From Octopus sinensis (lineage: Eukaryota), in assembly GCF_006345805.1 (NCBI RefSeq), contig NC_042998.1:113212001-113276000 (forward strand): a DNA stretch of 64,000 bases. The letters run 5' to 3'. The translations under genes and the position numbers were made by a program. This document shows positions 1-64,000 of this stretch, in pieces (the stretch's first letter is position 1; each line of letters opens with the position of its first letter). The notes beneath the pieces were generated by a model. The model saw only the letters and a program-made list of their open reading frames with translations. It did not search any database and was not told the DNA's origin.

Positions 1-221
1 TCAGAGAAGAATTATTAAAGATTTTCATTGTCAATAACGACAAAGTGAAATCAGCTCCATAAGTTGGGTGATAGTGACACTATTTGAAATACTTTTATAA
101 TTTTAGGACATGTCAGCGTGCCGAATGCCATTGGTACGAAAAATTAATTAAACATTCCTTAATTTTACAGTGTTTTTGTTAATATTAGTGATGAAAATGT
201 ACGTAACTTCTCAAGGGTGGT

Positions 222-400
222 TGAGAGCTAGCTGAATGGTTCCAGCGCTGGGTAAAATGCATAGTGGCATTTCGTCCGAGTTTTGAGTTCAAATTCCGCT
301 GAGGTCGACTTTGCCTTTTATCCATTCGGGATCGATGGTATCGATTAACCCCCTCCCTCAAAACTTTCAGTCCCTGTACATGTTGTAGAAAGGATAACTT
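222..400 (+). mobile_element. Degenerate copy of SINE family A (tRNA-like head, conserved central domain)
   Basis: Contains gagttcaaattccgctgaggtcgactttgccttttatccattcgggatcgat, the core shared by many copies in the window. Confidence 0.7.
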
Positions 401-769
401 ATATTAACTAGTAACTAGACTGAGCTAGGCTTCTTGGCTAGCAGTAAGATGTTAAAACTGTCAAGATCCCGTCTTAGGTTGAATCTTGTTAAAACACCCG
501 CTTCAACATCGTTTATATTTGATAAATAAACTTCCATGAAGAACTTTGATAGAGAAGTTGCTTAACTAGGTTTATCGAATGGTAGAAACAGCAAAATACT
601 GGACTAACTACTACATAACATAGTAATTAATTGATTAGCCTGTTCAATTTATTGCATATGCTATTTTTGCCGTTGCGTCCATCCCTTTGTAATCGATAAA
701 GTAAATCCATATATTAGGTGGATCTAATCGATTACACAACACCGCTTCTCATTGTCCTGTGTCATAAAC

Positions 770-806
<37 letters not shown>

Positions 807-1040
807 GGCGGTGAGCTGGCAGAAACGTTAGCACGCCGGGCGAAATGCGTAGCCGTATTTCGTTTGCCGTTACGTTCTGAGTTCAAATTCCGCCGAGGTC
901 GACTTTGCCTTTCATCCTTTCGGGGTCGAAAAATTAAGTACCAGTTACGCACTGGGTCGATGTAATCGACTTAATCCGTTTGTCTGTCCTTGTTTGTCCT
1001 CTCTGTGTTTAGCCCCTTGTGGGTTGTAAAGATATAAGTA
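807..1040 (+). mobile_element. SINE family A, least-diverged copy, CpGs intact
   Basis: ggcggtgagctggcagaaacgttagcacgccgggcgaaatgcg...gagttcaaattccgccgaggtcgactttgcctttcatcctttcggggtcg...aagtaccag; Pol III A/B-box-like head; preceded by a (TAT)n tract. Confidence 0.85.
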
Positions 1041-1049
1041 TTTCTCCCG

Positions 1050-1475
1050 TCGCCATGTTCTGAGTTCAAATTCCACCGATGTCGACTTTGCCTTTCATCC
1101 TTTCGGGGTTGATAAATTAAGCACCAGTGAAACACCGTAATCGAGTAATCCCCCCCCCAAATTTCAGGCCTTGTGCCTAAAGTAGAAAGGATTATTATTA
1201 TTATTATTATTAGTAGTAGTAGTAGTAGTTTTAGCTTGTCCCTTTCTCAGAATTGCTGGCCTTGTGCCAAAATTAGAAAGAATTATTGATATTATTTAGC
1301 GGCGAGCTGGCAGAATCATTAACTCACCGGACAAAATGCTTAGCGGCATTTTTTTCCGGCTTTATTCTAAGTTCAAATGCCGCCGATGTCAGCTCTGCTT
1401 TCCATTCTTTCGAGACATCTGAGCACTGGGGTGATATAATCGACCATCCCCCTCCAAGTTCCAGACATTGTAGTA
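1050..1475 (+). mobile_element. Two further family A SINE copies (about 1050-1195, 5'-truncated; about 1300-1475)
   Basis: Repeat of the ttctgagttcaaattc...gtcgactttgcctttcatcc core; ggcgagctggcagaatc head at ~1300; (TTA)/(TAG) tails. Confidence 0.75.
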
Positions 1476-1855
1476 GTAGTAGTGGATTAAAAAGTCATTA
1501 GAGCGTCGGAAAATGCCTTGTGGTACTTCCGGTTCTTTACGTTCTAAGTTTAAATCCCTCTAAGATGAACTTTATTTTTTTGTGGGGTCGATTCTTTCGA
1601 CTAACCCCTCTTTCAAAATTGAAATAAGTAACATTTGTTACTATTAGATAACTGCCAGAAAACTCTGCCCTGGAAGTGCTGCCGGAGGGCATTACCAGCT
1701 CGAGATGATAAATCTCTTCGGGCCCGTCCGATATACGCGCGAAGTGACGAAACTGCTCTGCACGCGCACATTGTGTCAGAGCGTTACTTTTGTCTATCAG
1801 CTGCTGTTGCAAGTGGGACAGATCTATCAACTAGGCCGAGTTCATCGTGAAGATT

Positions 1856-1976
1856 GCCGAGAAGGACGGTCAGTTTGCTCTTTTTTGACCGAGAAGGGCG
1901 GTCAGTTTGCTCTTTTTTGGCCGAGAAGGACGGTAAGTTTTCTCTTTTTTGGCCGAGAAGGACGGTCAATTTTCTC
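1856..1976. repeat. 32-bp minisatellite, about 3.8 copies
   Basis: gccgagaaggacggtcagtttgctcttttttg units start at 1856, 1888, 1920 and 1952. Confidence 0.9.
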
Positions 1977-2299
1977 TGTCTGGTAGCTATGGCGAAATAG
2001 GTTGTGGGATAAACTGAGTTAAAAGGACTGAAGACAAATTTTTCTCTTGAACCAAACTTTTCCAAGTTTCATTTAGAAAAAAAAAAGTAAAAGTGGAAAG
2101 TTAAATGCGGCTTACCCCACTCATATCCCGAGTAAATCTTGAAAAAGTGAGTGAGAGTAGCGAAGATGGTGCGCGTGAACGGGCCTGCTCTGAGCATTTG
2201 GCTATAGGCTGGAGAACGACAGCTAGGAAAGGGCACCTATCCTCGAGATCAAGGTAATCCAGGTTGTGGGGCGTTTTTGAGTACCTTTTTTAGATTTAT

Positions 2300-2460
2300 A
2301 TCTCATGGTATTTCTTCCGGCTCTTTATGTTCTAAGTTCAAATTCCACAGAGGTCAATTTTGCCTGTATCCCTCCGCAATCGATAAAATTAAGTACCACT
2401 CCATATTTGGATGTGATTTAATCGACTAACTACTCCTCTGGCCTTTTGCCGATGTTAGAA
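2300..2460 (+). mobile_element. Family A SINE fragment
   Basis: gttctaagttcaaattccacagaggtcaattttgcc...gataaaattaagtaccac core. Confidence 0.65.
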
Positions 2461-5400
2461 ATAATTATTACTCTATGAGCGATCTCGGACGCTCCCAACA
2501 TACGTTTCAGATCACGCATTTAGCTGTTTTGCATTCATTTTAAGGACACTTGAAGCTGTAAGTACGAGAAAAGTTGAGAGTTCCTTCGTGAATTAATTTT
2601 ACAAATCTGTTTCAGTTCCTGCTCGAGAAAGGAAAGTGTACAGAAGTCAATTTTATTCCCCCTTCTCCTGTTAATTGAGTGTTCAGTAAATGTATTTTAC
2701 ACTAGAATGTACTTCAAAGTAGTAGATGAAATAGAAGCTTCGTGATGAGTTTCAACGTGATACTGAAAAAACAAAAATCTCACACCCTAGTTTCCAATTC
2801 TTGTTGTTGGTTCATCCTAGGCCAGCTTCGATTGAGGAGACTCTACGATCAAAGTTGTTCAAAACCTGGCCTTCGAATCCTTTGTTTTGGTGGTGATATC
2901 CTTTTTTAAACAGTATGCGTGAGACATGATTCAATGTGTTCCCTTTCACTTGTAAGACAGCTGGGGTGTGTTTCAAGAGAGACTTAGCTGTTGTTTCTAG
3001 TGTGTGTGTATGGGGGAAGGACCACGTACAGATTCCTCGTTATTTCGACTTTGTAATGCGACATAGTTGTATTACCACTTGTGTATTAAAATTGGTAAAA
3101 ATGGACCTCCTCCCCCACCCACAAAATGTGTGAGATTTTTAGATAATGTAAGAAATTCTAATTTAAGCTCAAACCATGGTCATATTGTGCAATTTTTTTG
3201 TTTTTGTATAGTTGAAAATGACATTTCTTCGTTGACAACAATAATTAACTTTATTTCTTTTGCTGTTCTTTCTTTTTCGCACACTTTCCTTGCTGGTCTT
3301 TATTTGTTAAGTTTTACGAGAAAAAAGCCCATTTAGTTAGGTTAATCAACGGCACAGAATAATTAATGTCACTAAGTGAAATTTGAATTCTCATCTCTTT
3401 ACATGCAGCAATTTCTAATCTTCAAGGATCCTTAGATTCCATAAGCTATTGTTTACATAAAATCACTTAATACCTTATGCAAGAATTACAGCGTTATTAT
3501 TAATAAGGTAAATTGTTTCCTCAGATATGTGTGTATTAGTAAACTACACCCACGAGTTATAAACTATAAACTGTCTACACTAAAATTTCATATTTTATAC
3601 ATATCCTTATTTCTGAAAAGCATAACATTCGATCACATGTGGTGACAAGCAGAATAATACTGACGAAGACGTATTTTATTTTCAAAGATACTTGGGGGTT
3701 AGTGTATTTCCCCCAGCTAATGACTTTCTGTCTTAAATAGATGAGAGATTGTATTAGGGATTATGTAAACCAACTAATCATATTTTCTGTGAAATATTCA
3801 TGATTATCTCTAAAAAAAATTCGTCCCAACCCTCTTTTTTCCCCTATAACGGTGGTCATCATCTGACGCGTTGAAATCCTACGTTTTATAAAATGTGATC
3901 ATTTCTGCTTTGATGCATAACTTTATAGATCTTCATAACATTGCTTCATTATATTAAAGATTTTGATTATGCTGTCAGTTTTGTTACATAGCTGAAAGTA
4001 TTAAAAGCCTAACACTCGAACACATTTCAGGACAATCAGAACAGTAAGTAGACGCGCGTGCGAAGGCTTACCATTTATAGTATAACATATACTGAATCTT
4101 GAGAATAAGTCATTATATATCCAGGGTCCCAGTCTCTTTAAACTATAATAAATACCTATCCACTTTTGCTATTACGACTTAGGTACCACCACACACTCAC
4201 TGTTCACATAGTAAATTTAGGTTTAGACAGGGATATGACGCGAGTAATTGCGTGAGTTTGTATCCGATTTGTGCACATTCTAGTGTCGAAAGGGACAAAT
4301 TTGCTCATCGGACATGACACCAGGACGTATGGTAAATTTCCCTCTGCGCGCGCGCGCGCCCTGTCGCAGACTACCCCAGCAAAATAATGTGAATTCAATG
4401 ACAGTATAACAGATTATAGAGAAAAAGGACGAGTGGCAGTTTATAACAGTGTGAGACTATCTATAACAATTTGATAATTTAATCTGTTTATAACGTATTC
4501 GATAAGTTAAATGATGACATGCTACTTACGACTAGAAATATAATAAATATGAATACTTCTTTAGCAGGAATCTGTGGTGATAAACCAGTCACTTACAACT
4601 TAATTATAAAGTATTTGATCACCACCATACATAAATTCTAGCTCAGCCTATGAAAACGCTGTGGTGCGTTATATACACCAGGACGCTGAACGTGCATGTT
4701 TTCATCGCTATAATAGCTGTTTCAATAAGTACAGAAATGTTTTCTTAATAGGTTAAAGAAATAAAGATAAAGAAATCCTATACTAAATTTATTTACGTGC
4801 ATTTAATAATATTTACAATTCATTTTAAAAAAGAAAACTGTCGTACAGAGTTTACGACATAAAAATTGGATTATCTAGTGCTTTCTTCATAACTAAGCTA
4901 CGAAGAGTTTTAAAGAAACAATTCAATATAGCATTATTGAATTAAACAAAATACTTAGCTTCGTTATAACCATCTCATGAAAGTGGGTGTCGTGGGATCA
5001 TGTTAGACGACCAGCGAACACCGATTTATTTCCCCCAAAATCGGGGTTTTTATAACTGCTGATATCTGAATTCTAAGAACCGTATTTCGCGAAAGAATTC
5101 TCTTTGACGAAAGTTAGAATTCAAATATGGACAGTAATCTTAACCGATGGAAAAACTAATAATTACACACATTCGGTCCAACATGACAATGACGTCATAT
5201 CACCACCGATAGAAGTTTAAGGCTTGCTTCAACAGCATTTCAAATTTGACAGAACTTCTCTTGGTTTCTTTCCATTTGTCTAAGAATGTTTTCACTTTAC
5301 ATCATTGCCGGGTACATCAGTTGAAAAAATATAACTTGTAAATAATAATAAAAAAAACCATCTTTCGTTTTGAGTAAACATGCGTTTACTGTTATACTGA

Positions 5401-5599
5401 TGAAGAAGTCTAATGAAAACCAAAACATACGTCTAGCTGTTTGCCTTACATTACAAGCAAGCATTAATTTTTTCTTTGTAAGCATAAAAGTTGACATTTT
5501 GGTGAAATTGATTCGTGAATTCTTTAAATTATATTATTCTCCTCTTAGAGTTCTTACTTAATTATTGGTAGGTTGTCTTTAAGGAAGCTATACATCAGT

Positions 5600-6147
5600 T
5601 TCTTGCTCGACGCCTTTTCTGGAAGGAAGAAATAAACACTCGTAATGTTTACAAAGTTTTACGAATTTAAGACGCTCAGAAATCGAGCGAGCGGGTGGTG
5701 GTGGCTAAGAAGAACACATTCCTAGTGGTATAATTTTCATTTATTCTTGTAATTGCACTAAGAAATGAATGCGGAATTTCCATTTTACCCAGTATACTGC
5801 AAAATTTTTAACGCTTTCACTAATCTAAAAGTTTTCGCTTTTGTTGATGGGTATGAATTTTCAACGTTTGACGGGCGCGGATGAATTTTTATTTTAGACG
5901 CCGTGCTGCGGCCAGTTTTGTTTGTCATTAGAAATTTTTCTGGTGTAATTTAAGAGGGATTTTTTTTTTAATTCGTTGTTTATTTTTATTGCTTTGTTGT
6001 GCATTTTTTGTTATTGTTTACTTCACGATAGACTTTCCTGCGGTTGCTTTTAACCTACTTGAAATCGGAGCCAAAATCTATAATATGATCGAGCCTTCCT
6101 GTTTTAACAAAATTCTAAATGTTCTGATACATCTACTCACCCCCATC
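5600..6147 (+). promoter_or_regulatory. Putative promoter/5'UTR of the ZNF292-family gene
   Basis: CpG-retaining, repeat-poor unique sequence directly upstream of the candidate first coding exon and of the switch to CpG-depleted gene body; no TSS evidence. Confidence 0.4.
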
Positions 6148-6307
6148 ATGGACAATACAAAAATGACTCCCTGTATACATATATCACAAAATTATATTCA
6201 TACTTGCGCCCTTGTGACGAGCAAGCCGACCGCATCACGACGTCTAAGAAAATTCTTCCGCCGTCACCACACAAAGTAATAGTGAATATTAGCTACGTTT
6301 TGATAAA
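6148..6307 (+). CDS. ZNF292-like: Candidate exon 1 of the ZNF292/RLF/ZNF654-family gene, frame-disrupted as written
   Basis: ATG at 6148. The last frame reads ENSSAVTTQSNSEY*LRFDK into a phase-0 GT donor (6308). This resembles the (D/E)YCxxFCQ| end of vertebrate exon 1 and fits phase-0 exon 2. It needs frameshifts and has a TAG at 6290-6292. Confidence 0.4.
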
Positions 6308-6338
6308 GTAAAAGGATGCGCGTTTTAATCATGGATTG

Positions 6339-6339
6339 C

Positions 6340-6420
<81 letters not shown>
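6339..6420. repeat. Compound (CT)n(CA)n(TA)n microsatellite
   Basis: Seen directly. Confidence 0.95.
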
Positions 6421-6421
<1 letters not shown>

Positions 6422-6679
6422 GGAAAGCGGACGTTAAACGATGATGAACGATGATACATCAATCCTGTATCTTTAGTTTGTTGTGGTGACTTTTTCAGAT
6501 TTTATGAAAATAACTACGCTATTCTATCGTCTCTGAAATTCAACTGCGAGAGAACTGTTCCGGAAAGTTTTTTTTTAGCACAAAATATTTCAGCGATATC
6601 AATTTTGAGGGCTCATCTTTTCTGGATTTCTTTGTTTTAATATACATTTATTATTCAAAGAGGTCGCTGGCCTTGTGCG

Positions 6680-7320
6680 CCTAAATTTAGAAACCCTTTT
6701 TATTTACATTTTTTTCCTCCATCTAATTTTTACATTCGAAGCTCAGTTTCCACCGAAGTTGACTTCACTTTTTGGAAAGACTTTCCTCCCCCAGCCCCAT
6801 TTTCTTACAAATTTTTTTTATTTTTTATTTTTTTGCCAAAAAACCCCGTTTTCGGATACGGAGGTTCCAGAAAATTGCCAAAAATCGGCATTGTAAAATT
6901 CCCCCCACTAAAAAATTCGTAAATTTTGACTTTGTTCCCCAACACTAACCCTAAAAACTCCAACCCTAACCCTAAAACCCTGACCCTAACTGTAACTACA
7001 GGAAAAAAAAAAAAAATTTTTTTTACTTTTACAAAAACTTTTGGAAATTTTGGTTTCAGAATCATAATCTCCGTATTTTTCTGCATATTTAAAAGAACAA
7101 TCTGAAAAAATGTAAAAAACGAAGGAAGTGGGGGTGATAATTTAAAAATGCCAATTTTTGCCAATTGGTATTCCCCGTTGCAGAAAAGTGGGGGAGGTTG
7201 TGTTGAAAAAAAAAATGTAAAAAAAAAGGGTGGTTTTTGGGAGGTGGACAGGAGGTCTTGCCCACCTCTTTTCCTCAGGGCTTGATAAAATGTAATCGGC
7301 TTGCCCCCTCTCCACAAAAT
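6680..7320. repeat. Homopolymer-rich interspersed repeat with degenerate CCCTAA-like units (possible Helitron/Helentron-type element; possibly low-quality consensus)
   Basis: ctaaccctaaaaactccaaccctaaccctaaaaccctgaccctaactgtaac at ~6945-6998; unusually many runs of 4-14 identical bases. Confidence 0.45.
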
Positions 7321-7371
7321 TTCATGCCTTGTGCCTATAACACAAAGGATTATTATTATTATTATTATTAA

Positions 7372-7790
7372 GGTGGTGAGCTGACAGAATTGTTAGCACG
7401 CCAGGCAAAATGCTTAGCAGCATTTCGTCCGTTCTTACGTTCTGAATTCAAATTCTGCTGAGGTTGACATTACCTTTCATCCTTTTGGGTTCGATAAATT
7501 AAGTACCAGTGAAACACTGGAGTCAATATAATCAACTAGCCCCGCTCCCCCATAATTCAGGTCTTGCACCTTTAGTAAAAAGGATTATTATTATGTTGAG
7601 TGGTGGATTGGTAGAATCACAAGAACTTTAGGAAAATGTTTTTACAGTAGCTATTTGGCTTTTATATTCTGAGATTAAATCCCACTGAAGTCAGCTTTGC
7701 CTTTCATCCTACTATTGGTCTATAAAAAAATTTTTTTAAATACCAGTCAAAAACTAGGGTCAATTTAATCGACTTATTCCCTCTCTGAAA
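7372..7790 (+). mobile_element. Two tandem family A SINE copies
   Basis: ggtggtgagctgacagaattgttagcacgccagg...aagtaccagtgaaacactgg, then a more decayed copy from ~7600. Confidence 0.75.
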
Positions 7791-7904
7791 ACTTCTGTTA
7801 AAAATATTTTTAAAGGAAATTAGAAGTTGTTGCATGTTTGAAATAAATGGGACTAGAGTGTCCTGAGCACTATTACTTCTTATCGAATATATGTGAGGGG
7901 TTTT

Positions 7905-8063
7905 CATACACTCTCAGAGTGGTTGGCATTAGGAAGAGCATCCAACTGTAGAAATCATGCCAAATCCAACTGGAGCTTGGTGCAGCCTCTCAGCTTACCA
8001 GCCCTAGTCAAACCGTCCAACCCATGCCAGCATGGACAGCAGATGCTAAATGATGATGATGAT
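7905..8063 (+). mobile_element. Family B element 3' end (RTE-type tail ending in (GAT)n)
   Basis: gagtggttggcattaggaagagcatccaactgtag...ccgtccaacccatgccagcatgg...aaatgatgatgatgat. Confidence 0.8.
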
Positions 8064-9430
8064 ACTGTTTGATTAAAAAAGATTACCTGAAAAAATTTAA
8101 TTTGATACTTAGATAAACTCCTATCTGATAGCCCCTCTTTTTTTTTTTTCCTGTCAAAATAGTGCTTATCAACCAAAGATGCATGGTGTAAAATGTGAAT
8201 TTTATTTATATTTCTGCGATTTGGTTGTGTTATTGATATGGGGAAGCTGATGTTTGTTACTGGGTATTAAAGGAAATGCAATTTGATGAAGGACCTTTAA
8301 TAGATCTTGTTAAATAGAGATCTGTATAAAGTTGAAAGAGTAACATTTCATATTGGAATTATGAAATCATGTCTATTGAAATAACAAATATTTTAAATTC
8401 TGAATGAACCTAATGACCGATCTTTCAAATTATTGCTAAATATTTTTTCATTTTTTTTTTAATGAATTAATCATGGGAGGAGGGGCAGACCCCATGAGCG
8501 AATTCTACTAAAAGCACTTGAAGATCAGGTTGTATATTAGGTTCAGTACCCCTAAATTTGAAAATTCAAGATGTTATTGAGAGAGCTATGTTGATATACA
8601 GTAAAATTTAAAACAGATATTTGTTCACATATTTTGGAGAAAAGTCAAACATCCCTAAAAATTTTGGGTTTCAGATAATCTGATACTTATAGAAGGCTCA
8701 AGTCAGTAATACATAATTCATTGCCATTGACTTGTTGAAATCTATAATTTAGTGAAGACATTGATTTGGTATGGAAGAATTTCAGTTCATTCACAGCATC
8801 ATGTAATTTTATGTTAATTTTTTTGCTTTTTTTTATGAATTTCGCTATACCTGGTTAATTAATAGAAAATATTAATTATAAGCCATGAGACATTGTTTTT
8901 ATATTTGGCCTTTTATACTTCTATACAGTAAATAAAGCTAAGCTATGGCTATTGTCTGCCTTTATAATTAATTTTAATAATCAATTTGTTTTCTATTTTC
9001 TCTTCCCTGTATTTTATAGTTGTGTGTTTGTGTGTAGTAACTTCGTGGTGTATTTGTTGTATATGTGTTGTAGGAGGGATACTGTGTGTGAGTGTGTAGG
9101 ATGCTGTATTGGTTTGTGCTTTTGCGTCCAATTTTACTCTCTTTTTCTGTATAAGGACAAGAGTCCAAAATACTAGACTTCTTCCTCACAGCATACAGCA
9201 TATTCCACTGAACTATTTTAGTAATTTTTGGTTGCACAAAACCTATCTTGTTTCTACTGTTTTGCTTTATTGTGTTCTTTCATCATTAGCAACAACACTG
9301 TTACCATCATTGTTTTAAATGTTTAGGTTGAATGCTGTATTTCAACTCTTTGTGCACTCTATTCCAGTGGTTTCTAATCTGTGAGCTCATTAGTCTATGT
9401 TTAATATTGATTTTAAATTTTGGTTCAAAG

Positions 9431-9625
9431 CCAGCAATTTCTGGGGAGGGGATAAGTCAGTGACACCAACACCAGTGTTCCTCGGGTATTTATTTTCCTT
9501 GACCCCCAAAAGGATGAAAGACAAAGTGGACCTCGGCAGAATTTGAGCTCAGAACGTAAAGACAGACGAAATACCACTAAGCATTTTGCCCACCGTGCTA
9601 CCAATTCTGCCAGTTCACCACCTTA
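9431..9625 (-). mobile_element. Family A SINE, reverse orientation
   Basis: aaggatgaaagacaaagtggacctcggcagaatttgagctcagaac...ctgccagttcaccacctta is the reverse complement of head and core. Confidence 0.8.
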
Positions 9626-11190
9626 GGCTGTCAGTAGATAACAGAAGTTATCAATATTTCAAATGGTCTTTTTTGTTTGCCTACTCAAACACTTCAGTTT
9701 ATCTATAATATAGTAAAAGTTTAATTCTTAATGCTAACTGCTCAACTACAGTGATGCGTTAATAAGAATAGTGCAATATTTACAGTAGGGCTTAAATTTA
9801 TTATAGTATAAGGTTTATTATGCCTGTGGTACAACTTGCATCTTGATGTACTCTACAGTTTATATTTATGCAACAAAACCTCCATAAACTAGAAACCAGT
9901 ACACAAATATAATCCTTTCTAGAATTAAAATACCAGTGAAGGATAATCCTGCAATATGGTATATAATATATATATATATATAAGAAAGAAAGAAAGATAC
10001 CACAAACCAAGAACTTCTAAAACAAGTTTAAACCCACAAGAACTAGAATTTCAATTAACAACTTTTGTTTTAGATGCTGTACTGCAGCCGGTTTTGTTTG
10101 TCATTAGAAATATTAAATACAAATGGTTCACAATTAACTACACACACCAAATGTATACATCCCATCTTCAGCTGTCCATTTGATATTGTGTTTTCAACAC
10201 CTAGGCAGTGCCATTCAATCCAGCAGTATCTGTTAAAAACATAAAAATGCTGGCTGGGAATTAATAGACAAGAAGCAGGGGCCAAAAATTAGTGCAATAT
10301 GTCTATATTTTCACCTGCTTATTGTTACAGTACACAAACATCAAATCTCAGGCAGGGTTGGTGTCATCCAAGATAAACCTGATGTACTGATTATAAGTGT
10401 TTTCTTTACTTTGGTCAGATGAGTGTCATATGTTTATGTATAAATTTCTTTTAGCTGTTGTCATTTTTGTCTTCAAATATTTGTATGAAGTCTAGAATTG
10501 CAGTTACATGTGAGATACATGCTATAAAATGTTGATAACTGATGGTAATTATTGTGTTTTATATATTCTTGTGATGGTAGAATTCTATTTCTATAAATGT
10601 AAAACTGGAGTTGATATGGAATTAAGCTTAGTGTGCTGATGATTCAAATGAATGTGATAGTGTTCTTAAAAGGTGAACTTGGATATGATTGTTGGAACAC
10701 TGAAAAAGGATGCCTTGTAGCCTTTTCAGGCATCCAAGACTAAAGAATGGGGATGATAGCATATGATTAAATTAGCCCTTTTCTGACTATATTTCTAACT
10801 TTGTTTTAATTTTGAAAATATCAGAATGGATTTAGCAAAATAACTTTTCCATTTATTGACATGAACATAAACTCATCATAAAATCATGATGAAAGCTTGT
10901 AATTTGAATTTGAGTACTTTATTATGGTTTGTGACAGGTTAGTAGTTCCCATGACTTGGGTGATTATAAAAGATAGTTTCACTGGACTGAAGTGGTTAAT
11001 GAAAGATACTTTCATTGAGCTGGAGATATAGATAGATAGGATTGGATGAAATGTTTGATATGAAATCAAAAGTGAGAATCAAGTGAATTTATGTATAAAA
11101 ATAGGTATCTGGTATGCAGTAGAGCAGAAGCTCATTGATTACTATTTGGTGAGTCAGAAACTCAGTATACTGTATTACTGTGTAATGAGC

Positions 11191-11408
11191 TAAGGTGACA
11201 AGCTGACAGAATTGTTAGCATGCCAGACAAAATGTTTTGTGGAATTTCATCTGTCTTTGCATTCTGAGTTATAATTTCACCAAGGTGAAATTATAACTTC
11301 ATCCTTTCAGGGTTGATGAAATAAGTACCAGTTGAACATTGAGGTCAATGTAATCGATGATCTCCTCCCAAAACTTCAGGCCTTGTGCCTATATTAGAAA
11401 GGATTATT
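11191..11408 (+). mobile_element. Family A SINE, CpG-decayed intronic copy
   Basis: aaggtgacaagctgacagaattgttagcatgccagac...ttcatcctttcagggttgatgaaataagtaccag. Confidence 0.75.
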
Positions 11409-13247
11409 ATGTATGGGACTGGCATCTTCATATATTGTTGATCCACTATTGTTCCACTTGTTCTTAAAGGCTGATTTGTAACCTTCATCTCACATCAATT
11501 GAGAAAGTTCAATATTTCAGACATCCCCCATGTTGTGGAAGCATTGCAGTTCTGAAACTTTGCTTTAGCATAGAGTTGCATAAATAATACGAAACCTATT
11601 TCCTATTGAGTTCCATGTTACATAGCCCAGTAGACTAGAAATAGTTTATTGGAAAATGGGGATGTATGCAGGTTTGACAATTTACATTTGAAATCTCTCA
11701 TTATATGGTAAAAAAGATCTCTGATGGAAACTAAAATATTGGTTGAAAAAGAAAGCAATTCATAATGTCTTAACGTAGCATTGACTCCTGATAGATATTG
11801 GAAGAAGCTTATTAATTTTGCAGTAAAAAAGCAGGTTAAAGACAATAAGATATAAGGACATCAGCAGTGAGAATCCGTTTGACCAAATGGGTCTTTTCAA
11901 AATATCTGCTACATTTTTCCAACAAAATATTTGTATTTTCTTTTTGCCATTCTGTCTGGGAAGAAATTGCAACAAAGTTTGTAAGGTTTCTGTTGGGTAT
12001 GTGTGGGAGATTTGTATGATTTAAAAAATTTTAAGATTTCATATAGTAGCTTGGGTTTCTACTATATGGATAGTTTAGCCAATGAGGGACTCTACATAAT
12101 TGCATGACTTGCTAAAAATGGTCACCAAATCTTCCTCAAATTACATCCCTCCATCTTGAAAAAGGAAGGGCACATTCAGTAGTGTAATGCCTTTAATCAC
12201 TGGCTCTGTTCAATCAAGGCTGTCTGGGTTAGATAACAACAACAGTGTTGCAGTTCTTATAATGAAAGAATGTGAATAAAATATTTGATGCAAGGTTTAG
12301 AGAAAGTAATATAGTATAAGTGGAGAGAAATAAAGAGGAGTGGACAAGATTTGGGTTTAGTGTCTGTGTAAATGATGAAATGCGACTTTAAGAACAATTA
12401 AACAATAATAGATTAACATCTGAGGATTTTCTACAAAGGACAGTTTGTAAATTTAGTTAGGACGGACACCAGTATTCAAAGAAAGAGTAGTGCCATTAGA
12501 TATAGAAATAGTAGTTAACAGTAAAGTATAAAGTGTATTTAGAACCTTATACTATCAAATCTATTCAGGTCTAAAACACTGAAGAGAAAGCAAAGTATTC
12601 TTTACATCTAGCCATGACAGCATTAAGATGACACTTCTAGCAGTGACCATGAAGATGCCTAGTTTTAAGAGATCTAGACTGAAAGAGACTAGAATTCTTA
12701 GAAACTGTAAGCTCTGAACTGTGATGTAAAACAAATGTTTGTAACATTTAAATGTTGTTACCTTGAAGTATTAGGTCATATTTGGAAATCTTGTAAAGAA
12801 GTGGGTGTTTGGTAAGAAAAAAAATGTTGATGTTTGCAGAGGACAGTTTGTAGGATTTAAAAACAAACTATGGACTGTAATGTAGTTAGTAAAGGAATGT
12901 TTGGGTTTTGTGAAAAAGAGAGATAGTTTGATAAATGACTAATACTTTGGAAGATATTTGAGATGGGCAGTTAGAAAGACTATTGATGTCACCACTAGCA
13001 AATGTTTAGCATGGAGTTTTGTTGGTGCAGTAAGTTTGGTTTCATTGTAATTTTTTCTGAGACTGGAGCCCATTTGTGTATTACATACAAGATGCTTTAA
13101 GAGGATGTTTTGTTTTGAAACTTACATTGGTCATTAATGATCAAGGTGCTGTAATTCAAGATATATTTATCATATAAGCTTTTGTTTGCTTTGTTATTTT
13201 ACTTTTTTATTAATAATCTGTATAACTTTTTTTAACATTTTTCACAG

Positions 13248-13393
13248 ATCTTACAAAAGTTTCTAGACAAACACAACGACAGCTATGAAGAGTATGTTTT
13301 CTCCCTGTGTATTTTCCTCTGCCACTATGCTGCCAGCTATGGAGAGCTGGCAGTTTATGATTCCAAAGAGAAAATTTGTCAGCAATTATTTAG
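13248..13393 (+). CDS. ZNF292-like: ZNF292-family exon 2 (N-terminal helical/TPR-like region)
   Basis: ttttcacag|...|gtaaat; 146 nt, phase 0 to 2; ILQKFLDKHNDSYEEYVFSLCIFLCHYAASYGELAVYDSKEKICQQLF; joins exon 3 in frame. Confidence 0.8.
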
Positions 13394-13591
13394 GTAAATA
13401 TTTTACATTTAAGTCTTCTTAATTCTTTTATTCTGTTTTGCTATTACCAGTGTAACATTGTTTCAACTGCAGTAACCACTGTTTAGTCATAAGTAAATTT
13501 AACTCAAAGATACTAAGGTATTATTTTGTCATTCTTGATAACATAAATTTTTCAAAGACCAGAATTTTTTAAGTAGTCTGACAACCAAGAA

Positions 13592-14135
13592 AGGAATAAG
13601 GGGTGTGCTGATCTCTAACTGTGGAGGGAACCTGTGATAGAGGTAGACCTAAGAAGACATGGGAAGAGGTGGTGAAGCATGATCTTCGAACTTTGGGCTT
13701 CATAGAGGCAATGACTGGTGACCAAGACCTTTGGTGATGTGCTGTGTTTGAGAAGACCCATCAAGTCAAGTGAAATTGTTGTCATGGCTGATGCTGGTGT
13801 CACATAACTGGCATATAAAAAGCACTTTTCGAGCATTGGGCCTCGCAGAGGCAAAGTGGTTGATGCCAGTGGCATGTGAAAAGCTCCTTTCAAGTGTTGG
13901 GCTTCACGAATGCAGTGACTGATACCATTGGCATTATCTTGTGCTTGAAAAGCCAAGTAAAATCACAGTCATGGCAGATACCGGTGTCACACAAATGATA
14001 CCTATGCCAGTGGCATGTAAAAGCACCCATTACATCCTCGGAGTGGTTGGTGTTAGGAAGGGCATCCAGCTGTAGAAACATTGCCAAATCAGACTGGAGT
14101 CTGGTGCAGCCTTCCATCTTGCCAACCCTGGTCAA
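13592..14135 (+). mobile_element. RTE-clade LINE 3' remnant with family B tail
   Basis: Decayed RT C-terminus (GRPKKTWEEVVKHDLRTLG..EAMT..DLW), then ggttggtgttaggaagggcatccagctgtag tail. Confidence 0.75.
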
Positions 14136-14772
14136 TGATGATATTGTGTATACCAAAATTTAATATCATGAGTGTTGGTGTACTTGCAATATTTGACTGG
14201 CATTTGTTTTTAGCAACACTAGAAAGATGAAAGGCAAAAATTAAATCCCATTAAGCATTTTATCTTCCACTCTACTGATTCTACTTTCTACCACTTTTTG
14301 AAAATGGTAGAATAAAATGTTCAGGATTGCTAATATTCAGTTCAAGCTTACACCAAGGTACAGAACAAAAGTGGGCAGTTTTGTTGAAAGTGTTTAGCAA
14401 AAACAACTCAAGTAAACATCTTTAGGCCAACAAATACAAATAAACTATTGAATGAGGTGAGCCTGAGCTTTCAGTTCATTTAGCTATATGCTAAACAGTG
14501 CAATGAAGCTTAGTAATATATTCTTTATTTCATCTGTGGCATTTGGCACAGTCAAACAGTGTTAGCAATCAACAGACATCATGGACTATTTAGAAGATTT
14601 CTTGAAAATAGTTAGATTCTGTTAAGCAGATTAATTAATTGTTGAATAGGGGACTGTGATATCCTGTGACCTGAATTTAAAACTGTAAAATGGGTGCATT
14701 TTAGCTGTCTGTCTGCACCTGTTTGTTGGTATTGGAATGAACAGTATATATAGAACTCAATACATGAGCTTC

Positions 14773-14838
<66 letters not shown>
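14773..14838. repeat. (GT)n(TA)n microsatellite
   Basis: Seen directly. Confidence 0.95.
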
Positions 14839-14842
<4 letters not shown>

Positions 14843-15036
14843 AATTGGCAAAAAGTTAGAAATGTAACTTGAAGACCAAGGGTTTTGTGCATGGTACTTT
14901 TCAAACTGGCCAGTTTGATAAGTGCCATGCACAAAATTCTTGGCCCTCTAGTCACTCTTGTAACCTTCTACTAGTTAAAATAGATGTGCACATACACACA
15001 TATGCACACAAGGCTGGTGATTCACTATCATTATTT

Positions 15037-15051
15037 ACACACACACACACA

Positions 15052-15120
<69 letters not shown>
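15037..15120. repeat. (CA)n(CT)n microsatellite
   Basis: Seen directly. Confidence 0.95.
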
Positions 15121-15123
<3 letters not shown>

Positions 15124-15868
15124 GACATGATGCATGAATCAGTAGTGTAATGTTTATGGTTGTGGAAATATGTTGTAAGAAGGTGTATTTATTATGTATG
15201 CATATAAGCCTAGCAGAGGTATCCTGGAAAAATGACTGCACTTATTTTGGATATGTCTGATGCAAGTATATGGTACAAGGGGAAGATAACTGCAATACTC
15301 AGGATGTTAGTTGTAAATGGATGGTGTAATAAAGTGTTGCAGCAAAACAGATCCCAATTAAAACTGCTAGGCCTTACAGAGGATAATAAGAGGTGATTGG
15401 AGATATACTGTTTCATATACCCACCTCAATTTGTTTATATTTCTTTGTAGATAGTAACAGAGCCAAGTAATAAAATTTGCACAATGTTCCAGATTTGCCC
15501 CTCACTGCTTTGGAAAGAGTTAGTTGTTTTGTGGAGGTTTTTCTTTCTTTTTTTTTTTTTTTTACCCTAATCTGAGGTCAACCCATATTTTGTGAATAAA
15601 ATTTGAAAGATAGGAAACTATAGAAACCCAGTAAATTGACTATACCTGTAATCAAATGGTCCAGCCTTGTTAAACAGTATCATGATGATTCTGCTTAAAC
15701 ATTAAGATGTAGAAGTGTCTGTAAAATATTCAGCCTCTTTAACACCCATCTCATTGAATAAGTTTCCAATTTAATCAAGAGAACTGCTGATTCACTGGAT
15801 TATAGTATAAGAGGCTGAATATTTCCAAACTGTATTCCTAAACTCATTTAGCTTCTCCTTTATTTCAG

Positions 15869-16089
15869 ACTATGTATTAAAGCAGTATTGGATGTCAAGT
15901 GGAGAGAATTATCTAATGAAAATACATGTCGGCAGAAGTTCCGAGAAACTGTGGATGCTGTCCACACACAACTGGAGCGGTTCAATTATGGTAAATTCCA
16001 GCTGATTAAGAAACTGATGGAGACCCACTGGGATCATCCAACTCTTAGCAGGATCATGGCTGGTGCTGATGATCTTGAAGAAAGTGAAG
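15869..16089 (+). CDS. ZNF292-like: ZNF292-family exon 3
   Basis: tttatttcag|...|gtaaat; 221 nt, phase 2 to 1; LCIKAVLDVKW...LERFNYGKFQLIKKLMETHWDHPTLSRIMAG resembles the family W-x-DPVLxxIL motif. Confidence 0.85.
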
Positions 16090-16550
16090 GTAAATTTATG
16101 TATCAATCAGTCATCTCAGAAGTTGTTGCCATATTTTGTACCATTTGATAAACTGTCTTTTTCATTCACATTTTAGAATTTGCATTCCAATTTAAATTTT
16201 GGATATGCAATCAATATTTTTGTAAAATGATTTTAAATCTCTTTAAACACAAAATAAATTAAAATCGCAAAAGAAATTCAAAAACTATTTTTTTATGCAA
16301 TATAACTTTACAATTTCAGAAATTGTATATAAATTAAGACTTTTTGTCCAACATTAAACTTAAACTTTTTATCAATTCAAAAAATATTAGATATTGTTTT
16401 GTATAAAATTTGCTTTTAATATATTAAAAAAAACTTGATTTAAATTTCAATAAGAATTATCTCTATTGGAATGTCTGGACAACATTTTAATTATAAAAAT
16501 ATTCCAAAGTTAAATGCCATTGGGTCTCATAATTTTTTCCTTTTCCTTAG

Positions 16551-16753
16551 TAATGGAATACTTTGCTGAAGAAGACCCCATGGTGCTAAAAGTCCGAGTT
16601 GAGATGCTGTTAGATGAAAATTGTGAAGAATTTGCCATGAATCTTTGTAGATGGTGTTTTCTTCATCCTGAACTTGCTGACAATGTACAGTTGCGTGAGA
16701 CTCAACTTTTAATGCTTTACCGTTCTGCAAATGTAGAAAAACTACAAGAGGAT
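16551..16753 (+). CDS. ZNF292-like: ZNF292-family exon 4
   Basis: ttttccttag|...|gtaagc; 203 nt, phase 1 to 0; MEYFAEEDPMVLKVRVEMLLDENCEEFAMNLCRWCFLHPEL resembles ZNF654 KYLSSENPLFFELRARYL...CINHPEI. Confidence 0.9.
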
Positions 16754-17963
16754 GTAAGCTGAAAAATATATTTGTTGTTTAACTTTTCTGTATATTTATT
16801 ATTGATGATGATGAATTAGTAAAATTGTCATAGTTTATGAATGAATCCTTTGTAATTGGAAAATTGTGAAAACTCTCTCAAAATCTCTGACATCTGTCAG
16901 TTTTGTTTTATATTGGCATTAGTTAAATACATAAAGCCATCATTATTAGTTTAGTTTCAATGACTTTTTCTAGAAAACTGGAAGAAATTTTATATCTCTG
17001 AGCATTATATTGGTGAAACTAGGCCAGAAGTCAGTGGTTAACTAGTACATGTGATCAATAAGCAATTAGAAATGTAAATTATCTTCATGTTTTTTTCTGT
17101 TAGGTTTACAGTATTGTTAATTTTCTGCAATATTTAAGGAAAGCACATTACTTTAATGAGGTACTTGTTTTCAATTTGCAGTCATATTTATTCCACTTTG
17201 ACAATATTCATTATTTTCAAATATCTATTCCATCTTAGTTTCAAATATCAAACTTTTGAGAAAAATAAAATCTATCAAAGACACCAAATGAGTTTATCTT
17301 TACTACCACTGAAAAACATATTCAGTCAGTATAATACTCTCTCTCACACACAGAATAATAGGGTCCCCAAACTCTAAAGGCCTCTCATGAGAAAGTGTGA
17401 AAAGCTGTATTAAACATTTATTAAATTTGAAAAAAATTGAAAAGGCATAAAAAAATACCAGCAAAGACAAGGAATTTGAGAACAGTGTGACTGTGAAAAG
17501 AAGCAATTGCAGTGATAAGATGTGCAGAGATTCACACAGCATCAAGTTTGACAGTAGCATAAACACACTCTAATGTCAGTAGGTCTTCTTGCTTCAGTCA
17601 GTCATATCAGTAACAGCACATATCACTCTTGATGTGAAGATACATTCTGTCGAACAAAAAAACATTAATTAGATCTTGGGGCCCATAGTGAATACATGAA
17701 GTTTATAGAAAATATTGATCATATTCTTAAGTGGTTTTGATTTTGGGTTTCTCTGTCCTTTTTCTTATTTAAGAGAAACTTTTGCAACAGTTAATTATTC
17801 ATGTAATTCTTCACTACATCTAATTTTCATACTTTCCTTTCTTTGTTACACTGCACCTTCTTTCCTTCCTTGATTATTTAGTTTATTAAAATCAAATTCT
17901 TTGATCTTTGAAAGACATACACTGTTTTTCTCCTCATGTTTTTTTCCCCTTTCTTCTTTTCAG

Positions 17964-18110
17964 TGTTCAAAGATCTCTTGTGAGATGGCAGTGCAAATCA
18001 TCAAGAATTTACAAGATTGTGAATCACATCAGGGATTTTGTGTGATGATAGCTCAAACATTTCTTGTGCAGAATTGGTTGAGAGGAGTATCTGCTGATAG
18101 TGGTACCAAG
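17964..18110 (+). CDS. ZNF292-like: ZNF292-family exon 5
   Basis: ttcttttcag|...|gtatgt; 147 nt, phase 0 to 0; CSKISCEMAVQIIKNLQDCESHQGFCVMIAQTFLVQNWLRG. Confidence 0.85.
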
Positions 18111-18475
18111 GTATGTTATGTTCTCACACCTGTGTAGGATTTTCTTGCATTTTATATATCATCATCATCATAACCATTTATTGTACATGTTACACACACA
18201 CACACACACATTGTATCATATATCTACTTTTCATATTGGCATGGGTTGATGAGTTGGAGAGGTCATCACAGTCCAAGTTAGTTATTCAGAGGTGTTGCTC
18301 TCTTTGAAAGGACAGAGGACCATGTCTCATTAAAATGTTTCATTTTTCAGCTTGGTTTCTATTCTGGTTGCCCTTCCTAATACCAATTACTTTATAGAAT
18401 GTTCTTGGTAGGTATTTAGTGGGATTGACTTATACACCATAAGTTTAGTCATCATCATTCAAATGTGTTATTTAC

Positions 18476-19319
18476 TCTGTGTTTGTGGCTGAGGAGGTAA
18501 ATAGAGAGATAACAATGGCAAAGGGTGAGTGAAAAAAAGGTGAGTAAGAGTATGGTGTTGGAAACAGATTGATTAGGACAGTAAAAGAAGTGACAGTGTA
18601 ATAGAGAGTAAAACGTATCTGGTCTGGGTTTGACTAGGGAGAAGAATTGTAAAGTTGTGGAGTTCTTTTCTTTTCCTGAAAGGAAGATTAAGTAAATTAA
18701 AATAGTTCAGCAGAGAATTGAAACCGTGTTGTGAGCTCATGGCACTAACCTCTTTTCAACATTGTTCATTGCTCCATCTTACAAACATCCATATATTACT
18801 TCCATTGTCTTATTTCTATGAAGGTTATACTGAAAGTAATACAGAAGTGAGCATGACTTTTTAACTGACGTAGATTGTTCAAATTAAACATGTTGGTCAT
18901 ACAAAGGAATTACTCAACATAGTCTCCACCACAATCAAATCATTTACACCATTGTTGAATCCAACCTTTGATTCCTCTTTGTAAAAATTCAGGTGTGGAT
19001 TCTTCACAGTCACTTTCACTTTATCTTTGTCATTACCTTGTCCATTAAGGCTGTCCTTTATTGGACCAAAAATTGTAAGATGGAGCAATGAACAATGTTG
19101 AAAAGAGGTTAGTGCCATGAGCTCACAACATGGTTTCAATTCTCTGTTGAACTATTTTAATTTACTTAATCTTCCTTTCAGGAAAGAAAAGAAAAGAAAC
19201 TCCACAACTTTTACTGTCCTAATCAATCTGTTTCCACCACCATACTCTTACTCACCTTTTTTTCACTCACCCTTTGCCATTGTTATCTCTTTATTTACCT
19301 CCTCAGCCACAAACACAGA
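18476..19319. repeat. Long inverted repeat (arms 18476-18784 and 19073-19319, 288-bp loop) in intron 5
   Basis: The right arm is the reverse complement of the left with 4 substitutions, a 5-nt indel and a 67-nt segment (18588-18654) present only in the left arm. Confidence 0.92.
18897..19139 (-). mobile_element. Tc1/mariner transposase C-terminal remnant
   Basis: LHLTIFGPIKDSLNGQ..DKVKVTVKN...FYKE resembles mariner SDYHLFGPLKxxLxG...EVKxAV...FYxxG. Confidence 0.55.
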
Positions 19320-19325
19320 AAAGTG

Positions 19326-20042
19326 ATGGTTGGATGCATTTTCTTGTGGCACCAACACTAGAGATGCTGAATAGTTGTTGATAAGACAGGACTCAAAGAC
19401 TTCACAATTCTACTGGAGGGCATCAGATCTGAGCTGTAACAGCGAACTAAATTCAATTTAGTTTACTAAGAAAATCAAAGAGAACGAACCTTTATCATCC
19501 TCCAAAATAACCATCATGACTTTCTTTGGCCAGTCACTGGCTCTTGAATTTCTTCGATCTTGGAGAAGTGTGACACTATTCCATGGATTGAGCTTCAGAC
19601 TAAAGAAGTGTTTCCAAATGCTTCCAGCTGACCAGAATAGACTTTTACCTTTCTCTCATTCAAATCTGGTGTCAACTGCTGAAGTACCCACTTAGCTCAC
19701 ATTTTCTGTTAACACAGTCTTACACCGACTTTTGCAATACATTGTGACTTGTCTGTCCATGCAAGTTAGTTCATCCACTCACTTTCATCCATGTCAGTGG
19801 ATCTCTATGCATTCATAAAATGCTCAACAACTTGATTTCTTACAAGCCAACAAAGGAACCTCTACCTAGTTACTTTACCTGCTAGAAATAACAATGAAAT
19901 TTTGCTCAGATCGCACCATCACAGACACTGCTCCCATACACTGGCTTGGTTTCTATGGTTGGATGCATTTTCTTGTGGCACCAACACTAGAGATGCTGAA
20001 TAGTTGTTGATAAGACAGGACTCAAGGACTTCACAATTCTAC
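19326..20042 (+). repeat. 88-bp direct repeat (19326-19413 and 19955-20042)
   Basis: atggttggatgcattttcttgtggcacc...cttcacaattctac occurs twice with one mismatch. Confidence 0.92.
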
Positions 20043-20292
20043 ACTTCCTCTGCTCATTTTTCAACCACTTTAGTAGGTACTGAGTGCATTTTTTGTGGAA
20101 CCAAAACTTGAGAGTTTGTCTTGCCTACCTTTAACTGTAGAGGAGGCACAATCAGAAAAGTGATAGTTTGCATCATGTCATTAGCACAGAAGGAAGAGTA
20201 CCTTCTGCACAGTGATTGTACAGAGTACTATTTTCAAAAAATATGGACTATTCATGTAGAAAAGCCTTTCAATATCAATAAGTTATGCTCAG

Positions 20293-20427
20293 TAAGGCTT
20301 TGTGATACGACTCCAATACTTGGTCGACGGTGATTTGGACAAGTTTTCTGACAGTGTTTGGGCCATTGCCAAACTATCACAACACACTGAACAAATAACA
20401 TTCCTTGTGGAGTCTCTACGAGAAGAG
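20293..20427 (+). CDS. ZNF292-like: ZNF292-family exon 6 (3' part and donor clear; 5' boundary uncertain)
   Basis: IRLQYLVDGDLDKFSDSVWAIAKLSQHTEQITFLVESLREE|gtattt resembles SKLQ...VFVDQCYQLL...IFPFMKIIKDE|; phase 0 into the next exon; in-frame TAA at 20293-20295. Confidence 0.7.
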
Positions 20428-20675
20428 GTATTTTTCTCTTGGATTATTTATTTATATGTACTCCTTTCATCATCATTTTAATGTCCACTTTTTCATGCTT
20501 GCATCAGTCGTATGGAGATTATTATGGAAGATTCTCTACTGTTGGATGCCCTTCATGTCACCAACCCTCGCCTGTTTTCCAGCAAGGTAATATTTCCCCC
20601 ATGACGAGACATGTTCTTGCAGAATACTGGAAATGAATGACAGTGATAATTGTTTTACAAATATTACATATTCGT

Positions 20676-20835
20676 GGAGGCGCAATGGCCTAGTGGTTAG
20701 GGCAGTGGACTCGCGGTCACAGGATCGCGGTTTCGATTCTCAGACCGGGCGTTGTGTGTGTTTATTGAGCGAAAACACCTAAAAGCTCTACGAGGCTCCG
20801 GCAGGGGTGGTATCCCTGCTGTACTCTTTCACCAC
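20676..20835 (+). mobile_element. Young tRNA-derived SINE (family C)
   Basis: ggaggcgcaatggcctagtggttagggcagtggactcgcgg...ggtttcgattc has A- and B-boxes, continues into a non-tRNA body and retains CpGs. Confidence 0.75.
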
Positions 20836-21236
20836 AATGGCGGGCCCCAAGCATGGCCACAGCTCAGGAGCTGAAACTGGAAAAACAAAAACAAACAAAA
20901 ACAACAATAGTTTCAAGACAAGACATAAACATACACACTAACACACAGATTTCTTTCAGTTTCTGTCTACCAAATCCACTCACAAGTATTTGGTCAGCCC
21001 AAGGCTATAGTAGAAGACACTTGCTCAAGATGCCATGCTGTGGGACTGAACCTGAACCCTGTAGCTGGGAAGCAAACTTCTTTGCACACAACCATGTCTG
21101 CGATTACCACTAATCTGTTTTTCTTTCTCTCACCCTCTCTCATTCTCTTTTCATTCCTTTATTTTTCTCATAAATTTTATTATTACAATTATTTCATATT
21201 TCCTACTTAACATTACATTTTTATTCTGTATTCCAG

Positions 21237-22001
21237 GCTGGAGATACATTTCTGCAATTGAACACCAATTTATGTATCTATGCTTTCAATTTGGACAAAG
21301 GTTGTTTAGAACAAGCTGTTGCAGATAAAGATATGGAGTTGATTCTTTGCCGAAATGTAGCACTTTCCAAAACCAGCCAAATGATCATGAATCTTTATGA
21401 TGGTCTCAGTCAAAAACTTGCTAAACTGTCAGGACTCACAGCTTTTGCTCTTGATCCTAGTGAAGAAAATTTTGAGATTGTCTACTCAATATTCCATTCT
21501 AATAATAATAACTCTAATTCATCTTCGTTGGGTGGCAGTAGCAGCCATCACAATGATATTGATGGTAGCAGCCCTAATAAGTATGTCAACAAACTTACTA
21601 ACATGCTTGATGGCTTGCATGTAAGTCCAACGAAAGAGGTGAAAAAATCCAAAGAGAAACAACGGACACAACGCAACCGGCACTCTATGTCCCATCGTAC
21701 TGTTGACAATGTGGAATACTGCAATTTGTCTGTGAATCCAGCCAATCTATATGAAATAGAACGACTGCTCAATAATATATGTCCGTTTCACCTGGATATA
21801 GAAATGTCATTTAGTGATTTGCATGCCATGTGTATGGAACATCTGACACAACATCAAGAAATGTTAATGGTTCTTCATGAAGAAAGCACTGATGAATGTA
21901 GTGAATTTTCTAACTTTGATGAAGAGCAGCCCCTCTCTGAAGCAGCAGTTCAGAATAATGAAATGGCTGCCTTTACTGAAAATGTTCTCAAGAAAATGTA
22001 A
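21237..22001 (+). CDS. ZNF292-like: ZNF292-family exon 7, first part (ends at a premature stop inside the duplication)
   Basis: ttattctgtattccag| acceptor; AGDTFLQLNTNLCIYAFNLD...LAKLSGLTAFALDPSEENFEIVYSIF resembles family ICVEICGCALQLD...RICALSIFFLERSLEAYRTVEELY. Confidence 0.85.
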   Translation, partial: AGDTFLQLNTNLCIYAFNLDKGCLEQAVADKDMELILCRNVALSKTSQMIMNLYDGLSQKLAKLSGLTAFALDPSEENFEIVYSIFHSNNNNSNSSSLGGSSSHHNDIDGSSPNKYVNKLTNMLDGLHVSPTKEVKKSKEKQRTQRNRHSMSHRTVDNVEYCNLSVNPANLYEIERLLNNICPFHLDIEMSFSDLHAMCMEHLTQHQEMLMVLHEESTDECSEFSNFDEEQPLSEAAVQNNEMAAFTENVLKKM

Positions 22002-22215
22002 ACTCTAATGTAATTTTTTCATAACCTCCTTCACAACCACATACAGCAAACAGCTTCAGTAACAACATGAAGAGCAGCCCCTCTCTGAAGCAGCAGTTCA
22101 GAATAATGAAATGGCTGCCTTTACTGAACAATGTTCTCAAGAAAATGTAAACTCTAATGTAATTTTTTCATCACCTCCTTCACAACCACATACAGCAACA
22201 GCTTCAGTAACAACA
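21919..22215 (+). repeat. 148-bp tandem duplication inside coding sequence
   Basis: atgaagagcagcccctctctgaagcagcag... starts at 21919 and 22067; copy 1 has a 1-nt deletion, a 1-nt insertion and a substitution. Confidence 0.95.
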
Positions 22216-25200
22216 GCAGCTTCAGCAACAACAGCCGCTACAGTAACATCTCAAGAAAATTGCACTGAACCAGAGGAGGGTTCAGTAGGAGGGCATCAAG
22301 TTGGAACAAAACCAGAAGCTAAGTGTGCTTGCGGCCTTCCCAAAAGCTGCCAGGTAACTGAAGAGGTTTGTAATTGCAAACAAAATCTCCCTAAAAATAG
22401 CTGTCATTTGAATCAAACGTATCCAAATAGTATCTCTAATAGAAACCTCTTTGAGGCTTTTAACAAAGATTTGTCGACACAGCCCTATAGCATTCAGTCA
22501 AGGGATCATCGGCATTCAATGTCAGAGGCCTCCAAGATTCAAAATGCTTGTGAAAGAGACATTAAAAACCAACAGGTGAGTCACTGCAGTGGTAATGGCT
22601 TCCCTAATTGTGGTGCATCAACTTTAGGCACATGCAGTTGTGATAGATCTGGCAGTGTTCATACATGCCTCTCTTTTGAGAGCCAGATTGATTTTTCCAA
22701 CATTGGTGACAATTCATCTTCTTCTTCTTCACTGATGCAAACACAACATGCTTCTGATAAGCTCCATAAAGCTCGAACGAAGGATAGTCATTGCTATTGT
22801 AACAAATCATTACCTTCCATTTCTGATGGTAATGTAAATGTTACTGCACCCTGCAAGTGCGTATGTAAAACTAAAACTAAGTCAGGGAAAAAATCAGACA
22901 AGTCTGCAAAATGTGATAAAAACCTTCAACAAACATCTGAAATCAAAGATGGCAAAGATACTCCATCAAAAAGTTTATATGTTTCTAGTGGTATTAATGA
23001 GGATCAAGTAAGTTCAGAAATTCCTACTAGTGATCGATTACTTGAAAAACTTCAGTCTTGCATATCATCACTTACTGGAAATAATGCAGGTTGCTCTACT
23101 GAAAAGTTTTTCCTTTCTAAAATAGAAAAATCTTACATTGACCGTTATTGTCAGTTTCTGAAATCTGTTAGCCAATTTGAAATGGCTTTACTCACACAAC
23201 AGAACAGTAAACCAAGTTCAAGGCGAAGAAAGAATTATGTTGTGGTGTATCGCTGTGGAATTTGTTGTGACTTTTTTGACCAGGTTTCTGAACTGAAAAA
23301 TCATATTCAATCTATTTGTAAAGCTTCTGTGTCAGATCTGCAGAATCTAACTGAAGCAGCTACAATATTCTGTGCAAAAGATTCTGCTCTCAGCAAAATT
23401 AAATTCTTTAAATGCCTTAAGTGTTTGCAATACACATGCACTCGTAAGGAAATGGATGACCATTTGAGACTGTGTGGCGTACCCCTAGTAAAGAAAACTT
23501 CCAAATCAACTAATACCTCTTCCTTGGCAGAGAAAAGCCAAATACAGAAAAAACCCTCATTGACTTTAGAGGATCCCAAAACAAAAGCACCTGAAAAAGA
23601 AGTGCCTAAAAAGCAGCAAGAAGTGGTTCCTTCTGTTCCTGGAACTGAAACAATCAATGTCTCAAAGCCATCCATTTGCCCTACTGAGGAGCGTTCAATG
23701 AAGACTCCAGTCAGCAAAGAAGGCTCTTCAAGTGATGTGACAACATCTCCAGTTATAAACGCCACCATGGAGACAACCACAACGAACACTGTCTTCAAAT
23801 GTAAAGAGGAACAACTGGAGGTTGATCCTGAAAACAAAGAGGATAAAAAACCCAAAGTTAAACAAACAAGTGAAGAATATTTCAAATGTCAGATCTGCAG
23901 TCGTCTGCTGCTTGGCCCACATCGACTTAGACTTCACCAGGAAGCTTGTAAGAAAAGGAATGACATCAGAAGACGTATTAAAAAAGCAAATATAGTGAAA
24001 CCTTTAGTCAATATAAAAACAGAAGTTGTGACACCTGATTCACAAGCGACAGAAGGGTCTACATCTCATCCACAAAATAATCTTACTACAGTGAATACAA
24101 CCAAAGTGAACCAGACAACTGTTACAGGTACCAGCAAAGTAGAAGACGCACCTTCTGCTACAGCAAACTTGCCCCAGCCTGAAAAACCTAAACATTGTCC
24201 TGATTGTGAACGTATCATCAAGTTACGTAAAGTCTCCCAACAATTGAGCTTATCAGATGCTCAAATAAAAATTGAACCAACTGAAATCACTGACAAAAAT
24301 AACTCCCGTTCAGTTTGCAGTGAAGAAGAAATTCCTAATCAACCAAATAGTTCTGTGCAGAATTCCTCAATGGTCCACCAGGAAGTAGAAAGTAAAGCTG
24401 TGAAAACAGATCAACCAGCAACTTGCTCTAATAGATCCAACATGAACAATGATGAATGTATTAAGAGAACAATGCTTCAAATTAAGTCAGAAATGGAAAA
24501 TCAGTTCTTACCAAGGAAACCAGTCAAACCAGATAAACCTTTGCAAGATTCTCCCCCTGTTGTTAATAAAGTCATTGAAACCATCGAGACAAAGAGTGTT
24601 GTGAGTGAAGATGAATTGCTACTTGTTGGTGATGGCACAATGACGATGTCCCCAAGTAGAAAGATGCGTATTTTATCACCATATTGCCGAAAATGTGATT
24701 TCCATTTTCGCAACCGTTCAAATTTTGTAAAGCACCTTGCCATTACTCATCTCCAACCATACACTAAGGAAACTGTCTCTGAATTGAGCAAGCCTATAGT
24801 GATATTTACTTGTGTATATTGTCAGATTGCTTTTCGAGTTTGGTTTAAATATATCAATCACATTCCCAACCATGCGACTCACATTCTTAAAGAGCTGAAC
24901 TGCCGGTGGGTTAAGGAAACATGTCAAGAAGAGAAAACTGCAGTTGTTAGTGGCAAGGGAGCCCAAAAAAAGACACAGTTAAAACTTGTATGGCCACCAC
25001 CAGAGGAAGAAATTGGGTCCTTTCTTAAAAGAAAACGAAGAAAACCATCCAAAAGAAAGTTTAATCGAAACGCAAGCCTAAGTAATATTTCTCAAAGCAC
25101 TATATCAAATTTCATGTCAGCCAGCTGTGATGTTGATAATAAAACTAAACAAGATATTCTGCATGTTATGCACAATCTTCTGCAAAGTATTGTTGGCATG

Positions 25201-25888
25201 AACGATCAAGTTCTAGGAAATATTGATAGTGTGTCTTATGTTAACAAGAAATCAGTGATGGAGACATCTAAAGAGACGGCTGCTCAGTTGTTGCCAGAAC
25301 CTTGTAAATCACGATTGTCACAAAATATTACTGCCAAAGATATGTATGAAATTTCTACAAATACAGCTTCAATAGATGAAACTGTTCAGAAAACAGCTGC
25401 ATCTTTCATTGAAGATGTAACGTTGTGTAAAACTCCTATAACAGCTAATGATAAATCTGTTGTAGCTAAAGAAGACCAGGAATTACCACTATTGTCAGAT
25501 ACAAGCCAGAGTAAACCAGATAAACTGATGCTTGATGTAAATAGTGGCAATTCTGGTGATAATGCATTGTCTACTTTAATTGAAGGCAGTGTAAAACCAG
25601 CTAGTACAGACCCATCCACAAACAATGTAACCAAAGCCTGTTTGTCAACAGTTTCTTCTGAGTCAGGAGATAGTACATCATCTACTTTAGCTGATAGCAA
25701 CAAAAACCCAGCTAGTACAGAACCCATCACAAACAATGTAGTCAAATCTTGTTTGCCTGTAATTACCAGTGAGTCAGGAGACTGTCTCAAAGTAACCAAT
25801 ACATCATCTGCAGAAGCTGTGAAAGCAGGCAGTTTGGATAACATAAAATTGAAATCTGTTGAGAGAAGTCAAGAACTGCCAGTAAAAG
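22069..25888 (+). CDS. ZNF292-like: ZNF292-family exon 7, second part: Cys-rich linker plus five zinc fingers
   Basis: Open frame to the AAA G|gtaaga donor (phase 1); fingers at 23248-23319, 23407-23475, 23881-23949, 24682-24750 and 24805-24873. Confidence 0.85.
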
Positions 25889-26113
25889 GTAAGATGATGT
25901 GTCATAAATCACTTATATACTTTTCTAGTACTAGAAGAAAAGCCAGTTCAAGCAAATATCAATCTCTTTTTGACCTCAGCAAAACGTTTCTCTTTCTACT
26001 ATGCTTTCTATTACCACTCCTTGTTTCACTTGTACTTTTGTTGTTTCAACTCCCCACCACACCATTTCAACACTTGCTCCTTCACTTCTTTTCCCATTAT
26101 TAATATATTTACT

Positions 26114-26455
26114 AAGGTGGCAAACTGGCAGAATTGTTAGCAAGCTGGGCAAAATGCTTAGCAGCATTTCATCTGTCTTTATGTTCTGAGTTCAAATTTT
26201 ACCATGGTCAACTTTGCCTTTCATCATCATTGTTTAATGTCCGCTTTCCATGCTAGCATGGGTTGGACAATTTGACTGAGGACTGGCGAACCAGATGGCT
26301 GCACCAGGCTCCAATCTGATCTGGCAGAGTTTCTTATTTTATTGACCTTTCAGGGTCAATAAAATAAGTACCAGTTTTTCACTAGGGTTTATGTTATTGA
26401 CTTACCCCTTTCCCTGAAACTGATGACCTTGTGCCAAAATGTGAAACCATTATTA
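26114..26455 (+). mobile_element. Family A SINE interrupted by a reverse-oriented family B fragment (26221-26334)
   Basis: The core ctttgcctttcatc is broken by tcatcatcattgtttaatgtccgctttccatgctagcatgggttgg... and resumes as tttcagggtcaataaaataagtacc. Confidence 0.8.
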
Positions 26456-27342
26456 ATGCCTTTTTCTAACTACTATTATTTCTATGATATTTGGGAACTT
26501 CTTTGTTATCATTTACCATGCTAGAAATAAGATTTCCTTGAATCACACCTCTGCCATCTTAAAAAAAAAATCACTGTAATTTAAGCTAATGTTTTTGATC
26601 ATAGATTTTCTCAGTCAGAGCTGTCTTGGGGTTATATCCTTGAGACAAGGGAGCCACTATGCAGTTTGACCGGCTAGAAATAGCAACAAAATCTCCCTCA
26701 ACTCTTAAGTTTCTGTCCTCAAAGGTAAAGATTACAGTGGATAATGTAGAACTATATCTTGTAAAAGAAAAAAAAGGTAGAATGTTTGCAGTTGGAAACC
26801 CTTTAATCATAGGTTTATATGATCCAATTGCCTTAAGGCTAAATAATGTTGCCTACCTCAATGTCTTTATTAACAACTTCTACTCTAACACCTCCTTCAT
26901 TTGTTTTCACAAAACAGATTCGGAAATATCTATGTCATAATTGTCTTTAAATGTTTTAGATATTTTCTCTACTAGAAATCCACAGTTATTTGTAACATTT
27001 CAGCAGAAACTTCTATGAGGACACTCAGTCTACAAGAAATAGCAGCCAAATTTCACACTCAGTCCATATCACCTTAAAAATAAGACAAATTGGATAATGT
27101 AGCTTGGATAAAAGATGGATGACTGCAGTTGAAATTTCTTTGATTATATGTATGTTTGATCACAAATGATCAAGGGCTAACAAGAATCTTGTTAATGTAG
27201 TTGTGTGTGTATGTTATATACAAGTTGCTATCATTTACAGTCATTTGTCACATTGAAGCATCAGTTGATATTGCGTCTTAACCATCTACTCTATCACTCA
27301 CCATTTCAACTAACAACTGCTATGACAAACGTTCACCTCTTA

Positions 27343-29125
27343 AACTGGGGAACAAATTTCAATTTTTTGTCTATTGAATTAGATTTGACAATTAGTTCTA
27401 GGTAATTTGGGTGTGTTGAGCACAAATTTTTACTTGGTTTTGCTCTATTAGGTCCTGATTTTGCTTGGGCTTCACTAAGAAAAATAAATATAGTATCAAG
27501 TACCCAAATTTCGACCCTGCAATATGACCTGTGCTACATTCAAAAGAAATCCCCATCCCAGCATTTAAGAGTCTGCCACCTCAAGAATTAGTTGAAGATG
27601 TTCCAGAAAATATTGGTATGCACTCTCGGAAGTCTGACACTGATTTTGACTCCAGTGTATTTGAAAGTCAAAATGATCTGCTTAAGTTTAAGCCAGACTG
27701 AGTTGAATGATCTTGTAAGTGATCTAAATTTGCCAAAAACGGCTGTGGAAATTTTAGCTTCAAGACTTAGAGAGAAAATTTTGCTTACTTCAAACACATA
27801 CACTACATTTTACAGAGAAAAGAGAAGGACTTCTTAAATATATTAGAACAGAGGATAGTTTAGTATATTGCTGCAACATACTTGATTTGTTACAGGTGAT
27901 ATGGGGGTTGGGTCTTCTTATGCAAATGATTGGTGCTTGTCTTCAGACAGTTCAAAAAGAAGTCTTAAGTGCGTGTTGTTGCATAATGGCAATGTACATG
28001 GCTGAATACAAATTGGGCAATTCAAGAAAATTAAAAGAAAAGTATGAACATATAGAAAAGGTTTTAAATTTTATTAAATATAGGGAACACAAATGGATCA
28101 TATGTGTTGACTTAAAAATGGTTAATTTTATGCAACGACAACAAGCAGATCCCTGCTTCCTTTGATTATGGGACAGCAGAGCCAAGGAAGAGCATTATTT
28201 CAAACAAATCTAGCCAACATGAACATCACTTACTGTTGGAGAAGAAAAAAACCTAGTTAATTCACTTTTAGTGACCAGAGATAAAACCATATTTTCTCCT
28301 CTACCTAAGAAACTAGGCCTCGTTAAACAATATGTAAAAGCTTTAGATATGAACAGCATGTGTTTCGAATATATAACTTTAAAATTTCCAAGTTAGGAAA
28401 AAATCAAGGCACGAGTTTTCAATGGTCCACAAATAAGAACATTAATTAAAGACTAATTTTCCTAATGTCATGAACGAATGCAAAAGAATTACCTGGTTCT
28501 CATTCATGGACTTTATAGAAAATTTTTAGACAATTATTGGGCAGATAACTACGAAGAAATCATAAAAAACATTTTTTTTAAGGGGCTACAAAGAGTTAGG
28601 TTGCATTATGGATGTAAAAATGCATTTTTTGAATAGCCATCTTGACTAATTTCCAAGTAATTTAGGTGCTGTAAGTGACAAACAAGGGGAGAAATTCCAC
28701 TAAGATATAAAAATTATGGAGGAATAGTACCAAAGATGCTGAGATTACCACATGATGGCTGATTACTGTTCGTGCTTGAAAAGAGATCTGCCACCAACAA
28801 GCAAAATACCCTAGAAAATCTTATAAAAGAAAAGTTTTGTCAGTGAAAGCTTCATATTTCTTAATTTTTTTATTTTAAGTATTTCTATTGTTATAATGTA
28901 ATTTTACTGTAGTTTGAACTGCTTGTATTTATGAAACTTGAAAATAAATTTGAATACATGACTTAAATTTTTAGTCCTAATTTGAAAAATCTAGAAAATT
29001 GATAGGCTGTTGATAAGAATCAGGACCTGATAGAGCCAAACTGTGTTGAAATTCATATTCAGTGCACCCAAATTACTTAGAAGCAAGTGTCAGATATCAT
29101 TCAATAAAATATGTGTCCCCCGGTG
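27343..29125 (+). mobile_element. Decayed DNA transposon, Chapaev3-like (CACTA/Mirage/Chapaev group), with degenerate terminal inverted repeats
   Basis: Broken frames give DSSKRSLKCVLLHNGN, WIICVDLKMVNF, WDSRA, KLGLVKQYVKAL, FNGPQIR, HFLNSHLD.FP.NLGAVSDKQGEKFH, MMADYC. The ends (a/c)actgggg...ttctaggtaatttgggtg...gctctattaggtcctgatt and aatcaggacctgatagagcc...cacccaaattacttagaa...cccggtg are inverted copies. Confidence 0.75.
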
Positions 29126-29139
29126 TTATTATTAGGATA

Positions 29140-29325
29140 ATGGATTGGTTAAGTCATTAGAGCATCAGACAAAATGCCTTAAAGTATTGGTTCTGGCTCT
29201 TTACATTCTGGTTTCAAATCCTACCAAGTTTGACCGTGCCTTGCAATCAAGTACTGATGTTGAGGGTATCCACTAACACCACCCCCACCAACATACAATT
29301 TCAGGCCTGATGCCTGTGTTAGAAA
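29140..29325 (+). mobile_element. Decayed family A SINE
   Basis: attagagcatcagacaaaatgcc...ctggtttcaaatcctacc...ttcaggcctgatgcctgtgttagaaac. Confidence 0.55.
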
Positions 29326-30495
29326 CAATTGTTTCTGAAACCACAATTTGCTTCCCATGTTTATTCTATATTCCACCAAAAGAAGGCCAAAAAGCCAATA
29401 AGAACCACAGCATTTAGTCAGGTCACTCTTGAAAGCTACTGGTACAACCTGTCGCATGGTTGGGTTATTGGTGACTAAACTGGCAACCCCATCAAGCTTG
29501 CTTGGTGAGGAGGGCGATTGTTGGACATCCTGCGGGATGAAAAATAAAACCCGTCAAAGGGTGGAAGAACTACTGTGTAGTCAACAGTCAATTCAACAAG
29601 TACCTTGTCGCAGTGAAGTGCCTGCGTGCTCCAGTGACCCGGAGAGCTGTGCTGGAGGGAGAGAAATCTTCAGGCAGGTCTTACCAGGCCAGATAGGTTG
29701 AAGGGTAGGAGACAGACAAAACCTTGACAACAATAAATCGAAGCATCGACAGCAGGGCGTGGATTTAGTTATCAGCAGGACCTAACAGATCAGATAGCTG
29801 GCTTTGAACTTGCAGGATGTCATACAGAGGATCTTGAATATAAGACAATGGATGAGACCCTAATATTCCTAGTTAGATGGAAACTGTGGGACCACATGGA
29901 GCAGTGTCGTGGGACAACCAAGATGAGTTGAGATGATTAAATCACTATCTTATCAGTTTAAGATATTTGCTCTACTTCGCAAAGAAATAGTTGCAGGATT
30001 AGTGTTAATAATTAGTGTGCTGGCATTAGCCAAGATAATAATGTACATCACTAAAATATCGTTAACATAGCACCAAACACAGCATAACACAGAATCAACA
30101 TAGCATTAACATGGTACCAACATAGCATAAGCATAGCATTAACTCTTTTATCATATTTCTGTTGAAATACATTGCCTGAAAATAATAAAAAAATTGAGTG
30201 AAATAACTTTATCTTTACTAAGCTGGTGTTTGGAACATATATTATGAATTTTGATGCAAGGTTGTAATTTTGATCACTTTAAAACAGCAAGCTTGTATTT
30301 AAGAACAAGAGTGATCTCAGGTAGGATGGTATGAAAGTAGTCATTATAGCATTCATCAGCACAAGTTTATACTGAATATGTTTCTTTCATAACTTTTGTA
30401 ATGCTTCCATTTGTTATCTTTGTATTCCATTATATTAGCATCACTCATGTTTACTACCAAATCAATTATTTTTTGTCCCCATTCTCTACTTCCAG

Positions 30496-33400
30496 ATGCA
30501 TCACAGCCTGCACCAGAGATGCTTATTCATTCTACCACAAAACAATCAGTGAAGATGCCAAATATATCCAGTATTACACCTGAACTTAAGAAAATATGCC
30601 GGCTGTCTGTGGATAACAACTCTTTGTCACCATCTCAGTGTTCAGCACTGGCAGTAACAACCCAGTCAGCATTATCAGTTAACAAGACAGCCACTCTGCC
30701 ACAAGCTTCAGCCATCAATCCACCAGATCCGTCCACTGCAACATTTGACAAGACCTCTGTGTTGCCAACATCACAAAATCTTGAAATGCAGTTGTCTCCT
30801 GCTTCAGACAAACCGACGAGAGATTTATTTGCTCTAAACAATATACAGGTTCCAAATTATTTGTCATTACCTGCCTTAACATCATCACCTCCAACTTCTG
30901 CATTAAATATACAATCGTCTTCCATTTCAAAACTTCAACCAAGGTTCTGTCCTAGTTCAGAAGCTTCTGTTTTAATGTCTTCATCTAAATCTGATGTATC
31001 ATCGTCATCTTTAACTTCTTCTGTTGCTGACACTTCTGAAGTAGCTAACACATTGCTACCTCAGTCAGTCACTCCAAACCAAACCTATTCTTCTAAGCAA
31101 TCTGTTGTCTCTAAAGCTATTTCTCCAGTACCATCTACTCATTTAACTCCATCCTCTTCTCACTCTGTTCCTTTTAGTTCTGACACACAAACTTCACTAC
31201 CCAGTACATTAGGCTCTAGTACCCTACAAACTACTCCTCACTCTCTACATAGTCCACAGTTTTGCACTGCTACTTCAAGCAAAAACACTTTCCCTCATCT
31301 AAATGTATCACTTTCACCAATAAAACTCCAAACTCCCATTTCTTCAGTAGATCCCAAGATTTTGGTCCCTTGCTTATCTACAAATATTATTACTCCAACT
31401 CTTAGTTTGCCTCCATATACTGAAACATCAACCAATATCTCATCATCAGACCCAAAGGTTTCAGTATCAAGTTTATCTCCAAATACTAAACTTGTTTCTT
31501 CTACTCCAATTCCACTTGGTCCAGACTCATCAAAAAGTACCCCACTACTAGTTTCTAATTCATCATCAGACATAATGTCTGAAGTACCTAGTGTCAGGGT
31601 TATTCCATCTGCCACTAAAAATCCAGAACTTAGCTCATCACCTAATGCTAAGGTTCCAGTATCCAACTCCTCAACATTCACTTCCTCTTCTGCTACTGAT
31701 ACTTCAACTTTTACCTCTTCCTCTACTATGATCCCATCATCTATAGTGGCCAGCTCCTCATCTACTACCAATGCTCTAATACCAAGTTCATTACATATTA
31801 ATGATAATAGGGCATCTGACATCCTCCCTGTTATCAAGACTTCAGTTTCCAGTTCTTTGTCTTCTACTGAAACTGCAGTTGCCAACACTTCTATTTCTGG
31901 TTCCTTGCCTGCCACTGACACTCCAAAATCCTGTTCATCATCTGAAACCTCATCTTCTAGTTCATTTGATAAGCAAAATTTTAATGCTCAGAATAACTCC
32001 CTAGGACTCAAAAACACACCTCAGTCTGCTAGTTTATCTCATTCTCTCACTCCTGCAAAGATATTACCTGTTGTTTCTGAAAACAATTTGAGGGTTTCTT
32101 GTTCAGTTACTCCCAGTATCTCAACTAATTGTTCTCCTCTTCTTAAGAACTCAACTAATAATTCTGCTGCCAGTTCTCTGTCAGTTATCAATAATCACTT
32201 GGCCGATTCTTCTGGTACATCATCCCTTGTTCCCACTGTTTTGGCTAGTCCTGTTTCTGCATCAACTTCTAACACCAAAGCATCCAGTGATAGTTTTGTA
32301 CAGCCCCCAACTCCTAGTTCTTCTGATCTCAACATTTCCACATCTATTTCTTCAAGTTCCAATGTCAACATTATGAGTAAGTCACCTCCAACTTCCAATC
32401 CTACTGTGACTGAAAAGACTCCAGTTACCATCTCTGTTACAACTGAAAGAGATCCCCAGCCTATCTCTACTTCTCCTGCTCCTTTGAAGATATCTACTCC
32501 TACTCCCAGCTCCACTTCTACACTGAACTCCTCTGATCTACAAACTACAAAAAGAAGTACATCTGATACCAAGACATTAGTTACTGACTTGTCTTCATCT
32601 TCATGTACACCCAATATATCTGAATCATTGCCGTTAACCTCTGGTATTACTGCTTCTAGTTCATTGTCAACATCTAAGACTTCAATTCCCAGTTCATCTG
32701 ATCCACAACTTTTGTCAGCTGGACTAAAAACTATTAGTTCAAGTGCTGATACAAAGCCACTAGCACTTAATGATCCTAATTCTATGAGATCAAGTGGTAG
32801 TTTCACAACCTCATCGGACAGCAAATCTCTTAGCACCAAAACCTCAGCTCCCGACTTGACTGATAGTCCTAAAATCTTGGCTTCCAGCTCTATCAGTAGC
32901 CCCAAGACCTTGGTGCCCATTTCTTCTGATGGTCCCAAGATGTTGGCTTCTAGCTCTTCTGATAACTGTAAGACCTTAGCACCCACCTCCACTGATACCT
33001 CTATCACAACAGCTTCCAGCTCTACTCTTAATCCTAGAACTTCAACTGATAGTCCAAAAACATCAGCTCTCAGAATTTCTGATTCTCCACATATATCAGT
33101 CCCCAGCTCTGACAGTTTGAAAGCACTAGATGGCAGCTTAACAGATATTTCTCGGGATTTAGTTGCTAGCTCCTCAGGTAGCCTCGAAACATCAGCTTTC
33201 AGCTCAGCAACAGATAATTCTAAGATGCTACCTACCAGTTTAACTACTAATACCACTTCTACTTTACCTAAAGCACTTGATTCAGTTTCTTCTGTCACCA
33301 AACTTTCTAGTACAGTTTCATCCTCCACTCCCAACTCAGTAAAATCTACCATTCTCAAAACAGTGCCACCTAACAGCACATCTATTAAAACAAAATCTCT

Positions 33401-36400
33401 TGATACCTCTGGACCTCAGAAACCAATAACTTCCAGTGACTCATTCTCCATCACAACACCAGTCATATCAGTTTCTGTGACACCAACACCCAGCTCTACA
33501 TATCCCCCTAAGCCTACATATTCTCCTTGCACATCATCTACTACTTCTACAGCTAACCCTCAAACTCTGGATCTCAGCTGTACATCTGTTCCCTCTAACT
33601 CTACATCTTCCCCCAAGGCACCAGCTTCTCACTCTACATTTGTCTCCAAAGCTCCAGCACCTAGTTCTACATCTTCCCCTAATATACCAGTCTCCAGCTC
33701 TACATCTGTCCCCAAAACTCAATCACTCACCTCAACAGCTGTCTCTAAAACACCAGCCCCTATTTCTACCATTTCCTCCAAAACTCCAGCACCTAGTTCT
33801 ACTACTACCCCCAGGACACCTGACTCTGGTTCTGCAACTTCCCTCAACACACCCATCCCTAAAACTCCAACACTCAGTTCTACACCTATCTCCAAAACAA
33901 CAACACTCACTCCTACAACCACCTCCAATTCATCAGCTCCTAACTCTGTTTCTTCCTACAAAACTCCAGCACCCAGTGTTAAAGCAACCTCTACAGCACC
34001 GACCCCCAACTCTGCATCTCTCCCAAAAATTACAGCACCTAGTACTACTGCTTCTCCCAGCTCTATATCTCTCTCAAAAATTTCAGCAACCATTACTACA
34101 GTTACCCCAAACTCTTCACCTGTTCTCAAAACTCCAGTACCCTGTTCTACAGCTACTCCCAAGATGCCAGTTCCTAGTTCTACATCTGTTCCTAAAATCC
34201 AAACAAGCACCTCTACAGTTGCCTCCAAGACACCAGCCCCCACCACATCTTCCTCTAATGCAGCAGCACCCACTGTGACAACTGTCCCTAAAACATCAAC
34301 AACTACAAAAATATCTACAGTCAAAACTCAAGTGTCTTTCTCCAAGACACCAGCCTCCACTACTGTAGACTCCCCAAAGACACCAGCCTCCACCACTACA
34401 GATGCCACAAAGACACCAGCCTCCACCACAACAGAAGCCCAAAAGACTCCAGCCCCCACCACAACAAATGTCTCAAAAACACAAGCCTCCACCATAACAG
34501 ATGTCCCAAAAACACCAGTCTCCACCACTATAGATGCTGCAAAGACCCCAGCCTCCATCACAACAAATGTCCTAAAGACACCAGCCTCTACTACAGATGT
34601 CCCAAAGACACCAGCCTCCACCACCATAGATGTCCAAAAAACACCAGCTTCCACTACTACAAATGCCTCAAAGACACCAGTCTCTACCACAACAGACATC
34701 CCAAGAATGCTAACACCCACAACTTCATCTGCTCTCAAAACAACAGTGCTCACCTCTACATCTTCCTCCAAGTCTTTAACTCTTAACTCTACATCTAACG
34801 CTTCAGAAACTACCACTACAACTCTTCCTATAATTCCATTGCCCAGTTCAAGCTCTCAACACAGTACTCCAACATCAGTTTCTATTTGTATTCAAAAGAA
34901 TTTGGCATCTAGCTCTACATCTTCCCCACAGGTCCCTTCACATAGCACTAATTCTACCCACAAGACTTCACCAGCCAGTATTGTTTCTACAACAAAGACC
35001 TTGGCTGCCAATACTGCATCTTCACTCAAGACCAAACCAACAGCGCCCACTTCTACAACTACCCCCAAGACACCCCCTTCTACAACTATTCCCAAAACAT
35101 CAACACCCCTTTCTCCTGCTACATCCAAGACATCAGGATCTATCTCTACTACTACCCCCAAGACACCAGCACCCACTTCTACATCTACCCCCAAAACATT
35201 AGCATTTACCTCTACAACTACCCCCAAAACACCAGCAACCACTTCTACATCTACCCCCATGCCATCAGCATCCATTTCCACAGCTGCGCCTAAGACACCA
35301 GCACCCACTTCTACAACTAATCCTAAGACACCAGCAACTACTTCTACTATTACCCACAAAACACCAGTAATCACTTCTACATCTTCCCCTAACACATCAG
35401 CATCCATTTCTACAGCTGCACCCAAGACAGCAGTCCCAAGCATTACAGCTGTCTCTAAGACACCGGCAATCAGCTCTACAATTGCTTCTAAGATACCAGC
35501 ACCTAGCCCTGCATCTGCCTCTAAAACACCAGTGCTCACCTCTACAATTATTCCTAAGTCACAAGTCCCTGCCTCTGAATCACCAGCACCCAACTCAACC
35601 TCTTCCCCCAATACACCAGCACCCACCTCTACTTCTGCTCCAAAGACACCAGCACCCACCTCTACAACTACTCCCAAAACACAGGCCTTCAGTTCTGTAT
35701 CTTCCCCTAAGAGCCTGGCTCCCAGCTCTACCTCTGTCCCCAAGACTCAAGCACCAACTTCTACAACTGCCCCCAAGACACAAACACCAAGCTCTTCTTC
35801 AACCTTACAAACATCATCACCCAACTCATCTTCATCTCCTACAACACCAACACCCATTTCTACAATACCAGCACCCACTTCTACAACTACCCACAATGCA
35901 TCATCACCAACTTCTACATGTACCCCCCACCTTCCATCACCAAACTCACCACCTACCCCTAGCTCTTCAACTCTCAAAACCTCAATACCCAGCTCTTCTT
36001 CAGCCCCCAAGACACCAGCATTCAGTTCTACAGATACCCCCAAAATACTAGCATCCAACTCTACAGCTAAATCCATATCACCAACCACTACAGCTGTTTC
36101 TAGGGCCCCAGCTCTCAGCTCAACATCTGCTCCCAAGACACCAGAACCCACCTCTTCAGCTATCACCAAGGCACCATCCCCCAGTTCCACCTCTACCAAG
36201 ACACCAGCCCCCAGTTCCACCTCTACCAAGACACCAGCCCCCAGTTCCACCTCTTCCAAGGCACCAGCCCCTAGTTGCACCTCTTCCAAGGCACCAGCTC
36301 CCAGTTCCACCTCTACCAAAGCACCAGCCCCCAGTTCCACCTCTACCAAGGCACCATACCCCAGTTCCACCTCTACCAAGACGCCAACCCCCAGTTCCAC

Positions 36401-39400
36401 ATCTAGCAGGGCACCCACCCCCAGTTCCACATCAAGCAAAACACCTACCCCCAGTTCCACATCTAACAAAACACCCACTCCCAGTTCCACATCTGCCAAG
36501 ACACCAGTCCCCAGTTCTACATCTACCAAGATGCCAGCCCCTAGTTCCACATCTACCATCAAGACACCAGCACTCAGATCTACAGCTACTCCCAAGACAC
36601 CAACTCCCAGTTCTACAGCAACTTCCAAGGCACCAACTCCCAGTTCTACAACTACTCCCAAGGCACCAGCCCCCAGTTCTGCCACTTCTCTCAAGACACC
36701 AGCCCCTAGTTCTACCACTACTCCCAAGGCACCCACCCCTAGTTCTACAACTACTCCCAAGGCACCAGCCCCCAGTTCTACAACTGCTCCCAAGGCACCA
36801 ACCCCCAGTTCTTCAACTACTCCCAAGGCACCAACTCCCAGTTCTACAACTGCTCCCAAGGCACCTGCCCCCAGTTCTACAACTGCTCCCAAGGCACCTG
36901 CCCCCAGTTCTACAACTACTCCCAAGGCACCAGCCCCCAGTTCTACAACTGCTCCCAAAGCACCAGCACCCAGTTCTACAGCTACTCCCAAGGCACCAGC
37001 CCCCAGTTCTACATCTAGCACCAAAACACCAGCCCCCAATTCTGCAACTACCAAGACATCAGCCCCCAGTTCCACATCTAACATGAAAATATCAGCCCCA
37101 AATTCTACATCTACTCCCAAGGCACCAACACCCAGTTCTATTACAACTACTACTACCACTATTTCTACCAAAACACCAACTCCCAGTTCAACATCTTCCC
37201 CCAAAACACCAACACCCAGTTCTGCAACCACTCCCAAAGTTCCAGCACGTAGTTCTACTACTACTACTTCTAGCAAAACACCAACCCCCAGTTCTACATC
37301 TAGTACAAAAACATCAGTAAGTATTACAACAACCCCCAAGACACCACCACCCACTTCTACAGCAACATCCAAGATAGCTACAGTCACCTCTACAACAACT
37401 TCTAAAGCTTTATCACTTAGTTGTACCTCTTCTCCTGCAGTACCCAGTTCTACTTCAACCTCCAACACACTTATATCCAAATCTGCCCTCAAATCTACTG
37501 TGGTCCTTTCCAATACTACATCCAAATCTCTGGCACCCAGCTCTGCTTCTCCTTCCTCTACCACTATTACTGTTGCATCCAAGACAACAGTGCCTACTTC
37601 TACCACTGCATCTAAGCCAACAGTTTCTACTTCTACCACAACTCCTAAGACTACAGTTCCCACTTCTACCACTACTTCTAAGATCACAACTCCTATTTCT
37701 ACCACCACTACTACTAAAACTACAACTCCTACCACTACTTCTAAGACTACAGCTTCTACCTCTATCACTACTTCTACCATTGCTTCTCCTTCCTCTACTA
37801 TTGCATCGAAAACAACAGTGCCTACTTCTAACACTATTACTAAGACTATAGCTCCTACCTCTACCACTACTTCTAAGGCTATAGCTCCTATTTCTACTAT
37901 TGCTTCCAAGACTACAGCTACTACCACCACTGCTAAGACAACACCTCCTACTTCTACCATCACTGCCAAGACAACAGCTCTTACTTCTACCACTGCTTCT
38001 AAGACAACACCTACTACTTCTATCGCTGCTTCTAAGACAACAGCTCCTACTTCTACCACTACTTCTAAGACAACACCTCCTACTTCTACCACTGCTTCTA
38101 AGACAACACCTCCTACTTCTACCACTGCTTCTAAGACAACACCTCCTACTTCTACCACTGCTTCTAAGACAACACCCCCGACTTCTACCTCTGCTTCTAA
38201 GACAACACCCCCTACTTCTAGCACTGCTTCTAAGACAACAACTCGTACTTCTACCATTGTTTCTAAGACACCAGCCCCTACTTCTACCACTGCTTCTAAG
38301 ACAACTTCTAAGACAACAGCTCCTACTTCTACCGCTGCTTCTAAGACAACACCTACTTCTACCACTGCTTCTAAGACAACACCTACTTCTACCACTACTT
38401 CTAAGACAACAGCCCCTATTTCTAACACTGCATCTAGAACAACACCCCCTACTTCTACTTCTACCACTGCTTCTAAGACAACAGCTCCTACTTCTAACAC
38501 TGCATCTAAAACAACACCCCCTACTTCTACTTCTAAGACTACAGCTTCTTCCTCTAGCACTGCAGCCAAGACTACCACTGCTCCTAATTGTAGTACTGTA
38601 CCAAAGACCTCAACATCCAGTTCTACCATTATCACTAAGACTTCAACACCTTCCTCTATCTCTAATCTTAAATCTCCAATGCCTAAAGTTGTTTTAACTG
38701 GTTCCAAATCAGCAATGCCTAGCATCATTTCTGATCCCAAAACAGCAGTTTCCAGTTCTAAATTTGATGTGAAAAGTTCAATGTTGAGCTCTACATCTGG
38801 CAGTGAAGCAGCAACACTGAGCAGCATAAGCAGTGACAAGACACTTGAGCCTAGTGTGACATCTGGTATCAAAAGAAAAGCTCCCAGCTCCATTTCTAAT
38901 GTCAAGAGACCAGCACTTAGCTCTTCTAGTGTTGAAAAGAAACCTGCGTCTAGCTCTACTTCTAAGATAGCTTCCAATTTTATCAAAGATTCTGAGACAT
39001 CTCTCAAATCAGCTCCTGAGGTTACCCTAATTTCTGGTTCAAAATCTTCACCAGTTACCCCTACCTCTAGTCTGAATACTCTAGCTACCAATTCTACTAA
39101 TGGCATTAAAATTCTACCTCGTAGTTCTGCTACTGGTGCTCCAGCTTCTAGTTCTGCTATTGATGCCCCAGCTTCCAGTTCTGCTACAGCTAGTGACACC
39201 CCAGTTTCTAGTTCTGCTACTGGTTTTGACACTCCTTCTCTTAGTTCTACAGTCAGTGTTGATACTACAGATGCAAATTCTACTTTGAGAAATAGCTTCC
39301 CACCTGGTGAAAAAAGTTCTCGTGTCTCTTCTCTGAACAAAAGTTCATCTTCATGTAATTCTGGGCCAAGTTCCTCTTCAATTCCCCCATCGGTTTCTGT

Positions 39401-41217
39401 TAGCATTTTTGATACCAAAATGCCTCACTCTTCTGATTCATTAACTCCCATAACAAGCTCCTCCTCTAGTATCAACACCACACTTTCATCAGTAGATATA
39501 ATATCATCACCAAACTCTGTCTCTACAGAACTTGCATCATCCACCAGTTCAAAAATGTCTGCTGTTGTTGTCTCCTGTCAGAATACTTCATCCTCCTCTT
39601 CAAATGTAAATTCTGAAATCTCTGACCCTAAATCTCCCTCTTCTACATTCTCTTCTAACTCCATATCCCCAACTCCTATTTCATCGTCTGTTCAGTCATC
39701 TTCAGAATTAGCTTCCTCATCAAATCAAGTTGTAATTGAGTCTGATTCACCTTCTCAATCTAAATCAGGTAATCACTCCTCCAAATGCACATCTAGCTTA
39801 CCTTCCATTAAGTCCCCAAGTAGGATGTCTCCTGTAGAAAGTAAGTCATTAACTTCATCTGCTCCTTCCTCTAGTGTTTCAACATCATCAGATTCTGTTA
39901 CTTCATCTCATTGTGCCAAAGATTTAGTTCTTTCGTCTGAAGTTAAATCAGCCCCATCACCAAATAACCTAACTTTAATGTCATCAACTTCTGTCACTAC
40001 CAACGAACCAACCCCATCCTCTGTTCTTTCCAAAGAGTTTGTTCCATCTTCATCTGTTTCATCCGAGACAGCCCCATCTTCATCTGCTTATTCTAAGAAG
40101 CCAAAAGCCACTCCAGTAGCAAGCTCTAAGACATCAGTTTCATCTTCTACTAAAAGAATACTACCATCATCTTCTAATAATATAACACAAACTCCCAGTT
40201 GTAGTCCTGTTGAGTCTTCAGACTCACTCCACTCTGCTAGTAAACCATCAAGGTCTTTGTCATCATCATTTGACGCCAAATCCCCTGTGCTTTCTTCTTT
40301 GTCTAGTGTCAAGTTGCCTGAGCCTTCATCATCATCATCATCATCATCTGGTGCTAAACCACCAGGTCCATCATCATCATCATCATCTGACACTGATTTG
40401 CTAGGACTCTCATCATCATCTGACAGCAAGCTTCCAACACTGTCATCATCTAATGACATTGTACCAACAACAGTATCCCAATCAATTGAATGTAAACTTG
40501 ATTCACCATCAGTGACACCGATATCTTCTACTTTCCCTCCATCTCCAATGCCTTGTTCATCTACAAATCACAGATCTCCTCCACACAGTCAAAAATTGCC
40601 ATCTCCTTCATCATCAACTGACTTTTCAGATTCTAATGTAATTACCCCATCATCTAATAAATCTGATTTGCCAATTGTGGCATCATCAGCTTCTTCTGAA
40701 TCAGTGCCCCTATCAGCATCAATTGATGAAGACTTGATGATGTCTTCAGAACTGTCATCTAATTTAGTTGAATCAACTAGTAATCAGAACACTTCTTCAC
40801 ATCCTTTTGAACCCATTCACACTACATCTTCCTCTTCTTTAACAGAAGATGCCCATTTACATTCTTCATCTACTGCATCATGTTCTTCTCTAGAACTTCC
40901 TGAGCAGTCATCAGCAACTCCTATTTCATCATCTGTGCAAGACCCTATCAAGGTGCCTGTGTCAGCCTCCTCCTCTTCCTCATCATCATCGCCATCATGT
41001 ATGGAACCATTATCTTCGGAAGTATCCAACTCTCAGTCATCAGCCCCAGTTTCCTGTATCAAAGAGTCACAAAAATTAATTAACAGTGCTGCTGACTCTC
41101 TGTCTCCTACTTTAAACACTGCTTCTCCTTCCAACATGGTACAACAGACATCTGTTGCTTCAACTCCTTGCCTGTCTAGCAAATTGCCTTTTAAGTTAAT
41201 ATCTTCTTCATCAGCTG

Positions 41218-41252
<35 letters not shown>

Positions 41253-43988
41253 GAAACATCAGATTTAGTCATTTCTGTAAACAGTAGTTCTAACATTCCA
41301 GTTTCACACAAAGTTTGCAACTCTCCTAATGTGGATACAGGCCTTAAACCCTCCCTTTGTGAAGATGAACAAAATGCTTTGGAAAGTTTAGTGAACAGTA
41401 AAACTGAAAGTGATTTGACTAAGGAAATGACAGAAAATTTAGAACCTGAAAACACCAGTACTAGTCAGAAATCAGAAGAGGATGCACAACCACCTGGTAC
41501 ATCTGTTGATATTGATCCAAATAAATATTTGGAACAAATATCAGAAAATTCTGTTGAGGAGAAACCTAGTGAAAATAATACTGAAATCAAAACAACTTCT
41601 GTGAGTTCTGATACTCTTGGAGCTGAACAATTGATTTCCAAGACCAAAAGTGATGTGAATGAAGGCCAACCAGTTAGTTGCAGTGATGTTGCTAGCCAGC
41701 CATCAGATTTTAAATGTGAGTTGGCTAATTCTTCTGACACTGAAGTTAGCAGGTTATTATGTGATGGTAAAAAACCTGTTGGTGATGTGACAGGTGCTCC
41801 TCAGAAGTCTTGTGACATTAAATGCGACTTGTCTGTAACAGATGACATTAAAACTAATGAGAATTTCAATTCACAGACTCTGATTGCAGACACTGATCAA
41901 TCAGTAATGGAATCTGATATAAAAGAGGATAAAAATTTGGAAAGTGGAGAGAAAGAACGTGCCTCATCAGAGTCTCAAACTGAAATAAAAACTGAAAAAT
42001 CTACTTCTATTAAGACTTACAGTTCATCTAAGGTTGATATTAAGACAGATTCAAAAGTGAAGTGCGAGGTAGAGGAGAAAAGTGAGGTTGGAATTTCCTA
42101 CAATAGTCAGTCCAAATCAACTATTAAGGATGACAGTTCTGACATTTGCAAGAATGAGAAACAAGAGCAAGTAACCTGTGAGGAAGATGACTTGCAAAGT
42201 TTTAATAAAAGCAGTAAATGTGAAGAGCTAGCATTACAACTGCAGGAAAATAGTTGCCATTCAGAAGAATCGACAGACTCTGGCAGTCGAAGGCTACGTG
42301 GAAGACCCCGAAAGACCAGTGCAGAGACTGTCTCTGCTGAGCAAATGAAAACCCAACTATTGAACCCTGGAAATATTATAAACTTACGCCTTCGCCGAGA
42401 CCGTCCATCCTTAAAGAATGGGAAATGTAAATACTGTTGCTGCAAAAAACGCTGTCAGGCCAGCTGTGTTCAGAACAAGTGTATGGGTTGTATTTTAGAT
42501 GGCAATTCAATATGTCGTTGTAGTTTAAAAGAAAGCTTGATGAAAAATATTCAAAGTATAGCTTTGTCTGTTAATACAATGTGCATGAATTGTCATGGAA
42601 AGAACAAAAGATCTGTTCGGGCTTGCAAGCGGAAACGCTCACCAAGTCCACAACCAAACAAACGACGTGGTGTTCTGCAAAGTCAAGTAAAACCCTCCAC
42701 TACAACAAATCAAAAATCATCCAAAAATTCCTCAAAAGTATCTAGAACAAACTTTAAAACCAAACTGACTACAACTCCTCACAAAACAATTGCCAAATCA
42801 CCCCACAAAAAATCCCTAACAAAAACCCCTTCTAAAAAAGTAATTGAAGTTGAATTGAAAAAAATCTCTCGAGAACCTTCTAAGCAAAAAGAACCCAGAT
42901 GTAAATTAAAGAAAAAGCTCAGTGTCAATCTTTTGAAAGAAAACCCTGTTGTCTCTCTGAAGCAAATGAGCTCATTAGAGTCTCTGTCAGCTAGCCAGAC
43001 AAGTAAAAAGGAGGATAGCACAAAGCATGTATCAACAAGGCGTTCACTGAGGAGTAGAAAGTCTCTTGATGAAAGTACACCAGTATTGCAACAGATGCGC
43101 CGATCAAAGTCGGAACAAAAGCTTGATTCGAATAATGACAGTGCATCAAAATACCAAATTGATTTGGCTCTTACAGACAATATGAATGATACAAAGATCA
43201 GTTCTAAACTTTCACAAGACCATCTCAGGACAAATAGCAAAAGCAATGCAGCTCAGCCATGCTGCAGTACAGCAGATGATTGTTGTAGTACATGTGCTGA
43301 CAACTTTAATAAAAAATTTGTAGATAATCGTGCTCTAAAAGAACTGCGGCAGCGTGTTAAACTTGGACCTTTTAAATGGGACTTGGAAGAATCAGATACT
43401 GGTGGACGAGCTCACACGAATGACGAATCTAATAAATCTAATAATGCAAATACTGTGTCAACTTGCAACACCAGTGTATCTAATACAAGCAGTAGTAGTA
43501 GCTCTTCTAAGGTATCAGAAAATACCTTACAAGTATCCCAGTTAACTCCCTCCTCTTCTGCATCATCATCAAGTAGTATGGATGATGAACTTGTGAAAAC
43601 ATCCATGACCCCACCAATCAGGACTTACTCTAGAACCCAGTCCCCAACTTCTCGGATCCGTGTTGGCCGAACATACAGTAAAGCATCTGACTATCAGGCC
43701 CTCCCCCCTGGGGTAATACCCATTGTAGACTGTCTGCGAGCATCATCACGCAGTTCAGCCAGTCACCTGTGTGACATGCCCCGTGTACATGTAGTACGAG
43801 TAGATAAAAAGGGCAACATGTTTGAAACTCGAGAACCTTACCCTCTGCCCAGAACACCTGTGGACACTGACATAAGTCGTAGTGTACTTGATGAGGAAAA
43901 AGTTTCTGGCCAAAGGTGGAAACTGCAAAGAACTAAAATGAAAACAGATGGCTATCCATTTAGTTTTAAGAAAACACGAATTCAATAA
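30496..43988 (+). CDS. ZNF292-like: ZNF292-family terminal exon 8: 13,493-nt coding exon, Ser/Thr/Pro-rich mucin-like tail, AT-hook, Cys cluster
   Basis: ctctacttccag|AT acceptor completes G|AT (Asp) with the phase-1 donor at 25888; uninterrupted frame to TAA 43986-43988 (ORF track 30411-43988). Confidence 0.85.
33400..38600 (+). repeat. Coding minisatellite arrays with 30-nt and 33-nt units
   Basis: About 13 x 30-nt (TKTPAPSSTS) at ~36165-36555; 33-nt TTPKAPAPSST at ~36580-37020; 33-nt TASKTTPPTST at ~37900-38540; TTDxPKTPAST at ~34350-34700. Confidence 0.9.
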
Positions 43989-44155
43989 CTACAGTGCATT
44001 GATTAGGATATTCTTTAATTAACTACTTATTGTGATTTTACTATTTGTTTTTGTTTTTCTTTATATTCCCTTTTTTTTTTCTGTTACCCCTTTCATTTTA
44101 CTTCAATTAAATATTTATATGGAAGAATTCACTTGCTGAAACGTTTTTAAAAAAA

Positions 44156-44161
44156 AATAAA
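44156..44161 (+). terminator. Candidate polyadenylation signal of the ZNF292-family gene
   Basis: First AATAAA, ~170 nt after the stop; another lies at ~44401. Confidence 0.4.
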
Positions 44162-45243
44162 TAAGTTTTGAAATCTTGTTAAATTACTAAATTGCTTTTG
44201 ATAGTTTAATTTGATGAGAGAAACTATCTGGGGATAATAGTCAGGCCATCTTTAATTTATTGTCAGTAAAGTTTGACTACCTTCTTTACTTGAAATACAC
44301 TAATGATTGCCAACCACTCAGCTTTCTTCTTACTATTATTATTATTATCATTATTATTATTATTATATTTTTAAAGATGTATTTATCCCCCATTGCCTTT
44401 CAATAAATTATTCTGATTTTTGAGTGGGGAGTTTTTTGTTAGTCTAGAACAAGCATTTTAGTTGACAAGCAATAGACAAAATATCACCTCACCCTTGTGT
44501 AAATAAATGGAAAAAAAAATTGTAAACACTTGTCTGTTGACAGAAGTATCAGCTGCAAGTAATTTTGTCTGAAAAGGCAGATAAAGATATGTCTTTGTAT
44601 ATAGTTTTTTTTTTCTTTTCTTTTTTTTTTCTGGAACATAATCTGAACTTTGCTGCTGGTCCCACTGAGTTAATCTGTATGATAAATTGTATTGTGTATG
44701 TAAATATAACACTCACCCTCTTGCTTTTTCTGTGGGCTAAAAAATTTTGTTTCCTTTGTTGCCCTCTCATTTGTATAAGAAAGTCGTCTATTCCTAGATC
44801 ACCTTCTCCAACATTTCATACAAATAATGATCATGCGTCAAATTTAATTTTAATAATTATGATTGGAGTTTCAAAATTCATCCAAATAATGCTAGCATGG
44901 GTAGCTGGCTGTAAAGTTATTTATGATTTTAATAGTTCCAATAATATAATTAATATAAATAATAATAATAATAGTGATGTGGACAGCAGAATTGGTAGTA
45001 TCTGATAAAATATCTTGCATTTTGTCATGTTCTGACTTCAAATCTTCCTCACATCAACTTTGTTGTTTATCTTTTGTCTAAGGTCAATTAAATAAGTATT
45101 GATTTATAAATAATGGTGTTGATGTAATTCTGCTAAGCATGGCCACACACACACACACACACTCGTATTCCATTGAGTGAAACTAGTATAATAATGATAA
45201 TGTTTCTGGCAGACAAACAGGGCCTGAGATTTATGGATGGAAA

Positions 45244-45469
45244 TTAACTCTTTAGCATTCAGATTACTTTGTGAAATGTAATGCTTATTTATTGACATTA
45301 TTTTGAGTCAACCATGCATTATCTCATAGCTTTGAGATTTTGATGATGATTGGTTATTTTTAAAATGACATTGTAGGGTAGGTGTGAGAAGGCAGCTCTG
45401 GCTGATTTGAGGATAAAGCAGGTAGAATATTAGGATCGGATATGGCTGGTTTAAATGCTAAAGGGTTAA
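45244..45469. mobile_element. TTAA-flanked MITE (piggyBac-like ends)
   Basis: ttaa-ctctttagcatt ... aatgctaaaggg-ttaa; related copies at 50821-51030 and 57033-57260. Confidence 0.75.
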
Positions 45470-46293
45470 CCAGTAACATCAACCTCAGTGCTTTGCTGGT
45501 ACTCCATTTTATATTAATAATAATTGCATCTAATTTAAGCACAAGGTCATTGATTTTGAAGGGAAAAAGTTAGTCAACACCATATGTAACTGGTACTTTA
45601 TTTTATTAACTCCTGAGGAATGAAAGGCAAAACTGACCTCAGTGAGATATGAACTCAAAATGTAAAGAGTTGGAATGAATACCATATGGCTTTTCTCCCA
45701 CACTCTAACAAGTCTACTAGCTCATCACCCTCATAATTATAATAATATTGATTACATACAGAGAAACAGTTCCTCAGATGAAAACCTCAGATTGCAATGT
45801 GTTTATAATTGAAATGAAGCAATAGCATATAACACGAACCAGCCTCTAATATAGTCACTCAAACTGTTAGAAAGAACAGCTAAATTTCTCTTGAATTACA
45901 CTCTACCATTTAAAATAGAAAATATATGCTGAATGTTGTTGTCCTAAGATGTATGCCTGGGGGTGGGGAACCAAGACAAGATGAGTATGGCTAGAATGTG
46001 TTTGGATAAGGTTGAACTGTAGTAGTTGAAACCAACTTGTAGACTCACAAGGAACTTAACTTCTGACAACCCTTGCCATATCGATAATACTGATCATGTT
46101 TAACAATGAATGAAAGTTAACAAAAGGCTCTATGTAACACTAAGGTCATAATGTTCATGTTACTAGGAATTAATATATTTGTTTATATATATATATATAG
46201 ATAGATAGATACTTGTTTATTTATCATTGATGAACTCGAGCAGCTAATATGTATGAAATTCAGCTCTTTTTAAATGCCTTGTTTTGCAGCGTT

Positions 46294-46415
<122 letters not shown>

Positions 46416-46807
46416 CATGTGTTGAGAGAGAGATTGAAAGTTCACAAGTAGCTTCATATTCTCAGTGAAACTATTAATTGCTTCAAAATAACTATAAACT
46501 CTTGTGTTGAGTATGTGTTGAAATTTGTAAACATAAGCATTTATCTAATTACATATATTTATTTGTTCAGTGTCTATTTTAGCATGCTAGCATGGCCTAG
46601 ATGAGGAGAGGTATTTGAGGCAGGATCTTTACAACTGAAAGCTCTTTTTGGTACCAATCAATCCCTGTGTTGCTTGTAAGGGGATCCCCCCTCCCCCCAA
46701 ACAATTGAAAAGCACAGAGCATGCAGACAATCTGTTGACAAAATGTCGACAACCTCACTGTTTGCAGTTCATCTGCAAATGGGGACTTCACTGTTTATAA
46801 GTCACAC

Positions 46808-46997
46808 ATGTGTATATGTATGTGTATATATATATATTATGTATATTTATATATATATTATGTATATATATATATATATATATTATTTATATATATATAT
46901 ATTATTTATATATATATATATTATGTATATATATATATATATATTATTTATATATATATATATTATATATATTATATATATATAATTATATATATAA
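46808..46997. repeat. Interrupted (TA)n low-complexity array
   Basis: Seen directly; similar tracts at ~47755-47790 and ~48577-48725. Confidence 0.9.
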
Positions 46998-47750
46998 CAA
47001 GGCATTGGCCGTGTAGGCTTTAGTATAGATACTTTTTCCAAGATGCTACACTGGGGCTGAGCCCAAAGCTACATGGTTGAGACATGAACTTCTTAACTCC
47101 ACAGCCTTTAAGTGTAAAATCTCTAATTAGTTCTACTATAAATTTCTTCAATTAAGATCTCTTAGAAACAATGACATTGATTTTTTTTTTTTTTAAAGCT
47201 AACAGAAATAAAAGTTGTAAACTGTATTTTGGTTAAAATATTTGATGACTACCGTTAGTTGCAATAATATTTTATGATTATATTTGAAATGATTATTCTT
47301 ATTGGCAGAACTAATAGAAAGGCAGACAAAATACTTTCCAGTACTTACACCCCTTTCTCAGTTGGTTCATATCCCACTGCTGTGAACTTTACACTTTATC
47401 ACTCTGTGGCTGCTAAAATAAAGTGTTAGTCAAGTTTAAGGCTGATAATTTTGAAAGTATCTCTCCTTGCCTCTCAAAATATCTAGCCTTGTGCCTTGTA
47501 CCAACTTCACAATTTTCCATTGTCCCCTTTGTAGCTCTTAACATTTCATGCCTATAAAATATTTTTTCATCATTTGTAAGATCTTCTTAGCTATATGGCA
47601 TTTCTATAACAAAGTCATGACAGTCCAATAACTGGAGCCAATAAAAAAAATTGTATTTGTGTGTGTGTGTGTGTAAAATTAGTGTTTTAAATGCATAAAG
47701 TAAACATACATAAAAACCAACATAAATACAAGCATTAACTAAACAAAGAA

Positions 47751-47787
<37 letters not shown>

Positions 47788-48610
47788 TTATTTAGTCAAA
47801 TATTTATTATAAGATTGTTGGCAGTTATTTCAAAATAGATGTTAACTCTTATTATCATTATGTGTTTGTATATTCATGCATGTATGTTGATGGTGCCCCT
47901 CCATGGAAACAGCCCACAGGCTAAAACTAGTAAGAGAATATGTTTAGGATATAAAATATCCCTTCTGTAAGGCCTATTAGCAATGAGTATAAATTTTAAT
48001 TAAGAATATCAGTATATTAAGCATGCTTTCTGGCATTTTATGATGACAATGTGTTTGATTTGTGTGTGTGAAAACAGAAATCTCCAATTTTCTCACACTC
48101 ACCAACATGAGAGCCTTTATATGCCTGCAAGACTTGCTAGATACAGCAGCCATATCTTCCTTGAATCACACCCTACCATATGACATACAAACAGGATATA
48201 TTAGAAAATGTAATCCTAAAGTGATGGGATTGTCATGGCTGGAATGTCTGTGATCATTGATTGATCTGGAACTAAACAACAATGATATATATTTCTCTAA
48301 TATAATCCATAAAAAATAACTGGAAAAAAAATTCTATATCTCATCAAAATGTTCTTGATATATTCTAGCATCTAAGTGATTTTTTTTTAATAGCCAGCAG
48401 TAAAGGTCTTTTAGACTTCATGGCTAAGGCCATGATGTCTAAAAAAAAAATCAGAGATCATTCATTTGTATATTTTGTTTTAGCATTTAGTTGGTTTTAT
48501 TGAAAAAAAACACTTTTTCTTTTTGCATTATGAATGACAAAAACTGGATCTACACAAGTTATGTGAAGAAAAATGAGTGTGTATATGTATGTGTGTGTAT
48601 GTATGTATAT

Positions 48611-48667
<57 letters not shown>

Positions 48668-49745
48668 CATGCACACAGACACATTATATGCTCACACATG
48701 TATATATGTATATATATATATATATTTACACTCAGACAGTCGTATATATGAAAATTCTGTAAATTTTGTTTTTTTAAATTCCCTATCCCTGTTTCCCAGC
48801 AAATTGTATGTTCTAATCTGCCATGGTACTGTGTTAATATTTCACTCTGTACCACCTGTTTGAGACTGATTGAAAATAAAAATATTCATTTATCATAATA
48901 AACCTCTGAAATATATATACTTCATAGTTTGACTTTCATCACGCATTTTTTTTTCTCAAATTCACTTTCCTCTTTATAGATTTTCTAAATGAATGAATAA
49001 TTGTAAATCCTTGCACCCATTGCTATGCACAATAAGGCTTTCTAGTGGGATTAATTCTTTTGTGCCAAGACAGTTCTGACAGAAATTCTATAACGTAAAA
49101 TATTCTAATTATCGCCAACACATTTTCAGTATCTATATACTTCAGTTATTTTTTAAGATGCTCAAGTGTGAATTGAAAGTGATTTGGTTGCTATTCCTAC
49201 TTAAGTAAATATTCATATGGAAGCTTCCAAGTTGGCTTGTATTTTCTTTATGGTTTAATGATAAGAAGAAGGGCATTACCCTCAACTTTAGCTTCGTTTC
49301 TGAGAAAAGTGATAGGAAACCATGATTCATGACTTCAGGTAATAAGAATCAGTGAATCAAGATTTTAAGTCATCCTCTGACCTGAATGCTTGTAACAAAG
49401 TGGACATCACTAAAAGCATTCATGGGTCCACGTTGAGATCAGCTTCCTTAAATTCATTGCTATATAACCCTTTCTACAATAGGCACAAGGCCTGTGATTT
49501 TGGAGGAGTGGGTTAGTCAATTACATTGACCCCATTCTTTGACTGGTACTTATTTTGTCAAGGATGAAAGGCAAAGTTCACCTCAATGGAATTTGAACTC
49601 GGACCATAAAGACATGCTAACAATTCTGCCAGCTTGCCATCTGTATTGCTAATATAGTTAATACTTCTATCACTATATAATAGACTAGTTAGATAACTCT
49701 ACACACATTATGTAATAGAACACAGAATACTGTGTACATTTTATA

Positions 49746-50085
49746 GGTGCAGGCATGGCTGTGTGATAAGAAGCTGGCTTCCTGACTACATAATTCTGGA
49801 TTCAGTCCTACAGCATGGCACATTGGGCAAGTGTATTCTGATATAGCCTTGGGCCTCATGAATGGATTTGGAAGATGGAAACTGAAAAAAGCCTGTCATA
49901 TATATACCTACGTGTATGTCTGTTCCCTCACACACACTGTTTGACAACCAGTGCCGGTGTGTTTATGTCCCTGTAACTTGGTGGTTCAACAAAAGAGACT
50001 GATAGACTAAATACCAGGCTTTAAAAAAAAAGTACTGGAGTCTATAGATAATTTTTCAAAACAGTACTGCAGTCTAATCACTTGA
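49746..50085 (+). mobile_element. tRNA-derived SINE (family D)
   Basis: ggtgcaggcatggctgtgtgataagaagc...ggattcagtcctacagcatggcacattgggcaagtg...; reverse fragments at ~20950-21110, ~47020-47105 and ~62430-62600. Confidence 0.65.
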
Positions 50086-50820
50086 ACAAATAAAAGATAA
50101 AAGATCTGCTGAGGTCATCTTTGCTTTTCATCCTTCCAGAATTAATAAAATGAAGCACAATCCTGGGTGATGAACTAATGGAATTGTTAGAGCATTGAAC
50201 AGAAGAAATTACAAAATTTGTTTAAATTCTGAGTTAAACTGCAACTACACTGGTACCAAATTATCGTCCTTTGTCTTTCCCGTAGCCAATATTGGTGGTA
50301 TGGGAAGGGGATATTTACTGCATGGGCAGCAACTAGTTTTCCACAAAGAATCCTTGCCCAGAACTTCATTCACTCTGCACTTTGAAGATGGATGGAATAT
50401 AACCTACCTTACTTGAAAAACAGGTAAGGGGTAGTGACAGGAAAGGCATCTTGCTATAAAGCAACACCAACAATATTTATCTAACCCAGTTCTTTGTAGA
50501 ATTGAGCGGTGACCCCCTCCCTTGAGTGGGGTGAGATGGAAAATTGTTTATGGGTATTGGGGAAAAGGGGTCCAGCAAGGGAGGTGATAGATGCATTTTT
50601 ATAGTTTAGTTTTTGTCTTCTATTTAAATACTAGCTTTTAACTCATGTCATGTAATATGATTAACTGCTTCTTAGCTACAATCCCTACAATGACAATGTT
50701 AACAAGACTTCAAAATGTGATTAAACAAAGGCAGTGGATTTCTAAATGGCAACTCTTGTTGGCTGTAGACAAGTGCGCCATTTGGGAGAAAAAACCCTGA
50801 ATTCACCTACTGCACCACAC

Positions 50821-51030
50821 CTTTTACCATTTAAACCAGCCATATTCAGCTCAAATATTTTGCCTATTTTATATTCAAACAGCCAGATTTAGCCTCTTCA
50901 TACCTACCTACAATGTCATTCTAAAAAGAATCACGTCATCAAAATATCAACACTCTAATATAATGCATGATTAATTAAAACAATGTCAATTAAAATATGC
51001 ATTATATTTGACAGAATGTTAAACAGTTAA
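50821..51030. mobile_element. MITE copy, opposite orientation to the 45244 and 57033 copies
   Basis: catttaaaccagccatattc...ctaccctacaatgtcatt...taatgcatg...gttaa. Confidence 0.6.
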
Positions 51031-51222
51031 GAAATTTACAAGTGAACATGACCTAGGCATAGTGTCAACAATAGACTGTGTTGGATAAATTACATTTCTA
51101 AAATTGTCAAGAAAGGTTGTTGATGTCTTAGTATTATTCAATAAGACATTTGCCAACCACTCATGTAGCTATTTATTTAAAACTATATATGAGTATAGTA
51201 CATTCACACTTACAGTTTGCAT

Positions 51223-51745
51223 TTCCAGTCTGGAACCTCCATCCCAAGTATTGATCAACTGGAAGTAGTTCATTGACATGTAATCAGATGAACTCCCTTT
51301 ATCACCATATCTAGAATATCTTGCTTCTCTGATCCAGCAGCTGACTTGTTAGAAGCCCTGAAGATTATCCACAATCTTTCCAAAAACTTTGGCCAGCTTT
51401 TTGAATTCAATACCTCTGTCACCTGTAAGACACACACTTATAAAATGAAAAAGCAGCACAACACCTATGACTCAGAAACATGAGATAAACGACCCTTGTC
51501 AGTTGTTAACTGTTGGAACATTGTATCTTTCGAAAAATCAATAACACCACCTCTGATGTCCACATGCATCCTTTCCTCCTTATGGCTCTTTTAATGTCCA
51601 CTTTTCAGTCTTTTTGCACTTTATCTTTTGTACTTCTAGCTTTCATTGCTGTCTTTCTTTACTCAACATATTGCTAATTTCTGTCCCCTTCTTTTACCCC
51701 TTTTTCAACAAGTTGTAGTGCACCTGAGCACTGTATACAACAAGC
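51223..51745 (+). mobile_element. CR1/L2-type LINE 3' remnant (older copy)
   Basis: cagtctggaac...aagcagcacaac...gttgtagtgcacctgagcactgtatacaa; homologous to the reverse copy at 55.3-55.9 kb. Confidence 0.65.
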
Positions 51746-54334
51746 TCATGTTTTAAAACCACTGAATGGTAGCAATCCACCACCAACAGCATAATTGTGG
51801 TATGTGTACATGTATATATATGCAGGGTGTTCAGGCTAGATGTGACAGTTTGCATAAAAGGAAAATAAAACACAATATCTCAGCCTTAAGAGAGCTTCAG
51901 AAGCTGGCACATGCATTCCTCACAGTGCCCCAGGGAAGATATTTGAACACTTCCTTGGTCTTGACCCCAGCTCTGCCTTGGTGTTTCAAGCAGAGTAGTT
52001 GGTATCTTTCTCAACTGCATCCTACATATATTAATCCAAGGGATTAAAATTGGGAAACTTAGAAAGCCAGAAATTAGGTGAAGTCATAGTAATTCTTTGA
52101 CAGCCACTTAAGACTCTTTGCAGAGTATGGCAAGGAGCCAAATCCTGTTGTCTTGAGGAATAATTCATTAGCGTTTTTTTTGTTTTTTGTTTTTTTTTTC
52201 AAATTCAAAAATGCATGCAGAAATAAAAGGCATTGCCAAACTGTTTTATATTATTTGAAAGAGAATTTTTTGCTCTACAAGATAAAATATTTTGCCAATG
52301 CGTTTTATTTCTACATGCATTTTTAAATTTGTAAAAACTCGCTCATGAATTATTTCTCAACCCAATAAATTGGTTGTATAAGGGAGGTAAATCAGTAAAT
52401 GCACAAGTGCATATACATGTGTGTATGTATGTGCGTAGCGTGAAAGTTTAGTGGTAAAAATGGAAGAAATAGAACTTGATATGTTAAGTATGGTAAATAT
52501 ATTTATGTAGATCTGAAAATATTAAAGATGTGTACTTGTCTTATGCTAATGTTAGTATATTCACATTCGCATAGTGTGAATATATTGTCTATATACTCTT
52601 GTATAAAAGTATGACTTTTTTTTTTTAATTATTAGATTTCTTCCAAGAAAGAGAGATCTGGTTTCTAATAAAGAAGCAAAGCTCCATCACTGGAATATGG
52701 ATAACTACAATAATGTTACATGTTGAGCTACGGAAAAAGTCTTGCATATCTTTACTGTTTCACTTGGAGATGTTATCTCTAAAGTGTCTGTTAGCCAGGC
52801 TCTCTTTGCCTGAAATTCCTAGCTTTTCCATAAAGTTACTTAGACATTTACTAAAATAACCAAATGCACCAATAATTATTGGTATGCGATTTTATAATTA
52901 AAGATAAATGAGCAGCAAGCTGTGAAACAGTTGTTCATAAATATTCTCCATTTTGCAAATTTTGGAAGAGATGTGCATATCTGCATGGTAGCTTACTTCA
53001 ATGGCCATACATTATTTTTCTTTACTGTTGTAAATAACGGTATCAGACTTCAGTGTTTGTACCAATATTCCTTGTGTGTAAACAGCAGAGGTATTGTTTG
53101 TATTTATCTCAGAGCAACTTTTTTCTGTGGATAGCACTATATGTTTTACCAACAATATCATGTTGCAGCAGGAGGTGGTATCTCAAAGACATTTTTCAGT
53201 AACTACTGGTTACATGTGTTATGTCCTCTACAAAAAACTTACATAACTGACACTTGTGGTTGCATCTTGGACGTTTAAAGGCTTTATTTGTTCATAAGAT
53301 ATTTCATAGCTCTGTCTCTCTTGCTCTTAGATTGCTTAAAACCTAACAAGTAGGTACCTTTCTGCCTAGCAGAGAAGGATACTGCATACTCTGACCTGCA
53401 GTGTGATGATCTCTATTTTAATATTACTGTTGACCCAGGGATAATGATTTCAGCATTTTAGTTTCAATTCTCCATGTATAGGTATGTATTGCATTTTTTT
53501 TCTTACCAGAAACCTTAAGTTTCCACCTACTTTTGTCTTTTTTTTATCAAGATAAAATGCCAATAGGATGCTTATATTGTGCAACCTTTGAACGTGATAC
53601 CTGTAGGTTATGTCATTCAACAACTGCTCTTTGCTGAACAGCTGGTTAGGTAACCATATATAGATGATATACATCAGCTTGAGGACGATTATATCAGCTG
53701 GTACTAGATTATCAACCCTAGAATGATAAAAGCCAAAGTTGACTTTGATGGTATTTGAACTCAAAACATAAAGCACTGTAATTAAATACCATGAGGGAGG
53801 AGGCTCTATGAAAACGTATGACCTGCCAGATTTTTCCAAATTACACTATTGTTTTAAAGGAAGGACACATTGTATGACCCTAGATACACTGCATCTGAGA
53901 AACAAAGAAAGATGGGTGGTCGTGGCTAGAATGTCTTTGGATTTGAGCTGCCATCTTGTCTGACACTGCACTATGTTTTGGTAGTATTTACTTTATTATT
54001 CCAGTTAAAACTAGATCTCAACTGAATAAATGTACCATGTTATATTCAATTCTTACATTCCAGAATTACAACCCTTTGCCTAAGTTGTCATTACAAACAT
54101 CAACCTACAGTGTTTACTTTATTTCAGTCATACAATTATTTGCCCAACTGTTTCAATATAAGTAGAAAATGTTTCATTTCATTGATGTAATACTATATCA
54201 TAATTTTGATGGTCTTCCTTCTCAATGAAGGTCTAGACTTTCAGAAAGATTTTCTATAGAAATTAAGACAAAAACATGAAATTCTATTTAAAAATATAAG
54301 AAAGGTAGTGATGTAATTCTGTAATTACAATGGG

Positions 54335-54593
54335 AGCTTGACTAACTATTGCTATAATGACTGTATAATTAGTGGCAGTTGTCATTAATTACTGCTACAA
54401 GTGATTTTGTGATTAGCAGCAATTGTGGCTAATTAACTCTACAAATGGGTTTATAGTTACAGAGGCAACTGAGGCTAATTACTGCTATTACTAGTGGTAG
54501 TTGTGACTAATTACTACTATGACTAATTACAGTGGCAATTGTGACTAATTAAAATGTGACTGCATAATTAAAGTAGAAGTAACTAATATGTGT
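54335..54593. repeat. Degenerate minisatellite (gtggcagttgtgactaattactgcta-like motif)
   Basis: Recurrent ctaattactgcta / gtggcagttgt elements. Confidence 0.6.
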
Positions 54594-54699
54594 AACTGGG
54601 CCTGGTGCAGCCTTCTGGCTTCCCAGACCCCAGTTGAACCGTCCAACCCATGCTAGCATGGAAGGCGGACGCTAAACGATGATGATGATGATGATGATG
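54594..54699 (+). mobile_element. Family B 3' end
   Basis: cctggtgcagcc...ccgtccaacccatgctagcatggaaggcggacgctaaacgatgatgatgat. Confidence 0.8.
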
Positions 54700-55334
54700 A
54701 CTGCTATACTTGTAGCAAGATTTGTTGAACACCTAATAAATATTGAAACAATAGAACCCAAGGAAATAAGTAATAGTTTATACTGACTTACAGAGACAAG
54801 GTATTTCATTGTGCAACCATAATATACTATAAAGTATATTAAATGATTTTATAAGTGATTACCATGTTCAAATGTATTAGCAGTGCTCTTTACATCACTT
54901 GTTAAGGTTACCTCTACAGATACTATAGAAATTATAGCGAGCACTGATTTTCATTATGATGTTTTGTATCCGAAACACCAGATGTAAACAAACAATGAGA
55001 TGGAAATGAAAAATGGGTGTATATGCCATATGTCAGGAGTTTTTTGCTCCTTCATCAGTACCTATCTTACCCATTAATCAGTATTGGCTATAATTTCTAT
55101 AGAATATCTGTAGAGATACCTTAACAAGTGAAGTAATAGTTTTATGTCAGCAAATTGTAATACAACTAATTGAAACAGTAGAATATGTTTTTGTAACACA
55201 AGAGAAGGCTTCAAGCAGAAATGTTCATTGCAGAAAGATCAAAGTATCAGACATCTTTTTGCCATAAAATATGTTCTATTGTTTGAACTGTATATTACCT
55301 GAAAACATAACTCTGTTTTTCTTTTTTATAATAA

Positions 55335-55885
55335 TGAAATTATTGTGTATAGTGCTCAGGTGCACTACAACTCATCAAAGGTACATGTAGAGTACATAGA
55401 ATTATGTACAAAAGTCAGGAAAGTGAACAGTATATGAGTTAGAATACACATGTGTGCATGCATATGGCAGGGGGGGGGGGTATCAGGTGTAGTGTTGGCA
55501 AATTTCAGGAACCATGGAGGCTTTAAAGGATGCAATATCTCGGCAACTAACAACTGATGCAGCTAGTTTGTTCCATGCAACTCTGAGAGTGAAAAAATGT
55601 TTCTGAAAGTCATGGGAGTTGTGCTGTTTTCTGACTTTGTAGGCATGCCCACGTGTTAGACACATGGAGCTCAAAATGGTTGATGGCATGATGGTTAATA
55701 ATTTTGTGGGTGTTTACTAAGTCAGTTGCCAGACGTCGGAGTTTCAATGTATCTATGACCAGGGAAGCAAGGCGTTTAGAGTATAGTAGATGCCTGATGG
55801 AGGGTATTCGCTTGGTTGCATGTCTCTGAACAGTTTCCAGGAGGTCAAAGTCCTAAGCCAGATAGGAGTTCCAGACTGGTGATGT
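55335..55885 (-). mobile_element. CR1/L2-type LINE 3' end
   Basis: The minus strand gives PVWN..LLETVQRHATKRIP...RRLATDL..HKII and TRGHAYKVRKQH..FFTLRV.WNKL..SVV...SFK, the CR1-type RT C-terminus. Confidence 0.8.
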
Positions 55886-56789
55886 AAATTTCTGTTATTA
55901 TGTAGAAAAATGACTGTTGCAACAATATTTCGATGATGATGATGAGTTCAAATCATACTTAAGTCCATTTTGCCATTCATCATTCCACAGTTGATTAAAT
56001 AAATAATAGGGGTCAATGTCATCAACTCTATCATTGAAGGGAGCTGCCCCATCATGGCCACAGTACAATGACTGACGCCAGTAAAAGAATAAAAGCAAAA
56101 TTCATGAGGTGAAAGATTATATGATTATTGTTAAATCTCAAGTCATCCCTGATTGAGCAGACCCACCATCAAAGACATTCAAGTGGTGACCATCCTGTGC
56201 ACCATCCATCCTTTTAAGGCAGTAGGGTGTAGATGTGATTGCTATTTCTAGCAGGCTGAGTGATAACATAGAAACTCCCATGTGAAATGGTGAATGTGAG
56301 GTGGTAAACAGCATAAATGAAATAAAATGGCTACAACCAGGAATGAAAAAGAGACTCACATTACAGAATTAGCATTAAAAAGAGATGAAACAAAATTAAC
56401 ATTGAAACAATGTTTAGATTTATTGCTGCTAAAACTTTCAATATTTTTATAAAAGATTCCTATTATATAATAAATTAATAATATAACTGCAGTTTCATTA
56501 CTGCATAACACTTTCCTTTCAAAATACTTCAATTTAGATTAGCTGTCTCTGTTATAAATGAAACAAATTTCTTTGAGCTAAATTTTAGGTTATATAGAAA
56601 AGGAGAAAGAAAGAGAAACAAACCAAAAATTGAAAAAATACAAATTAAGAATTGGGATGTTTTATTCCAAAATAGAGTAGAACAAAACAGTATGAAATGA
56701 AATAACTTTTTTTTTCTTCTTTTATTGTCCAGACAAACAAAAGATGTTTATGAATTGATAAATGATTTCACTCTAGATGGCAATGTTTA

Positions 56790-56972
56790 CTAGAGAGAAC
56801 TACTAAGAGCTTCCATTTTCTGGTTAATCTCAGCTCGTTTCTTACTTATAGCTGGCTCACTCTCAATGTAGGCTTGTTTATTCATTTTATTATTTATTAA
56901 TTTCTCAGCATAATTTATAGCTTGATTGATAAGTTCCTTGTATTGGCTATCAAGCTTCTGCAGCTCAGCAAC
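56790..56972 (-). CDS. RPN1: Ribophorin I, last coding exon
   Basis: aatatctaacag|VAELQKLDSQYKELINQAINYAEKLINNKMNKQAYIESEPAISKKRAEINQKMEALSSSL*; 183 nt; matches the RPN1 C-terminus (VSEMQKLDAQVKELV...); minus-strand AATAAA at ~56721-56726. Confidence 0.9.
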   Translation of the reverse strand, partial: VAELQKLDSQYKELINQAINYAEKLINNKMNKQAYIESEPAISKKRAEINQKMEALSSSL

Positions 56973-57032
56973 CTGTTAGATATTAAAACAAAACAGTATT
57001 AACTCATGTGAATGCATTCAGACAGGAACAGT

Positions 57033-57260
57033 TTAACCCTCTAACATTCAGATTATTTTGTCAAGTGTTATACTTATATATTCACATTTTATAAAATTAA
57101 TCCTGTATTATCTCATAGCTTTGAGATTTAGAAGATGCGATTGTTTATTTTTAGGATGACATTGCAGGGTAGGTGTGGGAAGCTGGATCTTGCCAGTTTA
57201 AACATAAAACAGGTAGAATATTTAGGCCAGATATGGCCGGTTTAAATACTAAAAGGTTAA
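57033..57260. mobile_element. TTAA-flanked MITE in the last RPN1 intron
   Basis: ttaaccctctaacatt ... aatactaaaaggttaa; same family as 45244. Confidence 0.75.
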
Positions 57261-58107
57261 GACTCAAGTCAAACAAGCAAAATTGAAATGATGATTATGG
57301 GTTTTCAGTGAAATGAGGGAGAGGATTGAAGCAGATGTTAAGTGGGAACATTAAGAAATGTTCAAGAAGAGTGAGACATATTGAATGGTAAGTGATCAAA
57401 ATATCTTTCCCTGTTTGAAGCAATGAAATTTCAATCATGAGAAAATTGAGATTAAAGAATAACTGAGAATTTTGCATTTGACACAGCAAAGTAAAGAAAA
57501 ACTATTTTAACAATTTAAATAAGAATATGATAGAAAAATTGGATTGTAAATGACAAAATAAATTTGTGACTAAATAATTCACTTTATTCTCATAAAGTAA
57601 ATTATAAATCCTGATAATTTGATGCAGAACTGCCAGAGAAACTATGTTATATTATGAAAGTGTAGTATATCTCAAAAATTACGTAGGATCTTAAATAACA
57701 AGTGAACATTTAAAATTTTAGACTCTAAAATTAAATGTACTGGATATTCTTTCTGCAGGGAACAGTGAAAAACAAGTACAAGCTCATATCATGTAAATAA
57801 TCTTCAACATTCTCTTCTGTCTTCATAAGGATAAGACAACACTTCAAGATGTGTCCTTTATACCAGCCGGCCTATTTTTACTACTGTCCACTATCCATGG
57901 AAAAAGACCAATTGAGTAATAAAGGATTGACTTTATTGAAAAATCCATGAAAATCTTTCTCTATAATAAAAAAAGTTATGCATGTATATTGATGTGTATA
58001 TTATCAAGAAATACTAGTAAAAAAAGCTAACCTAATAAATGATCTGATGCAAAAGAAACAGCTAAAATAATGGAGATAAAAAAAAAGATCGGTGAAAATG
58101 AACTCAC

Positions 58108-58353
58108 TTTTTCAGCAGCTTCTGCTCCTTCTTCTTTTAGAGTAGCTTGAAGGGTATGTATCCGCTGAGTCAGCTGTTTGTAATCACTATCGATTTTCTT
58201 GCGACTTGTCTGGAAAACACTGGCTTCTTTGTTGCTTTTAAACTTGTTTGTAGCATCATCATATGCTTGATACAGAGCACTTCTCTTATCATGGCTACTC
58301 TGAACTTCTTCAATCAAACTTGCAATTCTCATTTTGCTCTCTTTAGCTTCATC
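58108..58353 (-). CDS. RPN1: Ribophorin I exon (cytosolic coiled-coil region)
   Basis: ag|DEAKESKMRIASLIEEVQSSHDKRSALY...LKEEGAEAAEK|gtgag; 246 nt, phase 0-0. Confidence 0.92.
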
Positions 58354-58409
58354 CTATTTATAGAAATATTGAGAGTTTATGCATGTACATACTTATATGT
58401 AAAACATAT

Positions 58410-58440
<31 letters not shown>

Positions 58441-59932
58441 ACATACTTACGAAGATTTATAAATATATAAACACACACTCACAAAGATAATATAAATGTA
58501 TACACATACACGAGTGTATATTATGTATACATGTATAAAAATAAATGTATAGACAGGCAAACAACTGGTATTGGATCATGTTATAATTATATAGCACACA
58601 GTGGGGGAAATGCTTTAAGGAGTTTAAATCACAAGGGATTGGTAACAGTTCCATTCAGAAATATCCATAATAGTTGTGTATATGCTTGTATATACCAGGA
58701 ATAGTTATAAGGCAAGTTCATAGTATTGATATTAAATATTAGGCTAAGGGAGTTCATCACAGGTTAATCCTTACAACTGAAAGAGAAGGAAGGTGCAGAT
58801 TGTCTCTTACAGCTGTTTCAAGAATAAATACCCAGTTGGTGCAGTTCTCTGCAAGCAGTCTGCAACCAACATTTTAATGGCAGTCCATTCCATTTTTGGA
58901 GGAAAAGTGAGTTAGGACTTGATAAGAAATGAATACCTATGAGGAGTGGAATATGTGTGTGTGTGTGCATGGACAAACATATAAATACTTTCATCATCAT
59001 ACACTTACTTTACCATGCTTGCATGGGACAGATGAAATTTAGTGAGGCAGATGATTTTCTACAATTTGATGCCCTTCCTGTTGCCAACCTTCACCGGTTT
59101 CTCTCAAAATGGTAATATTGCTTTTCAGTTAGATGTACTTCCTGTTGCTAAGTTGCTAACTCTAATCTGTTTTTTTTTGTCAAGAAAGGGGTCTTTTATT
59201 TCACACTTCTGTGATTGCAAAAGGCACTTCATTTCATATTATGCCAGTCAACTCTGTTAAAAACAAGTACCAGCCAACTGCTGATGCAACTTTCTCACCC
59301 TCCCTATGTCATATCTTCAATGTTTGGCTGAGACAAGTGTGAAAGCTAAGAGTGTGCGCGTGCGTGCGTGCACTTTCAACTACATAGGTACTTCAAAACT
59401 ATTCATAAAAGTATGGTACTAAGTACAATCATATACAAATGGCTATGATTTACAGAAAGGAAACAATTTCTTCCATTCATAAATGAACACCAGAATATGA
59501 CTGTGTAGCTTAGAAGTTCACATTATTTCCACATGGCCTCAGGTTCAATCACATTGTGCACCATGTTTGAACAACCATCTACTGTTGCCTTAGGTCAATC
59601 CAATCCTTCCAAATGAAACTGTGCAGAAGCCCATTGGATGGACTGTAATTGTTCTTCTTGGATTATAGACTAAATGTCTCCGAGCTTAGCACCACCACAT
59701 AGGTTTGGGTGTCTTTAGCAGAGTGAGCTCTGCTATAATCATTTGGACCAGGTTTCCAGTCTGAGGATAACCCATAAGACATGATTGTTTTTCCTTGTCT
59801 CAATGTCAATGCAAACAGGAAAATGTCCTACGTGTTACCTGTCTTTCTCTGATTAAACCACAAAAAATATGAATAAACTATTCAAACAGTTAAAACAATT
59901 ACAAAATAAGATGTGTTAATGATAATACTAAC

Positions 59933-60052
59933 CTTTGTAATGGAGAAATCTAAACGGACATAGATAATAACAACAAGGAAGAGCAGATAAAAAGCACCAA
60001 CCACAAGCAGTGGTTCTTGTAATAATAAGAACTTCTGGAAGCTATAGCTCAG
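59933..60052 (-). CDS. RPN1: Ribophorin I exon (transmembrane segment)
   Basis: cag|[40 protein letters not shown]|gttag; 120 nt; nearly identical to the RPN1 signature [24 protein letters not shown]. Confidence 0.95.
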
Positions 60053-60416
60053 CTGAAATATAAACAAAAATAATGACATCAAATTACTACATTTAGAAAT
60101 TACATACTAATTCATTCAATTCAAATTTTCAGATTTAACAGAAAACTTAGGAAAATATGATTTTATGTCTTTCTTAGTGATTGCAAGAAGAGATAAATTT
60201 GGTTCTCGAACCTATTTTACAGTTTAATTACAGTGACCTTAACCACAAACTACCAATAAAATAAATAATCTCTATATACAATAAAACTATTGGTCACTTA
60301 GTATTTTTATGGATTGGCAGTATTGTTAGAACATTAGCCCAGCAGCTTTTGTAACAAATAGTAATTTGCAGATCCAACCTAAATTGGATGAGTTGGTTAT
60401 AACACCTTAGAATAAA

Positions 60417-60722
60417 TCATCATCATCATCATTTAGCGTCCGCTTTCCATGCTAGCATGGGTTGGACGGTTCAACTGGGGTTTGTGAAGCCAGAAGGCTG
60501 CATCAGGCCCAGTCTGATCTGGCAGTGTTTCTATGGCTGGATGCCCTTCCTAACGCCAACCACTCCGTGAATGTAGTGAGTGCTTTTTACGTGCCACCGG
60601 CACGGGGGCCAGGCGAGGCTGGCAACGGCCACGAACGGATGGTGCTACGTGCCACCGGCACGGGGGCCAGGCAAGGCTGGCAACAGCCATGAACGGATGG
60701 TGCTTTTTACGTGCCACCGGCA
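60417..60722 (-). mobile_element. Family B element with internal ~60-bp tandem repeat
   Basis: (CAT)n-ttagcgtccgctttccatgctagcatgggttggacgg...; tacgtgccaccggcacgggggccagg occurs twice plus a partial third copy. Confidence 0.8.
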
Positions 60723-60966
60723 AAATGTTTCGAGAAATAACTTTGTGTAGATGACAAATGCTAAAAAGCAGACTACTATATTGGCTGATGAGATTCTCAT
60801 CAGCACCGGCGGATAGCACTACTGTATCAAGTGATTTCACCATAAATTGCAGATCACCAGCAGAGGCTATCCAAACTCCAAATGTCAGGTCAAAAATCAG
60901 CCAATTTGTATCTATTATATTTTGATCAGTTTGATCTCTAATCATAATCAGGTGTCTTATTCCTGG

Positions 60967-61318
60967 ATGTGTTACATGGTCCTCAACTGGATTTAAACCA
61001 GAAACCTTGATTTCTAAACTAAAAGTTCTTATCTACTGTATTTTTTTCATTTTTAACAACAGGTTATCATTTGAAAAGTTATAATTTTAGTATTATTTGG
61101 ATTAACTGCTCTGTTGATGAGATTAAACGCAAGTTCCTATAGATGTGTTACATGGTCCTCAACTGGATTTAAACCAGAAACCTTGATTTCTAAACTAAAA
61201 GTTCTTATCTACTGTATTTTTTTCATTTTTAACAAGCAGGTTATCATTTGAAAAGTTATAATTTTAGTATTATTTGGATTAACTGCTCTGTTGATGAGAT
61301 TAACGCAAGTTCCTATAG
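60967..61318. repeat. 176-bp near-perfect tandem duplication in an RPN1 intron
   Basis: atgtgttacatggtcctcaactgg...gttcctatag at 60967-61142 and 61143-61318; differences are single-base indels. Confidence 0.95.
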
Positions 61319-61347
61319 AAATGTAAAATGTATTTCAGAAGACTTAC

Positions 61348-61486
61348 TTCAAAATCTTGAATATGCTGTTCCACCAAATTGTTCTTGTGTAATACTATAA
61401 CAGGTCTGCCAATTGTATCCAAGTAAGTAAAATGCAACTGTCTTTTACCATGAACAATTTCAAAAGGAGCCCTTAGCTTGATGTTT
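61348..61486 (-). CDS. RPN1: Ribophorin I exon (lumenal domain)
   Basis: tctctttag|[47 protein letters not shown]|gtaagt; 139 nt; HYTYLDTxGRPV...NLVEQHIQD motif. This exon is missing from the ORF track. Confidence 0.95.
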
Positions 61487-62996
61487 CTAAAGAGAATATC
61501 AACATTGAAAATATGAAAATATCAACAATGAAAAAACACTGTACTTCAACTTTTAAGTATTTCATGGTCAGCACAAAAAAAAACAAAAAGGATTGAGTAA
61601 TTTTCTGTGCATTATAATTTATTTCTATTTTAAACAAGTGCAGACAACATTAATAACAGACCTTTGAAACCATCTGAGCTTTTGTGTCAAAAAGTTTCAT
61701 TGCACAGCATTTTGCGCAAATGTCTTCTACTATAGCCCACAGCAAGCAAAACCTCATAAATGGATTTGGTAAATGAAAGCTGAAATAGGCCTGTCATATA
61801 TGCATATATAAGTGTTGTATGCACGCATGTGTGTTTGTTTTTGTTTGTTTACATTTGCACTTCTTTGGAAATCACTCAGCTTCAAGCAATGATGTCATTA
61901 CCCCTATCACCAAGTCATTTGCTAGCTTTTCAACTTCAAAGACATGTGAAATAGGACATTTCTTAATCGAAAAACAATTAAGAGTCAATGACAGGGAAAG
62001 CATCTGGCTCAATAATATATTCATCTAACCCACACTAGCATGGTAAAATGAATACAAAAATGAACAAAGTATATTATTTTTGTACTCTAGTATACAAAGT
62101 ATACCAGGGTACAGAAAGTAAGTGTAAAACTATGCAGTATAAAGCATATCAGTGTAACTGAATTCACACATCATCCTATAATAAGGATAACACTGTACTA
62201 GTATACAATACAGTAGATCTCCTATGTTGATGCTATAACTGTACAAGTTTATCACACACTAAAAATCATGTAATATGGATATAACACTACCAGTATACAG
62301 TATAGTAAATATATGATGGGGATATAACTGTATCAGTATAACAGATATCCTAAAGTCTACTTGAAGCCTACAGGCTCATGAGGCAGGAGCTTGTCCAAAT
62401 TTTCAAGACCTTCAAGGCTGAGAGTATAGGAATTCTTATTGAATGGGACGCCAGTATGTCACAGGGTTAATCCCTGGTACTCATTTTCAGCTGAGTGTAC
62501 TGGAGCAATGTGAAACCAAGTGCCTTGCTCAAAGACACAACATGTCACCCAGTCCCACAACCTAACAATCCCAAGCCTAACACACTAGCCACTAGGCTAG
62601 ATTCCTTCACACATGTCCTATAGTGATGGTATAACTACATCCAGTTGGAATATATTATTTACCATAGAACCTTACATAGAAGAAACGAAGTCATGTAGTG
62701 GTTATGCTTTTAACTGAAGTGAAACAACTATAATTAGATCACAGTCAATTTACCAAGATGTTGGTTACTATATCACATCACCCTAGCACAAAACAATAAA
62801 ACAAAATATAATAATGGACTAACAAACGTAATTCCTTTATTTTGAAATAGTTTTACTAACTTGATTGGGCATTTAGATTAGACCTTATACAATATTTGCA
62901 TTCCTGATGCTGATATTGATGAACATATGGTGCTCATATTGGCTACAGTTTATGAAAAACATAAGAAAATTAACAAAAACAAAAAAGCATATTTAC

Positions 62997-63096
62997 TTGG
63001 AGCCTTCTGGTAGGATTATCTTCACTGTCAAATGATCAACAATTTGGTCATCAAATACATGATCCATAAGACGCATCTTCAACAAATACTTGTCTC
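62997..63096 (-). CDS. RPN1: Ribophorin I exon (lumenal domain); upstream exons lie beyond the window
   Basis: ttattgtgcag|[36 protein letters not shown]|gtaaat; 100 nt, phase 1 to 2. Confidence 0.95.
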
Positions 63097-63689
63097 CTGC
63101 ACAATAAAGACATTGGACAATTAGTTTCCAGACCTCCTCCATATCTGTCATTGTATCTCTCTCTCTCCTCCTTACATTCTTGCAACCATTACCCACCCAT
63201 AGTCATCTATATACACCTTTATTATTATTATTATTATTGTTCTGCTGCTCTTTGCCTTCCTATAGTCACTTAACAACACCTCTACCCTGAGCCACTTCTG
63301 TTTCTTACCACCTTCTCCAACTCATATTTTCATCAGCCACAGCTCCTACCTTGTTCATCATTCACCTCTCCCTACAATACCAACCACCTGTCACTCTCCT
63401 CCCACTCACCTTCTTCAATCTTCTGTTTCTTGTCTCTCTTCAATTCATCTTTGTACTTTGAAGATATGCACTGACATTTTATCACCACCATATTCATCTA
63501 TCTTTCCAACTACTCCCACTCACCCTTATAAGGCGGGGTAGCCATTTATCTCCTCTACATCAACTTTAGCCTCTCAACTCTCAGCACAAAGCTTCCTCTT
63601 TTCTACGATTCTCCTACTTAGTTGAGGGGGCTTTTAGCCATGTGAGTTATACAGCAACCACATCAGTACTGAATTCACACAAAAAAAAA

Positions 63690-63835
63690 GTACCCAGCAT
63701 ACTCTGTAAAGTGGAAGGGCATCCAGCCATAGAAACCATGCCAAAGCAGACACAAGAGTTTGGCACAGTCCTCTGACTCATTGGATTCTGTTGGTCCATC
63801 CAATCTCTGCCAGCAAAGAAGATGGATCTTAAATG
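63690..63835 (+). mobile_element. Decayed family B tail
   Basis: gaagggcatccagccatagaaaccatgccaaagcagac...ccatccaatctctgccagc. Confidence 0.55.
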
Positions 63836-64000
63836 AAGAGGATATTCACTGAGAGGAAAATCTACTCTCTCACACCAACAGACACTCCAATACTACTTAA
63901 ATGAACATCCTGTATTCTCTGCTCCTTGAATCATCACTACTATTACACCACTCCCACCAAACCTCACTTCGCTTCACTTACTCGTCTCCGATCCTCAGTA

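Follow-up and report, generated by a model that had tools for sequence, protein, structure and literature searches.

A probable mollusc-form member of the Rlf/ZNF292/ZNF654 family with a long Ser/Thr/Pro-rich internal linker in Octopus sinensis

The window, a 64,000-nucleotide stretch of the Octopus sinensis genome, contains a 13.5-kb open reading frame (ORF) of mucin-like composition downstream of a zinc-finger exon. Does this ORF encode a mucin or the C-terminal part of a nuclear regulator? Based on sequence comparison, the region 13248-43988 is likely to be a single gene, a mollusc-form orthologue of the Rlf/ZNF292/ZNF654 family. Its product would carry a TPR_Rlf helical domain, for which the small exons code, in its N-terminal part, followed by five zinc fingers set well apart, a lengthy disordered region, the AT-hook, and, towards the C-terminus, two short conserved motifs. 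The features are summarized in Table 1.

Table 1 Features of the predicted gene in the window.
Feature	Position	Strand	Remarks
Exon 2	13248..13393	+	49 codons, ILQKFLDKH...QQLF; conserved N-terminal helical domain begins
Exon 3	15869..16089	+	Phase 2 in, phase 1 out
Exon 4	16551..16753	+	Splice sites and comparison with L003
Exon 5	17964..18110	+	Conserved donor after ..ADSGTK (GTATGT), leaving phase 0
Exon 6	20283..20427	+	5′ end disrupted; open frame from 20296; clean donor after ..LREE at 20427
Finger exon	21237..25888	+	End of TPR_Rlf domain, five finger motifs, NLS-like tract 25027-25059
Tandem duplication, 148 bp	21920..22067 (first copy), 22068-22216 (second copy)	+	Breaks the finger-exon frame
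Five finger motifs, widely spaced	23254..24873	+	Regex scan
C2HC motifs	23254-23319, 23413-23475, 23887-23949	+	Regex scan
C2H2 motifs	24685-24750, 24811-24873	+	Regex scan
Intron, 4.6 kb	25889..30495	+	Splits the putative ancestral giant exon; lineage-specific
Terminal coding exon	30496..43988	+	13,493 nt, 4,497 codons including stop; TAA at 43986-88
Ser/Thr/Pro-rich region	30720..41405	+	3,560 continuous residues, Ser+Thr+Pro at least 45%
Degenerate 33-nt tandem repeats	33594..38542	+	~5 kb; 11-residue unit, consensus KTPAPTSTTTP
AT-hook	42288..42317	+	RRLRGRPRKT; motif scan; basic tracts also in terminal exon
Cys-rich cluster, then basic tract	42426..42671	+	CKYCCCKKRCQASCVQNKCMGCILDGNSICRC ... 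CMNCHGKNKR, then KRKRSPSPQPNKRRG
Conserved motif	43326..43400	+	NRALKELRQRVKLGPFKWDLEESDT; single profile match, 13.1 bits, E 2.9e-6; best of 500 decoys 9.7
Conserved C-terminal motif	43902..43979	+	..QRWKLQRTKMKTDGYPFSFKKTR; three codons before stop; single profile match

Exon structure and family assignment

The original prediction proposed a splice chain that was in phase throughout. This chain held at the start of exon 2 (13248) and at the 25888|30496 junction but failed at the exon 5-exon 6 join and at a frameshifting 148-bp duplication. Exon 2 is flanked by an acceptor AG at 13246-47 and a donor GT at 13394, has the same size as exon 2 of Haliotis, and shares 88% identity with its counterpart in L003, a locus of a more distant relative. 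Exon 3 shares 80% identity with the L003 exon, and its donor is read through in P0020, a fragment from a close relative. The codon numbers of exons 2-5 in the window and Haliotis were 49/49, 74/76, 68/69, and 49/49, respectively. Exon 5 ends at the same GTK in P0027 and P0037. In L003, the equivalents of exons 2-6 are located immediately upstream of P0002, an uninterrupted genomic ORF of 10,218 nt. Exon 1 and the start codon of the window gene were searched for and were not found. The model spliced from exon 2 onward encodes 6,276 aa, in agreement with the predicted size of ~6,300 aa once a first exon is added.

The spliced N-terminus matched Pfam PF25580 (TPR_Rlf) at residues 192-374 with 38.2 bits (E 1.3e-9), above the curated cut-off of 27 bits. 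An exhaustive HMMER search gave 122 hits, including Elysia 'zinc finger protein 292, partial' (3.2e-85), Protopterus ZNF292 (3.3e-10), Polypterus ZNF292b (4.6e-10), and Latimeria Rlf (2.7e-8). Both results bear out the family that had been proposed from the sequence.

All five zinc fingers predicted upstream of the terminal exon were recovered as motifs, spanning 1.6 kb of coding sequence, but only two of the five are canonical C2H2, the other three being C2HC. Pfam zf-C2H2 reported none of them at E ≤ 0.1. This five-finger layout is common to 10 mollusc orthologues and P0002; the carriers include P0002, P0004, P0007, P0008, P0010, P0012, P0015, P0016, and P0017, and RGRP[RK] follows the fingers in six. 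The P0002 ORF contains the exon-7 equivalent, the five fingers, the AT-hook, the Cys cluster, and an identical C-terminus. The Haliotis gene consists of six small exons and one giant terminal exon, and its protein gives the same TPR_Rlf match. Thus, the window gene fits the family layout of small 5′ exons and a very large terminal exon, the latter being split by an extra intron. The comparative evidence ties the N-terminal, finger, and C-terminal pieces into what appears to be one gene. In the ancestral gene, the finger exon would have been the start of a single giant terminal exon encoding the end of the TPR domain and everything after it.

The terminal exon and its C-terminal modules

The donor AAAAG|GTAAGA at 25888/25889 and the acceptor ...cttccag|AT at 30495/30496, which is preceded by 86% pyrimidines, are both strong sites. 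They join a 3.8-kb exon containing the five finger motifs to the 13,493-nt open exon in phase (G + AT = Asp). The intervening intron harbours inverted repeats as well as short ORFs resembling those of transposons, and no intron was present at the equivalent position in L003 and Haliotis L004. It would have been gained within the ancestral giant exon in the window lineage. The junction-flanking sequence is too diverged from P0002 for a convincing alignment, and continuity rests on the flanking conserved blocks; a protein search spanning the junction gave no matches, as the query was swamped by low-complexity words.

The terminal coding exon has exactly the predicted length. Its ORF comprises 4,525 codons, whereas 200 local-composition shuffles yielded at most 304. 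All other frames contain stops in each 1.5-kb bin, with the exception of one reverse frame. This frame has 0-1 stops per bin across ~35-39.5 kb and forms a 1,223-codon shadow ORF.

Consistent with the original prediction, the regex scan detected no finger motif in the terminal exon, and the motif scan confirmed the basic NLS-like tracts and the AT-hook. P0002 and several mollusc orthologues likewise have RGRPRK downstream of the fingers. The Cys positions of the Cys-rich cluster are invariant in P0002; the cluster had no Pfam or PDB match, and structure modelling of it gave nothing confident. Profiles for the two C-terminal motifs were built solely from non-cephalopod mollusc orthologues and tested against 500 decoys. 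The match to the C-terminal motif scored 11.3 bits (E 1.6e-5; best decoy 6.3). This motif is identical in P0002 and reads ..QRSKMKTDAYPFSFKKAR in P0003, with three conservative differences. The last 450 residues of the 13.5-kb ORF correspond to the AT-hook/C-terminal module that is conserved in the Rlf-like family. The Ser/Thr/Pro-rich stretch, which had been described as the tail of the protein, instead lies between the finger and AT-hook/C-terminal modules and is an internal linker.

In the core of this stretch, Ser, Thr, and Pro account for 55-70% of the residues, with almost no Asp and Glu. The repeat array comprises 82 exactly spaced units and 38 length variants, all 38 of which are in frame. 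The units diverge from the consensus by 26%, and second codon positions are the most conserved. No stops were observed in the units, whereas 10-13 were expected in a neutral simulation (for only 82 units), in which none of the 2,000 runs was stop-free. Selection visibly keeps the reading frame of the array open. The array must be translated because conserved C-terminal modules follow downstream in the same frame; the open frame thus indicates that these modules are needed and says nothing on the function of the repeats. The units have a net positive charge, with one Lys per 11 residues and no KK pair, and the array may be no more than a tolerated, flexible, weakly cationic spacer.

The linker would have grown to ~3,560 Ser/Thr/Pro-rich residues partly because a 33-nt minisatellite that encodes KTPAPTSTTTP-like units expanded, probably by slippage or unequal exchange. 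Expansion of this repeat inside the last exon would partly explain why the protein has ~6,300 residues here and 3,200-4,800 in snails and clams.

Comparison with mollusc and vertebrate relatives

The shorter, finger-rich vertebrate proteins had been taken as a sign of possible cephalopod novelty. However, in the bivalves and gastropods sampled, the orthologues already reach 3,215-4,834 aa, and all of them share the five fingers and the C-terminal motifs with the window. Where an orthologue carries the N-terminal domain, it also has the five-finger layout, together with a PF[TK]WD motif and a tail reading KW..YPFSF. After the last finger, 777-2,799 finger-free residues follow (777 is from a possibly truncated model; the others have at least 1,114). 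Five fingers and a long finger-free tail would thus be the ordinary mollusc state rather than a novelty. At a Ser+Thr+Pro content of at least 45%, the window has 3,560 continuous residues, the distant relative ~990, and other molluscs at most 192. Of the possibility raised beforehand that long Ser/Thr tails are common in molluscs, the length was borne out and the richness was not. The Ser/Thr/Pro richness appears to be lineage-specific, and its extreme expansion specific to the window lineage.

Mollusc orthologues such as Biomphalaria glabrata XP_055883589 (4,637 aa), Potamilus streckersoni KAK3605793 (4,156 aa), Haliotis asinina XP_067685185 (3,215 aa), and Elysia marginata GFS14076 ('zinc finger protein 292, partial') share with the window the TPR_Rlf domain (32-44% identity), an identical order of the five fingers (three C2HC-like followed by two C2H2), and a long disordered finger-free C-terminal part. 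They also share the PF[TK]WD motif, the C-terminus KW..(F/Y)P(Y/F)SF(T/K)(R/K), small N-terminal exons before a giant terminal exon, and, in several, an AT-hook after the fingers. In contrast to the window, they have neither the KTPAPTSTTTP array nor a Cys cluster beside the AT-hook, which is ~80-260 residues from the last finger in these proteins and ~4,300 in the window. The terminal exon of Haliotis, unlike that of the window, has no intron.

Vertebrate ZNF292, RLF, and ZNF654 resemble the window gene in the TPR_Rlf domain (22-25% identity, E 1e-8 to 1e-10), spaced-out fingers, a giant last exon, and nuclear character. They differ in having 13-16 C2H2 fingers, which reach ~300 residues from the C-terminus, and a length of 1,900-3,900 aa. 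Profile-profile comparison of their C-terminal motif LKQLxxMRPxVVL with the window C-terminus using hhalign gave no significant match (E 0.46, probability 0.1%). In mouse, Rlf binds DNA through some of its fingers and maintains a hypomethylated state at CpG-island shores and enhancers (PMC4381397); this role at regulatory regions is known only from mouse (PMC4381397, PMC4053835). Together with this role, the fingers, AT-hook, NLS-like tracts, and absent secretion signal suggest that the window protein is nuclear and chromatin- or DNA-associated.

Alternative readings of the locus

Two features disrupt the frame in the assembled 5′ half. Exon 6 begins ELLKLWIR in phase 0 in L003 and all orthologues, whereas the window has an insertion of ~16 nt including TAA at 20293-95. 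The strong, conserved exon 5 donor is ..GTK|gtatgt at 18110, and an in-phase join of exons 5 and 6 depends on a weak donor that is not conserved (18102|GTACCA) and on an acceptor at 20296. In the finger exon, the first copy of the 148-bp duplication is 1 nt short, resulting in a frameshift and a stop at 21999-22001. No good GT-AG pair was found for its exact removal, and in L001 of a close relative, the sequence is present once and the ORF is continuous. Thus, reading the full 6,300-aa ORF from the assembled sequence would require both an ad hoc intron and the use of a weak splice site. If both lesions were real, the assembly would contain a defective copy of the same gene, a pseudogene or null allele. 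Their absence from relatives and the lack of a strong splice pair removing either one agree with this reading, but the ORFs of 1,330 and 4,525 codons are both intact, dN/dS for the finger exon against L001 is 0.25, and the repeats remain stop-free despite their divergence. Moreover, skipping of exon 6 would keep the frame because it lies between two phase-0 boundaries, and assemblies often contain spurious small tandem duplications and short indels. We therefore regard a defective copy as unlikely; the duplication probably reflects an assembly error or a lesion confined to one allele. It is quite unlikely that the gene yields a much shorter mature protein, with the array largely spliced out or the 25889 intron retained. 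The finger-exon ORF does run on for 72 codons beyond the donor to a stop at 26103, so that intron retention would give ~1,850 aa without the tail, and cryptic splice sites are frequent in long repetitive exons. Spliced-out sequence would, however, not need an open frame, and the array is open where 10-13 stops were expected, with every length variant in frame. Fingers and C-terminal motifs also share one exon in the distant relative and other molluscs.

It is highly improbable that the 13.5-kb ORF forms a gene of its own, located downstream of the zinc-finger gene and encoding a secreted mucin-like protein. Like mucins, the window has kilobases of degenerate Thr/Ser/Pro-rich tandem repeats in one huge exon, with second codon positions most conserved. 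Unlike mucins, it lacks a signal peptide and a transmembrane segment (Kyte-Doolittle hydropathy did not exceed 1.37 in any 19-mer). At the head of the ORF, no start codon is followed by a signal-like peptide; for the window gene no exon 1 was found, and its orthologues start with MDFS.. and not with a signal peptide. The first 1,000 and last 995 residues of the ORF matched no Pfam family and hence no vWD, C8, TIL, CK, or SEA domain. In addition, the Ser/Thr/Pro region sits inside a nuclear zinc-finger protein, as its C-terminal module is contiguous with the fingers in relatives. Mucin identity was rejected on these grounds and the nuclear-type motifs, as the original prediction had argued. Golgi-type O-GalNAc glycosylation would not be expected on a nuclear protein.

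Nuclear and cytoskeletal proteins with Ser/Thr-Pro-Lys repeat tails offer another parallel. The window repeats have no sequence homology with the histone H1 S/TPKK motifs, neurofilament-H KSP repeats, or MDC1 PST repeats and lack the KK pair of H1. They resemble these tails in their (S/T)-P-K-containing units, net positive charge, disorder, and a repeat number that differs between species.

Exon chain and family of the window gene

The plus strand of the window carries two very long open reading frames (ORFs), and the exon chain of the gene was rebuilt by hand. Junctions 2/3, 3/4, 4/5, and 6/7 were clean and in phase, as was the key junction of the original prediction, 25888/30496, at which the donor AAAAG/GTAAGA is joined across a strong pyrimidine tract to CAG/AT, and G + AT encodes Asp. 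The model spliced from exon 2 comprises 6,276 residues, in agreement with the predicted length of approximately 6,300. The predicted in-phase chain thus held at these five junctions and was not clean at the exon 5/6 junction and at a 148-bp duplication in the finger exon. No credible candidate for exon 1 emerged from a regex scan or from tblastn searches with the N-termini of orthologues.

Coordinates of the features in and around the window gene
Feature	Position	Strand	Remarks
Exon 2	13248-13393	+	
Microsatellites, intron 2	14737-15130		
Exon 3	15869-16089	+	
Exon 4	16551-16753	+	
Exon 5	17964-18110	+	
MKPCCELMALTSFQHCSLLHLT segment, intron 5	18718-18864; 18897-19139	both	ORF-like
GWMHFLVAPTLEMLNSC segment, intron 5	19274-19381; 19894-20010		two copies
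Altered exon 6 start	20283-20305		TAA at 20293-20295
Exon 6	to 20427	+	5' end ambiguous
Finger exon (exon 7)	21237-25888	+	
148-bp segment; its copy	21920-22067; 22068-22216		first copy 1 base short
Candidate intron over duplication	21948-22101		GCA/GTTCAG ... TTCAG/AAT
Stop after frameshift	21999-22001		
First long ORF	22111-26103	+	1,330 codons
Finger-like motifs	23254; 23413; 23887; 24685; 24811		
NLS-like motif	25027-25059		KRKRRKPSKRK
Intron	25889-30495		
Inverted repeats in intron	26919-26958/28516-28555; 27372-27460/29018-29106		
Transposon-like ORFs in intron	27592-28165		short
Second long ORF	30411-43988	+	4,525 codons
Terminal exon	30496-43988	+	
Continuous S/T/P-rich run	30720-41405		3,560 residues
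Antisense shadow ORFs	32195-33379; 34892-35743; 35747-39418	-	up to 1,223 codons
33-nt repeats	33594-38542		
AT-hook	42288-42317		RRLRGRPRKT
Cys-rich cluster 1	42426-42626		CKYCCCKKRCQASCVQNKCMGCILDGNSICRC...CMNCHGKNKR
Cys-rich cluster 2	43257-43295		PCCSTADDCCSTC
Motif profile match	43326-43400		E 2.9e-6
Motif profile match	43902-43979		extreme C-terminus; E 1.6e-5
Microsatellites, downstream of gene	48559-48863		
REX1B-like ORF	58027-58332	-	101 codons

For the spliced N-terminus, the score against Pfam PF25580 ('Zinc finger protein Rlf-like, TPR repeats') exceeded the curated threshold. An exhaustive HMMER search, using the N-terminal exons and the non-repetitive C-terminal part as the query, returned 122 proteins, including ZNF292 of lungfish, bichir, and ray, Rlf of coelacanth and platypus, and an annelid protein labelled 'Rlf/292/654 TPR repeats domain-containing' by UniRef. 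Mollusc matches of 3,215 to 4,834 residues came from Potamilus, Tegillarca, Ylistrum, Haliotis, Elysia ('zinc finger protein 292, partial'), Biomphalaria, and Bulinus. The best named matches were those of bivalves and gastropods, with 32-44% identity, which fits a mollusc affinity. These results bear out the proposed membership in the Rlf/ZNF292/ZNF654 family. In the literature, we found no paper that connects ZNF292 or Rlf with molluscs, cephalopods included, and none that mentions the relatives' sample accessions.

Five finger-like motifs are encoded in the first ORF, three of the C-x2-C-x12-H-x3-5-C type and two canonical C2H2. The second ORF contains no finger motif, as predicted. Ser, Thr, and Pro account for 44% of its residues overall; in its core, Asp and Glu are nearly absent and Lys occurs once per approximately 11 residues. 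The last 1,000 or so residues are more ordinary, with an acidic stretch, an AT-hook, a Cys cluster, and basic tracts. The two Cys-rich clusters may form a putative zinc-binding module beside the AT-hook. Their Cys positions are kept in P0002, the protein of a more distant relative, and are unseen in bivalve and gastropod orthologues. The AT-hook and Cys-cluster segment matched no Pfam family and no PDB sequence, and its AlphaFold model, with a pLDDT of 40, was too poor for use in a fold search. The window protein has nuclear-type motifs (fingers, AT-hook, and basic tracts) and no secretion or membrane signal, which supports the earlier view that it is not a mucin.

Several lines of evidence indicate that the end of the second ORF is the end of the Rlf-like protein. 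P0002, encoded on a 426-kb ENA contig, shares 69% identity with the window protein across their conserved parts and is nearer to it than any named mollusc sequence. It is one uninterrupted genomic ORF of 10,218 nt, beginning at the equivalent of 21237, with exon 2-6 equivalents no more than 6 kb upstream; the same five fingers, an S/T-rich stretch, the AT-hook, and the same Cys cluster follow in order, and its C-terminus, ..GYPFSFKKTRIQ, exactly matches the end of the window ORF. The Haliotis asinina gene comprises six small exons and a single terminal exon coding residues 320-3215. Bivalve and gastropod proteins with the N-terminal domain share the five-finger layout, often an RGRPRK AT-hook, a ..PF[TK]WD(L/V).. 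motif, and a KW..(F/Y)P(Y/F)SF(T/K)(R/K) C-terminus. When the last 240 residues alone were used in phmmer against mollusc orthologues, only two close relatives were detected, and motif profiles were used instead. Profiles built from bivalve and gastropod sequences only each matched the 6,276-residue model once, and both matches scored above all 500 shuffled decoys. In addition, P0016, an orthologue in a 14.8-kb Logan contig that is presumably a transcript, is a full ORF of 4,834 residues from the N-terminal domain through to the shared C-terminus. Taken together, these comparisons of sequence strongly suggest that the finger exon and the giant ORF belong to one nuclear Rlf/ZNF292-type gene. 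By eye, the C-terminus seemed to resemble the vertebrate LKQLxxMRPxVVL motif, but hhalign showed no significant match.

Disrupted sites and the 25889 intron

The last residues of exon 5 are ..ADSGTK, followed by a strong donor in phase 0; fragments from three other relatives end this exon at the same point, and exon 6 of every orthologue starts with ELL(K/R)LWIR.. in phase 0. Compared with the more distant relative's contig and all orthologues, the start of exon 6 in the window has an insertion of approximately 16 bases and contains a TAA; it has lost the ancestral acceptor context, and the conserved ELLKLWIR is unreadable. An in-phase exon 5/6 join requires the weak, non-conserved donor 18102 and acceptor 20296, and the frame is also kept if exon 6 is skipped. 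In the finger exon, the 148-bp tandem duplication causes a frameshift and a stop, while the close relative's contig (L001) has a single copy of this segment in a continuous ORF. No good GT-AG pair was found for a canonical intron excising the duplication exactly, and the best candidate intron over it is weak and costs two residues. Both disruptions resemble defects at the assembly or allele level more than features of the gene structure; the duplication in particular probably arose in assembly or gap closing, or is a lesion specific to one allele.

Intron 5 also contains one ORF-like segment on both strands and another segment in two copies, which look like interspersed repeats or MITE-like copies.

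The 4.6-kb interval after the finger exon divides a terminal exon that stays continuous in the more distant relative and in H. asinina, which points to an intron probably gained in this lineage within a formerly continuous exon. It contains internal inverted repeats and short transposon-like ORFs with no Pfam match; terminal inverted repeats or target-site duplications, sought at the intron ends as a mark of a transposon-born intron or single insertion, were not found. A junction-spanning protein search for spliced transcripts scored nothing, the candidate list being filled by low-complexity words, and when the finger exon and the C-terminus served as queries in word-index searches, only P0001 and P0003 were matched. 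P0001 is encoded on L001, the sole close-relative contig found; it runs on past the 25888 donor into intron sequence, so that it is genomic and carries no evidence on the junction. The initial portion of the read-through is conserved there. If the intron is retained, the finger-exon ORF runs for 72 more codons to a stop at 26103; such retention would yield a hypothetical short isoform of approximately 1,850 aa lacking the entire tail.

Coding evidence and expansion of the S/T/P-rich linker

Tandem Repeats Finder identified 33-nt repeats with the derived unit KTPAPTSTTTP, which is restricted to the terminal exon; 82 units are at exact 11-residue spacing and 38 are length variants. When the sequence was shuffled within 300-nt blocks, preserving its local C-rich, G-poor composition, the longest open frame averaged 180 codons (maximum, 304), far short of the 4,525 observed. 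In each 1.5 kb, the remaining two plus-strand frames contain 3-71 stops. The repeat units have diverged from the consensus at 26% of sites. For the 82 exact-length units, simulated neutral substitution gave an expected 10-13 in-frame stops and in none of 2,000 runs zero, the number observed; the lengths of all 38 variants are divisible by three. The dN/dS of the finger exon against the close relative was 0.25. The excess over shuffles, the stop-free repeats, the in-frame variants, and this ratio indicate that the window ORFs are coding and held open by selection. The open frame shows that translation must reach the downstream part and says nothing of the function of the repeats themselves. On the minus strand, antisense shadow ORFs lie opposite the array, one reverse frame having 0-1 stops per 1.5 kb because of composition.

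Vertebrate members have 13-16 fingers extending almost to the C-terminus in 1,900-3,900 residues, whereas the window protein has five. In molluscs, five fingers followed by a finger-free region are the rule, as in the window; this region spans 777-2,799 residues, where 777 comes from a possibly truncated model and the others are at least 1,114. The architecture that had been put forward as novel is therefore already usual among mollusc orthologues. The S/T/P content is another matter. Counted within 100-residue windows at 45% S+T+P or more, the window protein has 3,706 such residues, of which 3,560 are continuous, compared with 990 in P0002, 0-192 in other molluscs, and 0-269 in vertebrates. 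At a threshold of 55%, 3,109 residues remain (longest run, 1,892), with none in P0002 or the mollusc orthologues and a single 140-residue stretch in one ray ZNF292-like protein. Thus, of the long S/T tail whose presence in all molluscs would have removed its novelty, the finger-free length is common and the S/T/P richness is special to the window. The distance from the last finger to the AT-hook is approximately 80-260 residues in other molluscs, 1,700 in P0002, and 4,300 in the window, so the expansion lies internally, linking the fingers to the AT-hook/C-terminal module, and does not form a free tail. Overall, the locus is one genuine gene that belongs to a known family and has the mollusc architecture, to which this lineage has added a very large linker of mucin-like composition and a single derived intron.

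Proposed role of the linker and other features of the window

The array would have grown by slippage or unequal exchange of the 33-nt unit; because this unit is a multiple of three, growth keeps the frame, and the expansion may be tolerated because it is sited in a disordered linker. Some fingers of mouse Rlf bind DNA, and the protein keeps CpG-island shores and enhancers hypomethylated (PMC4381397, PMC4053835); the window protein presumably acts on chromatin in the same manner. Proline-directed phosphorylation or O-GlcNAc modification is plausible given the abundance of Thr-Pro and Ser-Pro sites, and, speculatively, the linker could serve as a modifiable, weakly cationic tether. We consider it improbable that the S/T/P/K array is instead a selected, lineage-specific polycationic tether, densely phosphorylatable or O-GlcNAc-modifiable, that joins both modules, rather than a tolerated expansion. 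Its contour length would be approximately a micron (3,560 residues × roughly 0.35 nm). If such a tether exists, it would connect the five-finger module with the AT-hook, Cys-cluster, and C-terminal module, and alter the spacing at which, or the condensate type in which, the two DNA-binding ends act. A linker that is modified or length-polymorphic would provide a natural experiment for studying how spacer length affects a chromatin regulator.

In evolutionary terms, the mollusc form of the family is a giant five-finger protein as opposed to the 13-16-finger vertebrate form, and a minisatellite in a giant exon can insert thousands of residues between conserved modules with the gene unbroken. For annotation, an ORF-based caller would divide the locus in two, a zinc-finger gene and a 'mucin', and could also report the 1,223-codon antisense shadow ORF as a gene.

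No RNA genes were detected in the window by Rfam and tRNA scans. The minus-strand ORF downstream of the gene resembles Pfam DNA_repr_REX1B (E 3e-4; 21.7 bits against a cut-off of 24) and is probably an exon of an opposite-strand neighbouring gene. Intron 2 and the sequence downstream of the gene carry long dinucleotide microsatellites ((TA)n, (CA)n, and (GA)n).
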